Part shown: positions 1-64,000 of the stretch, piece by piece | How the letters are laid out: each line of letters opens with the position of its first letter | How positions within the stretch are numbered: position 1 is the first letter of the stretch | From: Deltaproteobacteria bacterium | GTDB lineage: Bacteria; Myxococcota_A; UBA9160; SMWR01 | DNA: 64,000 nt | Direction of reading: 5' to 3' | Assembly: GCA_019310965.1 (NCBI GenBank) | Contig: JAFDDG010000030.1 | Coordinates: forward strand, 2,390-66,389 | Position numbers and translations under genes: made by a program | Notes under the pieces: generated by a model | Told to the model about the DNA's origin: nothing | Databases searched by the model: none | The model's input: only the letters and a program-made list of their open reading frames with translations

Positions 1-107
1 CAGACGCGCTCCAAGACGATCGCGAGAACCAGGACAGAGCCGATGGCCAACGGAATGACCGTCAGCCGCCCTATCCAGAGCAGATCGAGCAATTGCTGCG
101 AGTCCAA
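1..107 (-). CDS. MotA/TolQ/ExbB-family proton channel, 5' end only (runs off window start)
   Basis: Own minus-strand translation from TTG at 107 gives MDSQQLLDLLWIGRLTVIPLAIGSVLVLAIVLERV. This is the typical first TM helix ending A-I/V-x-x-E-R. GGAGG lies about 9 nt upstream. Divergent from the TonB-like gene. Too short for the ORF track. Confidence 0.55.
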   Translation of the reverse strand, partial: MDSQQLLDLLWIGRLTVIPLAIGSVLVLAIVLERV

Positions 108-429
108 GTCTCACCCCTCCTGGGCATTTTTTACGGAACGGCCGAGAGCCCGTTCCTCCCATCGGATCGGAAGGTTAGCGGAGCCTTTGCACCCCACCAC
201 AAGGCCGCAATCGCGTTGCACCCCCCGGGTGCCACGGGTACGCTTTTTGCGCCCGACAGCGGGATGAAGCCCTTGCGCTCCTGTTTCGTCGGACACGGCC
301 GGGATCTTGATTCCCGACAAAGGAATGAGAGACGGGGGCCGATCGGTCGATAGGCCCTGCGGTGGCGTGCGATCCGTTGCGCCGCTCGGGAACCGCGGGC
401 GCCGATGAGGGGTCCAGCCACACGGGGAG

Positions 430-1620
430 TTGTCGCAGCCGATGAGCCAGACGCTGACGCTCAAGCGCCGCGCGCGCCGAGGTCGCTCACCGGGCGTCCG
501 GCTGTCGCACGCCTTCGTGCCGGCCGCAGCCGGAGCCGGCGCGGCCGCAGCGGCGGATTTCCCCGGACTTTCGGAACACGCCGAGGGCGGCTCGCGCCGC
601 AGCTGGACGTCCGGCCTCCTCGCGCTCTTCCTGCACGGCGGCCTGCTGGGCCTGCTCTTCCTCTTCGCCGCGATGGCCCCCGAGGTGGTGAAGGAAATCC
701 TCGAGGTGCAACTGATCAGGGACCACGAGCCCGAGCCGGAAGCGCCCGCCCCGGCACCGATGGCCCTGGCCGAGCGGCGCCTGCCGAACTTTGCACCGCA
801 GGTGCAGACGGTGCAGCCACAGATCATCAACCCCCGCGTCATCGCCGATGCCGCGCCCGCAATCGACGCGGCGACCCTCGACATGGACGCGGTGGCCTCC
901 GTGGTGGCGCCGACCCGGCTCAGCACCAGCTCGGCGCCGGTGGTCGAGCGCGTCTCGGCGGTGCACTCGCCGATCGTGGCGCGGGCCTCGAAGGTCGACA
1001 TAACGGGAGTGGGCGGACCGGCCGTGCGCGGTCCGGTGAAGATCGATGCGCCGGTGGGTCCCTCCGTGGGCCCGCGCAAGATCGACGTCGCGACCTCGGG
1101 CCAGAGCTTCGGCACCGGCAAGCTCGAGATCGGTGGCCAGGGCTCTTCCGTGGCCGAGGGTCGCATCACCGGGCGCGACGTGGTGGGCACGCCCACCGGC
1201 ACGCCGCTCGTCAGCATCAGCACCGCCGTCGGCGATGGGCTGCTCGGCGGGGCCGGCGGCACCGGCAGCGGGCGCGGCCCGCTGGTCGCAACGTCCAGCA
1301 AGGCGTGTCTCGCCACACCGGCGGTGCAACGCTACATGGATTCGATCCAGCGCAAGACCCTCGACCGCTGGATCCTGCCGCCCGGCGTCGCCCCCGGCCA
1401 CGACGTGACGCTGCGCTTCCAGATCGATCCCGCCGGCTCGGCCATCTCGGTCTCGATGGTGAAGGCCTCCGACAACGCCCTCGGCGCCAGCTGCGTGGAT
1501 GCGCTGCGCGCCGCCGCCCCCTTCCCGCCCATGCCCGACGACGCGCGCTGCCTTGCGCGGCTCCCGATCATCGCAACGTTTACCAATCCTTCGGCTGCCG
1601 ACGGTCCTGTTGCGAACTGA
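430..1620 (+). CDS. tonB: TonB-family energy transducer (single N-terminal TM, long Pro/Ala/Val linker, TonB C-terminal domain)
   Basis: ORF 430..1620. TM segment is WTSGLLALFLHGGLLGLLFLFAAM. The C-terminus YMDSIQRKTLDRWILPPGVAPGHDVTLRFQIDPAGSAISVSMV...AAPFPPMP looks like a TonB_C fold. The start could be ATG 442. Confidence 0.7.
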   Translation: MSQPMSQTLTLKRRARRGRSPGVRLSHAFVPAAAGAGAAAAADFPGLSEHAEGGSRRSWTSGLLALFLHGGLLGLLFLFAAMAPEVVKEILEVQLIRDHEPEPEAPAPAPMALAERRLPNFAPQVQTVQPQIINPRVIADAAPAIDAATLDMDAVASVVAPTRLSTSSAPVVERVSAVHSPIVARASKVDITGVGGPAVRGPVKIDAPVGPSVGPRKIDVATSGQSFGTGKLEIGGQGSSVAEGRITGRDVVGTPTGTPLVSISTAVGDGLLGGAGGTGSGRGPLVATSSKACLATPAVQRYMDSIQRKTLDRWILPPGVAPGHDVTLRFQIDPAGSAISVSMVKASDNALGASCVDALRAAAPFPPMPDDARCLARLPIIATFTNPSAADGPVAN

Positions 1621-4600
1621 ATTCCTTTTGACCGTTGCTCTGCTCGTGAACATCAGCAGTGGCGCCAGCGCTGAAAAGTGCCGGACGGCAATCGAGCTGC
1701 GCTACGACGAGTTCGAGAACCTGGCCGAGAAGCACGTCGATTCGAACAAGGACTGCCAATTCGACCAGGTGGTCTACTACAGCGACGGCAAGGCCACGCA
1801 CGCCGAGATCGACAGCAACTTCGACGGCCGCATCGACACCTGGACCTTCTTCGAGGCCGACGGCAAGACCGTCGGCCGCCAGGAGTTCGATATCAGCGGC
1901 GACGGCAAGAAGGACCGCTGGATCGCGCACCGCGCGGGCAAGCCGGCCTCCCAGCTCGACGACAAGGACGCCGACGGCAAGGCCGACTCCACGCTGTACT
2001 ACAAGGACGGCGTGCCCCACCACATGGAGGAGGACACGGACCTCGACGGCCAGACCGACCGCTGGGTCGATTACCGCGGCGGCGAAGTGGCCGTGATCGA
2101 GGACGACACCAATGCCGACGGCAAGGCCGATGTGAGGGCCGAGTTCGACCCCTCCGGTGCCAAGATTCTCGAGCGCCAGGACACCACGCACGACGGCAAT
2201 TTCGACATCGCCATCCACTACCGCGAAGGCCAGAAAGTGCGCCTCGAGGAGGACACGAAGGGCAAGGGGCGGCCGGATGTGGTGACCCATTTCGACGGCG
2301 AGCAGATCGCCCGCAAGGAGGCCGACACCACCGGCGACGGCCACTTCGATTCGATCGCCTACTTCGAGAAGGGCATCGAGCGCCGCCAGACCCGGGACGA
2401 GGACGGCGACGGCAAGCTCGAGCTGGTGATCTATCTCGACAAGAGTGGCGCGAAGGAGCGAGAGGAAATCGATTCCAAGCAGGACGGCCAGCCCGACCTG
2501 GTTCGTTTCTTCTCACGGGGCCGCCGGGTGCGCGAGGAGGAAGACCAGAACGGCGACCGCAAGGCCGACGTCATCACCACGTACGACGACAAGCTGCCGC
2601 TTCTGCGCGAGGCCGACACGAACCTCGACGGCCGCAAGGACACCACGATCCAGTACCAGGACGGCAAGAAGCTGCGGCAGCAGGAAGACCGCAACGGCGA
2701 CAGCAAGCCCGACGCCAAATACGAGTTCGACGCCGCCGAACAGCTCGTCTTCGAAGAGCTCGACGAGAATTACGACGGATACTTCGAGGTCATCAACAAA
2801 TACGCGGATGGCAAGCTGGCGCGGCGCACGCTGGCTTCGCGCAAGACAGAGCGAGCGGAGCGCAACGAGTTCTTCGAGAACGGCAAGCTCGCCCGGGTGG
2901 AGATCGACGAGAGCGGCGACGGCAAGCCCGACCTCTGGAACTTCCACGCGCCGGACGGTGCGCTGATTCGCCAGGACCAGGATTCCAGCGGCGACGGCAA
3001 GGTCGACACCTGGCTCGAGCTCGACCCCGAGACGGGCAAGGAACGCACGGTGCGCCGGGACCGCAACGGCGACGGCAAGCCCGACCAGTGGCGCACCAAC
3101 AGCTCGACCGGCACGACCCTCAAGCTCGAGGAGGATCGCAACGGCGACGAGAAGCCCGACCGCGTGGTCTTCTTCGAGGCGGGCCTGCCGAAGCGCTTCG
3201 AAGAGGACAGCAACGGAGATGGCCGCCCAGATGTGCGCGGCGAGCTCGACGCGGCGGGCGAGACGCTGCGCGAGGCCCGAGACACCACCGGAGACGGTCA
3301 GTACGACGTCCGTGTCGCCTACACCGGCGGCCAGAGGACCCGGGAAGAGCGCGACACCCGGGGCGACGGCCAGTACGACGTGATCACGGACTACGCCGGC
3401 GGCGCGCCCTCGCGTCAGCAGCAGGACACCACCGGCGATGGCCAGCTCGACTCGATCCTGCAGTTCGAGAAGGGTCGCCAGAGCGTGCAGACGCGGGACA
3501 CGAACGCCAACGGCAAGCCGGACGTGGTACTGCGCTTCGACGCGCAGGAGCGGCCGGCTCGGGAGGAGATCGACCAGAACGACGATCAAAAGCCCGACCT
3601 GGTGAAGCTCTACGTAGAGGGGAAGCTCGTGCGCGAGGAGCGCGACGAGGACGGTGACGGCCGCTTCGAGCGCGTGACCGCCTACGACGGCGCCGAGGTC
3701 TCCCGCTCGGAGGCCGACATGAACGGCGACGGCACCGCGGACGTGGTCGCCTTCTACGCGGAGGGCCGAAAGCAGCGCCAGGAGGAGGACCGCAACTTCG
3801 ACGGGCGACCCGACGTGATCACGCTCTTCGACGATCAGGAGCGCGCGGTGCAGATCGACGAGGACGACGACCTGGACGGAAGGCTGGAGACCGTCACCAC
3901 CTTCGAAGGGGGCGTGAAGGTCCGCACCGACAAGGACCGCAACGGCGACGGCAAGTCCGACCTGACCGCCTGGTACGAAGGCGACCGCATCGTCCGGCAG
4001 GAAGAAGACACGGATTTCGATGGCGTGGTCGACCGGCGCAGCAGCGGCGGCGCCAAGGGCACGACGCTGCAGGAGGCCGACACCGACGGCAACGGCCGAA
4101 CGGATGTGTGGATCGTGGCCGACGCGGAGGGCAACGTGCTCGAGCGCCGTGAAGACCGCAGCGGAAACGGCGAAGCCGACTTCAAGGCCTGGTTCAAGGA
4201 TGGCAAGCTCGAGCGCGTCGAGCTCGATGCCACCGGCGACGGCTGCTTCGAGACGAAGGAGTGGTACACGAAGGCCGAGACCCTGCGAGCCAAGTACGAA
4301 GACACGACCGGCAACTGCAAGACCGACCTCTGGTCCTACGTCGCGGACGGCGCCGTGGTGCGCCAGGGACAGGACACCAGCGGCAACGGTCGGCCGGACA
4401 TCCTGATTCACTACACCAAGAACGGGAAGGCGACCGCACAGGAAGTGGCGAGCGGCGGCAAGACCCCGGACAAGAAGTTCCTGCTGGACGCCAGCGGCGC
4501 GGTGAAGGCCCAGTGCACCCTCGACGAGGCCGGCAAGAAGCTCAACACTCGCGCCAACGTCGATGCCAGCGGCACGGTGCTCGAGATGTTGACCGACACC

Positions 4601-4882
4601 ACCGGAAACGGCGTCGGCGACCAGCGCATCGTTTACGAAGGCGGCGTCGCCACGCGCCTGGATGTCGACACCAACGGCGACCGCAAGCCGGATGCCGCCA
4701 TCAGCTACGACGCTGGCGGCAACGCGACCCATCAGGACGAGGATGCCGACTTCGACGGCGTGATCGATCGGCGCTTCCAGGGCGATCAGCTCGTCGACAT
4801 CCCCGCCGGCACACGCCTCCCCGGAGCGGACTTCGGAGGCCTCGGCTGCGGCAGCTTCCACGGCTTCTGGTGGAAGCGCTAG
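1610..4882 (+). CDS. Secreted, highly acidic tandem-repeat protein with about 38 DxDxDG calcium-loop-like motifs
   Basis: In frame with ORF 1499..4882. TTG at 1610 gives a Sec-type signal, MRTEFLLTVALLVNISSGASA/EK; TTG 1628 is the alternative start. The body repeats E-x-D-x-[ND]-x-D-G-x-x-D followed by an aromatic-x-x-G hairpin about every 24-27 aa. Confidence 0.75.
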   Translation: MRTEFLLTVALLVNISSGASAEKCRTAIELRYDEFENLAEKHVDSNKDCQFDQVVYYSDGKATHAEIDSNFDGRIDTWTFFEADGKTVGRQEFDISGDGKKDRWIAHRAGKPASQLDDKDADGKADSTLYYKDGVPHHMEEDTDLDGQTDRWVDYRGGEVAVIEDDTNADGKADVRAEFDPSGAKILERQDTTHDGNFDIAIHYREGQKVRLEEDTKGKGRPDVVTHFDGEQIARKEADTTGDGHFDSIAYFEKGIERRQTRDEDGDGKLELVIYLDKSGAKEREEIDSKQDGQPDLVRFFSRGRRVREEEDQNGDRKADVITTYDDKLPLLREADTNLDGRKDTTIQYQDGKKLRQQEDRNGDSKPDAKYEFDAAEQLVFEELDENYDGYFEVINKYADGKLARRTLASRKTERAERNEFFENGKLARVEIDESGDGKPDLWNFHAPDGALIRQDQDSSGDGKVDTWLELDPETGKERTVRRDRNGDGKPDQWRTNSSTGTTLKLEEDRNGDEKPDRVVFFEAGLPKRFEEDSNGDGRPDVRGELDAAGETLREARDTTGDGQYDVRVAYTGGQRTREERDTRGDGQYDVITDYAGGAPSRQQQDTTGDGQLDSILQFEKGRQSVQTRDTNANGKPDVVLRFDAQERPAREEIDQNDDQKPDLVKLYVEGKLVREERDEDGDGRFERVTAYDGAEVSRSEADMNGDGTADVVAFYAEGRKQRQEEDRNFDGRPDVITLFDDQERAVQIDEDDDLDGRLETVTTFEGGVKVRTDKDRNGDGKSDLTAWYEGDRIVRQEEDTDFDGVVDRRSSGGAKGTTLQEADTDGNGRTDVWIVADAEGNVLERREDRSGNGEADFKAWFKDGKLERVELDATGDGCFETKEWYTKAETLRAKYEDTTGNCKTDLWSYVADGAVVRQGQDTSGNGRPDILIHYTKNGKATAQEVASGGKTPDKKFLLDASGAVKAQCTLDEAGKKLNTRANVDASGTVLEMLTDTTGNGVGDQRIVYEGGVATRLDVDTNGDRKPDAAISYDAGGNATHQDEDADFDGVIDRRFQGDQLVDIPAGTRLPGADFGGLGCGSFHGFWWKR
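1805..4775 (+). repeat. In-frame degenerate coding repeat array (period about 69-81 nt)
   Basis: Motifs such as EEDRNGDGKPD, EADTTGDGHFD and DKDRNGDGKSD recur. I counted about 38 units by eye. Strings like ggcgacggcaagcccgac recur at the nucleotide level. Confidence 0.8.
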
Positions 4883-4884
4883 CT

Positions 4885-5703
4885 CTGGAGGTTCGCGGCT
4901 TCTGTCTGGGCATCCTGCGCAACGGCGGCCTCGCCCACAAGCTGGCGCCGCCGCCGGGCGACCTGAGAGACGACGCCCGGGGCCCTGCCCTGCGCATCCG
5001 GCGCCCGAGGCGCGACGCCGAGCTCGCCTTTGCTCCGCACGCGCCGCGACTGCCGCGGCCCTCTCGACTCGACGATGCCGACGCCCGTGCCGCATGCCTC
5101 GCGCGCTTCGCGCACCACGAGCTGATGGCGGTGGAGCTCTTCGCCTGGGCGCTGCTGCGCTATCCGGCGTTGCCGGGCGCGCTGCGTCTCGGCCTGCTGG
5201 CGGCTCTCGCCGACGAGCAACGCCACTGCCACCTCTACCTCGAGCGACTCGCGGCCCATGGCTCGACGCTCGGCGAGCACCCGCTCTCGGACTATTTCTG
5301 GCGACACGAGCCGGCTCTGGCCGCATCTCACCAGGGCCCCCGCGCCTTTCTGTGCGCCATGGGGCTCACCCTCGAGCAGGCGAACCTCGACTTCTCGCTC
5401 GTCTACGCCGAGGGCTTTCGCGCGGCCGGCGACGAGGCCAGCGCGCAAGCCTGCGAGCTCGTGCAGCGGGACGAGATCCGCCACGTGCGCCTGGCCGCCG
5501 AGTGGCTGCCGCAGCTCGGCGGCCCCAAGGACCCGATCGCCGCCTACGAAGCTGCGGTGCCCTTCCCTCTGGAAGCCGCCCGGGCCAAGGGGCGCCGCTT
5601 CGACGCCGCCGCGCGGCGCGACGCCGGGCTCGCGCCGGAGTTCGTCGCCTACGTGCGCACGGCGCGCTCGAATGCGGAACGCAACCCGCGCTCCCGTGCC
5701 TGA
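4885..5703 (+). CDS. DUF455-like ferritin-fold (putative di-iron) protein
   Basis: This is the 3' part of ORF 4261..5703, after the upstream stop at 4882. Paired metal-ligand-like motifs are present: HHELMAVELFAW, DEQRHCHLYLERL, LEQANLDF and QRDEIRHVRL. The start is uncertain; CTG 4885 is the first in-frame codon after the stop. Confidence 0.5.
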   Translation: MEVRGFCLGILRNGGLAHKLAPPPGDLRDDARGPALRIRRPRRDAELAFAPHAPRLPRPSRLDDADARAACLARFAHHELMAVELFAWALLRYPALPGALRLGLLAALADEQRHCHLYLERLAAHGSTLGEHPLSDYFWRHEPALAASHQGPRAFLCAMGLTLEQANLDFSLVYAEGFRAAGDEASAQACELVQRDEIRHVRLAAEWLPQLGGPKDPIAAYEAAVPFPLEAARAKGRRFDAAARRDAGLAPEFVAYVRTARSNAERNPRSRA

Positions 5704-6796
5704 GCCGCTGCGCATCGCCAACATCGGCGCCGAGGAAGGCGTCGCGCCGGACGTTCCCGCGGTGCGTGCGGCGGCCGCACTCTGGCGCAGCCTGTTCGAC
5801 GCACCGCCCGCCTTCTCGTGGCTGCCCGAGGGCGAGGACGCTGCGGTCGCCTGGCTCAACACCCCGCAGGCCGCCGCAGAGGCCGCCGCCGCCGGGCGCC
5901 GACTCGCGGGAGCACGCCCCGAGGTGGTGGCGCGGGTGCACGACAAAGCGTTCGCCCACGACGTGGCGCGGCGCGAGGGACTCTTGCCCGCCTGCCTCGA
6001 AGGCGTCGTCACGGCGCTCTCGCCGGACGAGCTACTGGCGGCGGATGCCGTCCCGGCCCTGGCGCGACGCCTGGGCGCCTGGCCCGCGTGGGCTCGAGCG
6101 CACTTCACGCTGAAGCCGCGCTGGGGCTCGAGCGGACGCGGACGCGTCGCCGGCAGCGACGGCCGAGCCGACACGCCGGAGATCCGCGGCGCCCTCGAGC
6201 GGCTGGCCCGACGCGGCGGCGCCATGCTCGAGCCCTGGCTCGCGCGCGGCCGCGAGCTCTCGGTGACGTTCTGGATCGAGCCCGACGCCGCGCTGCGCCT
6301 GGTCGGCAGCGCCGACCAGCTGACGAATGCGTCGGGCCTGTATCGCGGCGCGCGCGGCAGCGTCGACGCGCGCGGCCGAGTTGCTGCGCACAGCGCATGG
6401 GACGAAGCCGCTCGCGAGCTGGCACTGCCCCTCGCCAACGCGGCTGCGGCGCAGGGCTACTCCGGCCCGCTCGGCGTCGACCTCTTCGCCTTCCGCACGC
6501 CGGAGGGCGACACGGCGCTGCGTCCGGTCGAGCTGAACGCGCGCTACACGCTGGGCTGCGTCGCGATGGGGCTGGTGCGCCGCCAGCTCCCGCGGCTGCG
6601 CGAAGAGCTCGGCCTCGCACCCGGCCGCCTGGTCCAGTTCGCCCTGCTCGTCTCCAGCCACGAGAGCGCCGACCCCGCGGTGTTGCAGCTGCCGCTCGCT
6701 CCGGAGCTGGGCCCTCGGGGCCCGGCGCTCTGCTTCGCCGACGCACCGGAGCCTCTCGACGCGCTGCTCGCGGAGCCCACGTCGCACAGAACCTGA
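5696..6796 (+). CDS. ATP-grasp-fold ligase-like protein
   Basis: In frame with ORF 5258..6796. GTG at 5696 overlaps the upstream stop by 8 nt. FTLKPRWGSSGRGRV resembles the ATP-grasp K-P-x-x-G-S-x-G-x-G loop. RPVELNARYTLG resembles the E-x-N-x-R Mg/ATP motif. Confidence 0.5.
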   Translation: MPEPLRIANIGAEEGVAPDVPAVRAAAALWRSLFDAPPAFSWLPEGEDAAVAWLNTPQAAAEAAAAGRRLAGARPEVVARVHDKAFAHDVARREGLLPACLEGVVTALSPDELLAADAVPALARRLGAWPAWARAHFTLKPRWGSSGRGRVAGSDGRADTPEIRGALERLARRGGAMLEPWLARGRELSVTFWIEPDAALRLVGSADQLTNASGLYRGARGSVDARGRVAAHSAWDEAARELALPLANAAAAQGYSGPLGVDLFAFRTPEGDTALRPVELNARYTLGCVAMGLVRRQLPRLREELGLAPGRLVQFALLVSSHESADPAVLQLPLAPELGPRGPALCFADAPEPLDALLAEPTSHRT

Positions 6797-6894
6797 GCAG
6801 ACCTGCCCAGAACCGAGGCAACCCGCCGCCTGTGACGCGTGAAACCGCACCCGGCGGCGCCAGAACGGAACGCCCCTTGCACAAGCGCCGCGGC

Positions 6895-7209
6895 GTGTCG
6901 GACAAAACCACCTTTGAAATCGAAGTCTCCATTGGTGAACTGTGCCTCAGCGAGCTCGAGGCGCGCGCTCGCGAAGCGAACGGGGGCCAGCCGCTCCCGC
7001 TGAAAGATTGGGTCGCCCTCGCCGAGGCGTGGCACATTGCCGCCGCGCTGCGCGCGAGCCGCGGCAACCGCTCGGCGACCGCCCGCGCACTCGGCATCGG
7101 CCGGCGCACGCTCTACGCAAAGATGGAGAAGCTCCGCCTGATTCCCGTCTGGGCCGTCCTCGCCCGCAACAACGGCCGCGCACACGACCCCGAGCAAGCG
7201 TCCGCCTGA
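6895..7209 (+). CDS. Small Fis-type helix-turn-helix DNA-binding protein
   Basis: This is the tail of ORF 5818..7209. GTG 6895 is the proposed start, with TTG 6877 as an alternative. The C-terminus [30 protein letters not shown] is a Fis/NtrC-type HTH. Confidence 0.6.
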   Translation: MSDKTTFEIEVSIGELCLSELEARAREANGGQPLPLKDWVALAEAWHIAAALRASRGNRSATARALGIGRRTLYAKMEKLRLIPVWAVLARNNGRAHDPEQASA

Positions 7210-7258
7210 AACGGCCCACCCGCGCACGCAGCCCCTTCGGCCGCTGCCTCGCGCTTGA

Positions 7259-9253
<1,995 letters not shown>

Positions 9254-9258
9254 TCGAT

Positions 9259-9292
9259 GGGGTGGGGGCGCCCTGCGGGGCGCCTCCACCCT
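9259..9292 (+). terminator. Strong GC hairpin after glnK (terminator or attenuator-like, no U tract)
   Basis: ggtgggggcgccc-tgcg-gggcgcctccacc forms a 13-bp stem with one G-U pair and a 4-nt loop. It is followed by cttcc rather than a T run. Confidence 0.45.
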
Positions 9293-9453
9293 TCCACGCT
9301 CCACTTCCCGGCCGGCCTCCCGCCGGCATCCGCTGGCCGTTCGCCACCACCCGCGGCCATGGGCGGCCCATTCGCCTCGCCTGGGCGCCCCGGGCAGCCG
9401 CACGCCGGCACATCCCTTGCTCTCCTGCAGCAGCTCACAGCAGGAGGCTCGGC

Positions 9454-10770
9454 ATGGCAGCCATTCGATCGGTTCTGTGGATCGGCAAGGCACGACACTT
9501 CGCGGCAGACATCGTCGCCGATGCGCCGAGTCTCGATGTCGTCTGGGAGCGCGATGCTGCCGAGGCAGCGCGCAGCAGCGGCGACGGCTTCCACGCCGTC
9601 GTCCTCGAAGCCGAGGACGCCGACCAGGCACTGGCAGCGTTGGCCAGCCTGGTCGCGAACCCGGGAGCACCGGTGCTGGTGCGCATTGCACCCCGTCAGG
9701 CCGAGCGCGCATCCGAGCTGTTGGAGGCCGGCGCGGCCGACGTGGCGTTGCGTGGGGGACCGAACGAGGAGAGCGACCTGCTCGCGCGCATCGAGCGCCT
9801 GGCGCGGCCCGGCCGGCGCAGCCCCGATCCTCGTATCATCGGAGGCGCGCCGGCCATGCGCCGGGTGCTCGGCCTGGTCGCCGTATCCGCGCGCTCGCGC
9901 ACCACGGTGCTGCTCTCCGGCGAAACGGGAACCGGCAAGGAGGTGGTGGCCCGCGCCATCCACGCCGCCAGCCCGCGGCGCGACGCGGCGTTCATCGCCG
10001 TCAACTGCGCCGCCTTTCCCGACACACTGCTCGAGAGCGAGCTCTTCGGCTACCAGCGCGGCGCGTTCACCGGGGCAGACCGCAACCAGCCGGGTCTCTT
10101 CGAAGCCGCCCACGGCGGCACGCTCTTTCTCGACGAGATCGGAGAGACCTCGGCTCCCTTCCAGGCCAAGCTGCTGCGCGTGCTCCAGGAGCGCGAGGTG
10201 CGTCGCATCGGCGCTGCGCGCAACCAACACGTGGATGTGCGGGTCGTGGCCGCCAGCAATCGGGAGCTGAGACGCGAGGCCAACGAGCAGCGCTTTCGCA
10301 TCGATCTCTACTATCGCCTGGCCGTCTTCCCGATCACGCTGCCTCCGCTGCGGGAACGCCCGGGAGACATCCTGGCCCTGGCGCACCACTTTCTCGCCCG
10401 GCACGGCCCCGACGAGGGACACCGCGAGGCGGCGCTCACGCCAGCAGCCGAACAGCTGCTGCAGGCCCACCGCTGGCCGGGCAATGTGCGCGAGCTCGAG
10501 AACGAAGTGCTGCGCGCGTTGGCCATGACCGAGCCGGGGGAGGCCCTCGCACCGGAGCATTTCTCCGAACGCCTCGGCGCGATTCTCGAGCCCATCGAGA
10601 GTCAAGTCGCGCCGGGCGACACGCTGCGCGAGACCCTCGGCCGCATCGAAGGCTTCCTGATCCGCAAGAACCTCGCGGCGCACGATGGCCAGCGCAGCGC
10701 CACCGCCCGCGCGCTCGGCATCACCCGCGAGGGCCTCTACAAGAAGATGAAGCGGTTCGGGATCGAGTGA
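9454..10770 (+). CDS. Sigma-54-dependent transcriptional activator (NtrC family) with a degenerate receiver-like N-terminus
   Basis: ATG 9454 with a caggagg RBS, in ORF 8851..10770. Walker A is GETGTGKE, and the GAFTGA motif (RGAFTGADR) and [11 protein letters not shown] are present. The C-terminal Fis HTH is [23 protein letters not shown]. Confidence 0.88.
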
Positions 10771-10820
10771 GGCCTGCGGCCGGGGTTGCAGGAAGTCCCG
10801 ACGTGGTACACGTTATACAC

Positions 10821-11039
10821 ATGAAACGCGCAAATCTTGTGCTTGATGAGGATACCCTCGAAGAGGCAACCCGCCTCTCCGGCGAGAAGACCTACTCGGC
10901 CGCCGTAATGCGCGCGCTCGAAGACTTCGTACGCCGGGCCAAGGCGCGGCAGATCCTCGAGCTTCGAGGCTCGGGCCTGTGGGAGGGAGATCTCCCTGAG
11001 ATGCGCGGAGACAAACGCCGCAAGAAGAAGACGTCGTGA
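10821..11039 (+). CDS. vapB: Type II antitoxin (VapB-like)
   Basis: ATG 10821 in the frame of ORF 9417..11039. The 72-aa product begins MKRANLVLDEDTLEEATRLSGEKTYSAAVMRALEDFVRR. Its stop overlaps the PIN gene start (GTGA). Confidence 0.7.
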   Translation: MKRANLVLDEDTLEEATRLSGEKTYSAAVMRALEDFVRRAKARQILELRGSGLWEGDLPEMRGDKRRKKKTS

Positions 11040-11425
11040 TCCTGGTCGACACCTCGGTCTGGATCGAGGTCTTCCGAGCTCGTCGCCCTCTCGATCTGGA
11101 GGCGAGCGTGGACCTCGACGAGGTCGTGACCTGCCTCCCGATCGTGCAGGAGATTCTCCAGGGATTCCGCGAGGAGAACGCCTACCGAAGAGCCCGCGAC
11201 TCCATGCTCTCGTTTCCGATCGTCGAGTCCCCCCTCGGGAGCGACGTCTTCCTGGACGCCGTCGGTCTCTACCGCGCCGTCCGCCGAAGCGGGAGAACGG
11301 TCCGATCTTCCGTGGACTGCCTCGTCGCGGCCTGCGCGATTCGGCACGACCTCGAAGTGCTGCACCGCGACCGGGATTATGCAGCGCTGGCACGGGTCTC
11401 TGCGCTGCGCCAGCGAACGCCATGA
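11036..11425 (+). CDS. vapC: PIN-domain toxin (VapC-like)
   Basis: ORF 11036..11425. MILVDTSVWIEVF is the PIN N-terminal acidic motif. The later D in DCLVAACAI and HRDRDY match PIN spacing. Confidence 0.8.
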   Translation: MILVDTSVWIEVFRARRPLDLEASVDLDEVVTCLPIVQEILQGFREENAYRRARDSMLSFPIVESPLGSDVFLDAVGLYRAVRRSGRTVRSSVDCLVAACAIRHDLEVLHRDRDYAALARVSALRQRTP

Positions 11426-11505
11426 TCACCGCCTCACCGGCTCGCCCCTAGAATGCCGAGCCGTCGCCCCGGACGGGCTGACCCCCCACACATCACCATA
11501 CTTGA

Positions 11506-11526
11506 TGCTGGTATCATTGCTGGTAT
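11506..11526 (+). promoter_or_regulatory. Direct repeat TGCTGGTAT x2 (candidate promoter/operator of the second TA pair)
   Basis: cttgaTGCTGGTATcatTGCTGGTATtcaac lies 18-38 nt upstream of ATG 11544. It is locally AT-richer than the flanks. Confidence 0.35.
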
Positions 11527-11543
11527 TCAACTAGGCTGTCGGC

Positions 11544-11747
11544 ATGGCGGAGAAGCGCAAGATCACCCTGGAGGTGCCGGCAGACCTGCTGGAACGCGCT
11601 CTCGCCTCGTCGGGCGAAGGCATCACGCAGACGGTGCGGCAGGGGTTGAAGCTGGTCGCCGCCGGACGCGCCTACGAGGAGCTGCGGCGGCTGCGCGGCA
11701 AAGTGAAGCTCGGCATCGACCTGGAAGCCCTGCGCGAGGACCGGTGA
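11544..11747 (+). CDS. Type II antitoxin (second pair)
   Basis: ORF 11544..11747, 67 aa, beginning MAEKRKITLEVPADLLERAL. Its stop overlaps the downstream PIN gene start. Confidence 0.6.
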   Translation: MAEKRKITLEVPADLLERALASSGEGITQTVRQGLKLVAAGRAYEELRRLRGKVKLGIDLEALREDR

Positions 11748-12127
11748 TCGCGGTCGACACCAGCTCCTGGATCGCCTTCTTCTCCGATCGCGACTCGCCG
11801 GGCGACGACACGGCACTCGTGGAGAGCGCGCTCGCAGACCACCAGGCTTGCTTGCCTCCGGTCGTCCTGACCGAGTTGCTGAGTGATCCGAAGCTCCCGC
11901 GCGCACTCGCCTCGCTCTTCCTGCAGCTCCCGCTCCTCGAAAGCGAGCCGGGCTTCTGGGAACGCGCCGGACGCTTGCGAGCCAAGCTGATCACGCGACG
12001 CCGCCGGGCCCGTCTGGCGGACACCCTCATCGCGCAGAGCTGCCTGGATCACGGCGTCCGTCTCGTGACCCGAGACGACGACTTCCGTCATTACGCTCGC
12101 CTCGGGGGCCTGCGACTCGCCCTTTGA
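11744..12127 (+). CDS. vapC: PIN-domain toxin (VapC-like, second pair)
   Basis: GTG 11744 in the frame of ORF 11453..12127. Recognisable strings are VIAVDTSSWIAFF, LPPVVLTELLS, ADTLIAQSCL and VTRDDDF. Confidence 0.78.
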   Translation: MIAVDTSSWIAFFSDRDSPGDDTALVESALADHQACLPPVVLTELLSDPKLPRALASLFLQLPLLESEPGFWERAGRLRAKLITRRRRARLADTLIAQSCLDHGVRLVTRDDDFRHYARLGGLRLAL

Positions 12128-12223
12128 AGAGGGCGAACGAGGGTTGCGCTCTCATCGCAAGGGGAAGGATCCAGCACGCACTGCCCGGGGCTGCTCGGCC
12201 TCGAACGCGATTTCGAATCAGGG

Positions 12224-13117
12224 TCAGCCGAGCGCCTTCAGTGCGATCTCTCCGAGTAGCTCGACCCGCTCGGGGTTGTGACCGTTCACGGGGAGATCCA
12301 CGGTGATTCCGTCCAGTCCCAGGCTAACGGCCTCGGCGATGCGCTCTCCGACCGTGTCCACATCGCCGAAGATCAGCACATTGCGAGCCATCTCCCGGGT
12401 CGCCCCATCCCAGCCCTTGACCTGCGCAATGGCCTCGAGGTCGGCCTCGAGCTCCTCCAGCGTCGGGGCCACGGCGACCATCAGGAGCTTCGTCACCGCG
12501 ATCTCCGAGCGGTCGCGTCCGAGTCGGTCGCAGTGCTCTGCAAGAACCTCCAGCTTGCGCGGAATGTCCTTCACCTCGCCCAGCAGGTTCGATTCGTCCG
12601 CATACTGCGCGACCATGCGCAGCGTCTTCTTCTCGCCCTGGCCGCCGATCATGATCGGAATCTTCGAGAGCGGCGCGGGGGAGTTCACTGCGTCGACGGC
12701 GGTGTAGTGCTTCCCGTGGAGAGTGGGCTGCTCTCCGCACAGCATCGGCACGATGATATGGAGCGCCTCCTCGAGCTTCTCGAAGCGTTCCGTGAAGGTC
12801 CCGAACTCGAAGCCCAGGGCGAGGTGCTCCGCTTCGAACCAGCCGGCACCGATGCCGAGCGTCGCGCGGCCGTGCGAGACGTGATCGAGGGTCGTGAGGG
12901 TCTTCGCGAGCAGGCCGGGGTTCCGGTAGGTATTGCCCGTGACCAGGGCCGAGAGCCGGACCTTCTCGGTGTGTTGCGCGATCGCCGAGAGCATCGAATA
13001 GCACTCGAACATCGGCTCCTCGGGCGCGCCGATGATGGGCAGCTGATAGAAGTGGTCCATCAGCATCACCCGGTCGTAGCCCGCGGCCTCTCGGTCCTCG
13101 GACGCAGTCGGTCCCAC
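12224..13117 (-). CDS. Luciferase-like monooxygenase (LLM) family oxidoreductase, probably F420- or flavin-dependent; N-terminus looks short
   Basis: ORF 12224..13117. Strings MDHFYQLP, RLSALVTGNTYRNPGLLAK, GRATLGIGAGWFEAEH and IPIMIGGQGEKKTLR are typical of LLM class oxidoreductases. Confidence 0.7.
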   Translation of the reverse strand: MGPTASEDREAAGYDRVMLMDHFYQLPIIGAPEEPMFECYSMLSAIAQHTEKVRLSALVTGNTYRNPGLLAKTLTTLDHVSHGRATLGIGAGWFEAEHLALGFEFGTFTERFEKLEEALHIIVPMLCGEQPTLHGKHYTAVDAVNSPAPLSKIPIMIGGQGEKKTLRMVAQYADESNLLGEVKDIPRKLEVLAEHCDRLGRDRSEIAVTKLLMVAVAPTLEELEADLEAIAQVKGWDGATREMARNVLIFGDVDTVGERIAEAVSLGLDGITVDLPVNGHNPERVELLGEIALKALG

Positions 13118-13154
13118 CGAAGGCAGACGAAAGCGGGGGGCCGTCGAGGTCGTT

Positions 13155-13979
13155 CTAGCTGGCAGCGGCGGGTGCCGCCTGTCTCGCGTTGCGGCATTCC
13201 GTGCAGTGGTAGTCCGGCCGCTCCGCCTCCTTCTCGCTCGGGGTGAGCCGCGTCGCGAACAGGATGTCCATGAAGGCCGTGAAGAAGCCGAAGTTGTGCT
13301 CCGGGCTGCTCGAGTGGTGCTCGTTGTGGTGCCAGGCGGAGACCAGGAAGCGGCTGTGCGGCGAAGGCATCCAGGGCGGATCGAAGCCGGCGTGGAGATA
13401 GATTCCGTAGATGAAGTTCAGCGACGCGAAGGTCCCGATCAGAGCCACGTCCCATATCGGGAAGAGAAAGGGAATCCAGAGGATCGGAGATGCCTTGATG
13501 AACATATCAACCGGGTGATCGGCCATCACGCCGAAGGGCGTCGGGTTCCCGTAGCGATGGTGCTGGCCGTGAACCTTCCGGAGCAGAGCGTTGCGGTGGC
13601 AGACCCAGTGGAAGGCCCACTCGAAGACCTCCATCACGAGGAACACGCCGAAGATGCTCAGCGGGATGTACCAGAGCGGGTGATCGGTGGGCGAAGCATA
13701 GAGGCGGTTGTAGCCGTGGTAGTAGCACCAGAAGGCGATCGCGACGGACCCCATCACCATGGACATCGCGAGCACGCCATCGAAAACTTCGCCCCTCACC
13801 TGCGCCGCGGGCGTGGGCTTGAGCTGGGTCTTGAAGCGCAGCGCAGTCTCGGCGTAGGCGGACCGATGCAGCAGAAAGTAGAGGCCGCCGCAAACCAGCA
13901 GGAACCAGGCTACACCGATCGCAGCCAGGGCGGGCCAGAGGAGATAGAAGGGGAGTCCGTCGAAGAGGTCGAGAAGCAT
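13155..13979 (-). CDS. Fatty acid hydroxylase / sterol desaturase superfamily membrane di-iron enzyme
   Basis: ORF 13155..13979. Three histidine boxes are present: HWVCH, HGQHHRYGNP and WHHNEHH. There are several TM helices. Confidence 0.75.
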   Translation of the reverse strand: MLLDLFDGLPFYLLWPALAAIGVAWFLLVCGGLYFLLHRSAYAETALRFKTQLKPTPAAQVRGEVFDGVLAMSMVMGSVAIAFWCYYHGYNRLYASPTDHPLWYIPLSIFGVFLVMEVFEWAFHWVCHRNALLRKVHGQHHRYGNPTPFGVMADHPVDMFIKASPILWIPFLFPIWDVALIGTFASLNFIYGIYLHAGFDPPWMPSPHSRFLVSAWHHNEHHSSSPEHNFGFFTAFMDILFATRLTPSEKEAERPDYHCTECRNARQAAPAAAS

Positions 13980-14051
13980 GTCGGGAGGATAACTGCCCGA
14001 ATGCGGCGAGCAATTCCGTGCGCCGGATGTCGAGCCGTCCCTTCGACTCGC

Positions 14052-14516
14052 TCAGGCGTTCGCATTCCAGTCGGCGATCAGCGTCTCTATCGTGACGTCC
14101 ATCACGGGCTTCATGTCCTCGTCGTACAACTCGTAGAGGATCCCGTCGCTGGCGTGACAGCCAAAGAAGGCGATCCCGCCCTCGTCTCCCCCTCGCTCGA
14201 GGTGCGGCAGTGGCGCATCCACCGTCAGCGCGTAGTCGCCGGCGCATCGCACCTTGGGCTCGGCGCGAGTTCCGTCCGGATGGATGTCCCACAGATGCTG
14301 TTCGCCCTCGAACACGAGGACGGTCGTGGTCGCGATGTGTCGATGGACCGGGCAATGACCGCCGTCGCCCTCCCACCGCACCACCATGTCGAGGGTGCCG
14401 GCGGCCAGGTCGTGACCGAGGATCGTGTATTCGTGGCTCACCTTGTAGGAAAGCCCGGGGTCGCCCGTCACCTTCCGCCACTTGTGACGCGCGGGATCGA
14501 AGAAGCTCTGGGCCAT
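14052..14516 (-). CDS. Cupin-domain protein
   Basis: ATG 14516 with an aaggaggg RBS, inside ORF 14052..14561. HCPVHRHIATTTVLVFEGEQ resembles a cupin metal motif. Confidence 0.5.
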   Translation of the reverse strand: MAQSFFDPARHKWRKVTGDPGLSYKVSHEYTILGHDLAAGTLDMVVRWEGDGGHCPVHRHIATTTVLVFEGEQHLWDIHPDGTRAEPKVRCAGDYALTVDAPLPHLERGGDEGGIAFFGCHASDGILYELYDEDMKPVMDVTIETLIADWNANA

Positions 14517-14618
14517 TGCAGGACCCTCCTTGGTTGAATCGTCCGTTTCAGTCACGAGCACCGAGCGCCTTCGCTCCGTTGTCGACCGGGGGCGGCGAAG
14601 CGCTGCGGCGAACGGGCT

Positions 14619-16451
14619 CTAGCGCAGCTCCAGCCCCTTCATCCCGCCGCCGGCGCGAACCTCCTCGAGAATCTCCGCGAACTCCCCTGGCCCGCCGAAG
14701 AAGAAGCCGTTCTGGCTGCTCTCCGGCCCAGGCTGGCCTTCGTTGTTGTAGTAGCTGGGTGTGCAGGTCGTCTGGAAATCGCCCGTGGTGTTGGAAAGAC
14801 GGATCACCGCGTCGACCCACTCGGCCTCGGCTTCGGCCGTGACCTCGAGCGACTGGATGCCCTGCTCGATGGCACGCTTGATGATGAAGCCGATGTGCGT
14901 GCCCGACTCACCGAGCCCGTGCGTAAAGTTCACGGTGAAGCCAGACTGCACGATGCTCACGATGAAGAAGCAGTTGGGAAAGCCGTGCGCCTGCATGCCG
15001 TGCAGCGTGCGCACGCCGTCGGCCCACTTGTCCGTCAATTTCTGACCGCCCCGCCCGACGGTCTCGTAGCCGGCCCGCCGCGGGTAGCTGGTCCCGACCT
15101 CGAAGCCGCTGGCGTAGATCAGGCAGTCGAGCTCGTACTCCCGTCCGTCGACGACCACGCCCTTCTCCGTCACCCGCTCCACGCCCTTGCCCTGGGTTTC
15201 CACGAGCGTGACGTTGTCGCGGTTGAAGGTCGGGAGGTACTCGTTGTGGAAGCACGGGCGCTTGCAGAACTGACGGTAGTAGGGCTTGAGGGCTTCCGCC
15301 GTCTCCGGGTCGTCCACCAGGGAGTCCACGCGGGCGCGGATCTGCTCCATCTTCTCGAAGTCAGCCAGCTCCATGATCTTCGCCAGGGCTTCCGGCGACG
15401 TGTCGGAGTCGCCCCCCTGCTGAAACTCGGCGAGGAGCTTGCGAATGACGTCGGTCCAGCCGTCGTTCACCAGATCCTCTGCCTGGAAGCCGCCGGCGGT
15501 GAGGAGCTTGAAGTTCTCCATTCGTTCCCGGTGCCAACCGGGCTGCAGGCTCTTCGCCCACTCCGGGTCGGTGAGATCGTTTTTCTTCACGTCGATCGAC
15601 GACGGCGTGCGCTGGAACACGTAGAGGTGTTCTGCCGCCTCGCCCACGTGCGGCACGCATTGCACCGCCGTTGCGCCGGTGCCGATGATGCCGACGCGCT
15701 TGCCCTTCAGCCCCGTCAGGTTCCCATCGGAATCACCGCCTGTGTAGTCGTAGTCCCAGCGGCTGGCGTGGAAGGCGTGGCCCTTGAAATCCTCGATGCC
15801 GGGGATGCCGGGCAGCTTCGGTTGGTTGAGGACGCCAATCGCCATGCACACGAAGTGGGCCTTCATTCGATCACCACGATCCGTCGTGATGATCCAGCGG
15901 GAGGCATCCTCGTCCCAGCGCACCTCCGTCACCTTGGTCTGGAAGCACGTATTCCGGTAGAGATCGTACTTCTTCGCGATCCTCTGACAGTGCTCGAGGA
16001 TCTCGGCCCCGGTGACGTACTTCTGCTTTGGCATGTAGTCGGTTTCTTCGAGCAGTGGCAAATAGATGTAGGACTCGATGTCGCAGGCCACGCCGGGGTA
16101 GCGGTTCCAGTACCAGGTGCCGCCGAAATCGCCGGCACTGTCGATGAAGCGGATGTCCTCGACGCCTTGATCGCGCAGCTCCGCGCCGACCAGCAGTCCG
16201 CCGAATCCGCCCCCGATCACCGCCACCTCGACCTCGTCCGTCAGCGGCTCGCGGCTGATGCTGGACTCGGCGTGGGGATCTTCCACGAAGTGCGCGTAGG
16301 CACCCTTGACCTCGATATACTGCTCGTTGGCATCATTGCGCAGGCGCTTTTCCCGCTCCTCGCGGTACTTCTCGCGCAGCGCGTCCGCGTCGTATCCGGG
16401 CCCGCCCGCCTCGGAAGCGGTCTGCGTAGAATCGTCGTTCTCGGTTGCCAT
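14619..16451 (-). CDS. Type I Baeyer-Villiger monooxygenase (FAD/NADPH)
   Basis: ORF 14619..16451. GGGFGG is the FAD-binding motif. The BVMO fingerprint FxGxxxHxxxWD is present as FKGHAFHASRWD. The second Rossmann motif is IGTGATAVQ. Confidence 0.85.
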   Translation of the reverse strand: MATENDDSTQTASEAGGPGYDADALREKYREEREKRLRNDANEQYIEVKGAYAHFVEDPHAESSISREPLTDEVEVAVIGGGFGGLLVGAELRDQGVEDIRFIDSAGDFGGTWYWNRYPGVACDIESYIYLPLLEETDYMPKQKYVTGAEILEHCQRIAKKYDLYRNTCFQTKVTEVRWDEDASRWIITTDRGDRMKAHFVCMAIGVLNQPKLPGIPGIEDFKGHAFHASRWDYDYTGGDSDGNLTGLKGKRVGIIGTGATAVQCVPHVGEAAEHLYVFQRTPSSIDVKKNDLTDPEWAKSLQPGWHRERMENFKLLTAGGFQAEDLVNDGWTDVIRKLLAEFQQGGDSDTSPEALAKIMELADFEKMEQIRARVDSLVDDPETAEALKPYYRQFCKRPCFHNEYLPTFNRDNVTLVETQGKGVERVTEKGVVVDGREYELDCLIYASGFEVGTSYPRRAGYETVGRGGQKLTDKWADGVRTLHGMQAHGFPNCFFIVSIVQSGFTVNFTHGLGESGTHIGFIIKRAIEQGIQSLEVTAEAEAEWVDAVIRLSNTTGDFQTTCTPSYYNNEGQPGPESSQNGFFFGGPGEFAEILEEVRAGGGMKGLELR

Positions 16452-16502
16452 GCCCTCGCCTTCTTAGTTTGTCGCCGGTCGGGCGACAATACCACGAACG
16501 GC

Positions 16503-18158
16503 TCAGAGATCTTCGATGCGGATGACGTGGTTCGGGCAGTAGCGGGCCGCCAGCTCGGCCTTCTTGCGCAGCTGCTTGCGCGGTGTCTCGTCCTTCACGT
16601 GCACCCGCTCGTCGGGACCCAGCTCGAAGATCTCGGGCGCCTCGCCGGTGCAGACCGCGTGCCCCTGACACAGGTCGGCATCCACGCAGACCCGGAACGG
16701 CAGCGCCGCCTCCTCTGCCTGCTCGCGCTGCTGAACTCGCTCCGCACTCGCAGCGCTGACCGCGCCGGCCTTGCGCGGACGGTGACGCACACGACACGGC
16801 TGCTTCAGGTGCACGACCATCTTCGAATGGTCGTCGACGTAGCTCTCGGAGGGCTGGGCGAACTCGAACTCGAAACGTCGCAGCATCAGGCTGAAGATGC
16901 CCTTCATCTGCATCAGCGCAAAAGCCGAGCCGATGCACTTGTGCCGGCCGCCTCCGAATGAAATCCAGGACCACGGGTTGCGCGCATCCTCGCGGCGATC
17001 GTCGCTGTAGCGCTCTGGATCGAATCGATCCGGCTCGGGAAAGATGTTGGGATCCCGATTGGAGACGGCCGGCGAGACGGCCACCAGGTCGCCGGCCTTG
17101 ACCGTGAAGTTCTTGAAGTGGAAGTCGTGCATCACCTTTCGCATCAGGATGATGAGCGGTGGGTGCATGCGCAGCGTCTCCTTGAGCACTCCCTCCAGCA
17201 GCGGGATCTCGCGCAGCGACTGGAAGCTCACCTGACGCCCATCGGCGTAGATGGCGTCGAGCTCTTCGACGACGCGCGCCATGACCTCCGGGTTTCGCAG
17301 CAGCTCGATGAGGGCCCAAGAGGCGGCGCCCTGGCTGGTGTGGTGGCCGGCCAACATCATCCCGATGATCATGCCGGTGATCTCGGAGCGGCTGTACCGC
17401 TTGTCGCCATTCTCGTTGATGAGTGAGTCCATGGCCTGCAGGAGATCCCGGCAGCGCCTGCCCTCCTCCTCGCGCGTGTCGAGGATCTCGGTGATCAGCT
17501 CGACGAGCTTGATGCGTGCCGCGTCGCGGGCGTGGAAGGAGGGGATGTCCATGTAGGGGTCGACGTAGGCGTAGGCGTCCGTGCCGCGCTCGAGATCTTG
17601 AAAGGCCGTCGCGAACTCGCTGCCCTTCTGGGCCAGGTCGTCGCGGAATTCCTGTCCGATCAGGGTGGCGGTCGAGGTGTAGGTGGTGAGCTCCCCGAAG
17701 AACTCGAGCAGGTCGAAATCATCCGAGCCCTGCAGGCGTTCGCACATCGCTTCGGTTTCGGCATTGATCACATCGGCGTGACGCCGCATGTATTCGTCGC
17801 GCAGGGCACGCGTGCGGATCGCATTCTTGCGCTGCTCTACCGGGAGGTCGAAGATGACGCCCGGGCCGAAGATCGGCTTCATGAAGGGATAGGCCGCCCC
17901 CTGGTCGAGCTGCTCGTCCGGCGCACGGAAGAACAGCTCCTGCGCCTCGGGCCCGTAGAGCAGGGTGATGTGGGTGCCCGCCAGGTTGATCTCGCCGACC
18001 TCGCCGCACTCGTTGCGCACCCGCCAGAAGAGCTCGACCGGCGCGGTGCGGAATTCTTCCAGGTGACCCACGTCGGGCTGCTCGTTCGAGAGACGCGGCG
18101 GAGCCTGTCCCCCGGGATGGCTGGCATGGGCGGCGCTGGCGACTGTCTTCTCGGGCAT
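16503..18158 (-). CDS. cyp51: CYP51-like cytochrome P450 fused to a C-terminal 3Fe-4S-type ferredoxin
   Basis: ATG 18158 with a GGAGGAG RBS, inside ORF 16503..18188. The product is collinear with M. tuberculosis CYP51 as I recall it: AGHHTSQGAASWALIEL, LKETLRMHPPLIILMR, FGGGRHKCIGSAF, DHSKMVVHLKQP. The tail carries CQGHAVC...YCP. Confidence 0.8.
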   Translation of the reverse strand: MPEKTVASAAHASHPGGQAPPRLSNEQPDVGHLEEFRTAPVELFWRVRNECGEVGEINLAGTHITLLYGPEAQELFFRAPDEQLDQGAAYPFMKPIFGPGVIFDLPVEQRKNAIRTRALRDEYMRRHADVINAETEAMCERLQGSDDFDLLEFFGELTTYTSTATLIGQEFRDDLAQKGSEFATAFQDLERGTDAYAYVDPYMDIPSFHARDAARIKLVELITEILDTREEEGRRCRDLLQAMDSLINENGDKRYSRSEITGMIIGMMLAGHHTSQGAASWALIELLRNPEVMARVVEELDAIYADGRQVSFQSLREIPLLEGVLKETLRMHPPLIILMRKVMHDFHFKNFTVKAGDLVAVSPAVSNRDPNIFPEPDRFDPERYSDDRREDARNPWSWISFGGGRHKCIGSAFALMQMKGIFSLMLRRFEFEFAQPSESYVDDHSKMVVHLKQPCRVRHRPRKAGAVSAASAERVQQREQAEEAALPFRVCVDADLCQGHAVCTGEAPEIFELGPDERVHVKDETPRKQLRKKAELAARYCPNHVIRIEDL

Positions 18159-18207
18159 CGGCTCTCCTCCTCTGGGATGGGAATCCATGCTATACCATTT
18201 ATCTGCG

Positions 18208-18220
18208 TTGTAAATTGTAA
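18208..18220. promoter_or_regulatory. AT-rich TTGTAA direct repeat in the cyp51/tetR divergent intergenic region (candidate operator/promoter)
   Basis: ttgtaaattgtaa sits in a 139-nt intergenic region. It is flanked at a distance by GGGATGGG (18174..18181) and its complement CCCATCCC (18246..18253). Confidence 0.3.
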
Positions 18221-18297
18221 TTTTGCCCCGTGGACCTGGAGAAGCCCCATCCCCTCTGAGATGGCCCCCGGGACTCGGAGCAGAGCGCGAGGCAGGA

Positions 18298-18936
18298 ATG
18301 AGCGAGCGGCTGGAGATTCCCCGGACTCAGCGGAAGCGGCGCAGCCACGCCGAGCGGAGCGCCGAGACCCAGAGCCGGATCAAGCGCGCCGTGGTCGAGG
18401 CCATTGCCGACCTCGGCTTCCACCGGACCACGGCGGCAGAGATCAGCCGCCGTGCGGGCGTGAGCTGGGGAGCGGCGCAGCATCATTTCGGCGACAAGGA
18501 CGGCATCCTGATCGCGGTGCTCGTCGACTCGTTCAACCGCTTCGCCGAGCGGCTCGCGAGCATCGCCGTCGAGGGCGCCCCGCTCGAAGAACGCGTGGCA
18601 ACCTTCGTCGACGCCGCGTGGGAGCACTTCGCAAGTCCCCACTACCGCTGCACGTTCGAGATCCTGCTCAACATGCCGTCTCCCGATTGGGCTTCGCGAG
18701 AGCTTCCGCTGCGGGATGCGACCCTCGACGCCTGGCGCAGCATCTGGCATCGCTTCTTCGGCGATGCGGGCCTGACGCCGCGCAAGACCGTCGCCGTGCA
18801 GTACTACACGATCTCGGTCCTGTCCGGCCTCGCGGCCATGAAGCGGTTCGAGGGCCCCACGGCGGAACGCCATCGCATCGAGCTCGGCCTCCTCGAGGAC
18901 ACTCTCGTTCGCGAGCTCGGTCGCGGGAGCGATTGA
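18298..18936 (+). CDS. TetR-family transcriptional regulator
   Basis: ATG 18298 in ORF 18223..18936. The N-terminal HTH is TQSRIKRAVVEAIADLGFHRTTAAEISRRAGVSWGAAQHHFGDKDGIL. Confidence 0.85.
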   Translation: MSERLEIPRTQRKRRSHAERSAETQSRIKRAVVEAIADLGFHRTTAAEISRRAGVSWGAAQHHFGDKDGILIAVLVDSFNRFAERLASIAVEGAPLEERVATFVDAAWEHFASPHYRCTFEILLNMPSPDWASRELPLRDATLDAWRSIWHRFFGDAGLTPRKTVAVQYYTISVLSGLAAMKRFEGPTAERHRIELGLLEDTLVRELGRGSD

Positions 18937-19035
18937 GCGTCAGCGACGAGCCGCCGAGTAGCCCCGCACGGCCTTCGCAGGCGCCACCGGCTTGCCCGCA
19001 GCACGCAGCGGTGCGCGCCACCGACCGCCGTGCCC

Positions 19036-19848
19036 TCAGGCGAGGCCCGAGAAGTCGATCTGGCCCGTGGTCATGAAGGCGCTGAAGCCCATGTCCACGT
19101 TCAGGTTCACACCGTTGACGTAACGCGCCGCATCCGCGCCGAGGAAGACCAGCGTGGTGGCGATGTCGGTGGGCGTGGCGATCGTCCCTCCGCACTGCTC
19201 GATGGTCCAGCTCATCGTCTTCTCGGTCATGGTCTCGTTGAACTCCGGGAGCAACGGCGTATCGATCGGCGCCGGGCACACGCTATTCGTGCGCACGCCG
19301 CGGGCAAGCGTCTGCTTGGCGCTCTTCAACGTGTAGACCTGCACGCACTCCTTCGAGAACCCATAGCCGTCGCCGACGAGATCCTTGTGCGAATCGCACC
19401 AGGCGAGCAGCTCCGCGCGATCTTCGATGGCAATCGCCTCCATCACCTCCGCCAGGTGGCCGGGCCACTGGCCGCCGGCGATCGACGCCGTGTTCACGAT
19501 GGCGCCTCCCTGCGGAATCTGCGGCAACAAGGCCTCGGACAGCTGACGCAGACCCAGCCAGTTCACGCTCATCACATCGGCGACCGGACGCGTCGCAGAG
19601 ATGCCGGCGTTGTTGAACAGCACGTCCACCCGGCCGTCGATCTGCTCGGCTGCAGCCGCCACGGCCGCCGCATCGCCCATATTGGTCTCGATGAACGAGC
19701 TGATGGGCCCGTCGGGGCGCTTGATGTCGAGGGCGATGACTTCCGCCGCACCGAGCTGCTGCAATACCTCGAGGCACGCCGCGCCCACGCCCGAGAAGGC
19801 TCCGGTGATGACGACGCGCTTGCCCGAATAGTCGAAGGGGTGGCTCAT
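19036..19848 (-). CDS. Short-chain dehydrogenase/reductase, 3-alpha-hydroxysteroid dehydrogenase / coniferyl-alcohol dehydrogenase-like subgroup
   Basis: ATG 19848 (alternative 19860) in ORF 19036..20139. Strings are KRVVITGAFSGVGAA and NNAG. There is a long insertion between ASIAG and the catalytic YGFSK, as I recall for the HsdA/CalA type. Confidence 0.7.
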   Translation of the reverse strand: MSHPFDYSGKRVVITGAFSGVGAACLEVLQQLGAAEVIALDIKRPDGPISSFIETNMGDAAAVAAAAEQIDGRVDVLFNNAGISATRPVADVMSVNWLGLRQLSEALLPQIPQGGAIVNTASIAGGQWPGHLAEVMEAIAIEDRAELLAWCDSHKDLVGDGYGFSKECVQVYTLKSAKQTLARGVRTNSVCPAPIDTPLLPEFNETMTEKTMSWTIEQCGGTIATPTDIATTLVFLGADAARYVNGVNLNVDMGFSAFMTTGQIDFSGLA

Positions 19849-20065
19849 GGGGGGCTCCATTGGATTCGTCGCGAAAGGCGGACGAGGCCCGAAGGCCGGG
19901 GACGAACGATAGCAGCCTCCGCGCAGCCGGGGCCGCCGCACTCGCCCGACTCCCAACGCCCGGCAGCACTCCAGCAGCTCGCAGCGGCAGGGGCGAAGCC
20001 TTGGGGTAGGCTCAAGGCTCGATGCACGAGCCGAGCGGTGCCCATCGCGGGAAGCGTGGCGACCG

Positions 20066-22075
20066 ATGAGCCGCCTGCCGGAGCAGGCCCCCGAGCCTGC
20101 GCGCCTGCCGCTGTGGAAGCGCGTGCTCTTCGCGATCACTCCGCTGTGCGCGAGCCTGCTGCTGCTGGAGAGCTGCGCCGCGCTGCTCGGTTTCGAGGCG
20201 GACCGATCCGGCGACCCCTTCGTGGGCTTCTCCAGTCGGTCGCGGCTCTACGAGCCCGTGCCGGACGCCGCACCGGAAACACTCCTCGAGACGGTGCCCG
20301 CCCGCCGGGGTTGGGTCCACTACGGGCGTTTCACGCCGAACAAGCCGCACGGGCAGTTCCGCATCTTCACCCTCGGTGGCTCGACGACCTACGGGCGGCC
20401 CTACGATGGCGATGTCGTGTCGTTTCCGGGCTGGCTGCGCGAGCTGCTGCCCGCAGTCGACGCATCGCACCATTGGGAGGTCATCAACGCCGGCGGCATC
20501 AGCTATGCGAGCTACCGCGCCGCGCTGGTCATGGAGGAGCTGGTCGCCTACCAGCCGGACCTCTTCATCGTCTACACGGGTCACAACGAGTTCCTGGAGC
20601 GGCGCACCTACTCGGCACTGCTGTCGGCCCCGCCGCTCGTGCTCGACCTGGCATCGCTGTTGCGCAGCACGCGCAGCTGGGCGCTTCTGGCCTCCTGGCT
20701 CGCGCCGAGCGCCCAACCGTCTCAGCCCCTGAGCCAGGAGCCCGCCGCAATTCTCGACGGAAGCGTCGGCCCCGATGCCTACACGCGCGATGACGAGTGG
20801 GCGGCCGAGGTTGCCGCGCACATGCGCTTCAACCTGCGGCGCATGGTGGATCTCGCCGAGGGGGCGGGCGCGCGCATTCTCTTCGTCACGCCCGCCTCGA
20901 ATCTCGCGGCCTTCTCGCCGTTCAGGAGCGAAGCCAGCGACTCGCTCGACGACAGCACATCCGCACGGGTGGCGGCGCGCAGCCGGGCGGCGGACCGTGC
21001 CGAGGCAGGCGGCGAGCTGGCGGCCGCGCTGCGCGCCCTCGATACGGCCGTCGCGCTCGACCCTCGCAACGCCAGCCTGCACTACCGTCGCGGCAGACTC
21101 CTGCTGGCACTCGGGCGCCACACCGAGGCCGCCGCGGCCCTGACCCGCGCGCGCGACGAAGACGTGTGTCCGCTGCGGGCGCCGAGCGCCATCGTGAGCG
21201 TCGTGCGGGAGGTGGCCGCCGAACGCGAGGTGCCGCTGGTCGATTTCGAAGCGCGCGCGGGCGGCCTCTCGCCCGACGGGGTGGCCGGCGCAGCCCAGTT
21301 CCTCGATCACGTCCACCCGGACGCGGCTACCTACGAACAGCTCGCCGAGTGGATCATCGACGCGTTGGCAGAGATGGGCATCGTCGCCTCCCGCCCGAAC
21401 TGGGGAGAGCCCCGCCACGCAGCTCTGCGTGAGGCGGTGATGGCGCGCATCGACCGCGCGGCCGAGGCCGCTGCACTGCGCAACCTGGCCAAGGTTCTCG
21501 GCTGGGCCGGACTCGTCGACGAGGTCGAGGCCCTGCTGAACCGCGCGCTCGAACGCAATCCCGACGACATCGACGCTTTGATCAGCTTGAGCAATGTCTT
21601 CCTGGGACGCGACGATCCGAACGCCGCGGCCAAGGCACTGGCCCATGCCGCGCAGCTCGAACCCGACAACGCGACGGTCCGAGACTTCCACGCGGATGCG
21701 CTGCTCGCGGCCGGACGCACCGCCGCATCGCTCGTCGAGTACCGAGCGCTTCTGGCATTGAACGAGCGTTCGGCCTGGACTCACAACAACCTGGCGTGGA
21801 TCCTGGCCAACGCGCCCGATGCCGAGCTGCGAGATCCGCAAGCGGCGCTGGCTCACGCCGAGCGTGCGAGCGCACTGCACGGCCAGGCGGATCCCTACCT
21901 GCTCGACACCCTCGCCGCGGCCCAGACGGCTCTGGGGGATCGCGACGCGGCGCTGGCGTCGGTGGATGCCGCCATCGCGCTGGCCCGGAGCCAGGGCGAT
22001 GCGGACCAGACCGCGACCCTCGAGCGCCATCGCAGCCGCTACGCGGCGGGACGAGCCGCGCCGCTCGTCGACTGA
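20066..22075 (+). CDS. SGNH/GDSL-like hydrolase domain fused to C-terminal TPR repeats, N-terminal TM
   Basis: ORF 20066..22075. FRIFTLGGSTTYG is a block I-like motif, followed by INAGGISYAS and DLFIVYTGHNEF. The C-terminal half has TPR-like Ala/Leu repeats, for example NASLHYRRGRLLLALGRHTEA. Confidence 0.55.
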   Translation: MSRLPEQAPEPARLPLWKRVLFAITPLCASLLLLESCAALLGFEADRSGDPFVGFSSRSRLYEPVPDAAPETLLETVPARRGWVHYGRFTPNKPHGQFRIFTLGGSTTYGRPYDGDVVSFPGWLRELLPAVDASHHWEVINAGGISYASYRAALVMEELVAYQPDLFIVYTGHNEFLERRTYSALLSAPPLVLDLASLLRSTRSWALLASWLAPSAQPSQPLSQEPAAILDGSVGPDAYTRDDEWAAEVAAHMRFNLRRMVDLAEGAGARILFVTPASNLAAFSPFRSEASDSLDDSTSARVAARSRAADRAEAGGELAAALRALDTAVALDPRNASLHYRRGRLLLALGRHTEAAAALTRARDEDVCPLRAPSAIVSVVREVAAEREVPLVDFEARAGGLSPDGVAGAAQFLDHVHPDAATYEQLAEWIIDALAEMGIVASRPNWGEPRHAALREAVMARIDRAAEAAALRNLAKVLGWAGLVDEVEALLNRALERNPDDIDALISLSNVFLGRDDPNAAAKALAHAAQLEPDNATVRDFHADALLAAGRTAASLVEYRALLALNERSAWTHNNLAWILANAPDAELRDPQAALAHAERASALHGQADPYLLDTLAAAQTALGDRDAALASVDAAIALARSQGDADQTATLERHRSRYAAGRAAPLVD

Positions 22076-22082
22076 GCGGCGC

Positions 22083-22865
22083 CTATTGCTTCCGCCCGCG
22101 GTCGATCACACCTTCGCGGCGCTTGGCAATCTGCGAGCTGTCGATGCGCTTCGCAGACTCGACGCCGGCCTCGAACTCGAATTGCATCGCATCGTCGAAG
22201 TGCATCGACGCGCCGCGATCGATCAGGCGCTTGTAGTCCCTCACGACCTCCGGCACACAGGAAGCCATGTCGCGCGCCAGCTCGCACGCCGCCTCGACCA
22301 GTTCCTCCGGCGCGACGACGCGGTTGACGAGCCCCCATTCGTAGGCGCGCTCGGCATCCAACGCATTGCCCGAGAGGCTGAGCTCCTTGGCGCGGGCGAT
22401 GCCGATGCGCCGCGGCAACCGCTGGCTCAGGCCCCAGCCGGGCAGCATCCCGACGCGGGCGTGGGTGTCGAGAAACTTCGCCCGCTCCGATGCAAAGATC
22501 AGATCGCAGGCCAGCGCGAGCTCGAAGCCCGCGGTCGCACAGGCGCCGTTCACCGCGGCAATCACCGGGCCCGAGAACTCCGCGATGCCGTCGCGCATCT
22601 CCTGCTGACCGGCGACGCTGAGCTCGAACCCGGACACCCCCGCGCCCCCACTCGACAGCTCCTTCAGGTCCATCCCGGCACAGAAGGCGCGTCCCGCGCC
22701 CGTCAGGACGACGGCGCGCACATCCGCATCGGCCTCGAGCTCGCGAAAGGCCGCGCCGATCGCGAGCCGCAGCTCCGTCGAGAGTGCGTTCATCTGGTCG
22801 GGACGGTTCAGCGTGACAACGGCGATCGGGGCATCTCGCTCGATCGACAAGACGGACTCGGACAT
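22083..22865 (-). CDS. Enoyl-CoA hydratase/isomerase family protein
   Basis: ATG 22865 in ORF 22083..22973. Recognisable strings are IAVVTLNRPDQMNAL and VVLTGAGRAFCAGMDLKE. Confidence 0.85.
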   Translation of the reverse strand: MSESVLSIERDAPIAVVTLNRPDQMNALSTELRLAIGAAFRELEADADVRAVVLTGAGRAFCAGMDLKELSSGGAGVSGFELSVAGQQEMRDGIAEFSGPVIAAVNGACATAGFELALACDLIFASERAKFLDTHARVGMLPGWGLSQRLPRRIGIARAKELSLSGNALDAERAYEWGLVNRVVAPEELVEAACELARDMASCVPEVVRDYKRLIDRGASMHFDDAMQFEFEAGVESAKRIDSSQIAKRREGVIDRGRKQ

Positions 22866-22884
22866 GGGCGACAGTCCTCCGGGT

Positions 22885-23574
22885 TCAGGTGAGCTCGGCG
22901 CGCAGAAATGCCAGCAAGCGATCCCAACCGCGTTCAGCCGCAGCGGCGGCGTAGCGGTCCGGACGGGCAGCATTCATGAATGCATGCCCGACGCCGGGCT
23001 CGACGATGAAGGTGGCCGATTTGTCCGCGGCCTGGAAATCTCGGCGCAGCTCCTTCACGATGTCCGCACCGACGTACTCATCGTTCTCGGCGAAGATGCC
23101 GAGCACCGCCGCCTCGATCCCGGCGATGTCGACCGGCACGCCCAACGGCGCACCGTAGAAATCGACGGCGGCTGCCACCCGCTGGTTGCGAGCGGCGGTG
23201 ACCAGTGACAGGTGTCCCCCCATGCAGAAACCCAGCACTCCGATGCGCCCACCATCGACCGAGTGGTGATTGAGCAGCGCAGCCACCGCGGCGTCGAGAT
23301 CCGGGCCCACCGCATCCGAAGCGAGGGCACGAACCCGCTCGTGCGCTTCCGCTTCCGTCTCGGCGATCGCACCGCGAAACAGATCCGGAGCCAGCGCAAC
23401 ATAGTCTGCGCGAGCCAGCCGGTCGCACACATCTCGGATGTCGTCCACCAGCCCCCAGGCCTCGTGCAGCACCAGCACACCAGGACCCCGCCCGCGGGCG
23501 GGTAGCGCCAGATAGCCCGGCAGCGGCGCGCTGTCGGTGAGAATCTCGAATCCGTTACCGGCGTGTTGGGACAT
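22885..23574 (-). CDS. Dienelactone hydrolase family protein
   Basis: ATG 23574 in ORF 22885..24210. Recognisable strings are GPGVLVLHEAWGL, the nucleophile elbow GVLGFCMGG, and GVGHAF. Confidence 0.8.
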   Translation of the reverse strand: MSQHAGNGFEILTDSAPLPGYLALPARGRGPGVLVLHEAWGLVDDIRDVCDRLARADYVALAPDLFRGAIAETEAEAHERVRALASDAVGPDLDAAVAALLNHHSVDGGRIGVLGFCMGGHLSLVTAARNQRVAAAVDFYGAPLGVPVDIAGIEAAVLGIFAENDEYVGADIVKELRRDFQAADKSATFIVEPGVGHAFMNAARPDRYAAAAAERGWDRLLAFLRAELT

Positions 23575-23635
23575 GGGAGGAGAAGATACCCAAGCTCGGG
23601 CCACGCCACGCCCGCAAGTCGTTACACTGCGCCGC

Positions 23636-24865
23636 ATGGACGCAAATCCCGTGCGGGTCGAGCTCGAGCTCGACGGAGTCCCCAGCGCCGTCCGCAACCT
23701 CGTCGAAACTCTCGAGGCCGCCGGCCATCCGAGCTTCGTGGTGGGAGGCGGAGTGCGGGACCTGCTCTGCGGCCGCCGGCCGGGAGATTTCGACGTGGCC
23801 ACCGCCGCGCCGGCCGAGACGCTGCTCACACTCTTCCCCCGTGCGATTCCCATCGGTCTGAAACACGGCACAGTCATGCTTCCGACCGTGGACGGTCCGG
23901 TGGACGTCACCTCATTTCGCAGCGGATCCCGAGTCGAGGATGACCTCGCACACCGCGACTTCACCATCAACGCCATGGCCTGGCATCCCATCCGCCGGGA
24001 GCTGATCGACCCGCACGACGGCCAGGGGGACCTGACGAAGGGACGGCTGCGCGCGGTCCGGGACGCCGACGCGCGCTTCGCCGAGGATCCGCTGCGCGCG
24101 CTTCGCGGCATCCGGCTGGCGGCCGAGCTCGAGCTCGAAGTGCCGGAGACCCTGCTCGGCGCCATGCGGCGTGCGGCGCCGGCGCTCGTCTCCGTGGCCC
24201 GGGAACGCATCCGCTACGAGCTCAAGAGCGTTCTACTCTCGGCACGCGTCGCCGCCGGGCTGCACCTGTTGCGAGCCGCGGGGCTCGAGACCACTCTGGC
24301 GCCGGGTGTGCGCGACGATGCAGCCGACGTGGTTGCCGCACTGCCCGCAGAGCTCGAGCTGCGGCTGGCCGGCTGGCTGCGCGGCACGCGCTGCACTTCG
24401 ATCCTGCGCAACCTGCGCTTCTCGCGGCGCACGACCCAGGCCGTCGAGCGCCTGCTGCGCTGGCATCCGATCGAGGCCGGCGTCGATCCGTCCCGGGACG
24501 CCCATGTGCGCCGGCATCTCAAGCGCGTGGGGCGGGATCGCGTGGCCGGTCTTCTCGCACTGCGCCGGGCCGAGCTCTCCCACGACGCGGCCGGCACAGC
24601 CGACGATCTCGCTGCGCTGGTGGCCGGCATCGCGCGGGTCGAGGCGGCGGGCCGCGTCGCCCTGCAGCGCCAGGATCTCGCCATCGACGGGCGCCAGGTG
24701 ATGGAGACGTTGGGCCAGGGCCCCGGGCCACACGTCGGCCGCGCCCTGTCGTGGCTGACGGATCACGTGCTCGAAGAACCGTCTCTGAACACACCGCAGT
24801 GCCTGCGGCAGCTCCTCGCGAGCTTCGCCACAGAGCAGAAGAAGTCGGGAGGCCAATCAGCATGA
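23636..24865 (+). CDS. cca: CCA-adding enzyme / poly(A) polymerase family tRNA nucleotidyltransferase
   Basis: ATG 23636 in ORF 23537..24865. Recognisable strings are FVVGGGVRDLLCGRRPGDFDVAT, GLKHGTV and RDFTINAMA. Confidence 0.8.
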   Translation: MDANPVRVELELDGVPSAVRNLVETLEAAGHPSFVVGGGVRDLLCGRRPGDFDVATAAPAETLLTLFPRAIPIGLKHGTVMLPTVDGPVDVTSFRSGSRVEDDLAHRDFTINAMAWHPIRRELIDPHDGQGDLTKGRLRAVRDADARFAEDPLRALRGIRLAAELELEVPETLLGAMRRAAPALVSVARERIRYELKSVLLSARVAAGLHLLRAAGLETTLAPGVRDDAADVVAALPAELELRLAGWLRGTRCTSILRNLRFSRRTTQAVERLLRWHPIEAGVDPSRDAHVRRHLKRVGRDRVAGLLALRRAELSHDAAGTADDLAALVAGIARVEAAGRVALQRQDLAIDGRQVMETLGQGPGPHVGRALSWLTDHVLEEPSLNTPQCLRQLLASFATEQKKSGGQSA

Positions 24866-25599
24866 GTCTGCGCGCGGGGGTCATCGGAGCGGGGGTGATG
24901 GGCAGCGGCATCGCACAGTCGCTGGCGACCGGAGGCATCGATACCGTGTGCACCGACATCTCGCGCGACGCACTGGCCAGCGCACGAGAGCAGGTCCAAA
25001 CTGGCCGCTTCGGCTTCGAGCGCGCAATTCAGCGCGGCAAGTTGTCCCAGGAGGATGCGGAGGCCGCCTTCGCGCGTCTCACATTCACCGACGAGTTCGA
25101 CGCCGCCGCCAACACCGACGTGGTGATCGAGTGCGTACCCGAGCGGCTCGACCTGAAGGTGCGCATCTTTCGCGATCTCGATGCCGCCGCACCGGAGAGC
25201 AGCGTGCTGGCCTCGAACTCGTCCGGGTTTCCGATCGCGGCGTTGAGTGCCGCGACCGAGCGGCCGACGCGCGTGATTGGCTGGCATTGGGCGTCGCCGC
25301 CGGTGATCATGCGCTTCGCCGAGATCGTGGTCACGCAAGAGACCGATCCCGCCGTCGTGAGACGCGTCGAAGAGGCCGCCCGCGCCTGCGGCAAGAACCC
25401 GATCGTCGTCCAGGACGCGCCGATGGCGTGGGGCTATGTCGCCAACCGCGTCTACTTCGCGATGCTCAGGGAAGCCCAGCGCGTCGTGGATGAGGGAGTC
25501 GCCAGCCCCGAGCAGGTGAACGCCTTGATGGTCGATTGCTACAACTGGCCCGTGGGGCCGTTCGCGATGATCAAGGGGGCCGGCTCCGGCTGGCAGTAA
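24862..25599 (+). CDS. 3-hydroxyacyl-CoA dehydrogenase (NAD-binding)
   Basis: ATG 24862 overlaps the cca stop (ATGA). Recognisable strings are GVIGAGVMGSGIAQ, VIECVPERLDLKVRIF and ASNSS. Confidence 0.82.
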   Translation: MSLRAGVIGAGVMGSGIAQSLATGGIDTVCTDISRDALASAREQVQTGRFGFERAIQRGKLSQEDAEAAFARLTFTDEFDAAANTDVVIECVPERLDLKVRIFRDLDAAAPESSVLASNSSGFPIAALSAATERPTRVIGWHWASPPVIMRFAEIVVTQETDPAVVRRVEEAARACGKNPIVVQDAPMAWGYVANRVYFAMLREAQRVVDEGVASPEQVNALMVDCYNWPVGPFAMIKGAGSGWQ

Positions 25600-25706
25600 T
25601 CCGCTCCCACCGCCGGTGCACCCCGAGGGGATTCAACCCTTCCAGCGGCCGGTCGATACGCTTCGTAGCCGCCCGCGAGAGCGACGGTAGGGGGGAGAAG
25701 CGTCAG

Positions 25707-26393
25707 ATGGTTGGTGGCGCACACCGGACTCGCGATCTCATGCTGCTGGCGAGCCTCGCGCTCGCCCTGCCCAGCTGCGCCAGCTACCAGGCTCAGATCG
25801 ACGAGGTCTGCGCCCGCAAGGCGACATCCCGCGCCGACGACTCGGCCGTCTACCGCAGCGCATCGGCAGGCCGGGACGCCCACTTCGAGAGCGAGTTCGC
25901 GCGACTGCGCAAGGACCTCCAGCAGGCCGAGCAACAGCTCGCCGCCATCGAGTCCGGCTTGAGCTCCACACATACCCGGGCCGACGCCGTATCGGCCATC
26001 GCCGATGCGCGCATCGCGGTCGAGCGCGCGAACCGGCGCGCAGCGTGGCGAGCCAACGACACCGCCCAGGCACGCTCGAAGCTCGCCGAAGCCGAGCGCC
26101 AGCTCGAGGCCGGGCTCATCGGCGTCGCCGTCTTCTTCGCATCTCGCGCCGCACGCTTGGCCTCCGACATCGACGCCGAGGCGACCGAGGTGGAGCGCCA
26201 CGCGAACGCGCGCTTCGTCGACGCACCCCGGGTCAACCTGCGGGCGGGACCCTCCACGACGTATCGGGTCATCGACGTGCTCACTGCGGCGACACCGGTC
26301 TTCCCGGAACGGCTCGAGGGTGAGTGGATGCTGGTGCGAGCTGTGAACGGACCGGTGGGCTGGGTCCACACGGCACTCGTGCGCCAACGTTGA
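25707..26393 (+). CDS. Lipoprotein with coiled-coil region and C-terminal bacterial SH3 domain
   Basis: ATG 25707 in ORF 25536..26393. The lipobox is LALALPSC. The C-terminus VNLRAGPSTTYRVIDVL...GEWMLVRAVNGPVGWVHTALV is SH3b-like. Confidence 0.55.
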   Translation: MVGGAHRTRDLMLLASLALALPSCASYQAQIDEVCARKATSRADDSAVYRSASAGRDAHFESEFARLRKDLQQAEQQLAAIESGLSSTHTRADAVSAIADARIAVERANRRAAWRANDTAQARSKLAEAERQLEAGLIGVAVFFASRAARLASDIDAEATEVERHANARFVDAPRVNLRAGPSTTYRVIDVLTAATPVFPERLEGEWMLVRAVNGPVGWVHTALVRQR

Positions 26394-26405
26394 GCGCCGC
26401 CCGCG

Positions 26406-28130
26406 TCACTCCTCTTCCGCCACGATCACGCAGTCCTTGCCGCTGTCCTTGGCGACGTAGAGCGCGCGATCCGCGTCGTTGAAGAAGGCCTTGGCGTCGC
26501 CGCGGAAGCGGGCCACGCCGAACGAGGCCGTGACATGAACTTCGCCCGGCCCCTCGAGCTCGATCTGCTCGAAGCACGCGCTGCCGATCGCCACACGGAT
26601 CTTCTCCGCCAGTACTACGGCGCCCGCGAGATCCGTTTGCGGCGCCAACAAGGCGAACTCCTCCCCACCGTACCGTGCCAGCAGGTCCATATCGCGCACC
26701 GACGCGTTCATGACCGCGCCCACCTTGCGCAGCACGGCATCACCGGCCGCGTGGCCGAAGCGATCGTTCAGCACCTTGAAGTCGTCGATATCGACCAGGA
26801 TCAGGCAGAGCGACTCACCGAAACGCACCGCGCGACTGATCTCACGCGGCAGGTGCTCCTGGAAGTAGCGATGATTGTGAAGCTTCGTCAGCTCGTCGGT
26901 GATCGACAGCTGCAGAAAGACCTCGTTCACGCGCTGCAACTCGCGGTTCTGGAGCAGGAGCTGCGAGTTGGCGTTCTCCACCTCTCGACGACTGCCCTCG
27001 AGCGCGGCCTGGTTCTCGCGCAAGCGCTCCGCCATGGTGTTGAAGGCGCGGAGCATGACTCCGATCTCGCCGTCGGATGCCTTGGCCTCGATCACCACGT
27101 CGATCTCGCCGTCGGCGATGCGCAGCGCCCCTGCCGAGAGCGCCAGAATCGGCCGCACGATCGAGCGCGCCATCTGGAACGCGATCAGGACGAAGACCAG
27201 AACGATCCCCAGGTTGATGAGGAGGAGATTTCGTGAGGTGTCCACGACCGGGGCGAACGCCACGTCGTAGGGCTCTTCCACGACGAGCCGCCAGCCAAAG
27301 CGCGAGAAGGGCAACACGGTGCCGACGACCCGCGCGCCGGTGGCATCCTGGTAATCCGCGACCTCTGCCGCTCCGGTCGACGCGGGGAGATCGTGCGCGT
27401 AGCGCTCCCTGTGCGGCGCGCCGGTCGAGCGATAGATCACCTCACCGGACACGTCGACCACATAGACACCACTGCGCGGCCCCAGACCCTCCGAGCGCAG
27501 CGCTGCATCCACCTCCGACCCTCGCAGCACAGCGTGGAGGCTGGCCAGGGGCTGGCCTGCGGCGTCGTTGACCCGCGCCGAAACGATCTGAACGCGCTGC
27601 CCGCCAATCTGGTAGGGCCGCTCCAGCCGCGCACCCGCAGCGCTCGCCAGTCGCTTGCGGTAGACAGCCGGCAGCGTCAGCTCGGTGCCGGCTTGCATCA
27701 AGCTCGTACCGTCGCGCTCCAACAGGAACAGCGTCTCGTACTGCGGGAACTGCTCGAGCACGTAGCCCAGGTAGCGAGTCAGCTCGTCACGGCTGGAGCC
27801 CGAATCGCGGGCAAGCCCGCGCAGGCTCTCCACCACCGTGGCACTGCGAGCGAAGGTCGCCACGTCGATCTCTCGCTGCGAAAACCAGAGCTCGCACCGC
27901 TCCGCCGTGTTGCGCAGAATCACGGGGAACTTCTGATCGATCTTCGCGCGCAAGAAGGCCTCGGTGGACTGCGTGGAGATCCACGTGACGGCGAGCCCGG
28001 TCACCAGCGCCGCACCGAACACCGACAGCGCGACCCGCGAGGCCAGGCTGTCGAGCGGACGCTTCAGAGCGCCCGCAATCCGCCTCCAGCGGAGGCCTCG
28101 CAGTACAGCTGCAATGTTTCTCACGTTCAT
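26406..28130 (-). CDS. Membrane sensor diguanylate cyclase (periplasmic sensor, HAMP, GGDEF)
   Basis: ATG 28130 in ORF 26406..28292. Two TM helices flank a roughly 270-aa sensor. The HAMP-like segment is RSIVRPILALSAGALRIADGE. The active-site motif GGEEF is present, with no RxxD I-site check done. Confidence 0.85.
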   Translation of the reverse strand: MNVRNIAAVLRGLRWRRIAGALKRPLDSLASRVALSVFGAALVTGLAVTWISTQSTEAFLRAKIDQKFPVILRNTAERCELWFSQREIDVATFARSATVVESLRGLARDSGSSRDELTRYLGYVLEQFPQYETLFLLERDGTSLMQAGTELTLPAVYRKRLASAAGARLERPYQIGGQRVQIVSARVNDAAGQPLASLHAVLRGSEVDAALRSEGLGPRSGVYVVDVSGEVIYRSTGAPHRERYAHDLPASTGAAEVADYQDATGARVVGTVLPFSRFGWRLVVEEPYDVAFAPVVDTSRNLLLINLGIVLVFVLIAFQMARSIVRPILALSAGALRIADGEIDVVIEAKASDGEIGVMLRAFNTMAERLRENQAALEGSRREVENANSQLLLQNRELQRVNEVFLQLSITDELTKLHNHRYFQEHLPREISRAVRFGESLCLILVDIDDFKVLNDRFGHAAGDAVLRKVGAVMNASVRDMDLLARYGGEEFALLAPQTDLAGAVVLAEKIRVAIGSACFEQIELEGPGEVHVTASFGVARFRGDAKAFFNDADRALYVAKDSGKDCVIVAEEE

Positions 28131-28251
28131 GCGACTCGCGGCTCGTAGCTCGGTTCGCCACGAGCATCGGCCTCTCCCGCATCCGGCTTGATGCGGAATT
28201 ATCTCGCCGGATCGCGGAGTTGGGGCCGATGCCGGGCTCGGAGCCGCGGCG

Positions 28252-30546
28252 TCAGCGAAGCGGTGTCGCGCCCCCGAGCATCGAGCGCGCAACGCCGTCG
28301 ATCTCGGCCGGCGCCATCACCTCGAGCTGCGGCAGAGCCGTGCCTGCGGGCACGCCAGCGGTGCGCGCGACGACGAGCCCAGCGCCGGGCGGCGTGCCCC
28401 CGCGGTGCACGACAAGACGTCTGGAGCGCAACTCCAGGACGAGCTGCCGGCCATCGACGAGTCGCGCCTGCGACAGACAGGTGATGCGGGGGATCGCTTC
28501 GCCGGAGGCCAGTGTGTAGCGGAGTGCAACCGACTGGCCCGCCGCCAGCCGCCACGAAGCGCGCAGCGCAACGCGGCGGCGCGGGAAGCGCAGCAGATGC
28601 TCGAGCTCGACGGCGCCCTGCCCCACCGCGCGCACCTCCAGCTCCACCTCGAGCCACTCGCCGGGCGCCAACGCCACCGGTGTGCCGTGGACGAGCTGCC
28701 AGCCGCGCCCGTCGACCACGAAGCGCGCGTCTCCGACGAGGGCCAGGGCCAGCTCCGGCTCGTCGGTGCCCGGCCCGCTCGCCGCCGCGACGTCCAGCGC
28801 GAGAGTCTCGAGCTCGGGACGCCGCGCCAGGGACCGCAACGTCGGCGCGAACATGCGACCGCTGAAGGCATCGAAGCCCGCGCAGTCAGCACCACCCTCG
28901 CTGCAATGCAAGAGGTAGCCGTCCGGCGCGAGTGCGCTCAGCGTGCGCAGGTTCACGTTGCCGAAGAACAGGTGGCGCCCGACGGCATAGCGGCGAAACA
29001 GGCTGCGCCCGTGCAAGCCATCGGCGGCAGCGGCCAACCCCAGGTAGTCGAGCACCGAGAGGGCGACGTCCGACTGCGCGTGGGGAACGTCGATCCGCTC
29101 GCGCTCACGCTCGGGCAACAACGCCGCGAGAAAGCCCCAGTTCTGGGTCAACTCCGCCGTCACGGTGTCCGACGTTCCGGGCCACAGGCCGGCCGCCTCG
29201 TCCGAGGTAATCAACACGAGCGTATCGTCACGCACACCGGCGCCTTCGAGCCAGACCAGGAACTCGCCGATGGCGCCATCGAGGCTGTCGAAGGCCGCTC
29301 CCGCGCCACCTCCGCCACCAGCCGTCGCCGGCACGACGTAGGGATGGTGCGTGCCGACGCTGAGCAGCGTCAGGAACCAGGGATCCGGCTCCGCGCGGAG
29401 CGCCTCGATCAGGCGCGTGGCACCCGCGAAGAACGAGCGATCGTCGACCCCCCAGAGCGTGCGCAGGGTGTAGTGCTCGAACCAGTCGGTGCCCAGCACC
29501 TGCTGGAAGCCAGCACGGGGCAAGAACTGATCCTTGGCCATGAAGGACAGGGGCGCCGCTTGCAGGTAGAGCGTCCGGTAGCCGCGTTCGCGCAGCCGTT
29601 CCGGCAGACAGCGCCGCCCGAGACCGCGCGAAGCTACCGTCATCTTGGGCAGACCCTGGATGAGACTCGGCATCTCGCCGCACAAGAGCGCATAGAGGCC
29701 GCGATCCGTGCGCCGGTTGTGATTCAGGAAAGTGGCGTAGCCGACGTTCTCGGCAAAGATCGCGTCGAGTCGCGGCAGGGGATGCGCGGCGCGCCGTCCG
29801 TGCGCCCGCGCCGCGGTCGCGAGGTCCGCTCCGGAGACCCCTTCCAGCACCACGAGCAGGACGTTGCGGCCCTCGCTGCCCAGCGCGAAGCGCGGCTCGC
29901 CGGAGAGATCGCCCAGCAGAGCGGGGTGGCGGGCGGCCAACCCACCGTCCTCCGCACCCGGAGCCGTGCGGCGGTTCGCGAGCCAGACCGCGTTCTGCGA
30001 GATCGCGTTGACCTGTCGCCAGGTCGCGATGCGCGCATCGCTCGCCGGGAGCGACGCGCCGCCGAGAAAGAGGAGGCTTGCGCCAACGATCGCCGCGACC
30101 GCGCGCGGACCCAGACCCGAGAACCCGTACCACGCCGCAACCCCACCGGCGCCCGTCAACGCGACCCATAGCAACGGACGCATTGGCGCCAGCACCGAGC
30201 CGCCAAAGAAGGTGGCGTCGCCGAGAAAGCCGGCATCTGCGAAGTTCACGACCGCGCGCAGCGCCCGCACCGTCTCGTAGTTCGCATAGTGAACACCCGT
30301 CAGCAGCACCACGCCCAGCAATGCAACGCTCCGGAGCCGCCGCGCCGGCCACCACAGGGCGCCGAGACACAGACCGGCCACGCCGACATCCGCCGCCAGG
30401 CCGCGCAAGTCGCCCCAGCCTGGCTCCGCTTCCACGTCGATGAGAGCGATGCCGCGCAACACCAGCGGAGCGGCCAGCAACGCCAGCCATGCGAGCGCCG
30501 CGGTTCCAACCGGCCGGTGCCCCTCGCGTGCCTGCCGTGCTGCCAC
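28252..30546 (-). CDS. LtaS/OpgB-like membrane phosphotransferase (alkaline-phosphatase superfamily) with about 270-aa C-terminal extension
   Basis: ORF 28252..30546, 764 aa. N-terminal TM bundle, then NVLLVVLEGVSG, NHNRRTDRGLYALLCGE and LSVGTHHPYVVP. It is a paralog of 38831..41164. Confidence 0.7.
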   Translation of the reverse strand: MAARQAREGHRPVGTAALAWLALLAAPLVLRGIALIDVEAEPGWGDLRGLAADVGVAGLCLGALWWPARRLRSVALLGVVLLTGVHYANYETVRALRAVVNFADAGFLGDATFFGGSVLAPMRPLLWVALTGAGGVAAWYGFSGLGPRAVAAIVGASLLFLGGASLPASDARIATWRQVNAISQNAVWLANRRTAPGAEDGGLAARHPALLGDLSGEPRFALGSEGRNVLLVVLEGVSGADLATAARAHGRRAAHPLPRLDAIFAENVGYATFLNHNRRTDRGLYALLCGEMPSLIQGLPKMTVASRGLGRRCLPERLRERGYRTLYLQAAPLSFMAKDQFLPRAGFQQVLGTDWFEHYTLRTLWGVDDRSFFAGATRLIEALRAEPDPWFLTLLSVGTHHPYVVPATAGGGGGAGAAFDSLDGAIGEFLVWLEGAGVRDDTLVLITSDEAAGLWPGTSDTVTAELTQNWGFLAALLPERERERIDVPHAQSDVALSVLDYLGLAAAADGLHGRSLFRRYAVGRHLFFGNVNLRTLSALAPDGYLLHCSEGGADCAGFDAFSGRMFAPTLRSLARRPELETLALDVAAASGPGTDEPELALALVGDARFVVDGRGWQLVHGTPVALAPGEWLEVELEVRAVGQGAVELEHLLRFPRRRVALRASWRLAAGQSVALRYTLASGEAIPRITCLSQARLVDGRQLVLELRSRRLVVHRGGTPPGAGLVVARTAGVPAGTALPQLEVMAPAEIDGVARSMLGGATPLR

Positions 30547-30569
30547 TGCGCGCGAGGATACCGCGCGCC

Positions 30570-31952
30570 TCAGCGCACGTACCCCAGCTCCCGCAGCGAA
30601 CGTTCGACGTCCGGGTCCATCTCGCCGCGCGGCGGCGGCAGCTCGGTGAGCGCAGTGCCGTGCTCCTCCAGGAGCGCGTTCAGTCTGCGCTCCAGCGCCT
30701 TCGCGACTTCGGGCTCGTCCGCCACGAGATTGCGCGTCTCGCGGGGATCGGCGACGACATCGTAGAGCTCGTGTCGCCCGTCGGAGCCCCAGATGAGCTT
30801 GTGCGGCCCGACCCGCAGCGAGCGGATGAGGCGGAGATACGGCGCCAGCGACGCGCCTTTGCGCGCCTCTTCGGGGAAGTAGGCGATGAACTGCTTCGGG
30901 TAGTAGTACTCGCCCACCACCGGGCGGTCCTGCGGCAGCGCCGCGGCCAGGAGATCGCTGCCCACGCCCGGGGCGCTCACCCCCGCGGCTGCAGCAACCG
31001 TCGCAAACACGTCGGTCAGCTGCACCGGCTCACTCCGACGCGTCCCGGCGCCCGCCCCACCGGGCGGGCGAATCGCCAGCGGTACCCGCAGCGTCGAGTC
31101 GTAGAGAACGAACGAGTGCCCCTGGTGGTCATTGTCGCCCAGGTTCTCGCCGTGATCCGAAACGGCAACGACGAGGCTCGCATCTTCGAGCCCGCGATCG
31201 CGCAGCATCCGCAACAGATTGCCCAAAGCCTGATCGACGGTCGCCACCTCGGCGTGATACAGGCGCTGGCGCAGCGGCAGGAGGCTCTCGTCGATCGAGT
31301 CGCGGTCGATGTACCAGTCAATCACACCGAAGTTCGCCTCTCCGCGCTCGGCCTTCGAGACGTCCGCCGAGACGAAACGCGCCTGCATCGACGCTGGCGC
31401 GTCGTAGGGCCAGTGCGGTTCGATGTAATTCACGAAGAGGAAGAACGGTCGCTCGTCCTGGCGCGCATCCAACCAGAGCTCAATGGCCTTGTTCGTGCGC
31501 GCCGCCTGCCCCGGTCCAGGCAGACGCCAGGCCTCCGCGACGTTCTCGAAACCCTGCGTCAGGTTCGCGCGATCTCCGACCCATGCGTTGTTCGAGAATG
31601 CGACGGTCTCGTAACCGGCGTCACCGAGCAGCTCGGCCAACGTCTCGTGTTCGCCGGCCAGATACTGACTCACCTGATTGGCACCGTGAGTCATCGGATA
31701 CAGGCCCGTGAAGAGCGACGCATGGGAGGGCACCGTCCAGCTCGAGGTGGCGAACGCATTCTCGAAGAGCACGCCGCTCGCCGCCAGGGCGTCGAAGTGC
31801 GGAGTCTTCGCCTCGGCGTAGCCGTAGGCCGAGAAGTGATCCGCACGCGTCGTGTCGAACACCACCATCACGACGTGAGGCCGCGCCGGAGCCCCACTGC
31901 AGCCCAGCGCCGCAGCCAGCCCCAGGACACAGGCCGCTTCGCCCCAGCGCAT
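30570..31952 (-). CDS. Sulfatase-fold lipoprotein with non-canonical T-x-P-x-H active-site motif
   Basis: ATG 31952 in ORF 30570..33467. The lipobox is LAAALGC. Recognisable strings are HVVMVVFDTTRADH, SSWTVPSHASLFTG and AVSDHGENLG. Confidence 0.75.
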   Translation of the reverse strand: MRWGEAACVLGLAAALGCSGAPARPHVVMVVFDTTRADHFSAYGYAEAKTPHFDALAASGVLFENAFATSSWTVPSHASLFTGLYPMTHGANQVSQYLAGEHETLAELLGDAGYETVAFSNNAWVGDRANLTQGFENVAEAWRLPGPGQAARTNKAIELWLDARQDERPFFLFVNYIEPHWPYDAPASMQARFVSADVSKAERGEANFGVIDWYIDRDSIDESLLPLRQRLYHAEVATVDQALGNLLRMLRDRGLEDASLVVAVSDHGENLGDNDHQGHSFVLYDSTLRVPLAIRPPGGAGAGTRRSEPVQLTDVFATVAAAAGVSAPGVGSDLLAAALPQDRPVVGEYYYPKQFIAYFPEEARKGASLAPYLRLIRSLRVGPHKLIWGSDGRHELYDVVADPRETRNLVADEPEVAKALERRLNALLEEHGTALTELPPPRGEMDPDVERSLRELGYVR

Positions 31953-33373
31953 CACGGAGCCATCCCGCGCACGAAGGGAAAGCCCGCGCCGCCGGTGGCC
32001 AGCAGATCGACGAGCAGCGGAAGATCCCGCGCCCAGGCGAGAAGCAGCCAAGCGGCCGTCGCCACGCAGAGACCCGCGGCCTGGTGATCGCACCGCAGGC
32101 GCTCGAGCGCGGCTTGGCGGCTCGTCACGAGCCATGCGCAGCCGAGCAGGAAGAACGGCCGCAGCGGCACGGCGTAACGCGAGAGCGAGTACGTGAGGCC
32201 GAAGAGCACGACGGCGTGCAGCAGCGCCATGAGCGCGATGCCACGGAGCGGCGAGGCTGGCTGGAGAATCAGGCCCGCGCTCCCGCCGGCGTAGAGCAAC
32301 GCAGTCCACAGGACACACCACACGGTGAGCAGCGCCGTCAGGGAGGGAGAAGATGCCACGCCGTACCAGTCGTTGCGCAGATGCCGCAGCACGAAGTTGT
32401 CGAGAGTGAAGAGGTGCACCGCCTCCCACAGAGACTTCCGCACGAAGCGGCCCGGCGCTTCGGCGATGCGCCGCCCGGCGCGGCGCAGCGCCAGGCGCTG
32501 TGCCGCGCCGGGGTCGCGCTCGGCGGCCACCATGTAGTGAAGATTGCCGATGGCAGCCCAGGCCGGGCTCCAGCGGTCGTCCTTGTCGACGCGATGCGCT
32601 CCCGGCTCGGTGCCGACCAGCACGTTGTAGGGCCCGTTGGTATCGACCAGAAAGAATGCGCCGGTCTGCCGCGCATTGCGCAACGACCAGGGCAACACCA
32701 CGGCACAGGTCGAGCAGGTCAGGGCGACGAAGGCGATCGCAGCCGGGCGCAGCTGAGCCGTTCCGCGCCGGCGGGCCACGAGCCAGGCCCAGGGCAGCAG
32801 CAGCGGCAAGAAAGTCAGGAGCTGCGGGCGCGCCAGAGCAGCCAGGCCAAAACACAAGCCGCCGACAGCCCAATGTGCCGGGCGCACGCGCCGTGCATCG
32901 AAGACGAGCGCGGCAATGCCGCCCAGCAAGAGCGCGATGTAGAGAGTCTCGGACCAGAGCAGGTGAGAGAAGCCGATCAGCACCGGGTCGAGAGCGAAGC
33001 CGAAGCCCGCGACCCTCGCCGCCACGCGACCCGAGAGCCGCTCTGCAAGCCATGCGATCGCAAAGACCGAAAGCGCGCCCAGCAGCGCCTGCACGGCTCG
33101 TACGGCGACCGCCCCGGGACCTAGCTCCACGAAGAACGACATGAACGCCGGATGCAGCGGCGGACGAAAATTCGACCCGAAGCCCTCCCCCCGCGCCAGT
33201 CCTTCCGCGAGTCGCCAGTAGTCGATCTCGTCGTTGACCGGCGTCGGGTCGGGGAACCACGCGACGAGACCGCCGCGCAGCAGCAGAGCGAGGCCGAACG
33301 CCCCGAGGATCCAGGGATCGCGCAGACAACTCGGATTGGCGGGACTCTCGACCGGCATGATGGGCACCGCCAT
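31952..33373 (-). CDS. GT-C fold glycosyltransferase (ArnT/PMT-like, GT39/GT83-type)
   Basis: ORF 31952..33397; start ATG 33373 or 33358. There are many TM helices. The first-loop motif is NDEIDYWRLAEGLARGEGF. Its stop overlaps the downstream ATG (TGATG). Confidence 0.65.
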   Translation of the reverse strand: MAVPIMPVESPANPSCLRDPWILGAFGLALLLRGGLVAWFPDPTPVNDEIDYWRLAEGLARGEGFGSNFRPPLHPAFMSFFVELGPGAVAVRAVQALLGALSVFAIAWLAERLSGRVAARVAGFGFALDPVLIGFSHLLWSETLYIALLLGGIAALVFDARRVRPAHWAVGGLCFGLAALARPQLLTFLPLLLPWAWLVARRRGTAQLRPAAIAFVALTCSTCAVVLPWSLRNARQTGAFFLVDTNGPYNVLVGTEPGAHRVDKDDRWSPAWAAIGNLHYMVAAERDPGAAQRLALRRAGRRIAEAPGRFVRKSLWEAVHLFTLDNFVLRHLRNDWYGVASSPSLTALLTVWCVLWTALLYAGGSAGLILQPASPLRGIALMALLHAVVLFGLTYSLSRYAVPLRPFFLLGCAWLVTSRQAALERLRCDHQAAGLCVATAAWLLLAWARDLPLLVDLLATGGAGFPFVRGMAP

Positions 33374-33435
33374 GGTAGCCGGCCCGCCGCGGCACAAGGG
33401 CTCTGGTATGATCGCCGACTCGACCGCACGAGGAG

Positions 33436-33651
33436 ATGAGGGCGTTGCCCGGCCTGCACGATTTCACGGCTCAGCGAAACGACGGCGATCTGCAGTCGCT
33501 CGGCGGCTGTGCCGGCAAGGTCTGCCCGATGGGGAAGGTCGCCTCGACGTTCCCGCTCGATGGACCGGCAGCCGCCGTGACGCGCTTCGAACCACCGGCG
33601 GAGCCCGGGGCGTCGGAGTTGCTGGCTGCCATCGAGTCCGCGCTCGGGTGA
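33436..33651 (+). CDS. Small ORF (71 aa) with faint SelD/PurM-N-terminal-like GCAGK motif; may be a gene remnant or non-coding
   Basis: ORF 33436..33651. Third-codon positions are G/C-rich like real genes. LQSLGGCAGKVCPMGKV weakly recalls the SelD motif GxGCxxKxxPxxL. Confidence 0.25.
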   Translation: MRALPGLHDFTAQRNDGDLQSLGGCAGKVCPMGKVASTFPLDGPAAAVTRFEPPAEPGASELLAAIESALG

Positions 33652-33673
33652 GCGGGCGCCGTCGCGCGCGACC

Positions 33674-35035
33674 ATGCCGGCGCGTCGCCTCGCCCCCTGG
33701 CTCGCTCTCGCGCTGCTCGCAGGAAGCGTGCGCTGGGGCGCATTCGAAACGGCGCAGCCCGTCGCGCTGCTGGGCGACGAGAACTACTACGTCGAGGTCG
33801 CCGACAATCTGGCGCGAGGACGCGGTCACCTCTACGTCGGCCAGCTGGAAGGCGAGGCGCGGGCCTGGCGCCCACCCGGCCACGCATGGTTGCTCTCGCT
33901 CGGCATCGACACGCAACGGCCGGCGCGAGAGGCGCCGGAGCTGGACACGGCCGTCGTCGCACGACTGCAGCGCTCGCAAATCTGGCTCGGCACCGCGCTG
34001 GTACTGCTCACCGCCGCGCTCGGCCGCTCGCTCTTCGACGCGCGCAGCGGCTGGCTGGCCGGCGGCCTGGCGGCGCTCTATCCGGCCCTGATTGCCCACA
34101 GCCACTATCTCTGGTCGGAAACCTGGTTCTCGGTTCAGCTGCTCGCTGCGCTGTGGGCGGCCGTCAAGACGGCGGAGCGGCCGGGCCCGGCGGGTGTGGT
34201 GGCCACGGGCCTCGCATTCGGTGTGGCGGCGCTGACCCGCGAGCAGGCGCTGGTGGCGGCGGCAGCCTGCGGGCTCTGGTGGCTCAGCGAAGCGGACGGG
34301 CGCCGCGCCGCACTCGTCCGCGCAACGGCCATGCTGGCTCTGGCCTTCGCGGTGACCCTGCCGTGGATGGCGCGCAATCACACGAGCTTCGGGCGCTGGA
34401 TCGGCATCTCGACGGTCGGCTGGTTTGCGGCGGCCGAGGGCAACAGCCTCGAGTCACCCGAGTGGTGGCGGCGCCGCGGCCCGGTGCAGGGCCAGTTTCA
34501 CGCCGACTACTTCTCGACGCGGAACGAGGGCGAGCGGCTCGACCTGGCACGCGAGCACGCTATCGCACGCATCGTGGCAGAGCAGCCGGCGTGGCTCTTC
34601 AAGAAGAGCGTCCGCAATCTGGCGCTTCTCGCGAACCCCGACTCCGTCGTTCGCACCAAGGTTCGCAACGGAGCCTACGGGGACCGCCCGGCAGCCCCGG
34701 CGCGCTGGCTCCTGGCCGCAAGCACGCCGGCCTGGCTCGCCCTGGCGAGCTGCGCGGCGCTCGGGATCGCCGCGTCCCGGGCGGGAGGACGTCGGCTCTT
34801 GGCAGTGCTGCTGCTGGGTGCGGTGGCCGCGCTTCACATTGCCACCAACGCCACACCACGCTTTCGCGTGCCGTGGCTGCCGCTGCTGTGCGTCTACGCC
34901 GCACACGCCGTCTGGCTGGGTCGCGGGCTCTTCGCCCGCCTCGACCGCCGGGGGCTCGCGGGCGCGGGCATCGCCCTCGTCTTCCTCTTCGGCGTCGCCC
35001 TGCCCTACTACTGGATGTGGGGCGGTCGGCCCTGA
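33674..35035 (+). CDS. GT-C fold glycosyltransferase (ArnT/PMT-like)
   Basis: ORF 33674..35035. The first-loop motif is GDENYYVEVADNLARGRG. It is polytopic, with a HYLWSETWF motif paralleling HLLWSETLY in 31952..33373. Confidence 0.65.
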   Translation: MPARRLAPWLALALLAGSVRWGAFETAQPVALLGDENYYVEVADNLARGRGHLYVGQLEGEARAWRPPGHAWLLSLGIDTQRPAREAPELDTAVVARLQRSQIWLGTALVLLTAALGRSLFDARSGWLAGGLAALYPALIAHSHYLWSETWFSVQLLAALWAAVKTAERPGPAGVVATGLAFGVAALTREQALVAAAACGLWWLSEADGRRAALVRATAMLALAFAVTLPWMARNHTSFGRWIGISTVGWFAAAEGNSLESPEWWRRRGPVQGQFHADYFSTRNEGERLDLAREHAIARIVAEQPAWLFKKSVRNLALLANPDSVVRTKVRNGAYGDRPAAPARWLLAASTPAWLALASCAALGIAASRAGGRRLLAVLLLGAVAALHIATNATPRFRVPWLPLLCVYAAHAVWLGRGLFARLDRRGLAGAGIALVFLFGVALPYYWMWGGRP

Positions 35036-35045
35036 GTGCCGATCG

Positions 35046-35636
35046 TCACTCGCCGCGCAGGTGCGCCGTCTCGTTCAAGCTCAACACGCTGCGCTCCCCC
35101 GAGCTGGCAGCCAGGTAGCGACTCACACTCGTGTATACCGGCTCGAAGAGAAAGAGGCGCTCGAGCCCGAGCAGGTGCGAAGTCCAGGCGTTGATGACGC
35201 CCCCGTGGCAGACCACAGCGACGCGAACACCCGGATGGGCAGCGATGATCCGCTCGAGCGCTGCGACCACGGTCGCGCGGAACGTCTCGGCTTCTCCTTC
35301 GAGATAGAAGCCGCTGCTGACGAGAGCCTTCCAACGCGCAGGGTCCTGCGCCTTCAGCTCTTCCAGCGGCACGTAGTGATCCGCCGCCGCATCGAACTCC
35401 GTCACCCCCACCTCGATACGCGCGTCGAGCCCGTGCACCGCCGCGACGGGCTGCGCGGTCTCGCGCGCACGTCGCAGGGGACTCGCGTAGAGCGCATCGA
35501 TGGGCTCGCCGCCGAGCCAGCGACCGAGCGCCGCCGCCTGGGAGCGACCCCGCGCCGACAGCGGCGGATCGGCGGCACTGCCATCGTCCGTGACCCGCCG
35601 GACGGGCAGGCCGTGGCGGATGAGGCAGAGCTGCAC
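35046..35636 (-). CDS. Histidine phosphatase family protein (phosphoglycerate-mutase-like)
   Basis: ORF 35046..35636. The catalytic RHG is in MQLCLIRHGLP, followed by LSARGRSQAAALG, SPLRRARETA and VVCHGGVI. Confidence 0.8.
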   Translation of the reverse strand: MQLCLIRHGLPVRRVTDDGSAADPPLSARGRSQAAALGRWLGGEPIDALYASPLRRARETAQPVAAVHGLDARIEVGVTEFDAAADHYVPLEELKAQDPARWKALVSSGFYLEGEAETFRATVVAALERIIAAHPGVRVAVVCHGGVINAWTSHLLGLERLFLFEPVYTSVSRYLAASSGERSVLSLNETAHLRGE

Positions 35637-35651
35637 TCCCGATCCCGGCGC

Positions 35652-36461
35652 TCAGTCGAGGTACATGCCGCCGTTGGCGGCGAAGACCTGTCCCGTCGTA
35701 AAACCGAAGAGCTTCGGGTCCGAGATCGCACAGATGGTGGCGGCGATCTCCTCGGGCTGCGCGATGCGCCCGACCAGGGTCATGCGCTCAAAGGCCCTGC
35801 GACCCTCTTCGGGAACCTGCGCGAGCATCGGCGTATCCACCGGCCCCGGCGCAATCGCGTTGACGCGCGCGCCGTAGCCGGAGAACTCGCGAGCGGTCGT
35901 GCGGGTGACTGCTTCGATGGCACCCTTGGCGGCGGTGTAATCGACTTGTCCGATGTTGCCGTTGCGCGCGCTCACCGACGAGAAATTCATGATGCAGCGG
36001 TTGACGCCATCGTCGAGCCGCTGGTTGCCATTCGCCTTGAAGAGCGGGTGCCAGTGCTGGTTCGCAACCTCTCGGGTGAACAGGAACGTGCCGTGCAGGT
36101 GCACCGCCACGACGGCCTTGAAGTCGTCGAGGGTCTTCTTCGTGATGCGCGCGTCGCGGGTAATGCCCGCCACATTGACGAGGCCATTGATGCAGCCACT
36201 GGCCTCCATCACCGTGCCGACGGCGCGCACCACATCCGCCTCTTCAGTGACGTTGGCCGCAACGGCCAGCGGCTCGACGGCGCCCTGGGCCTTGATCTCG
36301 TCGCGCACCTCCGCGACCCGGCCGGCGTCGAGATCGATCACTGCCACCTGGGCGCCGTGGGCGGCCAGCGCGGTCGCAACGCAGAGACCGATGCCCTGTC
36401 CGGCCCCCGTCACGATGTGGGTCTCGCCCTCGAAAGCTCCATCGCGCAGCCACCGCTCCAT
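35652..36461 (-). CDS. SDR family oxidoreductase (FabG-like)
   Basis: ATG 36461 in ORF 35652..36704. Recognisable strings are VTGAGQGIG, NVAGI and YTAAKGA. It lies 15 nt upstream of the phosphatase gene. Confidence 0.82.
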   Translation of the reverse strand: MERWLRDGAFEGETHIVTGAGQGIGLCVATALAAHGAQVAVIDLDAGRVAEVRDEIKAQGAVEPLAVAANVTEEADVVRAVGTVMEASGCINGLVNVAGITRDARITKKTLDDFKAVVAVHLHGTFLFTREVANQHWHPLFKANGNQRLDDGVNRCIMNFSSVSARNGNIGQVDYTAAKGAIEAVTRTTAREFSGYGARVNAIAPGPVDTPMLAQVPEEGRRAFERMTLVGRIAQPEEIAATICAISDPKLFGFTTGQVFAANGGMYLD

Positions 36462-36691
36462 ACACGCTCTCCTCTCCAGCCCGTCGCCGCGGGCGGGGGC
36501 GAAACATCGCGGATGAGGACCGCACACACAAGCCGCACACCGCGCGGCGAGCGCGCTGGGCCGCCCTCCCCCTGGGGGGAGCGGCGTCCATCGGGGTCCG
36601 CCGGGTTTGGGCTCCAGCGGCGCGCTATTCATTGGCTCCATTGCATCCCGGGCGGGGGAGCCGGTGGATGCGGCGGTGTGAGTTCCGAACG

Positions 36692-37327
36692 ATGCGATCC
36701 GCACGCCAATCTCGTCCTTCTCGCGGGCGGCGCTTCGCCGAGCGACTGCTCGCCGTGCTCGTCGCGTTGGATGCGGCCTTCGTGGTGTGGATCTGGCTGC
36801 ACGGCCCGTTCAAGCTCGACGTCGGCAGGCTGCCGTTCGGGATCGAGCAGGCGAACCCGCTGCACGTGCTCCCCGTGCTGGGGCTCGCATGGTGCGCGCT
36901 CACCTGGCGCAACCGGCGAAGCTGGCTTGGCCTGGCTCCCGAACACACCTTGCATCTGCGCGGCGTCCACCCGTTGGCATGGCTGATCCTGCCTCTGTCT
37001 GCGGCATTGCTCGGCGCCCAGCTGCTCGCGCCGCTGGTTCGAGGCCTCGTACAGCGCCCCTCACCGGAGCCGGTCGTCGTGTGGATCGACGACCTCGATC
37101 GCCGCGGCCATTCGGCGGCGTTCTACCTCTATCCGAGACTCATGTTGATGGAGCCCGCACAGCGACGCTGGACGCTCCAGCAGCGCATGACGGTACGCGG
37201 CGGCCCCAATCCGCACTTCCGGATCGGACACCGACCGTCGGAAGCCCGCTCCCGGGCCTTCGCCAAGGAACGCGGAGCCGAGCTCGTATTCGCAAAACGC
37301 GCGGGCGGGCAGCAAGCCAGTCCATGA
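36692..37327 (+). CDS. Hypothetical membrane protein
   Basis: ORF 36632..37327; start ATG 36692, 36668 or 36632. The TM segment is LLAVLVALDAAFVVWIWL. Its stop overlaps the next start (ATGA). No family recognised. Confidence 0.4.
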   Translation: MRSARQSRPSRGRRFAERLLAVLVALDAAFVVWIWLHGPFKLDVGRLPFGIEQANPLHVLPVLGLAWCALTWRNRRSWLGLAPEHTLHLRGVHPLAWLILPLSAALLGAQLLAPLVRGLVQRPSPEPVVVWIDDLDRRGHSAAFYLYPRLMLMEPAQRRWTLQQRMTVRGGPNPHFRIGHRPSEARSRAFAKERGAELVFAKRAGGQQASP

Positions 37328-38757
37328 GCGATAGCTGGGCACTGGGTCTCCTGATGTTCGCGATCCCCGCCGCGGGGTGGGCACTGCTCTGCCTGCTGCG
37401 CTGTCGCATCACCTCAGTGCCTCTGGGCTGGGCGCTGGCCGTGGCCGCGGGCTTCGCGGCGATCGCACTGTCTTCGTATCTGCCGTTCGTGGCAACGGGC
37501 AGAGTGACCTTCTGGCCCGCACTCGCAGTGGTCGCCGGCGGCGCCGTATGGACGCTCGGCAGCGCCATCGGCAGCTGGCGCCGCAGCGCGGCGCTGCTGC
37601 GCAACCCCTTCTGGGTCGGTCTGGCGGTGCTTGGCGTCGTTCTCGTTTTCTGTGCGCGCACAGCGCCCTTTTGGGGGTACGACGCCAAAGCCATCTACGG
37701 CATCAAGGCCAAGGCCCTGCTGCACGAGCGCAACCTGGAGGGGCCGATATTCCAGGATTCCGACGTAATCCACTATCACGCCGACTACCCGCTGGGTCTG
37801 CCACTCATCATGGCGTTCTCGGGCTGGGTGACGGCGGGCGATCCCGAGGACCCGACGGGCGCCGAGCCCGCGCTGACGATCGCCGGGTGGCTCCGGCGTC
37901 ACGGCTCGGTAAGCGCGTATTCGAGTGTCGCGTGCCTCTGGATCCTCGGGTTGCTGGGCTTCGTCGTCCACTGGGCCCGTGAGTGGACGAGCGGTCGCGT
38001 CCCCATCATCGCACTCAGCGCCATCGCGCTCCCCATCGCCGTCGTGTTTCCGTGGGTCGGGGGTCGCAGCTGGAGCCTCGAGGGCGCGGACATGCCGCTG
38101 GCGCTGACACTCGGCGCCTGCGCCTTCCTGCTGCTGGAAAACCTGCGCACCGCGAACCGCGGCGCCCTCGTAGCCGGCGTGGGTCTCGCAGCGGCCGCGA
38201 TGTTGCTCAAGAGCGAAGCGTCGATCGCGCTGGGTACCTTGCTCGCCGCGGCCGCCCTCTGCCACGGTCCGCGCAAGCTGTGGCGGCCGGCGCTGGCGGT
38301 GGTGCTGGGCGCCGGACTCGCCGGACTCGTCGCCGCGAGCCTCGCGGCGACGACGGCGGGCGCACCGTTCGATGAGCACTACGTCGCGGCCCTGGCCGAC
38401 ATGGACATGGCCCGACTGACACAGCGCGTGCCGCTGCTGCTGCAGTCCACCCGCAGCGTGCTCGAAAAGCGCGAGATGCTGCCTTATTGGGTCTTCGTAT
38501 TGTGCGTGGCAGTGCCGTGGTGCCTACGCTTCGGGGGCACCACGCGCGTCTGGGCGCTCTGGGTGCTGGGCCACTTATTCGCGACGCTGGCGGTCTTTCT
38601 CGTGACCCCGAACAGCGTCACCTGGCACGTCACCACAGCCTTGCCGCGCCTTTGGTGCCACGTGGCGGTCCCCGCCTCGGCCATCGTCGTCTGCACGGTC
38701 GCGAGCGCCTGGAGCCAGCTGGTGCGGGTCGCCGAGCCGCCGGCGCGCCCGAGCTAG
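37324..38757 (+). CDS. Polytopic membrane protein, possibly GT-C / polymerase-like
   Basis: ATG 37324 in ORF 36787..38757. I judged at least 10 hydrophobic segments by eye. A loop reads FWGYDAKAIYGIKAKALL. The function call is tentative. Confidence 0.45.
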   Translation: MSDSWALGLLMFAIPAAGWALLCLLRCRITSVPLGWALAVAAGFAAIALSSYLPFVATGRVTFWPALAVVAGGAVWTLGSAIGSWRRSAALLRNPFWVGLAVLGVVLVFCARTAPFWGYDAKAIYGIKAKALLHERNLEGPIFQDSDVIHYHADYPLGLPLIMAFSGWVTAGDPEDPTGAEPALTIAGWLRRHGSVSAYSSVACLWILGLLGFVVHWAREWTSGRVPIIALSAIALPIAVVFPWVGGRSWSLEGADMPLALTLGACAFLLLENLRTANRGALVAGVGLAAAAMLLKSEASIALGTLLAAAALCHGPRKLWRPALAVVLGAGLAGLVAASLAATTAGAPFDEHYVAALADMDMARLTQRVPLLLQSTRSVLEKREMLPYWVFVLCVAVPWCLRFGGTTRVWALWVLGHLFATLAVFLVTPNSVTWHVTTALPRLWCHVAVPASAIVVCTVASAWSQLVRVAEPPARPS

Positions 38758-38830
38758 CGGGCTGCTGAAATAGCTCGTCGCGCTTGGCCATGGTCGGGGG
38801 CGAAGGCGGTGTCGTGCTCATGCGCCGGAG

Positions 38831-41164
38831 TCAGAGCTCGCCTTCCGGATCCAACTCCTCTTCGTCGCGGAATCCCTTCTCGACCCGCCGCTGGAGATAG
38901 CCGGCGTGGTTCTCGATGGGCGTCACCGTGTACTGCATCCGCACCGGAGCGGAGGGAGGCGGATCCATCTCGATCCGGGCGAGCTGGATACCCTGGGGTG
39001 GGCGATCGCCGGCACGCTTGATCTCGAAGCGACGTTTGCGGAAGATGAGCTCCGCCTCACCCGGCTCGGCCAGCTTTGCACGAGTGCGCACGCTCGACCG
39101 CGTAACCGGAATGTCACTGGCCAGCGTGTAACGCAGCTTGAAGACCTGCTGCGGTTCGAGGTGGATCCACGACGTCAGCACGAACCGCTGCTTGCCAACA
39201 TTCACGCGATGGTTCAAGACGACGGGAGTCGGCCCGCGGGACTCTACCTCGATGTCGACCTCGACCCACTCGTCGGGTTCGATCGCGAGCTGGGAGACAC
39301 TCTGGACCCAGAGCCATTCCGGCTGAGGCACGGTGACCACGCGCTGCGCGATGAGCGGCACCTGCAGAGCCGCACTGGCGGTGGGCGGCAGGCTGCGTTG
39401 CCCCATGTCACGGACCGTCTCCGCAAAGCGCTCGTCGTCGTGGATCCGGCGCAGACGCGGACCGAAGATCTTGCCACCCGGTGCCTGGTAGTGCGCACAG
39501 CGCCGCCCCTCCTGCTTGCATTGTACGAGCGTACCGTCGGGCTTGAGCCCCCCCACCATGCGATCATTCAGATTGCCATAGAACAGGACGCGCCCGCGAT
39601 CGTACGTGCGGAAGATGCTGCGCCCGAAGAAATCCAGGCCCCGGTGATCGATCCCGAGGTAGTCGACCACGGACAGCGCAACGTCGCTCTGAGCGAACGG
39701 CTCTCCGACGACGCGCCGCTCGCGTTCCGGCAGCATGGCCACGAGAAAACCCCAGTTCTGACTCAGCAGGGCCGCGGTGCCATCCTCGAGTTCGCCAAAA
39801 CTGCCACGCGACTCGTCCGAGGTGACGAGAATCAACGTGTCTTCGCGCAGCCCCCGCGCGTCCAATGCCTGGAAGAATCTCATCAACGCATCGTCGAGAT
39901 AGGAGAACGCGCGGCGCACGTCCGTGCGGTACGGCGACTCGTAGGAAGGCGGAACGACGAACGGATGGTGCGTGCCCGCATTCAACAGGGTGAGGAACCA
40001 CGGCTCGTCGCGTGCCTCGAGCTCGTCGAGCTTCGTGAGTGCCTGCTCGAAAAAGGCGCGATCGTCGACGCCCCACTCCGTGCGATGATAGGCGCGTTGA
40101 AACCATCCATCGCCGAGCGTCTCGTCGAAACCTATCGCCGGCATGAAGCTGTCCTTCTGCATGAAACCGAGCGGAGCCGTCTGGAGATAAACGGTGTGGT
40201 AGCCGTGTGCGGCCAGCACGCCGGGCAGGCAACGGCGCCAGGGCCGGCCCGCCGCCACGGCCATCTTCGGCGTGCCCGCCAGCAGCCGCGGATACTCGCC
40301 ACAGAGAAGCGAGTACAGGCCGCGATTGGTGCGGCGGTTGTGCGTGAAGAAGGTGGCATAGCCGACGTTCTGGGCGAAGCGTTGATCGAGCAGGGGCATC
40401 CGATTGCGGGGGCTGCGCCCTTGATACTTCGCTGCCGTATCCAGGTAATTGCCCGACACCGACTCGAGCACGATCAGCAGCACGTTCTTTCCCCGACCGT
40501 CGACCGGAAAGGCGCGTGGCGCATCGAGATCGGCGCCGACAGCGGGAACCAGGTCACGCATCGCCGACACCGACGTGGCGAAATCGTTGGCATCGCTGCG
40601 CCCGGCCAGCCAGTCGGTGTTGTAGGCAATGACGTTCTCCTGACGCCATGTGGAGCGCGTCACGTCCACTGGCCACAGCAGCACGCCCCCGAGCAGAAAA
40701 CCGCCCAGCAAGAGCGGAGCCACGGCATCCCGGAGCGCCGCCGTTCTCAGACCCCAGGCTGCCAGCCCGAACGAGGCGAGCACCCCGGCAGCGAGTGCCA
40801 GCGGGTGCATCAGGGCGAGCGCCGAGCCTCGCACGAACGTCGGGGCGTCGAAGTACTTGAGGTCCAGAGGCGAAGCGATCATCCCCAGGGCCTGAACCGT
40901 TTCAAAGTTCGCGTAGTAGCCGAGTGCGAGCAACGCGGCGCACACCGCCGCCGGCCAGCGCGAGATGCGCCCCAACGACAAGAGGAACGCGAGCGTCAGC
41001 GCTGCGATCGCCGCATCGGCAACGAAACCCCGCAAGTCCGCCACGCCGACGACCGCTGACACTTCGGCCATGGCGAGCGCGCGGTAGGCCCAGGGCGCGA
41101 GCAGCACCGCAAGAACGGCTGCAGCGCGGCGCTTCGTCCTGCGTTCGTTCGGTCCGGGCGCCAC
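38831..41164 (-). CDS. LtaS/OpgB-like membrane phosphotransferase, paralog of 28252..30546
   Basis: GTG 41164 in ORF 38831..41389, chosen by alignment with the paralog N-terminus. Recognisable strings are NVLLIVLESVSG, THNRRTNRGLYSLLCGE and LNAGTHHPFVVP. A shared C-terminal string is LRYTLAS. Confidence 0.7.
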   Translation of the reverse strand: MAPGPNERRTKRRAAAVLAVLLAPWAYRALAMAEVSAVVGVADLRGFVADAAIAALTLAFLLSLGRISRWPAAVCAALLALGYYANFETVQALGMIASPLDLKYFDAPTFVRGSALALMHPLALAAGVLASFGLAAWGLRTAALRDAVAPLLLGGFLLGGVLLWPVDVTRSTWRQENVIAYNTDWLAGRSDANDFATSVSAMRDLVPAVGADLDAPRAFPVDGRGKNVLLIVLESVSGNYLDTAAKYQGRSPRNRMPLLDQRFAQNVGYATFFTHNRRTNRGLYSLLCGEYPRLLAGTPKMAVAAGRPWRRCLPGVLAAHGYHTVYLQTAPLGFMQKDSFMPAIGFDETLGDGWFQRAYHRTEWGVDDRAFFEQALTKLDELEARDEPWFLTLLNAGTHHPFVVPPSYESPYRTDVRRAFSYLDDALMRFFQALDARGLREDTLILVTSDESRGSFGELEDGTAALLSQNWGFLVAMLPERERRVVGEPFAQSDVALSVVDYLGIDHRGLDFFGRSIFRTYDRGRVLFYGNLNDRMVGGLKPDGTLVQCKQEGRRCAHYQAPGGKIFGPRLRRIHDDERFAETVRDMGQRSLPPTASAALQVPLIAQRVVTVPQPEWLWVQSVSQLAIEPDEWVEVDIEVESRGPTPVVLNHRVNVGKQRFVLTSWIHLEPQQVFKLRYTLASDIPVTRSSVRTRAKLAEPGEAELIFRKRRFEIKRAGDRPPQGIQLARIEMDPPPSAPVRMQYTVTPIENHAGYLQRRVEKGFRDEEELDPEGEL

Positions 41165-41261
41165 GCGGTCACGATAGCACCCGATGGGAAGAGCAAGCCC
41201 ACGCCAAACGTGCGCTCCGACATCGTGCGACACGATGGTGCCAGCGTTACCCTCCGACCGC

Positions 41262-42572
41262 ATGCAGGGCTGGGTTTCCGACGACGCGGCAGAGAGCGAG
41301 GCCGCACAGCAGCGGCTGCGGACGGCCATCCGCACGAACCGATGGATCATCGCCGCCCTCGTGGTGGCTGTGGCGTCGCCGCTCTTCATTCACTACACGG
41401 GCTTCAAACCGGCGAAAGAACTCTCGGGACTCACCTACCCGAAGATCTTCAAGTACTCGTATCGCACGACGCCGGGCCGGGCGCCGCATCACGGCATCGA
41501 CTTCAGCCAGATCTGGCTTTCGGCGGGCAGGCTGTCGGCGGGCCAGCCGGTCTACCATCCGGTCGACAAAGCGAAATGGCGACGGAGGTGGAGCTCCACC
41601 TACCACCCGGTCATCCACTGGCTCTACGTACCACTGGGCAGGGTCGCTTTTCCAACAGCTCTCGTCGTACACAACCTGGCGGGGATCGGACTGCTGTTGC
41701 TGGTTTCCGCCCTGGCGTTGCGCCGCGCCGGCTGCACGCAGGCAATCCCGAGCGTCCTCGTGGCAATCCTGGCGGCGATGTACCTGACCCCGGTTGGGCT
41801 CTTCCACCTGGAACGCGGGCAGCTGGACGTGTTCGTCGCTGCCTCCATCGTCTGTGTGGTGACCGCTTTCGTGCGTGGCGGTTCGGCCTGGGCGATCGCG
41901 GCTGGCGCGATCTCGATGCTCAAGGTACAGGCCTGGATCTTCGTGGGCTTTTTCTGGCTGGTGGCCGCCGCGCTCTGGGGTTTGCGCGATCGCAATGTCT
42001 GGTGGGTACCTGCCACCATCCTCGGCCTCAACCTGATCTTCCTGTATCAGGTGATCGACTGGGTGCCGTCGTTTCTCTACGTTGCGAACAATACGTCCTA
42101 CTTCGGTCCGACTTTCACGCGGATCCTTCCCAGATGGTTCGCGTTCGGCCTGCCGTTCGTCAGCACGGCCCTCGTGGGAGTGTGCGCCTACGCCGCGCTT
42201 GCGGCGCGCGGACAGCTCGCGGACACAGATGCGCGCCGACAGCTGCTGGCGCGCATCTCATTTCCCTTCGCCGCGGCGCTGACGTTGCAGACCGTCTGCG
42301 GCACACCCGTCACTCACGACTACCGCCTGATCGCATTGCTCGGCCTACTGCCGGTACTGGCAACCTGGTGCGCCCGAGGCGAAGGAGTGCCCGCGTGGTT
42401 GAGGCGCGCGAGCTGCATCGGATTCGGGTTGATGCTGATGTTCGCCCTGCGCGTCGCCCCACTGACGACACTCTCGTTTCTCAACGTCGCGCAGCTCCTG
42501 CTGGCCTTCTCGCTGTTGTTCTTGCTCGCGACGTTGACTCTGGCGGTCCGGCGCGGCACCACTTCTGCCTGA
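41262..42572 (+). CDS. DUF2029 / GT87-like polytopic glycosyltransferase
   Basis: ATG 41262 (alternative 41235) in ORF 41184..42572. The loop motif is GIDFSQIWLSAGRLSAGQPVY. There are many TM helices. Confidence 0.5.
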   Translation: MQGWVSDDAAESEAAQQRLRTAIRTNRWIIAALVVAVASPLFIHYTGFKPAKELSGLTYPKIFKYSYRTTPGRAPHHGIDFSQIWLSAGRLSAGQPVYHPVDKAKWRRRWSSTYHPVIHWLYVPLGRVAFPTALVVHNLAGIGLLLLVSALALRRAGCTQAIPSVLVAILAAMYLTPVGLFHLERGQLDVFVAASIVCVVTAFVRGGSAWAIAAGAISMLKVQAWIFVGFFWLVAAALWGLRDRNVWWVPATILGLNLIFLYQVIDWVPSFLYVANNTSYFGPTFTRILPRWFAFGLPFVSTALVGVCAYAALAARGQLADTDARRQLLARISFPFAAALTLQTVCGTPVTHDYRLIALLGLLPVLATWCARGEGVPAWLRRASCIGFGLMLMFALRVAPLTTLSFLNVAQLLLAFSLLFLLATLTLAVRRGTTSA

Positions 42573-42673
42573 TACGAGGCGCAGCATCGCCGCGGCCCAG
42601 CCCCGAGGCATCCGCGCTACACTGCGTGCCCTCCACCGGCGGCGCGCCGGCCAACGAGAATCAGGAGCAGCAG

Positions 42674-43117
42674 ATGGCGAAGCCGCGGAAGCCGGCGGTC
42701 GAAGGTTGGTTCACGATGGACGAGGCAGCGCCCGAGCTGATCGGCGTGCGCGGCAAGCAGACCGGGAGCTACTTCTTCCCGCCCAGCGGCGCCATCGCCG
42801 CCGACCCCAGCGCTCCGTTCGAAGAGCGCGAAGAGGTGAAGCTCTCGCGTCGCGGCCGGGTCTGGTCCTGGACCACGGGCAACTACAAGCCGCCGGCGCC
42901 CTATATCGCGCCGGAGCCCTTCGAGCCCTACTCCGTGGTGGCCGTCGAACTCAATGAAGAGAAGATGGTGATTCTCGGGCAGCTCGCCGACGGCTACAGC
43001 CCGGACGACATCTCGCTCGGCCAGGAGATGGAGCTGGTGCTCGGCACGCTCTTCGAGGACGACGAGAACGAGTACCTGATCTGGAAGTGGCGCCCGGCCG
43101 ACGCGGCGACCGCCTGA
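42674..43117 (+). CDS. DUF35-like OB-fold protein (no Cys4 zinc ribbon visible)
   Basis: ATG 42674 in the frame of ORF 41210..43117, 147 aa. Recognisable strings are GSYFFPP, GRVWSWTT and YSVVAVELNEEKMVILGQL. Confidence 0.4.
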   Translation: MAKPRKPAVEGWFTMDEAAPELIGVRGKQTGSYFFPPSGAIAADPSAPFEEREEVKLSRRGRVWSWTTGNYKPPAPYIAPEPFEPYSVVAVELNEEKMVILGQLADGYSPDDISLGQEMELVLGTLFEDDENEYLIWKWRPADAATA

Positions 43118-43130
43118 GACGAGCCCGCCC

Positions 43131-44798
43131 ATGAGCGGCGACGACTTCCTGTTGGAGCGCCACCCGGGCTTTGCCGGTGTCGAGGGCCCGGTGGTCGTCT
43201 GCGTGATGGACGGCGTCGGCATCGGCCGGCGCGACACGGGCGATGCGGTGTGGCAGGCGCGCACGCCGCACCTGGACTGGTTGGCTGCCAACGCGCCGAC
43301 GACGGCACTCGCGGCGCACGGCATCGCCGTCGGCATGCCCAGCAACGACGACATGGGCAACAGCGAGGTCGGCCACAATGCCATCGGCGCCGGCCGCATC
43401 TTCGACCAGGGTGCGAAGCTCGTGCAGCAGGCGATCCGCGCGGAGACGCTCTTCGAAGGTGAAACCGGGGCGGTGTGGCAAGCGCTGACGGAGCGGGTGC
43501 GCGAGAGCGGCGAAGCCTTCCACTTCATCGGACTGCTCTCGGACGGCAACGTGCACAGCCATATCCAGCACTTGTTCGCCCTGCTCCAGCGCTGCGACCG
43601 GGAAGAGGTGCGCAAGGTCCGCGTGCACATCCTGATGGACGGCCGCGACGTTCCCGAAACCAGTGGGCTGGACTACATCGACGCGCTCGAGGCGCAGCTC
43701 GACACGCTGAACGAGAAGGGCGACCGCGACTACCGCATCGCTTCGGGCGGCGGGCGCATGGTCGTGACCATGGATCGCTACGAGGCGGATTGGGCCGTCG
43801 TGGAGCGCGGCTGGCAGACCCACGTCCACGGTCAGGCCCGCGGCTTTGCCAGCGCACGCCAGGCGATCCAGACCCTGCGCAGCGAAGAGCCGGGCATCGG
43901 CGACCAGAACCTGCCGCCCTTCGTGATCGACGGCGACGACGGCAAGCCGCTCGGGCCGATCGGCGACGGGGCCTCGGTGGTGCTCTTCAACTTCCGCGGC
44001 GACCGCGCCATCGAAATCAGCCGCGCCTTCGAAGCAGACGACTTCGACGGCTTCGACCGCGGCACCCGCCCGAAGGTCGGCTACGCCGGCATGATGGAGT
44101 ACGACGGCGACCTGCAGGTGCCGAGCCAGTATCTGGTGGCCCCGCCGGCGATCGACCGAACCCTCGGAGAGCACCTGGCCCGCAATGGCATTCACCAACT
44201 CGCCATCAGCGAGACGCAGAAGTACGGCCACGTCACCTATTTCTGGAACGGCAACCGCAGCAGCAGCTTCGACGACGACCTCGAGCGCTACATCGAAGTG
44301 CCGAGCGACACCCTGCCCTTCGAGGAACGGCCGTGGATGAAGGCCGCCGAGATCACGGACCGGCTGCTCACCGAGCTCGCGACCGGAGGCTACCGCCACG
44401 CACGCGTCAACTTCGCGAACGGTGACATGGTGGGGCACACGGGGCGCTACGAAGCCTCGATCCAGGCGGTGGAAGCCGTCGACCTGCAGCTCGGTCGGCT
44501 GCTCCCGGCGATCCGAGCGCTGAACGGCGCGTTGCTGGTGACGGCGGACCACGGAAACGCGGACGAGATGTTCGAGCTCGACCAGCGGGGAGCGCCCAAG
44601 CTCGACGCCGAGGGCCAGCCGAGGTGCCGCACCAGTCACACGCTGAACGCGGTGCCGCTTCACGTGTTCGCGCCGGGACACGACCTGCGGCTGAAGCCGG
44701 GCCGGAAGGTGGGGCTCGCGAATCTCGCCGCGACCGTTCTCCAGCTGCTCGGCTATGCGGCCCCCGCGGACTATCACGCCTCGCTGCTGGAGGACTGA
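43131..44798 (+). CDS. gpmI: 2,3-bisphosphoglycerate-independent phosphoglycerate mutase, long (plant-like) form
   Basis: ORF 43131..44798, 555 aa. Recognisable strings are VCVMDGVGIG, NDDMGNSEVGHNAIGAGRI, GLLSDGNVHSH, FANGDMVGHTG and TADHGNA. Confidence 0.88.
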   Translation: MSGDDFLLERHPGFAGVEGPVVVCVMDGVGIGRRDTGDAVWQARTPHLDWLAANAPTTALAAHGIAVGMPSNDDMGNSEVGHNAIGAGRIFDQGAKLVQQAIRAETLFEGETGAVWQALTERVRESGEAFHFIGLLSDGNVHSHIQHLFALLQRCDREEVRKVRVHILMDGRDVPETSGLDYIDALEAQLDTLNEKGDRDYRIASGGGRMVVTMDRYEADWAVVERGWQTHVHGQARGFASARQAIQTLRSEEPGIGDQNLPPFVIDGDDGKPLGPIGDGASVVLFNFRGDRAIEISRAFEADDFDGFDRGTRPKVGYAGMMEYDGDLQVPSQYLVAPPAIDRTLGEHLARNGIHQLAISETQKYGHVTYFWNGNRSSSFDDDLERYIEVPSDTLPFEERPWMKAAEITDRLLTELATGGYRHARVNFANGDMVGHTGRYEASIQAVEAVDLQLGRLLPAIRALNGALLVTADHGNADEMFELDQRGAPKLDAEGQPRCRTSHTLNAVPLHVFAPGHDLRLKPGRKVGLANLAATVLQLLGYAAPADYHASLLED

Positions 44799-44802
44799 CG
44801 CT

Positions 44803-46149
44803 TCAGTAGACCCGAACCTCCGCAACCGCCGGTCCACGGCTGCGCACGAAGAGCACCAGGGCGATCGCCACCACCGCGAGCCCACCGGCCAGCCCCCACC
44901 AGATGCCGGCCAGCCCCCAACCCCGGCGCAGCGCCAGCCAACCCCCGATCGGCAGTCCGAGCACCCAGTACCCGAGCAGGTTGAAGAGCGCGGCCGGACG
45001 CACCCGCCCCATGCCGCGCAGGATTCCACAACCCACCACCTGGGTGCCGTCGAAGATCTGGAAGGCGGCCGCGATCGGCAGGACGGCCGCACAGGCGGCA
45101 ATCACGTCGAGCTCGCTCGTGTACAGACGCGGCAGCCACTCCCGCAGCACGACGAAGAGCAGTGCCGAGAGGCACATCACGCCGGCCCCCATTGCAAACG
45201 AAACCCAGGCCGCGCGCTGCGCCGCCGCCGGCTCGCCGGCGCCGAGCAGGTTGCCCACCCGTGTGGCTGCACCCTGGGAGATCCCCAGCGGCAACATGAA
45301 CGCCAACGCGGCCATGTTCAACGCAACCGTATGCGCGGCCAGCGCCACCGCGCCCAAGCGTCCCGCCAGCAACGCCGCTGCCCCAAACGCCCACATTTCG
45401 AGTGACATCTGCACCGCGACGGGGAAACCGATCGCAGCCAGCGCGCCGAGTGCACGCGGGCTCAGCGCAGACCGGCTCCACGCCACCCACGCACCGTCGT
45501 GAAGGCGAAAGATCCGCACGTACGCGATCAGCCCGATGCAGGAAAAGATGCGCGTGATCGTCGTCGCGATGCCGGCACCGAGCAGACCCAGCGCGGGGCT
45601 GCCCAGATGCCCGAAGATCAGCGCCCAGTTGGCGACCACGTTCAGGACATTGGCCACCAGGATCACCCACATGGCGGGCCGCATGTGCTCCCGCGCCTGC
45701 AGATACTGGCGCAGCGCGCTGTACACGAGGAAGAAAGGAATCCCCGGAATCTGGACGAAGGTGTACTCGGCGGCCATCCGTACGAGCTCTGGATCCTGAC
45801 CGCTGAGCAACAGGAAGCGCTCGGTTTCCGTCCACAACCAGGCCACCGCGACGCTGAGCAGCAGCGCCATGCCGACGCCCGTCTGCAGCGCGCGGGCGGC
45901 CCGCTCTTCGTCCCGCGCCCCGTGGGCCTGGGCGACGATCGGATCGAGCCCGAACAACACGCCGCCCATGAACATCAACGTCCCGAAGATCCAGACGTTG
46001 GCCAGGGCCGCCGCCGCCATGGCCTCGACGCTGACGCGGCCGACCATCACGGTGTCGACCACGCCCAGCGCCATCGTGCTGAGCTGGGTCGCTGCCACGG
46101 GCAGTGCCAGGGCGGCCATTTTGCGGATTTCCGAGCGCAGGGCAGACAC
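44803..46149 (-). CDS. MATE family efflux transporter
   Basis: GTG 46149 in ORF 44803..46362. The N-terminus is VSALRSEIRKMAALALPVAATQL. It has 12 TM-like segments and a repeated MATE half. Confidence 0.8.
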   Translation of the reverse strand: MSALRSEIRKMAALALPVAATQLSTMALGVVDTVMVGRVSVEAMAAAALANVWIFGTLMFMGGVLFGLDPIVAQAHGARDEERAARALQTGVGMALLLSVAVAWLWTETERFLLLSGQDPELVRMAAEYTFVQIPGIPFFLVYSALRQYLQAREHMRPAMWVILVANVLNVVANWALIFGHLGSPALGLLGAGIATTITRIFSCIGLIAYVRIFRLHDGAWVAWSRSALSPRALGALAAIGFPVAVQMSLEMWAFGAAALLAGRLGAVALAAHTVALNMAALAFMLPLGISQGAATRVGNLLGAGEPAAAQRAAWVSFAMGAGVMCLSALLFVVLREWLPRLYTSELDVIAACAAVLPIAAAFQIFDGTQVVGCGILRGMGRVRPAALFNLLGYWVLGLPIGGWLALRRGWGLAGIWWGLAGGLAVVAIALVLFVRSRGPAVAEVRVY

Positions 46150-46362
46150 GGCGCGGCTCCTGGTGCGAGCGGCGGAGCTTAGGGCACCGGCGCGCACCGG
46201 CGGGGCGGCGGCAGGGAAGATGCAACTCGGGTCGAAGCGCGCGCAGATGCGGGTGGCAGAGCGGGGGAAGGGATCCGATGCGCTCAAGCGGCACTGCAGG
46301 TCGCCGATACGTGGGTTTCCCCCCACACACAGTGACGTGCGGCCCGGGGAAGGGAGACGCAC

Positions 46363-47109
46363 ATGATGAATCGGTTCTTGCTGCTGCTCGTCGTCTTCGC
46401 ACCGCTGGCGTGCAGCTCACCGACCCCGAACCCCGACGCCCTGACCGGGATCCGAAGCCAGGATCGCGTGATCGTGGCGCCGCTCAACCTGGCGCTGCGC
46501 ATGCCCGCCGAGGTCGACGGCATGGAGGAGCCGGTCTGGCACGCACTCCTCGATCACTTCGAGACGCGAGGACGCGCGGTGCAGCGGATCGAAGCCGCCG
46601 ACGCGCGCAGCCTCTGGCACAGCGTCGTGAGCGAGATGGGCGAATCGCGCGAACTCGCTGGCGCGACGAGCAACTTCGCACGCCAGCTGGCCGCACACAG
46701 CGAGTTCGACTTGCTGGTGATGCCCGCCGTCGTGATGCGCCGGGCGGCGCTGCGCGGGCACCACGCCTACTGGGACGGCGTGCGACGCCGCGTGAGGGTA
46801 GACGGGGCCTGGGACGGCCCGATCGATGAAATCGGCGGGCCCGGGGATCTGACATACGTGCGGGGATTGAACGGTCAGCTGGCCGGTGCCTCGCTCTACG
46901 TCGCCGTACTGACCCCGGATGGCCGCTCCGTCTATCAAGGTCTCGGTGGTCTCGACCTGCTGCAAGAAGCCAAACAAGCACGGCACGCCAAGCGTGGAGT
47001 GTGGCGTGTGGTGCTGCGCGAGGCACCCTTCGCGACGCCCCGCCACCTGCAAGAAGGCATCGGCTTGGCGCTCGAGCGCGAGCTGCCACGCACTGCACGC
47101 GCCTGGTAG
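46363..47109 (+). CDS. Hypothetical lipoprotein
   Basis: ORF 46363..47109. MMNRFLLLLVVFAPLAC is a signal peptide plus lipobox. Confidence 0.55.
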   Translation: MMNRFLLLLVVFAPLACSSPTPNPDALTGIRSQDRVIVAPLNLALRMPAEVDGMEEPVWHALLDHFETRGRAVQRIEAADARSLWHSVVSEMGESRELAGATSNFARQLAAHSEFDLLVMPAVVMRRAALRGHHAYWDGVRRRVRVDGAWDGPIDEIGGPGDLTYVRGLNGQLAGASLYVAVLTPDGRSVYQGLGGLDLLQEAKQARHAKRGVWRVVLREAPFATPRHLQEGIGLALERELPRTARAW

Positions 47110-47111
47110 CC

Positions 47112-47134
47112 CGCCGCGCGCCGCGCCCGCGGCG
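47112..47134. terminator. GC hairpin between convergent genes
   Basis: CGCCGCG-cgccgcgcc-CGCGGCG forms a 7-bp perfect stem. Confidence 0.3.
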
Positions 47135-47139
47135 TAGGA

Positions 47140-47652
47140 TCAGCTGCCCGTCAGGCGGCGCGGTGGAACCTGCTCGAGCAGCTCCGCCAGCGTCTCCTCC
47201 AGGTGCGGCGCGAACTCGCCCCGCACCTCCCGGCGGTGCTCCGCACTCCAGACGATCTCGCGAGCGAGGGCGTCGCGGATGCCGACCGTCAGGTGCACGT
47301 CCTCGTATGCCACATGTTCGATGGTACTCGGCCGGTCGAGGTTGTAGCTCTGCCCACCGCGGCCCCAGGTGCTGTCGAGCGTCTCCCGCGCGTGGGCCTG
47401 GGTGCGCAGCTGCTGCGAGGCATTCACGGAGACGTGAAACGTCACGAAGAAATCCGGCAGCTCACTCGCATCGACCTGGACGTAGCCGCGCTCGACGAGG
47501 CCCCGGGCGAGAAGTTCCTCGGTCCGTGGCGCCAGCGCGGGATCGCCTGTCGCATCCGGCGATGCCCGAGGCAGCCAGGCCCAGGTGCGGTAGCTGGAAA
47601 AGTCGTGATTCTCCGCGGCCTCGATCGAAATGAGTCGGGCGAAGCGTGTCAT
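47140..47652 (-). CDS. DUF4136-like protein (no signal peptide seen)
   Basis: ORF 47140..47652 with a GGAGGG RBS. FSSYRTWAW and the overall beta-rich pattern recall DUF4136. The call is tentative. Confidence 0.4.
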   Translation of the reverse strand: MTRFARLISIEAAENHDFSSYRTWAWLPRASPDATGDPALAPRTEELLARGLVERGYVQVDASELPDFFVTFHVSVNASQQLRTQAHARETLDSTWGRGGQSYNLDRPSTIEHVAYEDVHLTVGIRDALAREIVWSAEHRREVRGEFAPHLEETLAELLEQVPPRRLTGS

Positions 47653-47994
47653 AGCTTCCCTCCGCGCGGAAACCGTCCAACACAGGATACCGCGTCCGCT
47701 CGCGTCCCTCGAACGCCAGCGGGCTGGAGTCGCTCGGGGAGCGCTGCCAGGGCCGGGGGCGGCGGCCGGCGCATGGCCGACGCCGCCGCACGAGGTTCAT
47801 GGTAAGCCTCCGCGTTGGGTCAGACCCGTAGGTCAGTCTACGCCCATCGCTTGGCTCGGCTGGCGCTGCGCAGCGTGACCTTCAGCGCGCGGCGTGCCGG
47901 GCCACGGCGTTGCCAGGAGCACGCGGGGCGCCCAGCTCGGAGTTTCCCGGGCGGAAGGCTCGCGCAAACGCGGCCCGCTCTGGCAGAATCGGGC

Positions 47995-48972
47995 GTGAGC
48001 GGGGAGGCGCGGGAGTCGTTGTTGCGGTTGTGGGGCCCTGTCATTCCAGGAGTGCTGGCTGCGCTCTCGTTCGCTGTCGCGGGGCCCGGGCGCGCGGCGC
48101 CCCCCGAAGCACCGGAGGCCGCCGGGCCGCCGGGCGGCGAGCCCGACTACAGCGAGCTCTGGCTCAGTGCCGGCATTCGCTACAACAACAACTTCTCGAT
48201 CAACCCCGACCGGATCGAGTTCACCAGCTCTCCGGTGCAGGAGCTGGGCGTGGTTGCCTACGACGATCGCGCGCTCTGGGGCTCGCGCTTCCGTAGCAAC
48301 GGAGCGATCGAGATCTACACCGACCTGGAAGATTCCGGTCGCGACGTCCAGCTGCTGTCGGCGTCTACCGGGCCGGTCTTCGAGCTCGGCGAGAGCTGGC
48401 GCCTCCACACCGCGGTGGGCGGCGAGGCCTCGTGGTTCGGCTACGAGTTCTACACCGGCCTGGGTGTGGCGTACTTCACGCTCGAGCGGGAGGGCTCCAC
48501 GTTGCGCCAGGTGGAGCTCGACGTCGGGGTGGAGGCCTTCGGCAAGGAGTTCGGGGGCGACAACGTGCCGTGGCTCGACCTCTACGTAGACCTGGCGTGG
48601 GACAGCCTCCTCTGGCAGGACGACGAGCTCGCCGCGCGAGTCTTCTTCGAGCACTACCACGCCGACGAAGCGAGCTTCCGCTACAGCCAGGTCGCACTGA
48701 CGCTAGGCCACGACGCGCCCCTGGCGGGCCAGCTCAGCGGGGCGGCTTCGCTGACGGGCTCGCGGCAGTGGTACTATGGCTCGGATCCGGGGGTGTCGGG
48801 GGACCGGCGCGACACGACGCTCACCGCCATTGCCTCGTTCACCTGGTCGGGGCTCTTCCTGGAGCCGCTGTCGGCCGAGCTTCGCGGGCTCTACGAACGC
48901 GACTGGTCGAACGACGACTTCCAGGACTACGACGGACAGTCGGTGGTCTTCTATCTGCATTGGAGGTTCTGA
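47995..48972 (+). CDS. Outer-membrane beta-barrel protein (family not recognised)
   Basis: GTG 47995 (uncertain by about 30 nt) in ORF 47815..48972. It has a signal-like segment, VIPGVLAALSFAVAG. Alternating beta-strand pattern, with a C-terminal YLHWRF ending in Phe. Confidence 0.55.
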   Translation: MSGEARESLLRLWGPVIPGVLAALSFAVAGPGRAAPPEAPEAAGPPGGEPDYSELWLSAGIRYNNNFSINPDRIEFTSSPVQELGVVAYDDRALWGSRFRSNGAIEIYTDLEDSGRDVQLLSASTGPVFELGESWRLHTAVGGEASWFGYEFYTGLGVAYFTLEREGSTLRQVELDVGVEAFGKEFGGDNVPWLDLYVDLAWDSLLWQDDELAARVFFEHYHADEASFRYSQVALTLGHDAPLAGQLSGAASLTGSRQWYYGSDPGVSGDRRDTTLTAIASFTWSGLFLEPLSAELRGLYERDWSNDDFQDYDGQSVVFYLHWRF

Positions 48973-50099
48973 TGGGCGGGAGCCGGACTCTCGCACACCG
49001 GGGAGAACCAATGGCGGCGCTGCGGTCTGCACTACTCGGGGCGCTTGTCGCGCTGGGCGTGCTCGGCGCGACGGAGCCAGCCGCTCTCGGCGCCGAGGGC
49101 ATCTGGATCCTAGACCAGGAGCCGGGCACGAAGGACGACCTGTGGCACTACCGGACGATCCCGCAGGTCTACGGCACCGTGCCGGAGTCGGACTTCGCTG
49201 CTCCCCGCGACGTGGCGGTCGCCCCCGACGGCCGCATCTGGGTGCTGGCCGACGCCCCGGGCAGCGCCGAGGACCTCTGGGTGTACGACCCGTCGAACGG
49301 CAGCTGGAGCGCGCTCCCCAGCTCCGACTTCATCAATCCCCGAGCCTTCACCTTCGCGCCGGACGGGAGGCTCTGGATCCTCGACGAAGACAGCGGCACG
49401 GACGACGAGGTCTGGAGCTACGACTTCGACACCGAATTCTACGAAACGCTGCCCGATTCGTATTTCGTCGACCCCCAGGACATCGTCTTCGGGCCGGACG
49501 GGAAGCTCTGGATCCTCGATCGCGAGGCCGGCGCGGTCGACGAGGTCTGGAGCTACGACTTCGGCACGAACTTCTACGAGACCATCGCCGGCTCGTCGTT
49601 CGTGGATCCGCGGGAGCTGGCATTCGCTGCCGACGGCCGGCTCTGGATCTTGGACCAGGAGGCGGGTACGACCGAGGACATCTGGGCCTACGAATTCGTG
49701 GGCCAGACCTACGCGACGTTGCCCGGCTCGGATTTCCTCGATCCCCGCCACCTCGCATTCGACGCGTCGGGGATGTTGTGGATTCTCGCCCAGGAGGCGG
49801 GCAGCAACGACGACCTCTGGCGCTACGACTTCGGAACGGAAACGTACGAGACCCTGGCCGGCTCCGGCTTCGTCGACCCCCGGGCGTTTGGCTTCAGCAC
49901 GGCCTTCGTGCCGCCGGTACCGGCGCTCGGCCCCGGGGGCGGAGCTCTCCTGGCGGGTCTGCTTGCGCTCGCTGGTGCGCGCCGGAGACGGGCAGTCAGG
50001 CGACGCGTGGGACGCAGCGGCGCTGCCAGCGGGGACCGCGCGCCTGTGGGTCGAGGTCCCGCGGGGAAGCACCATCGAGCAATGCCGCTTGTCGCGTGA
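48972..50099 (+). CDS. Secreted six-repeat (45-aa) beta-propeller-like protein with PEP-CTERM-like tail
   Basis: ATG 48972 overlaps the upstream stop (TGATG); the alternative start is ATG 49011. The signal peptide is MAALRSALLGALVALGVLGA. There are six repeats of LWILDxExGxxDxxWxYDFxTxxYETLxxSxFVDPRxxxFxxDG. Confidence 0.7.
   Translation: MGGSRTLAHRGEPMAALRSALLGALVALGVLGATEPAALGAEGIWILDQEPGTKDDLWHYRTIPQVYGTVPESDFAAPRDVAVAPDGRIWVLADAPGSAEDLWVYDPSNGSWSALPSSDFINPRAFTFAPDGRLWILDEDSGTDDEVWSYDFDTEFYETLPDSYFVDPQDIVFGPDGKLWILDREAGAVDEVWSYDFGTNFYETIAGSSFVDPRELAFAADGRLWILDQEAGTTEDIWAYEFVGQTYATLPGSDFLDPRHLAFDASGMLWILAQEAGSNDDLWRYDFGTETYETLAGSGFVDPRAFGFSTAFVPPVPALGPGGGALLAGLLALAGARRRRAVRRRVGRSGAASGDRAPVGRGPAGKHHRAMPLVA
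49098..49907 (+). repeat. 6 x 135-bp in-frame tandem coding repeats
   Basis: Units start GIWILDQ, IWVLADA, LWILDED, LWILDRE, LWILDQE and LWILAQE. Confidence 0.8.
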
Positions 50100-50154
50100 C
50101 ACCCACGTGGTGCATCATTAGTGCACCCCGGCTCGTGTTGGACAGGAGCGGCCC

Positions 50155-51162
50155 ATGCAGCGCCGGCTCGCCAATTTGCCTCCGACCCCCGACGCAGCGG
50201 CTCTAGACGAGGAGCCCGGCGGGGCCGCCGATCCGGGTGGAGCCGGCTTGTTGGTCGTACACCGCGAGCGCCTCGATCCGCCGGCTGCAGAAGACGAAGG
50301 CGAGGAGCCCACCTGTCCTGCGGACGCCGCCCAGCTCTCGAGCTTCGGTCTCGTCGGCTCGCTGGTGTGGCGGCTGCGCAAGGGCGACCTCTGGGTGCTG
50401 GCCCCCGAGAGCGCGTTCCTGTTCACGAACTGCTGGCGCAAAACGCTGCTGCGCGAGGCGTGGATGCTCGAGCGCGAGACGTCTCCGCGGCAGGCCTATG
50501 CCGAGGGTGTCGCCACCATGGCGCGCCGCTGGATCACGGGCGAGCCCATGCTCCTCGATCTCTACGAGGCAGGGAGCGACGGGGCCGAGCTCGGCATCAG
50601 CTCCGACGAGCTCGGCGGCAACCTCTACGCCACCCGTGTCGATCGCGGGCCTGTCATCTGCCGCAAAGCGGTGCACTTCGGCAGCCAGAAGGGCCTGATG
50701 CTGCGGCCCACGAGCCCGTTGCGGGAGCTGTCGCGTGGTGCCTCGTGGGCGGAGACCCTGCACCACCTGAAGCGCGCCGCCTACGGGCCCGGCTGGATCT
50801 TCCAGCGTTTCACCCGGCGGGACAGCGACGAGGACACCCTGATCCTCGAGATCGACGGCGACATCTACTACCGCGAGCTCGAAGCCGGCGAGACGCTTCG
50901 CACCGACCCGCGCCACTCCTACGCGTGGGACGAATCGGTCTCCTGGAAGCTGGTGCGCTTCGGCAACGTCAGCGATCGCCTGCTGCGCGGAAGCATTCCG
51001 TTCCAGATCGAGTTCGAGGGGCCCGGACGCCTCTGGCTCTCGAACATGTCGTTCGGCGACGGCTACCTGGGAAGCGTGTTCACGCCGTCGCATTGGTTCT
51101 TCTACGCGCAGCAACTGGTGCTGCGCGTATTGCGCGCACTCAACCCGTTCACCTGGATTTGA
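50155..51162 (+). CDS. AIM24/DUF124-like protein with acidic N-terminal extension
   Basis: ORF 50155..51162. The C-terminal LEAGETLRTDPRHSYAWDESV...IPFQIEFEGPGRLWLSNMS resembles the AIM24 GE-x-l-x-vd / GpG-x-vwlq pattern. Confidence 0.45.
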   Translation: MQRRLANLPPTPDAAALDEEPGGAADPGGAGLLVVHRERLDPPAAEDEGEEPTCPADAAQLSSFGLVGSLVWRLRKGDLWVLAPESAFLFTNCWRKTLLREAWMLERETSPRQAYAEGVATMARRWITGEPMLLDLYEAGSDGAELGISSDELGGNLYATRVDRGPVICRKAVHFGSQKGLMLRPTSPLRELSRGASWAETLHHLKRAAYGPGWIFQRFTRRDSDEDTLILEIDGDIYYRELEAGETLRTDPRHSYAWDESVSWKLVRFGNVSDRLLRGSIPFQIEFEGPGRLWLSNMSFGDGYLGSVFTPSHWFFYAQQLVLRVLRALNPFTWI

Positions 51163-51226
51163 GGGGAACCGGGGCGGCTTGCCCCGGACTGTAGAGGGCA
51201 CCCACTCGGCAGAGGAGGAGGAAAGC

Positions 51227-51379
51227 ATGGCAGCAAGGAAGAAGGCAGCGAAGAAGAAGGCAAGGAAGAAGGCCGTCCGGAAGAAGACCAACTACAAGAA
51301 GAAGACCAACTACAAGAAGAAGACGCGCAAGAAGGCCGGCAAGAAGAAGGCCCGCAAGAAGAAGGCGAGGAAGAAGTAG
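51227..51379 (+). CDS. 50-aa polycationic Lys-rich protein (histone H1-like / nucleic-acid-binding candidate)
   Basis: ATG 51227 is preceded by ggaggaggaaagc. The product is MAARKKAAKKKARKKAVRKKTNYKKKTNYKKKTRKKAGKKKARKKKARKK. I counted 25 Lys, 6 Arg and no acidic residues. Lys is encoded almost only by AAG. Confidence 0.6.
   Translation: MAARKKAAKKKARKKAVRKKTNYKKKTNYKKKTRKKAGKKKARKKKARKK
51281..51316 (+). repeat. Exact 18-bp tandem duplication (aagaagaccaactacaag x2), in frame
   Basis: Read directly at 51281..51298 and 51299..51316. It encodes KKTNYK twice. Confidence 0.9.
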
Positions 51380-51388
51380 TCGAGTCGT

Positions 51389-51433
51389 GTCCAGCGCGTA
51401 CCGGGTCGCTCGACGGCCCGGTGCGCGCTGGAC
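51389..51433. terminator. Hairpin between convergent genes (10-bp outer stem with nested inner stem)
   Basis: GTCCAGCGCG...CGCGCTGGAC is a perfect stem. Inside it, ACCGGG...CCCGGT forms a nested stem. Confidence 0.45.
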
Positions 51434-51437
51434 GGCG

Positions 51438-51465
51438 GCTGAGCCCGGCGCTCTGGGGGCTCAGC
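51438..51465. terminator. Second hairpin, 9-bp perfect stem
   Basis: GCTGAGCCC-ggcgctctg-GGGCTCAGC. It overlaps the stop codon of the minus-strand gene. Confidence 0.4.
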
Positions 51466-53584
51466 GGAGCAGCAGCTGGGTGAGGTTGCTGTAGTCGTCC
51501 GTCCAGGGGCGGATCTCGGCGATCTCCCGACGAAGCTCCTCGTCGACCTCGGCGCTCGCGTTCCACACCTCGGGCTGCTCGATCCATGCGGGATCGCGCG
51601 AGAGCACGATCCAGTCTGCATCGTAGAGACCACGCTCTGCGTCGGCCGGGCCCTCGAAGAGGGCGGGCTCCACGCCTCTTTCCTCCACCAGCTTCCAGAC
51701 CAGTGACGTCAGGTCCACGAAGCTGTTCGAGACGTTCACCGCCAAGAGCCCGTCGGGCGCCAGGTGGCTCAGATAGAGGTCGAAGGCCTCTCGTGTGAGC
51801 AGATGGGCGGGCGGCGCGTCGCCGCTGAAGGCGTCGAGGATCAGCAGGTCGTAGCCCCGGCCGCGGCCTCCCGAGGCGGCGAGCTCGCGCTCGAGGCTCA
51901 GGCGCCCGTCGCCGAGCACCACGTCCCAGCGGGCCGGGGTGTCGGCCAGATAGCTGAAGCGCTCCGTCGCGAGGCGGACCACGAGCGGGTCGATCTCGTA
52001 GAAGCGGATCTCGTCCCCCGGCCGGGCATAGACGGCCAGGGCCCCGGCGCCGAGTCCCAGCACGCCGATGCGCCGCGCGGAGTCCGGTTTGTGCAGGCGC
52101 GCCGCGAGGCCGGCCCCGGTGTCGGCCCCGTAGTAGGCCACGGCCAGACGCCGATTCTCGTCGGCCTGGTACTGGAAGCCGTGGTCGACGGCGCCGTGCA
52201 GCAGCACCCGGGCGTCGTCGCCGAACTCCTCGTCGGGCTCGGTATAGGTGCGCAGGATGCCGTAGAAGTTGCGGTCGACGGTGTCGTAGCCGTCGGTGGC
52301 ATAACGGATGACCTGCCAGTTTCCGGCGACGTAGAGCGCCGTCAACGCAAGCAGCGCCGTCCATGCCAGGCGTGGCCGGCCGCGGAAGAGAGAGGAGCCG
52401 GCGTCGCGCGCGACGCACACCAGGAAGAGCACCACGGTTCCCAACAGGGCGAGGGGAAGCTCGAGGTAGGTATCGAAGAGGCGGGGGGCCACCGCGCCCA
52501 CGAAGATTCCCCCGAGTGCGCCGCCCAGCGACACGGCCAGATAGAAGGCGGTGAGCGCGGTGGTGGGCGGGCGGAGCCGCACGAGCTCGCCGTGGCAGAG
52601 CATGCAGCAGCCGAAGAGGCTCAGGCAGTAGACGACGGCCTGGGCGACGAAGGGCAACAGGTCGACTGTGTCCATCACCCAGAGCAGGGCCCCCAGACAG
52701 AGCGCCGTCGATGGTGCGAAGGCGGCCCGGTGGTAGGCGCGGTCGTCGGCAAACGTGACGATGAACGAGATCAGGTAGAGGGAGAGCGGCAATACCCAGA
52801 GCAAGGGCACCACCGCCACGTCCTGGCAGAGCTGGTTCGTCGTCGCCAGCAGAAGCGCGGACGCACAGGCCGGCAGCAGCACCCAGAGCAGTGCGTCCGA
52901 GCGGGAGAAGGGCGTGGGGGAGAGCGGCTCGGCTGTGCCGGCGGCCGTGGGGGCCGCGGCTTCCTCCGAAGCAGCGCTCGACGCAGACGGCGCCCCGGCT
53001 GGAACGGCTCGCCAGAGCAGTGCCCCGCAGCCGGCGAACCCTAACGCGTAGAGGCCGAAGCCTCCGGACCAGAGCCACGCCTGGCTCTGCAGCCGGAGCC
53101 ATGGCTCGATCACGAACGGGTAGCTCAGGAGCCCCACCAGCGAGCCCGCGTTCGAGAGCGCGTAGAGGCGGTAGGGCGAGGTCGTGGGGAACGCACGCGC
53201 GAACCACGCCTGCAGCAGCGGCGACGTCGTGGCCAGCACGAAGTAGGGAAGGCCCACCACGGCGCCGAGCAGCAGCAGGATGCGCAGCGTGGGGTTGTCC
53301 TCGGCGTCGGGCTTCCAGCCCGCGTCCGGCACGATGGGCAGCACTGCCAAGGCAGCGAGGAGTAGCATCCCCTGCGCGATCACCTGGCGCCGTGCCGAGA
53401 GCCGCCGCGCACTCCAGTCGGCCCACGCGTAGCCCACCAGCAGCAGCATCTGGAAGAAGAGCATGCAGCTGGTCCAGACCGCCGGAGCGCCGCCGAACCA
53501 CGGCAGGATGAAGCGCGCGATCAGCGGCTGCACCTGGAAGAGCAGGAAGGCCCCAATCAGGATCGTCAGCGCGTAGGGCAGCAT
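51461..53584 (-). CDS. Fused polytopic membrane domain / spermidine-synthase-like methyltransferase-fold protein
   Basis: ORF 51461..53584. The N-terminal roughly 450 aa are polytopic (FLLFQVQPLIARFILPWFGG). The C-terminus has RIGVLGLGAGAL, YDLLILDAFSGD and PDGLLAVNVSN. Confidence 0.75.
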   Translation of the reverse strand: MLPYALTILIGAFLLFQVQPLIARFILPWFGGAPAVWTSCMLFFQMLLLVGYAWADWSARRLSARRQVIAQGMLLLAALAVLPIVPDAGWKPDAEDNPTLRILLLLGAVVGLPYFVLATTSPLLQAWFARAFPTTSPYRLYALSNAGSLVGLLSYPFVIEPWLRLQSQAWLWSGGFGLYALGFAGCGALLWRAVPAGAPSASSAASEEAAAPTAAGTAEPLSPTPFSRSDALLWVLLPACASALLLATTNQLCQDVAVVPLLWVLPLSLYLISFIVTFADDRAYHRAAFAPSTALCLGALLWVMDTVDLLPFVAQAVVYCLSLFGCCMLCHGELVRLRPPTTALTAFYLAVSLGGALGGIFVGAVAPRLFDTYLELPLALLGTVVLFLVCVARDAGSSLFRGRPRLAWTALLALTALYVAGNWQVIRYATDGYDTVDRNFYGILRTYTEPDEEFGDDARVLLHGAVDHGFQYQADENRRLAVAYYGADTGAGLAARLHKPDSARRIGVLGLGAGALAVYARPGDEIRFYEIDPLVVRLATERFSYLADTPARWDVVLGDGRLSLERELAASGGRGRGYDLLILDAFSGDAPPAHLLTREAFDLYLSHLAPDGLLAVNVSNSFVDLTSLVWKLVEERGVEPALFEGPADAERGLYDADWIVLSRDPAWIEQPEVWNASAEVDEELRREIAEIRPWTDDYSNLTQLLLR

Positions 53585-53717
53585 GTCTTAGCGCGCGGAG
53601 GTCGCGCGGACTGGGAAGTTGCTCATCCGCCGCATTGTCTCACGTTCGGTGGCAGACGCGCGGCGCAACGTCATGGGCAACACAGGCTCGCGCCCCGCGC
53701 CGAAGGGCCTGCGCTCA

Positions 53718-56700
53718 TCAAGCGCCGAGCGTCGGCTCACCGGTCAGCGTGGGACGTGGGCGGCTCAGCTTTGCCGCCGCGCGTCGCGCGCCGCCGCGAA
53801 GGTCTTCGGCGATCACCATCGCTGCCGGCACCAGAAACAGCGTGAAGGCCGTGGCGACCAGCACGCCGAAAGCCAACGAGACCGCCATCGGCTTCACGAA
53901 CTGCGCCTGGGTGCTGCGCTCGAGCATGATGGGCGTGAGCCCGGCAAAGGTGGTCAGCGAGGTGAGCATGATGGCACGAAAGCGCGACTGACCGGCCTGC
54001 ACCGCCGCGGCTTCGAGCTCCATGCCACCCGCGCGCAATCGATTCAGGAAGGTGACCAGGACCAGGCTGTCGTTCACCACGACGCCGGCGCAGGCCATGA
54101 CTCCCGTCGCCGACAGGAAGCTCATCTGCACGCCGGTCAGAAAGTGCCCGAGTACGGCCCCCACGTAGCCGAACGGAATCACCAGCATGATGATCACGGC
54201 CTGAAGGTAGGAGCGCAGCGGCACGGCCAGCAGCGTGAAGATCGAGAGCAGCGCCACGAGGAAGCCAATGCGCAGGCCGGCGTAGGCCTCGCGGCTCTGC
54301 TTCTGCTCGCCCTGGAGCGAATACTGGACCCCGGGGAACTCCCGCATGAGCGCCGGCAGATCCTTCTCTTCGAGGCTGGTCACCACTTCATTGGCATTGG
54401 CGACGCCGTCGTCGATGTCGGCGATCACGTTGACCCGGCGGGAGCGATTTCGCCGCCGGATCGAGGCCGCCCCCCGACCGAACTCGGCCTGCGCCACCAA
54501 GCGAAACGGCGCCGACGAGCCGTCGGGAAGCCGGATGCGCATGTTCTCGACGTCGGCGAGTGAGCGCCGCTCTTCGAGAGGCCGGCGCACCATCACCTTC
54601 AACTCGTCGGCTCCACGCTGAATGCGCTGGGCCTCGGCGCCGTAGAAAGCCTGACGCACCTGACGTCCGAGATCCTCGAGAGTCAGCCCCTGGGCCTCGG
54701 CCTCGGGCAGGATGCCGAGCTTGAGCTGGCGCTTGCCGTCTCGATTCGAGTCGCGGATGTCGAAGACCCCGGGGTAGGCGGACAGCGCCCCGATCACGGC
54801 GTCCGCCGCCGCCTGGAGCTCGTCGAGGTCGTCGCCCCCCAGCTCGACGTTGATCGGATCGCCGAAGCGTTTGAATGCGCCGACGAAGGTGATCTCTTCG
54901 ACGCCCGGGATCGAGCCGGTGAGCTCGCGCCAGCGATCCGCGATGTCCGAGGCCCGCGATGTCCGAGGCTGTCAGGCTGCGCTCCTCGCTGGCACTCAGC
55001 TCCAGGGTGACCTGACCCAGGTGCGTCCGCCCCGTCGCAACGCGCCGGCCGCTCGCGACGCTGGTACCGTGGTGCTGCCCCAGCGTCGTGAGCGTGTGCA
55101 GCAGCATCGATGGCTCTTCCGGCTCGCTCATCTCGTCGAGCTCCCGAGTGAGCCGCACCGCCGCGGCCTCGAGCTGGGCGACCGCGCCCTCGGTCTGCTC
55201 GGTGGGCGTGCCGAGGGGCATGGTGAGCTGCGCCCGCACGCTGTCGGCCTGCATGGTCGGCGCCATCGACGACTTCACATGCCCGCTCTGGGCCAGACTC
55301 AGACACACGATGAAGCAGCCGAACGACACCGCCGCGGTGAGGTAGCGCCACTCCACGCAGGCGCGCACCGCCGGACCGTAGACACCCTCGGTAAAGGCGC
55401 GCAGCCGCTTCGCGACGCGCGACTGAAAGCGCGCCCAGGCCTTCGAGATCCGTCGCCGTGGCGGCGGCCCGCCGCCGAAGTGCGCCAGGTGCGACGGCAG
55501 CACCAGCTTCGACTCGACCAGCGAGAAGCCGAGAGCCACCATCATCACACCGCTGATGCCGAGCGCCATGAAGCGCGCGTGGCCACCCACCATGGTGAAG
55601 GGCGCGAAGGCGGCGATGGTGGTGAGCACGCCGAAGACCACCGGCGTTGCGACCTCCTGCGTGCCGCGAATCGACGCTCCCAACGGGTCGCCGGGTTGGC
55701 GTTCCTGGTGGGTGTAGATGTTCTCGCCGGTGACGATGGCATCGTCGACCAGGATGCCGAGCGCCATGATGAAGGAGAAGACCGTGAGGATGTTGATGTC
55801 GATGCCCAGCGGCGACATCAACGCCAGCGCTCCACACACCGAGACCGGCACGCCCATCGCCACCCAGAACGCGACTCGCAGCTTCAAGAAGACCGCCAGC
55901 AACACGAGCACCAGCACGAAGCCTCCGGCGGCGTTGCGCAGCATCATGCCGATGCGGTCGGCCAGGTAGAGGGAGTCGTCGTCCCAGACCGTGAGGGTGA
56001 TGCCCGCGGGCAGCCAGAGCCGCGCCGTCTCGATGTAGGCCCGCACCCGGGCCGCGATCTCCAGGGCCTGCTGGTCGCCAACCCGGAAGACCTGCACGAA
56101 GACCGCCGGCTGGCCGTCGAAGCGCGCGTACTTGCCGGTCTCCTCGAAACCGTCCTTCACTTCGGCCACATCACCGACCGTCACCCGCGAGCCGTCTCTC
56201 GCGGTGAGCAGCGGAATGCGCTCGAACTCGACACGGCGATAGGCCTGGCCTTCCGTGCGCAGCAGGATCTCGCCAGCCTGCGTCTTGACCGATCCGCCGG
56301 GAAGGTCGAGCGAGGAGCGTCGGATCGCGAGCACCACGTCGTCGAAGCGCAGGCCACGACGCTGAAGCTCCCTCTCCGACACCTCGATCGAGATCTCGTA
56401 GGGGCGCACGGCGGCCAGCTCGACGTTGGTCACGCCGGGCAACTTGGCGATGTCGTCTCGCACCTTCTGCCCGATGCGCGTGAGCGTGCGCTCATCCGCG
56501 GCGCCGTAGATCGCGATGTCGAGCACCTGGCCCGAGAACTTGACATCCGAGACGACCGGCTCCTCGGTCTCCTTCGGCAGCGTGGTGATGCCGTCGATGC
56601 GCGCCTCGATATGGTCGAGGGCGCGGCCCAGGTCCGCGCCGTCTTCGAGTTCGACGCTGACGTTGGTGGCTCCCTCGTTCGCGGAAGACGTCACATCGAC

Positions 56701-56934
56701 GATGCCCTCGACGCCCTCGATCTCCTCCTCGATGCGGATCGTCACGGACTTCTCCACGTCTTCGGGCGAAGCGCCGGGATACACAACGGTGGCGGAGACG
56801 TAGTTGATCTCGAAATCCGGCCAGACGGACTGCTTGATGTAAGGAGCGGAGAGGAGCCCCGCGATGATGATCGCCATCATCAGCAGGTTGGCGGCGACGT
56901 GGTTCTCGGCGAACCACGCGATGGCCCGGTTCAC
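53718..56934 (-). pseudogene. RND (AcrB/HAE-type) efflux transporter, reading frame broken by a 16-bp tandem duplication
   Basis: GTG 56934 overlaps the MFP stop (GTGA). The N-terminal 655 codons lie in the frame of ORF 54388..57321. After 54954 the AcrB-like sequence continues in the frame of ORF 53718..54797. Removing one 16-bp copy gives one continuous 1066-aa product. Confidence 0.85.
54938..54969 (-). repeat. Exact 16-bp tandem duplication (gene sense GCCTCGGACATCGCGG x2)
   Basis: Plus strand ccgcgatgtccgaggc occurs at 54938..54953 and again at 54954..54969. Confidence 0.95.
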
Positions 56935-58172
56935 GGCGCCCCGCTGGCGGCGGCGCGCAGCTGCATGCCCTCGATGGCGAAGCGCATCGGCGAGACGACC
57001 ACGCGATCGGCGGGCTCGAGGCCCCCGGCGATGATGACCTGGTCGCGCTCCCGTCGCACCAGCTGGACCGGGCGGATCAGGAGCTTGTCGGCCGCGTCGA
57101 GCAAATAGACCCGATCGCCCTCGCGCAGTGCGATCGACGGCAGCACGTACACCCCTTCGAGCTCCCTGCCGGCGATCTCTCCGCGTACGAAGAGCCCCGC
57201 CGGCAGGGGCAGGTGGTCGCTGCCCTGGCGCGCGTACGGATCGTCCACTCGCGCCACCACGTGCAACATGCGCGTGCGCTCGTCGATCTCGCCCTCCGTG
57301 CGCACCAGCCGCGCAGGCCACTCCTGCTCGCGGCCCGCGAGGCGGGCGGTCAGGCGCACGGGGGCGCCGGTCGCGACATCGCCGACGCCGAGCGGCAGCT
57401 CGAGCAGCGCCAGATCGTCGCTCTCGAGGGGCAGGCGCACCTCCGCGAAGTCGACCGCGTAGATGCGCGCGAGCTTGGCACCGAGATTCACGAACTGGCC
57501 GACGTCGACGCTGCGTTCGCGCACGCGGCCGGCAAACGGCGCGCGCAGCACGGTGCGCTCGAGGTCGAGCTGGGCCTGGGCCAGCAGGGCGCGGGCTTCG
57601 TCGAGGGATGCGGACGCTCCGAGCGCCTTCGCCTCGAATTGTTCGAGATCAGCGGCGCTGGCGGCACCGCGCTCGGCCAGCGCCCCGCGACGCTCGGCAT
57701 CCGCGCGCGCGAGCCTGGCCTCGCTGCGGCGCAGCTGCACGGCGGCCCGCGCGCGATCCACGGAGATCCGATGCTCCCGCCCATCCAGCCGCAGCAGCTC
57801 GTGGCCCTCCGCAAAGAAGCCTCCGGCCACCAGTGCGGGCGACACCCAGGTGACGCGACCGTGCACCTCGGCCACGAGATCACTCTCGGTGCGCGGGGAC
57901 ACCGTGCCGTGGGCGACGATCTGCACGCGCAGTGTCTGGGGCTGCGCCTCCAGAACGCGCACCAGCGGAATCAGCGGCTCCGGCTCGACCCGCACCGCCG
58001 TGGGCCGCGTCGCGAAGAGCAGAAACGAGATGGCTGCGGCCGTGGCCAGGGCGGCCAACGGGAGCAACCTCCTGAGGCGCCGCAGGCGCTTGTCCGGCAC
58101 CCGACCCTCGAGCGCGCCCAACGCCGGCTGGGCCTCGTCACGCGCCTCGGCCGACAGCGGATCGCTGCTCAT
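56931..58172 (-). CDS. RND efflux membrane fusion (periplasmic adaptor) protein
   Basis: ATG 58172 with a gggagg RBS, in ORF 56931..58310. It has an N-terminal TM helix and an alpha-hairpin region. RAPFAGRV is the lipoyl-like motif, and the C-terminal domain is beta-rich. Confidence 0.8.
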   Translation of the reverse strand: MSSDPLSAEARDEAQPALGALEGRVPDKRLRRLRRLLPLAALATAAAISFLLFATRPTAVRVEPEPLIPLVRVLEAQPQTLRVQIVAHGTVSPRTESDLVAEVHGRVTWVSPALVAGGFFAEGHELLRLDGREHRISVDRARAAVQLRRSEARLARADAERRGALAERGAASAADLEQFEAKALGASASLDEARALLAQAQLDLERTVLRAPFAGRVRERSVDVGQFVNLGAKLARIYAVDFAEVRLPLESDDLALLELPLGVGDVATGAPVRLTARLAGREQEWPARLVRTEGEIDERTRMLHVVARVDDPYARQGSDHLPLPAGLFVRGEIAGRELEGVYVLPSIALREGDRVYLLDAADKLLIRPVQLVRRERDQVIIAGGLEPADRVVVSPMRFAIEGMQLRAAASGAP

Positions 58173-58401
58173 CGTCTGCCTCCCGCACCGCTCCCGACGA
58201 CAGCGCGCCCGAACCGGGGCCCGCGGCACGCCGCGTACTGCGATCGTGTGCGTCGTTCGAACTCGCGGGACGAACGGCGGGCCGTCCCGGCTCCAGGGGC
58301 GCCCCGACATGATACGCCTCGAACCCCGGGGGGTCCAACAGCGGGGTGGCCCGACGCCCTCTGCCCGGCCGGCCGAACGCGGCCCGCCCCACCGCGTCGG
58401 C

Positions 58402-58758
58402 TCAGTGGCCCTGGCTGGGATCGTGGACGACGTGGATCACGCTCAGCCTGCCGCTGTAGCGGTTGCGCGCGAACACCACGCGGCCCCGGCTGTCGTAGAC
58501 CCAGTCCGTGCGAGCGGTATCCGACCCGTAATAGAATGGGTTCCAGCCCTTCCATGTCTGGTAGGAGCGCGAGCTGTCGGGTTCGCCGAGCACTTCGCGC
58601 ACGTCGACTTCGTTCATCCCGCGGTCGATCTTCGCGAGCGGGCTGCCGGCCGGCCCCAGCTGCGCGCTGGCAGCGCCATCGGACGCACACGCGGCGAGCG
58701 CCACCGCCAGCAGGAGCAGCACGCCCAGGAGAGCGCCGCGCTTCGACCCGACCCGCAT
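58402..58758 (-). CDS. Small lipoprotein, SmpA/OmlA (BamE)-like
   Basis: ATG 58758 in ORF 58402..59007. The lipobox is VALAAC. GMNEVDVREVLGEPD recalls the BamE-family motif. Confidence 0.5.
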   Translation of the reverse strand: MRVGSKRGALLGVLLLLAVALAACASDGAASAQLGPAGSPLAKIDRGMNEVDVREVLGEPDSSRSYQTWKGWNPFYYGSDTARTDWVYDSRGRVVFARNRYSGRLSVIHVVHDPSQGH

Positions 58759-58939
58759 TCTCTCGACCTCCCGACACCGAGCGCTCTGCGCGGGAGCGCG
58801 GCAGCTGGCCTCCGGCAGCCGCGCAAGCGCGGGGCCGCCACGGAATCGCAAGAGCTGAGAGAGCCCCATCGCACGCAGCTTATCAGCATTCGCGCAGCAG
58901 ACTCCCGTAGGCTGCACGGCGACCCCGCAGGAGGTCCCG

Positions 58940-59839
58940 GTGCACGCCATCCTGGAAGTCCAGATCCACTCCATGCTCTGGCTGCAGCAGTTCCACACCC
59001 ACGCCATCGACGAATTCTTCGAGGTGTTCAGCTTCTTCGGAGGCCAGGGCTACTCACTGCTGATCCCGCTGGTGCTGTGGTGCGCGGACTACCGGACGGG
59101 TCTCAAGATCACCGGGATCATGGCCATGACGCTCTTCGTCAACACCACGCTCAAGAACTGGGTACAGGCGCCGCGCCCCTTCCAGGTCGACCCGCGCATC
59201 CTCTCGCCCGGCGAGCAGGGCTACAGCTTTCCCAGCGGCCACGCGATGCTGGTGGTGGCCTACTGGGGAACCCTCGGCGCCTGGGTGCAACGCAGGGCAT
59301 TCTGGTGGCTCGCCTGCGCCGTGATGTTGCTGATGGCCACCTCGCGCGTGCACCTGGGCGTACACTTCCCCCTCGACGTGACCGTCGGACTGCTGCTCGG
59401 GGGCATCACGCTGTGGGCCTTCCTGCGCCACCAGCAGGCACTGGAGGCGTGGCTGGCGGCGCACCCGCTGGCGCAAAAGATCAGCGTGGCCTTCGCCCTC
59501 GGCGCGGTGCTCTTCGTCTTCAACGCGCTCTGCGTCCCCGACCCGCTGCACGAACAACTGAACGTCGGCGCCGCGGGCTTTCTGGCGGGGGCCGGCGCCG
59601 GCGCCGCGCTTGGCCTGCAGCACCTCTCCTTCACTGGCCGCGGGGTGTGGTGGAAGCGCGCGCTGCGATTCGTCGTCGGCGCGGTGCTGAGCAGAGGCGT
59701 TCTCGCCGGCATGCGCAAGCTCGGCATTTCAGAAGGCCTCATCGGCGACGTGCTGACCGCGCTCACCCTCGCCGTCTTCGGGCTGTGGATCACCTTCGCA
59801 ATGCCCTGGCTCTTCGAACGCATCCACCTGTCCGACTGA
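58940..59839 (+). CDS. PAP2-family phosphatase (membrane)
   Basis: ORF 58940..59839, GTG start with an aggagg RBS. The three PAP2 motifs are present: KNWVQAPRP, PSGH and SRVHLGVHFPLD. Confidence 0.85.
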   Translation: MHAILEVQIHSMLWLQQFHTHAIDEFFEVFSFFGGQGYSLLIPLVLWCADYRTGLKITGIMAMTLFVNTTLKNWVQAPRPFQVDPRILSPGEQGYSFPSGHAMLVVAYWGTLGAWVQRRAFWWLACAVMLLMATSRVHLGVHFPLDVTVGLLLGGITLWAFLRHQQALEAWLAAHPLAQKISVAFALGAVLFVFNALCVPDPLHEQLNVGAAGFLAGAGAGAALGLQHLSFTGRGVWWKRALRFVVGAVLSRGVLAGMRKLGISEGLIGDVLTALTLAVFGLWITFAMPWLFERIHLSD

Positions 59840-59858
59840 CGCGCTACACCAGTACGCC

Positions 59859-60788
59859 ATGGCTCTTCATCGCACCAGCGGGCGGCGCGGACTCGGCGCC
59901 GCCCTCGCCTCCACGACCATGCTCCTGTGGGGCGTGCTCCCCCTTGCACTGGAGGCGACGCTCGTCGAGATCGACGCGCTGACACTCACCTGGGCGCGCT
60001 TCGCGGGCTCCGCGCTGGTGCTCTTCGCCGTGCTCGCGGCTCGACGGAACCTGCCATCCCTGCGCGGCCTCGAGCGCGGTCACATCGCACTGGTTCTGGT
60101 CGCGACGCTATTTCTCGCGCTCAACTACGCCGCCTACATCATCGGTCTCGAGCGCACGAGTGCCGCCGACGCACAGGTGGTGATCCAGCTGGCGCCCGTG
60201 TTGCTGGCCGTGGCGGGCGTCTTCGTGTTTCGGGAGCCCTTCACCCGCTTGCAGTGGACGGGCCTCGGGGTGTTGATCGGCGGGCTCGCTCTATTCGTCG
60301 CCGGGCGTGGGGGAGATGCCGGCGCCAACCCCACGCTTCCGGTCGGCCAGGCCATCATCGTCTTCGCCGCGCTCACCTGGGTCGTCTACGGCCTGGCCCA
60401 GAAGCAGCTGCTCCACGGCTGGAGCTCGTTCCACATCACGCTCTATATCTACGTGGGCTGCACACTGGCCTTCACGCCGTTCGCCGAATTCGGCCGTCTG
60501 GCCGGGCTCGAGGCGCCAGGCTGGTGGCTGCTCGCCTTCTGCGCCGCAAATACCATCGTGGGCTACGGCGCCTTTGCCGAGGCCCTCGAGCACTGGGAGG
60601 CCTCGCGGGTGGGAGCCGTGCTGGCGCTGGTGCCGCTCGTGACCCTCGGCTGCTCGGCACTGCTCTCGTCGCACTGGCCAGGGAGCGTGCCGCCCCAAAC
60701 TCTCTCTGCCAGCAGCTGGGCGGGCGCCCTGCTCGTCGTGGCAGGAGCCCTCGTCGCCGCACTCGCGGCACGCAACGAGGCGGCGTAA
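59859..60788 (+). CDS. EamA/DMT-family transporter
   Basis: ORF 59859..60788. It has ten TM-like segments in two EamA-like halves. Confidence 0.75.
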   Translation: MALHRTSGRRGLGAALASTTMLLWGVLPLALEATLVEIDALTLTWARFAGSALVLFAVLAARRNLPSLRGLERGHIALVLVATLFLALNYAAYIIGLERTSAADAQVVIQLAPVLLAVAGVFVFREPFTRLQWTGLGVLIGGLALFVAGRGGDAGANPTLPVGQAIIVFAALTWVVYGLAQKQLLHGWSSFHITLYIYVGCTLAFTPFAEFGRLAGLEAPGWWLLAFCAANTIVGYGAFAEALEHWEASRVGAVLALVPLVTLGCSALLSSHWPGSVPPQTLSASSWAGALLVVAGALVAALAARNEAA

Positions 60789-60879
60789 CGGGGACGGTGT
60801 TGCCTTCTTGCCTTTTTCAGGACCTGCTTGCTAACGCCACCGCTCAGCTGAAAAAGGCAAGAAGGCAACACCGTCCCCG
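60789..60879. repeat. Perfect 32-bp inverted repeat with 27-nt loop between convergent genes
   Basis: cggggacggtgttgccttcttgcctttttcag (60789..60820) is the exact reverse complement of 60848..60879. The arms are AT-richer than the surroundings. Confidence 0.9.
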
Positions 60880-60918
60880 CTTGGTTGGGGGGAGGGGGCG
60901 TCGGCGTCTGGCGTCGCG

Positions 60919-61689
60919 TCAGTTTTGGGGCAGGCTGCTGCCAACGCGGTAGCGATCCGCAGCGGCGTGGGCCTGCTGCAAGAGATCGGTCCCGAGGTTC
61001 TCGAACGCAAGCCCGCGGTCGCGCTCGAACTGCTGGAGCAGCGCGTCTGCAACGTTCGAGAGCTGCGTCTCGCCACACTCGCCCTCGACGCTGCCGAAGC
61101 TGGCCGGATCGAGATCGAGATCGAGCGCTGCGTACACCGTGACCAGCACGTCGCGCACCGCCGCAGCCTCGCGCACCAGCAGTACGCCGCCCACGTGAGC
61201 GGCGCCGCGCACGACCCTCTGCCCGACCCCCATCAGCTTGACGCGACCGCGCGCGTTCACGCTGAAGTCGCCGGGACAGAATTCACCGGCGACCTCACCC
61301 ACCCGCGCATCGACACCGAGCTTCACCAGCGCTGCAACCACCCGCCGCGCGAGATCCGCAAAACGCGCCTCGATGCCGCTCCGGGCATTCGGCGCGGGCT
61401 GGGTCCAGACGAAGGCAAGCAGGGACGGCGCATAGACGGCGGCGTGGCCACCCGCCAGGCGCAGGAACGGCTCGAAGCCCAGCGCACGCGCCGCCGCGGC
61501 GGCGTTGGGAAAGCCCGGCCGCGTGCGGTCGATGGCCGAGAACGCGAGGGCCGCGTCGGGCTGCCACAGCCGCAGGCATTCGCCCCGCACACCGCTCGCC
61601 ACCTCGTCGAGGAGCAGCCGCGAAACGGCGGTGTCGACGGCGGGCCCGCCGGCCACGGACTCCCGCAGCACGCTGAGAGGCGCTTTCAT
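60919..61689 (-). CDS. Lipoate/biotin protein ligase (LplA/BPL_LplA_LipB) family protein
   Basis: ATG 61689 in ORF 60919..61860. Recognisable strings are LRLWQPDAALAFS, RLAGGHAAVY and KLMGVGQR. Confidence 0.6.
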   Translation of the reverse strand: MKAPLSVLRESVAGGPAVDTAVSRLLLDEVASGVRGECLRLWQPDAALAFSAIDRTRPGFPNAAAAARALGFEPFLRLAGGHAAVYAPSLLAFVWTQPAPNARSGIEARFADLARRVVAALVKLGVDARVGEVAGEFCPGDFSVNARGRVKLMGVGQRVVRGAAHVGGVLLVREAAAVRDVLVTVYAALDLDLDPASFGSVEGECGETQLSNVADALLQQFERDRGLAFENLGTDLLQQAHAAADRYRVGSSLPQN

Positions 61690-61711
61690 GGCAACAGCGT
61701 AGCCAGTCGCG

Positions 61712-62944
61712 TCAGGGATACAGACGCGCGAGGAGCGGGCCAATGCTGAGCCCCTGCACGAGGATCGAGAAGCACACCACGATGTAGGTGATGGCCACCA
61801 GCAGATCGCGCTCCGGACCTTCCGGCAGCGAGAGCGCCAGAGCGACGGAGATGCCGCCACGCAGGCCGGCCCAGGTGAGCGTCTTCACCGCGTGGGGGCT
61901 GAACGTGCGCCAGCGGCGCAGCAGCCAAACCATCGCGCCGACACTGCTGCCGCGCGCCGCCAGGACCAAGGGGATCACCAGCAAGCCGACCGCGATCCAA
62001 CGCAATTCGAAATCCAGGATCAGGACTTCGAGCCCGATCAACACGAAGAGGATCGCATTCAAGAACTCGTCGACCAGCTCCCAGAACGCGTCGAGGCGTT
62101 CGCGGGTGCGCTCGCTCATGGCGAGGCGGCGACCGTGGTTGCCGATCAGGAGCCCTGCCACCACCATCGCCAGCGGCCCGGAGACATGCAGCGCGTGGGC
62201 CGCCGAATAGCCGCCGGTGACGATGGCCAGGGTGATCAGGGTCTCGACCTGGTACTGATCGACGCTGCGCAGCATGCGATAGGCGAGCCAGCCGAGACCC
62301 AGCCCGAATGCGACGCCACCCGCCACCTCGACCACGAGCAGCTCGAGAACGTCGCCAATGGCCGGCGCACCGCCCCGTCGGGCAACTTCGAGCAGCACCA
62401 GGAAGACCACCACCGAGACACCGTCGTTGAAGAGCGACTCGCCGGCGATCTTGATCTCCAGACTGCGCGGCACCCGCAGGTGCTTCAGAATGCCGAGCAC
62501 GGCGATCGGATCCGTGGGCGAGATCAGCGCGCCGAAGAGCAGGCACGTGACGAGCGATAGCGGGAGACCCAACGCTCCGAACAGGGCCCAGGCGCCGAAG
62601 CCAACCAGCGCCGTCGAGAGCAGTGTGCCGCCGCTCGCGAGCAGCGCGATCAACCCCTTCTGCGATGCCAGCTCGTTGAGATTCAGGTGCAGCGCACCGA
62701 CGAAGAGCAGGGCTCCGAGCATGCCGTGAAGCAGTGCCTCGTCGAAATCCACCGCCCGCAGCAGCACTTCGACGCCCGCGCCCAGGTGTATTCCGAGCGC
62801 GCCGAGCGCCACCAGGCCCAGCGAGAAGAGCAGCGCGAGCAGCATCACGCCGATGCTGGGCGGCAGCCGGACATAGCGGTGATTGAGCCACGCAAAGAGC
62901 GCCGCCAGCGTGGTCAACACCGAGAGAATCTCGAACACGTCCAT
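61712..62944 (-). CDS. Na+/H+ (cation:proton) antiporter, CPA1/NhaP type
   Basis: ORF 61712..62965; start ATG 62944 or the codon at 62965. Recognisable strings are FGALISPTDPIAV and AGESLFNDGVSVV. Confidence 0.82.
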   Translation of the reverse strand: MDVFEILSVLTTLAALFAWLNHRYVRLPPSIGVMLLALLFSLGLVALGALGIHLGAGVEVLLRAVDFDEALLHGMLGALLFVGALHLNLNELASQKGLIALLASGGTLLSTALVGFGAWALFGALGLPLSLVTCLLFGALISPTDPIAVLGILKHLRVPRSLEIKIAGESLFNDGVSVVVFLVLLEVARRGGAPAIGDVLELLVVEVAGGVAFGLGLGWLAYRMLRSVDQYQVETLITLAIVTGGYSAAHALHVSGPLAMVVAGLLIGNHGRRLAMSERTRERLDAFWELVDEFLNAILFVLIGLEVLILDFELRWIAVGLLVIPLVLAARGSSVGAMVWLLRRWRTFSPHAVKTLTWAGLRGGISVALALSLPEGPERDLLVAITYIVVCFSILVQGLSIGPLLARLYP

Positions 62945-63010
62945 GCGTGGCTTCGTCACTAGCACAGGGTGAGTGCCGGGAGCCTGCCCGCGGCACGCGA
63001 CGGCCGGTGC

Positions 63011-64000
63011 TCAGTTGCGCTGGCCGCCCAGCAGCCCTTCGAGACCTTGACGCAGCAGCTCGCTGCCGACCTCTTCCGGCGTCGGCGCCCGCTCGGGCGT
63101 GGGCGCCGGCTCGGGCTCCCGCTCGGGCTCGGCGGCCGGCGGCTGCGGGGCGGGCTCCTGCCCCAGCGCTTCGCCCAGGATGCCGCCGAGCAGCCCGCCG
63201 GGCTGGGCCGGCGCAGGCGCACCCGCGCCCTCCGGTCTCGCGGGTTCGACGCCGAGGGCATCGCCGAGCACGTCCATCAGTGCCTCCCGCGCCACGTTGC
63301 CCGCCAGCTTCGAAACGTCCGGCACCACGGCCACCTTCGGCGGCGCGCCGCGCAGCGCTACCGGCAGCGCGACGCGGCCATCGCGGTTGCGGATGTAACG
63401 CAGGCCCGGCTCTGCGGCGAGTAGCTCCTGACTCAGCTGCTCGCCGAAGACCAGCGCCATCTTGAAATCGAGCTCTCCGGCCAGCGAGTAGCGGCCCGCT
63501 CCGTTCAACACGTACTGCGTCGTGCGCACCACCAGCTCGCGCACCTGCAACCAGCCCTGGCGAATCTCGAAGTGCGAAACGAGATCGTCGATGCGGGTGT
63601 CTCCCCTGCCGAGTAGCTCGGGGTGCGCCTCGAGCACGCGGCCGATGCCGCTTCCGCCAACCCCGGGAATCACCATCAAGGCGCGCAGCGTGTCACCCGC
63701 GGGATTGAAGTCCTTGAGCACGCCATCCGAAAGCCTGAGCTCGCCAGCACCGGTGATCACCTGCCGGATCTGCTCCCAGCCATTGCCGGAGCCGTTCAGA
63801 TCGACTCGGGCGTCGATGTTGCCGTTCAGCAGCCGCGCCGCGCGGCCGGCCACCATCTCCAGCAGCGATTCGATGCGCATGCCCGAGAGCTGGGTGTCGA
63901 AGTCGAAGCGCGGAGCTGCATCGGGGCGCAACTCGACACGGCCGCTGCCGCGCAGCGTCCCGTCGAAAGCGTTCGCGGTGAGGCTCTCGATCTCATAGCG
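63011..64000 (-). CDS. AsmA-family protein, C-terminal part (gene continues beyond window end)
   Basis: In the frame of ORF 63011..63931, which stays open to 64000. AsmA-like C-terminal strings are LNGSGNGWEQI, GELRLSDGVLKDFN and VLNGAGRYSLAGELDFKM. A Pro/Glu/Ala-rich tail follows. Confidence 0.65.
   Translation of the reverse strand, partial: RYEIESLTANAFDGTLRGSGRVELRPDAAPRFDFDTQLSGMRIESLLEMVAGRAARLLNGNIDARVDLNGSGNGWEQIRQVITGAGELRLSDGVLKDFNPAGDTLRALMVIPGVGGSGIGRVLEAHPELLGRGDTRIDDLVSHFEIRQGWLQVRELVVRTTQYVLNGAGRYSLAGELDFKMALVFGEQLSQELLAAEPGLRYIRNRDGRVALPVALRGAPPKVAVVPDVSKLAGNVAREALMDVLGDALGVEPARPEGAGAPAPAQPGGLLGGILGEALGQEPAPQPPAAEPEREPEPAPTPERAPTPEEVGSELLRQGLEGLLGGQRN

Follow-up and report, generated by a model that had tools for sequence, protein, structure and literature searches.

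In Gram-negative bacteria, ArnT (with ArnB and ArnC), EptA and OpgB act in the decoration of lipid A or periplasmic glucans. OpgB exists both in the membrane and as a soluble periplasmic protein; in enterobacteria, arnT, eptA and opgB are found at separate loci. The side chain of the streptococcal group A carbohydrate involves a GT-A enzyme with its activator (GacI/J), a flippase (GacK), a GT-C (GacL) and a glycerol-phosphate transferase of the LtaS family (GacH), of which GacL and GacH decorate the same polymer; GT-C enzymes depend on lipid-linked donors alone and work at the outer face of the membrane (PMC9574508). Synthesis and glycosylation of lipoteichoic acid (LTA) combine LtaS with a three-component system of a CsbB-type GT2, a GtcA flippase and a YfhO-type GT-C (PMC8035078). 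Mycobacterial PimE (GT87) is a polyprenyl-phosphomannose-dependent mannosyltransferase whose catalytic residue is D58 (PMC12041525).

Gene content of the cluster

The locus lies in a 64-kb window (the whole stretch of DNA that was analysed). Its host is an uncultured marine myxobacterium, a diderm. Open reading frames were called by third-position GC and families were assigned with Pfam (gathering score of PMT_2, 26.1 bits). Gene calling confirmed exactly ten genes at 28252-42572, in alternating orientation, as the initial annotation had said (here - - - + - - + + - +), and in at least six transcription units:

28252..30546, minus strand: g1, LtaS-like membrane phosphotransferase, 764 aa (Sulfatase PF00884, 4e-20)
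30570..31952, minus strand: g2, secreted or lipoprotein alkaline-phosphatase (AP)-superfamily enzyme, 460 aa (PF00884, 1e-46)
31952..33373, minus strand: g3, ArnT/PMT-like GT-C, ~473 aa (PMT_2, 1.4e-9, 38.8 bits, above the gathering score)
33445..33648, plus strand: glutathione peroxidase (GSHPx) remnant in the divergent g3/g4 spacer (tblastn; residues ~35-129 deleted)
33674..35035, plus strand: g4, second ArnT/PMT-like GT-C and g3 paralogue, 453 aa (PMT_2, 3.8e-5, 24.4 bits, just below the gathering score)
35046..35636, minus strand: g5, histidine phosphatase, branch 1 (His_Phos_1, 2e-34)
35652..36461, minus strand: g6, FabG-like SDR (adh_short_C2, 9e-46)
36632..37327, plus strand: g7, small membrane protein, ~210-231 aa, start uncertain (no Pfam or NCBIfam match)
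37324..38757, plus strand: g8, divergent GT-C-fold polytopic protein, 477 aa (AF2 and Foldseek; no Pfam match)
38831..41164, minus strand: g9, second LtaS-like membrane phosphotransferase, 777 aa (PF00884, 8e-30)
41262..42572, plus strand: g10, PimE/GT87-like GT-C, 436 aa, accessory (AF2 and Foldseek; no Pfam match of its own)

The ten genes thus encode four GT-Cs, three AP-superfamily enzymes, a histidine phosphatase, an SDR and a small membrane protein, and the 14-kb cluster holds all seven GT-C and AP genes detected in the scanned parts of the window. NCBI-annotated proteins of a 'Deltaproteobacteria bacterium' MAG share the exact starts of g1 (P0081), g8 (P0026), g9 (P0035) and g10 (P0001). 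The flanks are unrelated: a GGDEF cyclase gene lies at one end of the cluster, and OB-fold, iPGM and MatE genes lie at the other. No gene for a GT2, a flippase or donor synthesis was found in the locus, in agreement with the initial annotation, or among the window genes scanned, and the three divergent promoter regions yielded no common operator motif.

By HMM and/or fold, g3, g4, g8 and g10 are GT-Cs, and the first extracytoplasmic loop of every one contains a conserved acidic residue. This agreed with the GT-C identity that the initial annotation had set as a test; its three quoted loop motifs were present verbatim, and its two ArnT/PMT-like enzymes, g3 and g4, fell on either side of the PMT_2 gathering score. 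D48-E49-x-x-Y52, in the first loop of g3, is invariant among orthologues and distant relatives, which also have an HLLWSETL motif; the NCBIfam ArnT equivalog matched g3 weakly (15.6 bits; cut-off 567). The g4 family has invariant D35, Y39 and E149, the last within an LWSE motif common to g3; the g4 orthologue in the related locus L002 is annotated with PF13231, and a distant relative in L025 scored 35.4 bits.

The protein previously described only as further polytopic, g8, could be refined to a divergent GT-C, the fourth in the cluster. Its AF2 model (pLDDT 77, pTM 0.84) gave STT3A, Pmt4, AglB and EmbB as best Foldseek PDB matches; a profile search yielded 801 relatives, and among 38 sampled PMT_2 was matched in 16 and PMT in two. 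D120, in a GYDAK loop, is invariant. Its partner gene g7 is translationally coupled to it: every g8 homologue examined (L005, L006) is preceded by a 247-249 aa g7 homologue, abutting or overlapping by 1-4 nt, with conserved C-terminal motifs DxRGH...YPRL...RMT. Assignment of g10 as DUF2029/GT87-like was upheld by its predicted fold, but not by its own Pfam score. The AF2 model of g10 (pLDDT 85, pTM 0.88) is PimE/GT87-like, with PimE 9dm7/9dm5 as best Foldseek matches (probability 1.0, TM 0.48-0.55, 14-15% sequence identity), followed by PIG-M, ArnT and ALG3. The g10 family is narrow (25 matches, all from uncultured Myxococcota or 'Deltaproteobacteria', two of which carry PF09594), and HG-I/L/V-DFSQ, including its Asp, is invariant in the first extracytoplasmic loop.

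Both LtaS/OpgB-like assignments stood, since the g1/g9 family profile matched the solved structures of LtaS, LtaP, YfnI and VP1736. The g1 protein, identical to P0081 and 42% identical to g9, consists of an N-terminal TM region, an AP-superfamily domain and a ~190 aa C-terminal domain (domain HMM at ~570-750); g9 is identical to P0035, annotated 'LTA synthase family protein'. The Glu and the His-His motif are retained in both, as is the Thr nucleophile, and E234, T279, GTHHP and D450-E451 (g9 numbering) are invariant in the family. Activity and donor could differ from those of LtaS because an invariant Asp-Glu pair replaces the Asp-His of LtaS at the metal-ligand position. NCBIfam OpgB and LtaS models matched g1 weakly, the LtaS equivalog gave 19-40 bits (cut-off 970), and all NCBIfam equivalog scores were far below cut-off; no EptA-type N-terminal domain was matched. 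Paralogues of this LtaS-like family are numerous: ETNP8_MAG_7 has at least six copies.

For g2, the earlier description as a sulfatase-fold lipoprotein was correct as to fold, but sulfatase chemistry was excluded. Its nucleophile is Thr (motif T-V-P-S-H); in alignment with sulfatase 4upi, Thr occupies the formylglycine position and His the Arg position. A formylglycine sulfatase was therefore rejected, because Cys or Ser is needed there. Thr was kept in every g2-like protein neighbouring an LtaS-like gene. A lipobox-type Cys after the signal sequence, conserved in three orthologues, makes g2 a probable lipoprotein.

Conserved core, accessory genes and recurrence

The genes g3, g2 and g1 form an operon that opens with g3 and closes with g1; the ATG of g2 shares 1 nt with the stop codon of g3, and 23 nt separate g2 from g1. 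This operon, g4, g5-g6 and a g9-like gene are syntenic in the related loci L002, L013 and L014, at identities of 45-86%. Orthologues of g1 were found in all three, and positional homologues of g9 showed 68-69% identity in L002 and 45% in L013 and L014. The g7-g8 module is missing from these loci and has unrelated surroundings in L005 and L006, and g10 sits elsewhere in XB_MAG17 (L001). Synteny across relatives, proposed as a check by the initial annotation, thus held for the core but not for g7-g8 and g10, and the presentation of the 14 kb as a single ten-gene unit had to be abandoned: the cluster consists of a conserved core (g3-g2-g1 with paralogues g4 and g9) and accessory g7-g8 and g10.

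The histidine phosphatase g5, with an N-terminal RHG motif, shows 65-73% identity in L002, L004, L013 and L014, and g6 shows 76-86% in relatives, far above the envelope genes. FabG models gave 177 bits on g6, below cut-off. The SDR does lie 15 nt upstream of the phosphatase (g6 stop to g5 start), as noted before. Neither protein has a signal sequence, and both are probably unrelated, cytoplasmic syntenic bystanders; the earlier placement of all catalytic domains on the periplasmic face did not hold for these two. Between g3 and g4, L002 and L013 carry an intact GSHPx gene, of which only residues 1-34 and 130-162 match in the window.

A variable slot between g6/g9 and the OB-iPGM-MatE genes holds different genes in each relative: g10 in the window; g10, an amidohydrolase, a TetR and another PMT_2 gene in L004; and an OMP, a cyclase, a GT2, a DegT and a GFO gene in L014. 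Three of the L014 genes in this slot, adjoining the core, encode a GFO/IDH/MocA dehydrogenase, an ArnB-like aminotransferase (1e-74) and a GT2 resembling ArnC/PgfS/PpgS; as a set they look like a pathway for a polyprenyl-phosphate aminosugar donor.

A trio of PMT_2 GT-C, Thr-nucleophile AP and LtaS-like genes recurs in ~26 further Myxococcota loci, in three gene orders. In L069 it is a single operon (LtaS, AP, GT-C, TPR); in L057 and 21 further Myxococcota loci the LtaS-like gene is convergent with a PMT_2-then-AP pair; in L054 and L025 the LtaS-like and PMT_2 genes are immediately adjacent. Type C loci are flanked by genes of central metabolism that offer no clue to a pathway. Recurrence of the trio across Myxococcota in several gene orders is new here; no paper on the trio or the cluster was found in the literature, and no experiment is known for any member.

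Proposed function and alternative explanations

We consider it about evenly probable that envelope-modifying genes with extracytoplasmic products have accumulated here, in a lineage-specific way, around the conserved g3-g2-g1 module and serve to decorate an envelope glycoconjugate. The most likely site is the periplasmic face, where polyprenyl-phosphate donors would supply sugars and phospho-alcohols would also be added, in a manner resembling GacL/GacH, YfhO/LtaS or ArnT/EptA; periplasmic-face addition of sugars and phospho-substituents, as proposed in the initial annotation, remains the best reading. In favour of this model are the GT-C identities, the Thr-type AP enzymes, the close spacing of g3-g2-g1, the synteny and recurrence of the core, the donor-pathway genes of L014 and the GacL/GacH precedent. 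Weighing against it are the lack of donor-synthesis and flippase genes among the window genes scanned, the at least six transcription units without a common operator motif, the non-conserved position of g7-g8 and g10, the Asp-Glu pair of the LtaS-like proteins, the low equivalog scores and the uninformative type C flanks. Families, folds, catalytic motifs, operon structure, synteny and trio recurrence are shown by the results above; donors, acceptor and step order we infer as follows. A polyprenyl-phosphate sugar would be made and flipped by products of genes elsewhere in the genome, and a GT-C would move it onto an envelope acceptor at the periplasmic face. With its Thr nucleophile, an LtaS-like enzyme would add a phospho-alcohol head group to that glycoconjugate; the most plausible one is glycerol phosphate, taken from phosphatidylglycerol. 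Soluble or lipid-anchored g2 may trim, relocate or add a second phospho-substituent, and paralogues g4 and g9, with accessory g7-g8 and g10, may provide further or strain-specific decorations.

It is unlikely, though still credible, that the region is instead a genomic hotspot, a variable chromosomal slot with independent envelope enzymes acting on separate acceptors and linked by neighbourhood only. The alternating orientation over at least six transcription units, the slot contents differing among the window, L004 and L014, the unrelated contexts of g7-g8, the paralogy of the LtaS-like family and the decayed GSHPx gene, which indicates a region in flux, are all consistent with this explanation. 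However, the genes g3, g2 and g1 show translational coupling or come close to it, and chance accumulation does not predict three independent gene orders of the trio across Myxococcota.

A more specific version of the decoration model is modification of lipid A or the LPS core, with ArnT-like addition of aminosugars by g3 and g4 to lipid A phosphates or core and EptA/OpgB-type head-group transfer by g1 and g9 on LPS. ArnT and EptA are known lipid A partners, PMT_2 is the ArnT/PMT family, and the weak ArnT match of g3, the ArnB-like and ArnC-like genes in L014 and the diderm host would fit. This version is nevertheless doubtful: the ArnT score of g3 is far from its cut-off, g1 and g9 are LtaS/OpgB-like rather than EptA-like, and the neighbours examined in the window and related loci included no lpx or waa genes.

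Protein O-glycosylation appears improbable. In the manner of PMTs and streptococcal PgfM-type enzymes, PMT_2-type GT-Cs would then glycosylate proteins of the periplasm or outer membrane, perhaps including the AP enzymes encoded next to them; PMT_2 and PMT are protein O-mannosyltransferase families, STT3 and Pmt4 are among the best fold matches of g8, and the L014 GT2 also matches PgfS. However, PMT_2 also includes ArnT-like lipid and glycan transferases, Pfam showed no MIR or other PMT-specific domain in the cluster proteins, and conserved pairing with two phosphotransferase-type enzymes would be left unexplained. A catabolic cluster degrading sulfated marine polysaccharides, suggested by three PF00884 'Sulfatase' matches and the marine origin of relatives, is extremely improbable and effectively refuted by the nucleophile, as the Cys/Ser-x-Pro-x-Arg formylglycine motif occurs in none of the three enzymes and Thr in all three. 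Two of them are also membrane-anchored and LtaS-like, and no glycoside hydrolase, SusCD/TonB uptake or sulfatase maturase gene was found in the locus or immediate flanks.

Comparison with described systems

The decoration model has a described counterpart in ArnT/EptA. The cluster shares with ArnT, EptA and OpgB a diderm setting and the combination of PMT_2/ArnT-type GT-Cs with Thr-nucleophile AP head-group transferases; ArnB-like and ArnC-like genes adjoin the core in L014, and g1 and g2 recall the membrane and soluble forms of OpgB. In contrast to these systems, equivalog scores for ArnT and OpgB are far below cut-off, and the trio is clustered in Myxococcota. The earlier statement that no described system has this composition was overstated, as GacL/GacH (PMC9574508) and LtaS with a YfhO-type GT-C (PMC8035078) also illustrate.

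The mycobacterial GT-C analogy drawn before concerns g10 alone. Its model is closest to PimE structures, its invariant first-loop Asp parallels D58 of PimE and two homologues carry PF09594, but sequence identity is 14-15%, g10 fails the Pfam model, PIM pathway genes are not nearby and g10 lies outside the conserved core. As in the LTA system, an LtaS-type enzyme and a GT-C would act on the same extracytoplasmic molecule, which for LTA contains glycerophosphate, and the g1/g9 profile matches LtaS, LtaP and YfnI. The cluster differs in its low LtaS equivalog scores, in Glu instead of His at the metal-ligand position, in GT-Cs that are PMT_2/ArnT-like rather than of the YfhO family, and in that no poly-glycerophosphate polymer is known from Myxococcota.

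Gac is a Gram-positive system without sequence orthology to the cluster of this diderm myxobacterium, in which a GT-A gene and a flippase were not found. The window has an extra soluble Thr-type AP enzyme (g2), four GT-Cs and two LtaS-like paralogues with an Asp-Glu ligand pair and a ~190 aa C-terminal domain. In both cases a GT-C and an LtaS-family AP enzyme are encoded together, and the feature of Gac that we propose here too is outer-face decoration of one glycopolymer with sugar from polyprenyl phosphate and glycerol phosphate from phospholipid.

Gene content and surroundings of the locus

The window had a G+C content of approximately 69%, as a result of which raw ORF lists were full of spurious frames. 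Third-position GC profiling yielded ten genes in the region 28252-42572, numbered g1-g10 from left to right, with the orientations - - - + - - + + - +. The ten genes in alternating orientation described in the initial annotation were thereby borne out, and gene calling, Pfam searches and the loop motifs quoted there, which were present in the sequence, agreed with its observation of the locus.

Genes and gene remnant in the region 28252-42572, with Pfam results
g1, 28252-30546 (-): Sulfatase domain (PF00884)
g2, 30570-31952 (-): PF00884 (1e-46)
g3, 31952-33373 (-): PMT_2 (PF13231), 38.8 bits (gathering score 26.1)
33445-33648 (+): glutathione peroxidase remnant in the g3/g4 spacer, residues 1-34 and 130-162 recognisable, middle deleted
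g4, 33674-35035 (+): PMT_2, 24.4 bits, slightly below the gathering score of 26.1
g5, 35046-35636 (-): His_Phos_1
g6, 35652-36461 (-): SDR, stop 15 nt from the g5 start
g7, 36632-37327 (+): no family at E up to 10
g8, 37324-38757 (+): no family at E up to 10
g9, 38831-41164 (-): PF00884
g10, 41262-42572 (+): no family at E up to 10

The chosen starts of g8, g9, g10 and g1 gave exactly four annotated proteins of an NCBI 'Deltaproteobacteria bacterium' MAG (76,945-bp contig), while an exact-sequence look-up returned no identical record for g5. The stop codon of g3 shares 1 nt with the ATG of g2, and 23 nt separate g2 from g1; g3-g2-g1 is one operon. The three divergent promoter regions had no operator in common, and their sole long shared word, a 14-mer inside the g7 coding sequence, was judged a chance occurrence.

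The locus is flanked by unrelated genes, with a dCache-HAMP-GGDEF cyclase on one side and an OB-fold protein, iPGM and a MatE transporter on the other. Among the genes scanned in the 64-kb window, no gene for a GT-C-fold glycosyltransferase or an enzyme of the alkaline-phosphatase (AP) superfamily was found beyond the locus, and neither a GT2 nor a flippase was found, locus included. The combination of a polyprenyl-phosphate GT2 and a GtrA/Wzx flippase with a GT-C, as in multi-component glycosylation, did not occur among these genes.

Elsewhere in the window, a run of oxygenase genes occupies 12224-18158 (-). Its products are a luciferase-like monooxygenase, a 610-aa monooxygenase of the FMO/Baeyer-Villiger type and a 551-aa protein in which a cytochrome P450 carries a 4Fe-4S ferredoxin domain as a C-terminal fusion. 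An RND (AcrB-type) pump gene (53718-56934, -), adjoined by an HlyD-type adaptor gene (56931-58172), matched the 1021-position Pfam profile over positions 4-586 only, and an additional high-GC3 ORF, read in a different frame (53718-54971), overlaps the 3' portion of the pump gene; this could reflect a frameshift, due either to an assembly error or to pseudogene decay. A PAP2-family phosphatase, a family that includes undecaprenyl-pyrophosphate and lipid A phosphatases, is encoded approximately 16 kb from the locus (58940-59839, +). Two proteins with a strong coding signal had no Pfam match: one of 1084 aa (1628-4882, +), encoded immediately after a TonB-C-domain protein, and one of 707 aa (51461-53584, -).

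Predicted glycosyltransferases and phosphoryl-transfer enzymes

Only g3 passed the PMT_2 gathering score, just missed by g4; the g4 orthologue of the related locus L002 and a relative in locus L025 passed it. The two proteins are paralogues. Both contain the motif Ser-His-x-Leu-Trp-Ser-Glu, and in both the first extracytoplasmic loop has an acidic position that is invariant (D48-E49 in g3, D35 in g4). By inferred topology, g3, g4 and g8 are all polytopic with a conserved acidic first-loop motif. Kyte-Doolittle counting undercounts the Ala/Gly-rich transmembrane helices of these high-GC proteins, and helix numbers were not relied on.

For g8, neither PF13231 nor PF02366 was matched. Close homologues numbered only nine, and a profile search reached 801 relatives; in a sample of 38 of these, PMT_2 was matched by 16 and PMT by two. 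An AlphaFold model (pLDDT 77, pTM 0.84) best matched STT3A, Pmt4, AglB and EmbB with probabilities of 0.6-0.99, but with a TM of only approximately 0.4 and E-values of 0.08-0.7. D120, in a GYDAK loop that is extracytoplasmic by the positive-inside rule, was invariant. From the Pfam matches of its relatives and this model fold, g8 is predicted to be a divergent GT-C. Every g8 homologue examined was preceded by a homologue of g7, abutting or with a 1-4 nt overlap, and this two-gene module (36632-38757 in the window) also occurred in unrelated contexts in the related loci L005 (6904-9089) and L006 (9261-11443). The small membrane protein g7, in which DxRGH, YPRL and RMT motifs are conserved, matches no known family; it is always translationally coupled to g8 and may serve this GT-C as partner or activator.

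The initial annotation of g10 as a DUF2029/GT87-like enzyme held for its PimE-like fold and failed at the family level, where g10 itself showed no PF09594 match even at E up to 10 and a weak precomputed match was present in only two of 25 homologues, every one of them of uncultured Myxococcota or 'Deltaproteobacteria' origin. The closest PDB entries to its AlphaFold model (pLDDT 85, pTM 0.88) were those of PimE (9dm7 and 9dm5; probability 1.0, TM 0.48-0.55), followed by PIG-M, ArnT and ALG3. A profile of the g10 family gave no match to PDB sequences; fold comparison alone did. An HG-I/L/V-DFSQ motif after the first helix was invariant across the 25 homologues, including D80 of g10 (HGIDFSQ). 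In PimE, the tip of the first juxtamembrane helix carries the catalytic base, D58 (PMC12041525), to which D80 is presumed equivalent. By its modelled fold, g10 is assigned to GT-C. Since g8 and g10 were both assigned to GT-C besides g3 and g4, the locus would encode four GT-C proteins; those recognised in the initial annotation stood, and g8 raised its count by one.

The proteins encoded by g1 and g9 (42% identity) combine an N-terminal multi-TM anchor with an extracytoplasmic PF00884 domain, which follows the hydrophobic N-terminus at residues 227-456 of g1 and 301-532 of the scanned 852-aa ORF of g9 (about 226-457 of the 777-aa protein). A profile built from 34 members of the g1/g9 family matched the ectodomains of VP1736, LtaP, LtaS and YfnI. 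In LtaS, the nucleophile and metal ligands are E255, T300, D475 and H476. Invariant residues of the g1/g9 family were E234, T279 (the Thr nucleophile) and D450, and a GTHHP motif was kept; where LtaS/EptA-type enzymes have Asp-His as a pair of metal ligands, all 34 aligned members had an invariant Asp-Glu (D450-E451 in g9). A C-terminal domain of approximately 190 aa was also conserved. The best NCBIfam equivalog scores of g1 and g9 were far below cut-off (OpgB, 45.7 versus 572 bits; LtaS, 40 versus 970 bits), and both enzymes are relatives, not orthologues, of OpgB and LtaS. Periplasmic disulfides are suggested by Cys residues that were invariant in the family alignment (C288/C312 and C549/C556). 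Paralogues abound in the family, one MAG carrying at least six copies. A correspondence of its C-terminal domain to the C-terminal extension of GT-C proteins in loci L054 and L069 was rejected (blastp E > 1), and a C-terminal HMM matched LtaS-like ORFs only, which argues against an acceptor-binding domain shared with these GT-C proteins.

Although the best structural alignments of g2 were with arylsulfatase and phosphonate-monoester hydrolase, its active-site motif reads T-V-P-S-H, in which Thr takes the place of the formylglycine residue and His that of Arg; formylglycine sulfatases (SulfAtlas S1) have Cys/Ser-x-Pro-x-Arg there. Sulfatase chemistry was excluded for g2 because of this Thr, which occupied the nucleophile position in every g2-like gene adjoining an LtaS-like gene. 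A lipoprotein-type Cys was conserved in g2 orthologues. As judged from their active-site residues, the 'sulfatase-fold' proteins g1, g2 and g9 are predicted phosphoryl-transfer enzymes.

Synteny of the core and recurrence of the trio in Myxococcota

Three related genomes (L002, L013 and L014) had the g3-g2-g1 operon and counterparts of the paralogues g4 and g9, with a variable set of accessory genes. The order in L002 (Logan assembly; g10 67-70% identical) was g1-g2-g3-[GSHPx]-g4-g5-g6-g9-g10, without g7-g8. In L013 (XB_MAG17) and L014 (ETNP8_MAG_7), a g9-like gene, g6-g5, g4 and g3-g2-g1 lie beside the same OB-iPGM-MatE anchor, and g7-g8 and g10 are absent at this position; the g10 homologue of XB_MAG17 is on another contig amid unrelated genes (L001). 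L004 kept g5-g6-g10 and the anchor, lacked g9 and carried another PMT_2 gene. The glutathione peroxidase gene was intact at the same g3/g4 spacer position in L002 and L013. Across the syntenic genomes, g5 and g6 showed 65-86% identity, versus 45-68% for the envelope genes; lacking an export signal, they are read as probable conserved cytoplasmic neighbours.

LtaS-like relatives were scanned in one genome per GTDB species. The 266 relatives found, often several per genome, were mainly from Myxococcota, with some from Acidobacteriota and Gammaproteobacteria MAGs, and 76 loci were kept. A PMT_2-type GT-C gene was located near the LtaS-like gene in approximately 30 of these 76 loci. In L054 and L025 the two genes directly adjoin, and in L069 genes for an LtaS-like enzyme, a Thr-type AP enzyme, a PMT_2 protein, a TPR protein and a 522-aa protein form an operon, with a GT2-methyltransferase fusion upstream. 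In a further arrangement, represented by L057 (10049-15873) and 21 other loci from Polyangiales, Sandaracinaceae and other Myxococcota MAGs (L038, L042, L047-L050, L053, L055, L058, L059, L061, L062, L064, L066-L068, L070, L072, L077, L081 and L082), the LtaS-like gene is convergent with a PMT_2 gene (557 aa) followed by a gene for a membrane-anchored Thr-type AP enzyme (666 aa). These PMT_2 genes, missed by narrow-family GT-C HMMs, were recovered with Pfam and by tblastn with the L057 proteins; their products showed 69-86% identity between species, and the flanks were central-metabolism genes. The trio of g3, g2 and g1 families is a self-contained module. Literature searches retrieved no paper on such a module in Myxococcota or Gram-negative bacteria.

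In L014, a variable slot beside the core (6330-9167) contains genes for a dehydrogenase of the GFO/IDH/MocA type that best matched UDP-GlcNAc 3-dehydrogenase, a DegT aminotransferase that best matched ArnB (1e-74) and a 244-aa GT2 whose best matches were all polyprenyl-phosphate glycosyltransferases (ArnC, PgfS, AglJ and PpgS); every score was below the equivalog cut-off. Together, these genes would look like a pathway for a polyprenyl-phosphate aminosugar donor. The slot additionally holds OMP beta-barrel and cyclase genes absent from the window. No counterpart of the GT2, DegT or GFO genes was found by tblastn against the window, and an ArnC-like GT2 adjoined the core in L014 only. Its presence there is an indirect hint that g3, g4 and g8 may use polyprenyl-phosphate-linked donors.

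A proposed decoration system and its closest described relatives

GT-C enzymes draw exclusively on lipid-linked sugars as donors and work on the outer side of the membrane, and enzymes of the LtaS family take the glycerol phosphate that they transfer from phosphatidylglycerol (PMC9574508, PMC8035078). Based on this established biochemistry, a decoration system on the periplasmic face is proposed, in which the GT-C enzymes would add sugars to one envelope glycoconjugate, the LtaS-like enzymes would add a phospho-alcohol to the same molecule, and g2 would edit or add phospho-substituents on it, with variation supplied by paralogues and accessory modules. The analysis established the protein families and their motifs, the arrangement as an operon, the synteny and the repeated occurrence of the trio; with its putative donors, acceptor and order of steps, the proposal has, in our estimate, an even chance of being correct. 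A wider reading, which we consider rather unlikely, is that the trio, with its Asp-Glu site and C-terminal domain, represents an unrecognised envelope pathway, conserved throughout Myxococcota, that builds or decorates a teichoic-acid-like, glycerophosphate-containing glycopolymer or phosphoglycolipid in diderm cells, expanded in the window lineage into a multi-paralogue, strain-variable surface-diversification locus.

A hotspot of functionally unlinked genes is a rival explanation; the occurrence of the trio in three independent gene orders argues for functional coupling rather than an inherited neighbourhood. Specific modification of lipid A or LPS, and protein O-glycosylation, are rival assignments for the same enzymes. 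A set of catabolic sulfatases was rejected, as it is refuted by the Thr nucleophile.

Where studied, the extracytoplasmic modifications that GT-C enzymes and LtaS/EptA-type phosphotransferases make to envelope polymers control charge, susceptibility to antibiotics and phages, and interactions with host or prey, and Myxococcota are social predators with complex surfaces. If the decoration model is true, a major diderm phylum would harbour an unrecognised phospho-glycan modification, cultivable myxobacteria carrying the module would offer a compact three-gene deletion target, and the large, paralogue-rich LtaS-like family with its unusual Asp-Glu metal site would merit biochemistry. If it fails, the locus would be a variable neighbourhood of uncharacterised envelope enzymes.

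ArnT/EptA and OpgB are analogues in Gram-negative bacteria. The closest described logic is found in streptococci, where GacL and GacH act on the group A carbohydrate, and in LTA, on which LtaS and a GT-C act (PMC9574508, PMC8035078), and the initial statement that no system of this composition had been described was thus overstated. In contrast to both systems, the host of the locus is diderm, neither a gene for donor synthesis nor a flippase was found in the locus, and the number of paralogues differs. The locus further differs in encoding a third, soluble AP enzyme of the Thr type (g2) and an LtaS-like family with an Asp-Glu site and a C-terminal domain.

Follow-up and report, generated by a model that had tools for sequence, protein, structure and literature searches.

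In the 64,000-nt stretch of DNA analysed here (hereafter the window), an outer-membrane barrel gene and the gene for a secreted six-bladed propeller lie side by side and are probably a two-gene unit for surface display, of a type that has yet to be described. Judging from sequence, the reading that we favor, with a probability of roughly 45%, is that the two proteins form a two-component module of the cell envelope, in which the barrel would serve as a minimal Slam-like translocon devoid of a TPR domain and the propeller as its dedicated neighboring cargo; export of the propeller by the barrel is an inference. The locus thus suggests a stripped-down, barrel-only relative of Slam with a very different cargo in uncultured environmental bacteria. 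The features on which this reading is built are the following.

47995 to 48972, + strand: outer-membrane barrel gene, GTG start, 325-aa ORF, corresponding to MBW2270478.1.
48962 to 48974, + strand: GGAGG followed by the TGATG stop/start overlap, one candidate start of the propeller gene, read from the sequence.
48972 to 50099 (375 aa), or from the start at 49011 (362 aa), + strand: propeller gene, recognized by Pfam, AlphaFold2, Foldseek and composition.
49000 to 49013, + strand: GGGGAG followed by the alternative ATG start at 49011, which gives a protein beginning MAALRSALLGALVALGVLGA... with a compact signal peptide, read from the sequence.
49101 to 49910, + strand: six repeats of 135 bp (45 aa) in tandem, each corresponding to one blade, from TRF and pairwise comparison.
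49917 to 50009, + strand: tripartite C-terminal tag made of VPALG, the hydrophobic helix GGGALLAGLLALAGA and the Arg cluster RRRRAVRRR, from alignment, HMM and model.
50155 to 51162, + strand: AIM24-family gene (Pfam AIM24, 54 bits).

The barrel ORF is 100% identical to MBW2270478.1, which NCBI labels a hypothetical protein from a Deltaproteobacteria MAG. The initial annotation had described a barrel with a signal peptide, a β-strand rhythm and a C-terminal HWRF, and this description is confirmed in the 325-aa ORF. By inspection, the N-terminus comprises a hydrophobic signal-like segment followed by a Pro-rich linker of ~25 aa, and the C-terminus reads ...VVFYLHWRF. The strands are supported by an AlphaFold2 model of modest confidence (pLDDT 60.5, pTM 0.61) that contains 14 β-strands, the first of which begins at residue 52, straight after the signal segment and linker. 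Databases hold no annotation for the protein, and a search for sequence-related solved structures found none. A fold search with the model retrieves generic porins only (OmpT, OmpF, Omp32 and OmpG), the top TM-score belonging to the 14-strand OmpG (0.60/0.69). Several candidate identities were rejected, namely an autotransporter (Pfam Autotransporter at E 0.057 and 13.6 bits against a cut-off of 26), a TpsB/Omp85 protein (no POTRA, Bac_surface_Ag or Omp85 match, and 14 modelled strands instead of 16) and a PEP-CTERM-associated outer-membrane protein (no match in NCBIfam, these proteins included, with BBP2_2 merely sporadic in distant relatives). The resemblance to two-partner secretion that had been suggested at the outset is thus not supported.

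A search of 1.84 billion representatives with a barrel profile yields 114 matches at E<=1e-3, mostly TPR-plus-barrel proteins. Scanning 71 of these identifies TPR_14 in 47, TPR_Slam in 7 and PF04575, the DUF560/Slam family, in 6 (best E 6.9e-19). P0124 is a full-length member of PF04575 (68.9 bits; the gathering score is 22 bits). When compared by hhalign, alignment A1 pairs with P0124 at 91.5% (E 8.7e-7, 256 columns) and A5 at 97.2% (E 3.5e-11), TPR region included; P0127 reaches 78% with A1 and 96% with A5, and reversed and shuffled controls yield at most 2.3%. Within the barrel's own family, no Pfam family other than PF04575 recurs; it is matched below threshold in 6/10 members (best E 0.0024). 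For the window barrel there is no match to PF04575 even at E<=10, and none to TPR. A diverse barrel alignment (A6) proved too variable for a pattern-based metagenome scan; with a narrower one (A7), all relatives retrieved were TPR-bearing and of the P0027 type.

These profile comparisons indicate that the barrel family grades into DUF560/Slam through a large, mostly unannotated group of TPR-plus-barrel proteins, a sister family for which the 114 cluster representatives are the present measure, and that the window barrel is a distant DUF560/Slam relative whose clade lost the TPR domain. The Slam-type link first put forward is backed by genuine remote homology to PF04575 proteins; a fuller equivalence is not supported, as the window protein falls under the PF04575 threshold, carries no TPR domain and has a partner that lacks an 8-strand barrel.

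The partner protein consists, in order, of a Sec-type signal peptide, a six-bladed NHL-like propeller, a C-terminal segment resembling a sorting tag, and a basic tail. It contains no Cys and is therefore not a lipoprotein, and its propeller domain is acidic (pI 4.05). The six repeats lie exactly 45 aa apart, with the consensus LWILDxExGxxDDxWxYDFxxxxYxTLPxSxFxDPRxxxFxxDGx, and TRF detects the 135-bp period. Pairwise amino acid identity between repeats averages 45% (range 33-60%) as against 6.9 +/- 0.9% for shuffled repeats, and the units are 53-72% identical at the DNA level; the six 45-aa units reported initially are thus correct in count and spacing, and their description as near-identical was overstated. 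The proposed six-bladed fold is well supported by an AlphaFold2 model of 24 strands and a helix (overall pLDDT 76.7), in which six four-stranded blades are modelled mostly at pLDDT 80-96 and which matches six-bladed Kelch propellers and designed six-blade proteins in Foldseek (E ~1e-14). The repeat had been considered unrecognizable as NHL or Kelch, a view contradicted by Pfam scores above cut-off for NHL (39 bits, cut-off 20), Kelch_3 (32.1, cut-off 22) and Reg_prop (31, cut-off 20.4). Scoring above the NHL gathering threshold and modelled with six blades, the protein can be classed with the six-bladed NHL-repeat propellers (PF01436).

Further homologues of the propeller were recovered by profile. 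A word-indexed search with the propeller returns no match, not even itself, and neither start variant is present in the collection searched. A propeller profile built from four homologues finds P0011-P0014, and the same type of profile run against species-representative genomes finds one true relative (L007) together with generic NHL proteins; the barrel profile finds no locus in that scan.

Two starts compete at the junction between the genes. The first forms part of the TGATG overlap at 48970-48974, with GGAGG 5 nt upstream; the second, the in-frame ATG at 49011, possesses its own GGGGAG 5 nt upstream, and the N-termini of homologues align with the protein read from this start. The overlap from which translational coupling had been deduced is present in the window and is not retained in homologues. 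Because the gap between barrel and propeller in homologues is 2, 43 or 50 nt, and because in other clades an opposite-strand gene intervenes or the gene order is reversed, coupling is not a conserved feature; in the window it is possible. A search for sites resembling promoters or terminators between 47500 and 51500 was negative, so that operon structure is read here from spacing.

What is conserved is the pairing itself. Barrel and propeller genes occur within ~1 kb of each other in 8/8 loci recovered, in three layouts.

Layout 1, barrel followed by propeller: the window, L001, L002 and L003.
Layout 2, barrel, opposite-strand Band_7 gene, propeller: L006 and L007.
Layout 3, propeller then barrel: L004 and L005.

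Conservation of the pair, proposed initially as a check, is therefore borne out in every locus, with sequence identity dropping to 30-31% for the barrel and 40-41% for the propeller. The genes flanking the pair differ in the more distant clades. The AIM24 gene adjoins the pair in L001, L002, L004 and L005, is absent from L006, L007 and L061, and in L065 lies 24 nt upstream of a barrel relative; it is a frequent and not a universal neighbor, and how it relates to the pair is uncertain. The propeller loci all belong to related uncultured lineages, and shared ancestry accounts for part of the synteny. Along with the AIM24 gene, a fused MFS/spermidine-synthase gene is also syntenic in several loci.

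Such synteny of neighbors, the small size of the family and its origin in related metagenomes, and a fold search that yields generic porins only would all fit an adjacency with no direct functional meaning, the barrel being a general porin or a structural component of the outer membrane and the arrangement an inheritance within one uncultured lineage. We regard this explanation as very unlikely. Adjacency of the two genes outlasts inversion of their order, insertion of an opposite-strand gene, full turnover of the flanks and divergence to ~30% identity; the same pattern arises independently with a second partner family; and profile homology favors protein translocons over diffusion porins.

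The second partner family accompanies two sister barrels, P0024 and P0025, which share 34-36% identity with the window barrel and 42% with each other. Each adjoins a signal-peptide protein composed of GC-type dockerin repeats; the two partners are orthologous (57% identical) and are encoded downstream of the barrel in L061-63 and upstream in L070-72. Because sister barrel clades pair with a different neighbor, the barrel appears as the constant part of the arrangement and the cargo as the variable part. The dockerin-type partner has no C-terminal helix or anchor, and a C-terminal tag therefore cannot be a general signal for these barrels. No adjacent secreted partner was found at TPR-bearing relatives of the P0027 type or at the TPR-less relative P0031.

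The C-terminal tag of the propeller protein was missed by the initial annotation. All four close homologues have VPALG unchanged, and the 41%-identical clade retains VPAL; the helix is modelled by AlphaFold2 at residues 308-330. The IPTL-CTERM model (TIGR04174, cut-off 20.5) scores 15.5-17 bits in 4/4 close homologues, with the window protein at 15.8 and those of L001-L003 at 15.5-17. Near threshold and below the TIGR04174 cut-off, the segment resembles a sorting signal of the PEP-CTERM/IPTL-CTERM style. In P0011 and P0012, from the L004/L005 clade, the tag stands at the very C-terminus, and in the window clade it is followed by 30-40 non-conserved basic residues (~30 in the window protein, where the tail extends to 50096), an uncommon extension for a CTERM-type signal. 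A search of the 64-kb window revealed no second tagged ORF, nor did the 36 window ORFs scanned include an exosortase, rhombosortase or CPBP family member. Proteins neighboring the pair carry similar tags in L003 and in L004/L005. In L060, a CPBP/Rce1-like protease is encoded two genes upstream of the barrel; it was weighed as a candidate sorting enzyme and rejected, as it is not conserved at the other loci.

If left uncleaved, the C-terminal helix and the basic cytoplasmic tail would form a stable inner-membrane anchor, and the propeller could then be a periplasmic partner of the barrel that replaces, in a BamB-like manner, the protein-binding role of the lost TPR domain, the complex handling some other substrate or tethering the two membranes. 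Only beside TPR-less barrels is a partner gene seen, with none next to the TPR-bearing relatives of the P0027 type, and the ~30 residues past the basic cluster in the window protein look more like a cytoplasmic tail than the end of a sorting signal. However, invariance of VPALG just outside the helix, with VPAL kept at 41% identity, is more readily understood as a recognition or cleavage site than as part of a simple anchor. The strictly terminal position of the tag in the L004/L005 clade resembles that of true sorting signals, the scores of all four close homologues fall just under the IPTL-CTERM threshold, and the dockerin-type protein that accompanies the sister barrels lacks any anchor. 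A permanently periplasmic propeller thus seems unlikely to us. The BamA-BamB pair, the natural analogue of such an arrangement, likewise joins an outer-membrane barrel to a β-propeller, which is periplasmic; BamB, a lipoprotein with an outer-membrane anchor, has 8 blades, whereas the window propeller has 6, is unlipidated and is C-terminally tagged, and we see no sequence relationship between them.

The tripartite CTERM architecture also admits a route to the surface that bypasses the barrel, in which an exosortase-like enzyme and type 2 secretion would deliver the propeller, a pathway reported for other C-terminal sorting tags, and the barrel would either receive or dock the propeller at the outer membrane or form a co-regulated channel for its ligand. 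MYXO-CTERM and GlyGly-CTERM proteins rely on type 2 secretion, and the similar tags near the pair in L003 and L004/L005 hint at genome-wide rather than pair-specific sorting. Against this, characterized members of the barrel's superfamily are protein translocons themselves, and a second, untagged class of partners pairs with the sister barrels. We consider a separate route distinctly improbable.

Under the favored reading, in which the barrel is the exporter, the Sec machinery would export the propeller, and the C-terminal helix would hold it briefly in the inner membrane. A putative sorting peptidase would then cut at or near VPALG and free the propeller, which the neighboring barrel would move across the outer membrane or mount on the surface, much as Slam does with its adjacent cargo. 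The sister barrels would act likewise for the neighboring secreted dockerin-repeat protein. A more general proposition is that each TPR-less Slam-like barrel provides a dedicated exit through the outer membrane for one neighboring cargo and that, in the case of the propeller, it works downstream of a PEP/IPTL-CTERM-type tag; this is speculative, and we consider it unlikely. Were it true, it would provide the first concrete link between a sorting signal of the PEP/IPTL-CTERM class and a specific outer-membrane translocon, would extend the export capacity of Slam-type barrels to folds without the canonical 8-strand targeting domain, namely a six-bladed propeller and dockerin repeats, and would place dedicated exits in lineages outside those where type 11 secretion was studied. 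The pair offers a testable candidate for how PEP-CTERM/IPTL-CTERM-tagged proteins pass the outer membrane. A display unit that is self-contained in two genes, its barrel a compact 290 residues, could also serve surface-display engineering.

Comparison with known systems helps to situate the pair. Like the window barrel, those of TpsB/Omp85 two-partner secretion and of autotransporters are encoded beside, or fused to, a passenger; TpsB has 16 strands and a classical autotransporter 12, whereas the window barrel is modelled with 14 and has no POTRA domains. Among propellers, the ScyD, ScyE and ScyF proteins of the scytonemin cluster likewise combine an NHL-type β-propeller with a signal peptide, and ScyF, an NHL-type PEP-CTERM protein according to NCBIfam (NF035926, scyF_NHL_VPEP), also has a PEP-CTERM tag. 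The window propeller matches the NCBIfam model ScyE_fam weakly (32 bits), far under the cut-offs of 80 and 350 bits for the Scy proteins; its locus lacks the scytonemin gene context and gives no sign of the same enzymatic role.

With IPTL-CTERM and PEP-CTERM proteins the propeller shares an N-terminal signal peptide and a C-terminal succession of short motif (VPALG here, IPTL or VPEP there), hydrophobic helix and Arg-rich cluster. It differs in scoring under the IPTL-CTERM cut-off, in the ~30 residues that follow its basic cluster, and in that neither a cognate sorting enzyme nor paralogous substrates are seen within the 64-kb window. To the best of our knowledge, no dedicated outer-membrane barrel has so far been linked to such tags. 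A signal peptide and an IPTL-CTERM domain occur together in mela_00855, the S-layer protein of the diderm Methylomirabilis lanthanidiphila (PMC8671808); a tag of this kind is therefore compatible with a final location beyond the outer membrane.

The closest parallel is Slam (PF04575, SlipAM), exemplified by Neisseria Slam1/2, Xenorhabdus NilB and HrpB. Characterized type 11 systems use a TPR-plus-barrel exporter that recognizes its cargo through a C-terminal 8-strand barrel domain, and we know of such secretion almost exclusively from host-associated Proteobacteria; the host here is an uncultured 'Deltaproteobacteria' MAG. The cargo also differs, since a TbpBBD or lipoprotein-C 8-strand barrel is replaced by a six-bladed propeller and helix with no TbpBBD or lipoprotein-C match. 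Unlipidated soluble cargo is known for type 11 secretion (PMC12282271). The window barrel further departs from Slam in lacking the periplasmic TPR domain and in scoring under the PF04575 threshold. All 832 Slam-related sequences of a 2017 survey have that domain (PMC5449769), and NilB tolerates deletion of the whole of it (PMC8406197). The likenesses span the rest of the system: a 14-stranded barrel is predicted in both (PMC5449769 for Slam), profile-profile similarity is significant across the whole barrel, and common motifs comprise GxRY..N.S..PD in strand 1, D.Q.vSa.tGP, RRD and the C-terminal Y.YE.N.SND...Y..H.....W.F. Finally, just as Slam cargo genes typically adjoin the Slam gene (PMC5449769), the barrel gene adjoins that of a Sec-exported partner in 8/8 propeller loci and in both clades with a dockerin-repeat partner.

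The interval singled out by the initial annotation holds two co-oriented ORFs, in a window of 68.6% G+C:

47995-48972 (+), ORF 1, the barrel: GTG start, 325 aa
48972 or 49011 to 50099 (+), ORF 2, the propeller: two candidate ATG starts

The barrel is identical to MBW2270478.1 (locus tag JRH16_18085), a protein annotated as hypothetical from an uncultured 'Deltaproteobacteria bacterium' MAG. By inspection, a hydrophobic, signal-like N-terminus precedes a Pro-rich linker, AAPPEAPEAAGPPGGEP; the body is beta-rich and the C-terminal end is VVFYLHWRF. The ATG of ORF 2 at 48972 lies within TGATG, with GGAGG 5 nt upstream, and that at 49011 follows GGGGAG at the same distance; the protein read from 49011 aligns with the N-termini of homologues. 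No promoter-like or terminator-like sites were found between the genes.

The six 45-aa units originally described in ORF 2 were borne out with exact 45-residue spacing (49101-49910), as was the 135-bp DNA repeat, a period detected by TRF. Mean pairwise identity among units is 45% (33-60%), versus 6.9 +/- 0.9% in shuffles. The initial annotation did not recognise the repeat as NHL or Kelch, but Pfam does: NHL scores 39 bits against a cut-off of 20, and Kelch_3 and Reg_prop exceed theirs as well. An AlphaFold2 model computed from a five-sequence alignment has six four-stranded blades (pLDDT mostly 80-96), and Foldseek matched it, at E about 1e-14, to Kelch propellers with six blades and to designed six-blade proteins. 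The fold is ordinary. The propeller domain is strongly acidic (pI 4.05), and the protein lacks Cys and is therefore not a lipoprotein.

The initial annotation overlooked the propeller C-terminus. There blade 6 gives way to VPALG and a hydrophobic helix (model residues 308-330); an RRRRAVRRR cluster and a basic tail that is not conserved come next. The four close homologues all have VPALG unchanged, and a 41%-identical clade keeps VPAL, with the tag at the extreme C-terminus. TIGR04174 (IPTL-CTERM) scores 15.5-17 bits in all four close homologues (cut-off 20.5). In its three parts, this C-terminus is built like the sorting signals of the PEP-CTERM/IPTL-CTERM type. A precedent is the diderm Methylomirabilis lanthanidiphila, whose S-layer protein has a signal peptide together with an IPTL-CTERM domain (PMC8671808). 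Neither a sorting enzyme, among 36 scanned window ORFs, nor a second tagged ORF within the window was found. At three related loci, a protein encoded just upstream of the pair ends in a motif, a helix and an Arg tail:

L003 3-1136 (+): VPTATG...RRLARR
L004 6237-7949 (+): VPLPEP...RRWRRRR
L005 3374-5101 (+): PLPEP...RWRRRR

Such endings suggest that C-terminal sorting in these organisms is genome-wide and serves several substrates. At L060 (MAG Meg19_46_Bin_145), 4541-5254 (+) encodes a CPBP/Rce1-like intramembrane protease, two genes upstream of the barrel; the remaining loci do not conserve this gene. The CPBP/Rce1-like family includes myxosortases, which process MYXO-CTERM tags.

Conservation of the pair was confirmed by tblastn over all fetched loci together with gene calls: both genes occur in 8 loci from four clades, and every propeller homologue with sufficient flank has an adjoining barrel gene.

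Gene order at the paired loci, with barrel identity to the window, then propeller identity
Window, L001, L002, L003: barrel, then propeller; 58-61%, 60-65%
L006: barrel, opposite-strand Band_7 gene, propeller; 43%, 44%
L007 (= L060): barrel, opposite-strand Band_7 gene, propeller; 39%, 50%
L004, L005: propeller, then barrel; 31-32%, 40-41%

The genes are 2-50 nt apart in L001-L003, and overlap or lie 38 nt apart in the window. For the L004/L005 barrels, hhalign gave 99.6%. The intervening Band_7/SPFH gene is small and occurs in two clades (L006 7331-7879 (-); L007 5080-5637 (-), which is L060 7040-7597 (-)). Around the pair, the window clade and L004/L005 share an AIM24 gene and a fused MFS/spermidine synthase gene; the flanks in L006 and L007 are wholly different genes.

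AIM24-family (PF01987) gene: window 50155-51162 (+); L001 6987-8084; L002 4156-5133; L004 10270-11247 (-); L005 7474-8382 (-); L065 100-1068
Fused MFS/spermidine-synthase-like gene: window 51461-53584 (-); L001 8354-10444 (-); L004 11318-13399 (+)

The AIM24 gene, absent in L006, L007 and L061, may be a third component or may reflect shared synteny only. The fused gene, whose synteny with the pair holds for the window clade and for L004, encodes a 707-aa membrane protein (NF037959, 61.9 bits; 53-77% identity across loci). Elsewhere the window contains:

430-1620, gene with a TonB C-terminal domain, directly before the next
1499-4882 (+), 1127-aa ORF with strong coding signal (GC3 0.89) and no Pfam match at E<=1e-4
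12224-18936, oxygenase cluster: luciferase-like monooxygenase, fatty-acid hydroxylase, FMO-like monooxygenase, cytochrome P450 fused with a ferredoxin domain, TetR regulator
28252-30546 and 38831-41389, two large sulfatase-domain proteins
31952-35035, two PMT_2 glycosyltransferases
53718-57321 (-), AcrB/RND transporter gene, seemingly split
56931-58310, HlyD-type adaptor gene, after the split gene

ORF 53718-54797 spans only ACR_tran profile positions 695-1018, the upstream portion lying in other ORFs; a frameshift or an error of assembly may explain the split.

A Pfam and NCBIfam scan of the barrel returned nothing except a sub-threshold Autotransporter match (E 0.057). Its AlphaFold2 model, built from ten sequences, has 14 strands (pLDDT 60.5, pTM 0.61) and in Foldseek against the PDB retrieves generic porins, with top TM-scores to the 14-strand OmpG; no solved structure related by sequence was found. 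A word-indexed search yielded only ten relatives, none annotated; a full HMM search, covering 1.84 billion cluster representatives, yielded 114 proteins at E<=1e-3, most of them 370-400 aa with a TPR region at the N-terminus and a barrel at the C-terminus, and sharing the barrel end Y.YE.N.SND....Y.NH......W.F. These matches (e.g. P0034-P0038) form a large family of ~380 aa, its barrel mostly missed by Pfam. Its members combine a signal peptide with a single TPR unit (LNLRYARLAE..G..RKALAAYERVL..DP.N) and a barrel of the 14-strand type that ends W.F, and have the look of 'mini-Slams'.

Among 71 relatives scanned with Pfam, TPR_14 occurs in 47, TPR_Slam in 7 and PF04575 (SlipAM, i.e. DUF560/Slam) in 6, with a best E of 6.9e-19. 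Against P0124, a full-length PF04575 member (68.9 bits) with TPR, hhalign gave 91.5% (E 8.7e-7; 256 columns, the entire barrel) for the alignment of the barrel's own family and 97.2% (E 3.5e-11; TPR region included) for an alignment of 28 relatives. With reversed or shuffled targets the probability was <=2.3% (E>=0.02), and the signal is therefore not merely beta-barrel periodicity or composition. Within the barrel's own family, too, PF04575 is the sole Pfam family that recurs, matching 6 of 10 members (best E 0.0024). The initial Slam-type hypothesis thus survives as remote homology of the family and not as formal membership, the window barrel itself not reaching PF04575 and having no TPR. 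The family, unannotated and outside PF04575 and TPR by these tests, is yet demonstrably related to Slam, and the barrel is a divergent relative of the Slam/type 11 secretion barrels, its TPR domain having been lost. We assign a probability of roughly 0.85 to the identity of both proteins together with their linkage.

Two further TPR-less barrels, P0024 and P0025 (34-36% identical to the window barrel, 42% to each other), each adjoin an orthologous (57% identical) signal-peptide protein of GC-type dockerin repeats, downstream of the barrel in L061-63 and upstream in L070-72:

L061 2832-4004 (+), dockerin-repeat secreted protein: NF041540, 96.8 bits; almost wholly repeats
L070 3743-4903 (+), its orthologue: weak Pfam Dockerin_1 match only

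A secreted protein of 537 aa with Cys-rich repeats in tandem is also encoded upstream in L062. The arrangement of a barrel beside a single secreted repeat protein, whichever gene comes first, thus recurs with a different partner. Such recurrence fits an exporter that stays constant while its cargo varies, as known from type 11 systems (PMC5449769, PMC12282271). Since the dockerin partner lacks a C-terminal helix, the tag is not the partner feature common to these barrels. TPR-bearing marine relatives of the P0027 type (L064, L066-68) are surrounded by metabolic genes and adjoin no secreted partner. P0031, without TPR, has an AIM24 gene 24 nt upstream (L065), and no partner or propeller was seen on its 3.2-kb contig.

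That adjoining partners were seen solely with TPR-less barrels fits the main rival explanation, in which the propeller is a periplasmic partner, anchored in the inner membrane, that substitutes for the lost TPR domain; the conserved motif outside the tag helix and the anchorless dockerin partners speak against it. How both proteins are built, that their genes stay paired and that the barrel is remotely homologous to Slam are shown; beyond this we infer an export route, to which we give somewhat less than even odds. The propeller would be exported by Sec, held transiently in the inner membrane by its C-terminal helix, cut at VPALG by a putative sorting enzyme, and then passed through the neighbouring barrel or mounted on it.

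Compared with known systems, the barrel departs from Slam in lacking the TPR N-domain, which a 2017 survey found in every one of 832 Slam-related sequences, DUF560-only proteins being represented by none (PMC5449769); in NilB, loss of the whole N-domain is functionally tolerated (PMC8406197). The propeller, for its part, lacks the domain that defines Slam cargo. We therefore rate the barrel as a minimal Slam-like one, paired with a neighbour that is dedicated to it and non-canonical.

Follow-up and report, generated by a model that had tools for sequence, protein, structure and literature searches.

The window analysed here is a stretch of 64,000 nucleotides with a G+C content of 68.6%, whose nearest relatives are uncultured marine genome bins of Myxococcota or 'Deltaproteobacteria'. 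On its minus strand, at 53718..56934, lies a gene for a permease of the RND superfamily that is broken by a +1 shift after residue 660, caused by a 16-bp duplication. The question raised by this locus is what the duplication represents: a real and recent loss of the gene, an error of sequencing or assembly, a reversible switch, or the trace of a mobile element. We consider that it is most probably a strain-specific and recent loss-of-function mutation of the permease, of an ordinary kind, and give this reading a probability of about three in four (0.76).

The duplication and the reading frames

The duplication is located at 54938..54969 on the minus strand and is an exact tandem repeat of a 16-bp unit, GCCTCGGACATCGCGG in gene sense, within the minus-strand string ...CTGACA GCCTCGGACATCGCGG GCCTCGGACATCGCGG ATCGCTGG... 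The unit occurs exactly 2.0 times, with 100% identity between the copies, in agreement with what an earlier note on this DNA had claimed; as the copies are identical, the choice of the 'extra' one is arbitrary. They fall in codons 656-661 of the permease. The features of the locus are as follows.

54954..54969, minus strand: copy 1 of the 16-bp unit GCCTCGGACATCGCGG, the 5' copy in gene sense
54938..54953, minus strand: copy 2 of the unit, equal to the 16 bases missing from sister contig L081 (blastn)
54388..56934, minus strand: permease ORF as it stands, 848 residues, of which 660 are genuine (TM1-TM7 and some of the second periplasmic loop) and 188 form an Arg/Gly-rich tail
53718..54937, minus strand: true 3' portion of the permease (residues 661-1066, with TM8-TM12), read in the +1 frame
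54972..54974, minus strand: TGA in the downstream (+1) frame, directly 5' of the duplication
56931..58172, minus strand: RND periplasmic adaptor gene (TIGR01730), 413 residues, intact, with a TGA stop that overlaps the permease GTG

The bases that flank the repeat (A before, A after) add no further match, and there is therefore no microhomology at the junction. The 64-kb window contains two exact tandem duplications with a period of at least 12, namely that in the pump gene and an in-frame 18-bp repeat at 51280, and the number expected by chance from 300 first-order Markov simulations of the window is a mean of 0.013 per window. The 16-bp duplication is not a chance match.

The 18-bp repeat (2.5 copies in tandem, 51280..51324) is found inside a plus-strand ORF at 51227..51379, encoding 50 residues that are extremely rich in lysine (MAARKKAAKKKARKK...KKKTNYKKKTNYKKK...). 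This ORF is called as a gene in a sister contig, with no family match on record there. Imperfect tandem repeats of 135 nt, present in about 2.6 copies with 74-81% matches, occur at 49352..49698 within another plus-strand ORF (49011..50099). The product of this ORF has weak matches to β-propellers of the NHL/Kelch type, and the repeats presumably correspond to propeller blades.

The duplicated segment is also bracketed by a perfect 8-nt inverted repeat, GCCAGCGA / TCGCTGGC in gene sense, with arms at 54929..54936 and 54986..54993, the 3' arm beginning one base past the 16-bp repeat. Folding of either strand of either allele gave hairpins no more stable than those of shuffled sequence (z from -0.02 to +1.3). 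A hairpin or quasi-palindrome was accordingly rejected as the cause of the duplication, and the inverted repeat is probably coincidental.

As deposited, the frame that starts at the native start codon (56934..54388) encodes 660 genuine residues ending ...SLTASDIA, followed by 188 out-of-frame residues beginning GLGHRGS..., and a scan of GC3 picks out a non-coding-like 3' tail of 534 nt. The true continuation, DRWRELTGSIPGVEE..., sits in the +1 frame, which is open from 54971 to the stop at 53718. Translation thus bears out the earlier description of an Arg/Gly-rich nonsense tail and of a genuine continuation in another frame. The TGA at 54974..54972 closes the +1 frame on its upstream side, so that any translational rescue would be confined to the 32 bp of the repeat. 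Removal of one copy yields, as had been proposed, a single protein of 1066 residues with a GTG start at 56934. The proposal that this gene is translationally coupled to that of its adaptor also finds its counterpart in the DNA, the GTG overlapping the adaptor stop codon as GTGA at 56934..56931.

The repaired permease and its adaptor

The repaired protein matches the Pfam family ACR_tran (PF00873) with residues 7-1035 on positions 4-1018 of the 1021 in the profile, at E=1e-159 and with a score of 533.8 bits against a cutoff of 28, which places it in the RND superfamily. For the unrepaired gene the same match extends only through residue 660. The repaired protein also aligns over its whole length to the solved chains of AcrB and MdtF. 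The reading of the gene as an otherwise intact AcrB-like RND gene with a +1 frameshift is borne out by both the frames and the Pfam match.

Hydropathy, admittedly a crude method, gives peaks at about 13-31, 340-478, 532-553 and 881-1037, with long hydrophilic stretches at 32-339 and 554-880. This is the topology of an RND protein, in which TM1 is followed by a large loop, TM2-7, a second large loop and TM8-12. The break lies between TM7 (about 532-553) and TM8 (about 881-899), in the second large periplasmic loop. What would be missing from the truncated product is the remainder of the porter domain, together with the docking domain, TM8-TM12 and the RWR motif that follows just past the break. 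This motif is nearly invariant in the 120 full-length homologues compared (R662 in 113, W663 and R664 in 119 each). The Asp-Asp pair of TM4 is invariant (120/120), as is R981, the arginine of TM11. In TM10 (repaired residues 945-954) there is no Lys or Arg at the place of the proton-relay K940 of AcrB, and N949 is invariant in all 120.

The adaptor gene is intact. Its product of 413 residues scores 173 bits on TIGR01730 (cutoff 94.9), and this confirms the presence of a partner MFP gene in the same operon. Assignment of the permease to a subfamily is a different matter. On the NCBIfam models it scores 412 bits for NF033617 (cut-off 1250), 358 for NF000282 (cut-off 1250) and 319 for TIGR00915 (cut-off 940), far short of what the HAE1/AcrB-like subfamily would require. 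The permease is here filed at the level of the superfamily only, and belongs to a divergent RND clade. It resembles the AcrB-type (HAE1) permeases in the full-length ACR_tran match, the invariant TM4 Asp-Asp pair, the TM11 arginine and the translationally coupled adaptor gene; it differs from them in the low NCBIfam scores, in having Asn949 rather than a lysine in TM10, and in that no gene for an outer-membrane factor adjoins the permease.

The intact allele and the wider comparison

A protein search identified a protein of 1066 residues that is 100% identical to the repaired one (P0001, NCBI MBW2270473.1). It is encoded on a contig of 45,633 nt, Ga0366820_1001924, from JGI sample 3300033154 (sister contig L081). 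Over the 3.2 kb of the pump gene there are no SNPs between this contig and the window, and the 16 bp are the sole difference. The claim that the gene carries no other damage is borne out by this identity. Across the 16,357 aligned bases of the two (blastn) there are 8 SNPs, 5 of them synonymous and 3 not, and a single gap, which is the 16 bp. The SNPs show that the contigs represent independent and slightly diverged strains and are not built from the same reads. The adaptor gene has only two differences, both of them synonymous.

The comparison with orthologues that the earlier note had called for leads to the same allele. At the site of the duplication, the DNA of orthologues with 85%, 74% and 65-68% protein identity is colinear and has a single copy, and none of the 120 full-length homologues has a gap within residues 654-679. 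One copy is therefore the ancestral state, as the sister allele has one copy and the homologues are free of gaps at the site. The second copy is a lineage-specific addition and, measured against the divergence of the strains, a very recent one, a reading that is strongly supported because the one-copy sister allele shows no other difference across the 3.2-kb gene. Of the options that had been put forward for the event, it is its recency that gains from these data.

The collections searched contain two assemblies with the pump gene at more than 90% identity, one with two copies and one with one copy. When metagenome contigs were scanned for the exact DNA of either allele, with a pattern that allowed a gap of 0-16 nt, no match emerged. 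Protein-guided scans produced no further allele either, the nearest hit in metagenomes being a fragment at 81% and GTDB representatives having nothing above 68%. In the literature, no paper mentioning the sample or the protein accessions was found.

Three sister contigs (L081, L166 and L167) can be compared with the window over about 48.8 kb, within which there are roughly 75 SNPs and four indels. The 16-bp indel in the pump gene is the only one of these changes that breaks a reading frame; the other three are of 42 bp and 21 bp, in frame and in one gene, and of about 139 nt, intergenic. The GC3 tail scan of the 64 kb, which looks for ORFs in which the coding signal gives out well ahead of the stop codon, gave no convincing frameshift-like ORF except the pump. 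The others that it flagged are antisense shadows, a gene with repeats that both strains have in intact form, and a normal lipoprotein. The last of these, at 46363..47109 on the plus strand, was considered as a possible second frameshift and rejected, as its translation continues as a normal lipoprotein through to the stop.

It is worth adding that the two in-frame indels both affect a DUF4136 gene (Pfam E=1e-13; 47140..47652, minus strand), which forms an in-frame indel hotspot among these near-identical strains. The window is without 42 bp encoding the core of the signal peptide and a lipobox-like cysteine, with a breakpoint at about 47627/47628, so that its protein starts MTRFARLI|SIEAAEN where that of L081 (locus 19292..19333) reads MTRFARLILVVALVCIGCVNHLSIEAAEN. 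The product of the window's gene is, on this basis, probably not exported. The L166 gene (10098..10631) keeps the signal peptide, and 21 bp are absent further on (window counterpart 47493..47513). Both L081 and L166 end or diverge inside this gene. The third indel concerns about 139 nt of intergenic sequence, present in L167 (12158..12577) and absent from the window at about 13996..14300, between an ORF of 154 residues and a gene for a fatty-acid hydroxylase. It is adjoined by a cluster of about 12 SNPs within 300 nt, which suggests a recombined or divergent patch.

The neighbouring genes are those of an ordinary chromosome. They include genes for a PAP2 phosphatase, an EamA transporter, a Na+/H+ exchanger, an AsmA-like protein, AIM24 and a MATE pump, and in addition a phosphoglycerate mutase, sulfatases, a GGDEF protein, P450/FMO enzymes, PIN/VapB pairs, and ammonium transport with P-II. 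The PIN/VapB genes form two adjacent toxin-antitoxin pairs of the PIN-domain/VapB type, at about 10821..12127 of the window (located from L167 14463..15769 with precomputed Pfam matches of the sister contig). A survey of genes in the window and the sister contigs revealed no transposase.

Explanations of the second copy

The explanation that competes best is that the organism has one copy, and that the second stems from chimeric or amplification-derived reads or from mis-assembly at a site that varies among strains. The two-copy allele is known from a single assembly, a contig of 76,945 nt that is present in both JGI and NCBI, and a single lesion in an otherwise perfect gene is the picture that an artefact would give. 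In the sister sample, moreover, strain heterogeneity does fragment contigs, as seen for L081 and L166 in the DUF4136 gene. Against this, the allele contains a junction, GCGG|GCCT with its flanks, that is absent from the one-copy allele, and an assembler working from a k-mer graph (k of at least 21), if such was used, could presumably not form this junction unless there were reads that carry it. The duplicated sequence is neither a homopolymer nor a low-complexity run. Neither the 64 kb nor the 48.8-kb comparison shows a further frameshift; in the latter, the remaining coding indels have lengths divisible by three, a pattern expected of real variation filtered by selection and not of random error. 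The artefact that had been offered as one option is therefore disfavoured, and we keep it as an unlikely reading with a small minority share.

It had also been suggested that the duplication could act as an on/off switch, in which gain and precise loss of the second copy toggle expression of the pump as a form of bet-hedging by the population, after the manner of pneumococcal capsule genes. One-copy and two-copy states do both exist in near-identical genomes. Perfect tandem repeats can be lost precisely via slippage or RecA-independent deletion, and a perfect 16-bp repeat is open to this. There are precedents in pneumococcal capsule genes and Ralstonia phcA, discussed below. However, the 'on' allele contains neither a repeat nor microhomology at the breakpoint, and the 'off' allele has just two copies of a 16-nt unit, so that nothing built in would make the step from on to off a frequent one. 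The stability of the local hairpin does not exceed that of shuffled sequence (z about 0), no variation in length is found at the site among the 120 homologues or the orthologue DNAs, and the assemblies number only two. With no repeat tract, no microhomology and one assembly per allele, the suggestion gains nothing from the analysis and is improbable. The more specific form of it, that the duplication is one state of a selected reversible switch for the pump in a wild population of an uncultured Myxococcota-like marine bacterium, serving for example in escape from a phage or toxin that exploits the pump, is very improbable. If true, it would extend duplication switching of the pneumococcal type to the efflux systems of environmental bacteria, although even this has published precedents.

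A different origin with the same consequence would be a target-site duplication, left when a cut-and-paste element excised and the ends rejoined. Most IS families, however, make target duplications shorter than 16 bp. No remnant of an element is present between the two copies, and the survey of genes in the window and sister contigs detected no transposase. The clean ends of the repeat, without microhomology, would fit such an origin, and insertion of an IS followed by its excision has been proposed for direct-repeat insertions in pseudogenes (PMC6054270). We regard it as highly doubtful here.

The remaining idea, that the gene still functions by programmed +1 ribosomal frameshifting or as a natural split pump of two polypeptides, could draw on the 188 codons over which the upstream frame stays open past the shift and on the calling of both fragments as proteins in public records, but it has next to no probability and was rejected on frame geometry and on the conserved residues lost from both fragments: the TGA directly 5' of the repeat restricts a shift to 32 nt, within which there is no in-frame stop, no recognisable shift site or known motif and no site conserved in relatives, all relatives are single-frame, and the first start in the downstream frame is a GTG at 54797, such that residues 661 to about 707, including RWR, are missing from both fragments.

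On the basis of these observations, we return to recent loss of function as the preferred reading. The large periplasmic loop that joins TM7 to TM8 would have acquired, within codons 656-661, a perfect 16-bp tandem duplication that displaced the frame by +1. Ribosomes starting at the native GTG would then make 660 correct residues followed by 188 of nonsense, and no working pump could form, while the adaptor gene is still intact. Because there is neither microhomology nor a repeat tract, a one-off error of replication or repair is the most likely origin, and loss of one copy would restore the permease gene precisely. We infer that the two-copy allele is present in the DNA of the organism. The loss of permease function is likewise to be expected from the topology and the conservation of the missing parts. 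As to the way in which the duplication arose, the replication or repair error is a suggestion, against which the absence of microhomology may be set.

The value of the observation is mainly practical, and it opens no new mechanism or question. Public records contain the broken gene in the form of two ordinary proteins, each under the name 'efflux RND transporter permease subunit'. MBW2361175.1 has 848 residues and is identical to the frameshifted ORF (P0027, on the contig of 76,945 nt), including the 188 out-of-frame residues, and MBW2361174.1 consists of the last 236 residues of the genuine 3' part. The annotation should be corrected, the two being fragments of one broken gene of which MBW2270473.1 is the intact form. 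The locus is also a clean example of a pseudogene caught at birth, from an uncultured bacterium for which the ancestral allele is available as well, and the duplication could help as a marker to tell apart strains that occur together.

Several known systems can be compared with this locus. In simple-sequence-repeat contingency loci, multi-copy tracts of units of 1-9 nt are present in both states. The pump gene is like them in that a change in the copy number of a repeat shifts the reading frame; it is unlike them in that the unit is of 16 nt and present in two copies, with a single copy in the intact allele and in all orthologues, and it does not belong to this class.

A closer likeness is to phase variation by tandem duplication, described for the pneumococcal genes cap3A, cap8E and tts (Waite et al., 2001, 2003, cited in PMC4022640) and for phcA of Ralstonia solanacearum (Poussier et al., 2003, cited in bioRxiv 10.1101/2023.04.27.538605). 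There, a spontaneous tandem duplication within the ORF inactivates the gene and precise loss of a copy would restore it, and the same would hold for the pump if its function is indeed lost. The difference is that in the pneumococcal and Ralstonia systems many independent duplications and revertants were seen experimentally, whereas the pump has a single duplication, known from one assembly, and no sign of recurrence or reversion.

The closest comparison is with the insertions found in bacterial pseudogenes. In a large set of these, about half of the small insertions form direct repeats (PMC6054270), and here as there a short tandem duplication within the ORF leads to frameshift and truncation. 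There is no essential difference, other than that the pump was caught very early, with no further difference from its intact allele. The duplication involves no new mechanism, and belongs to a class of mutation that is already known.
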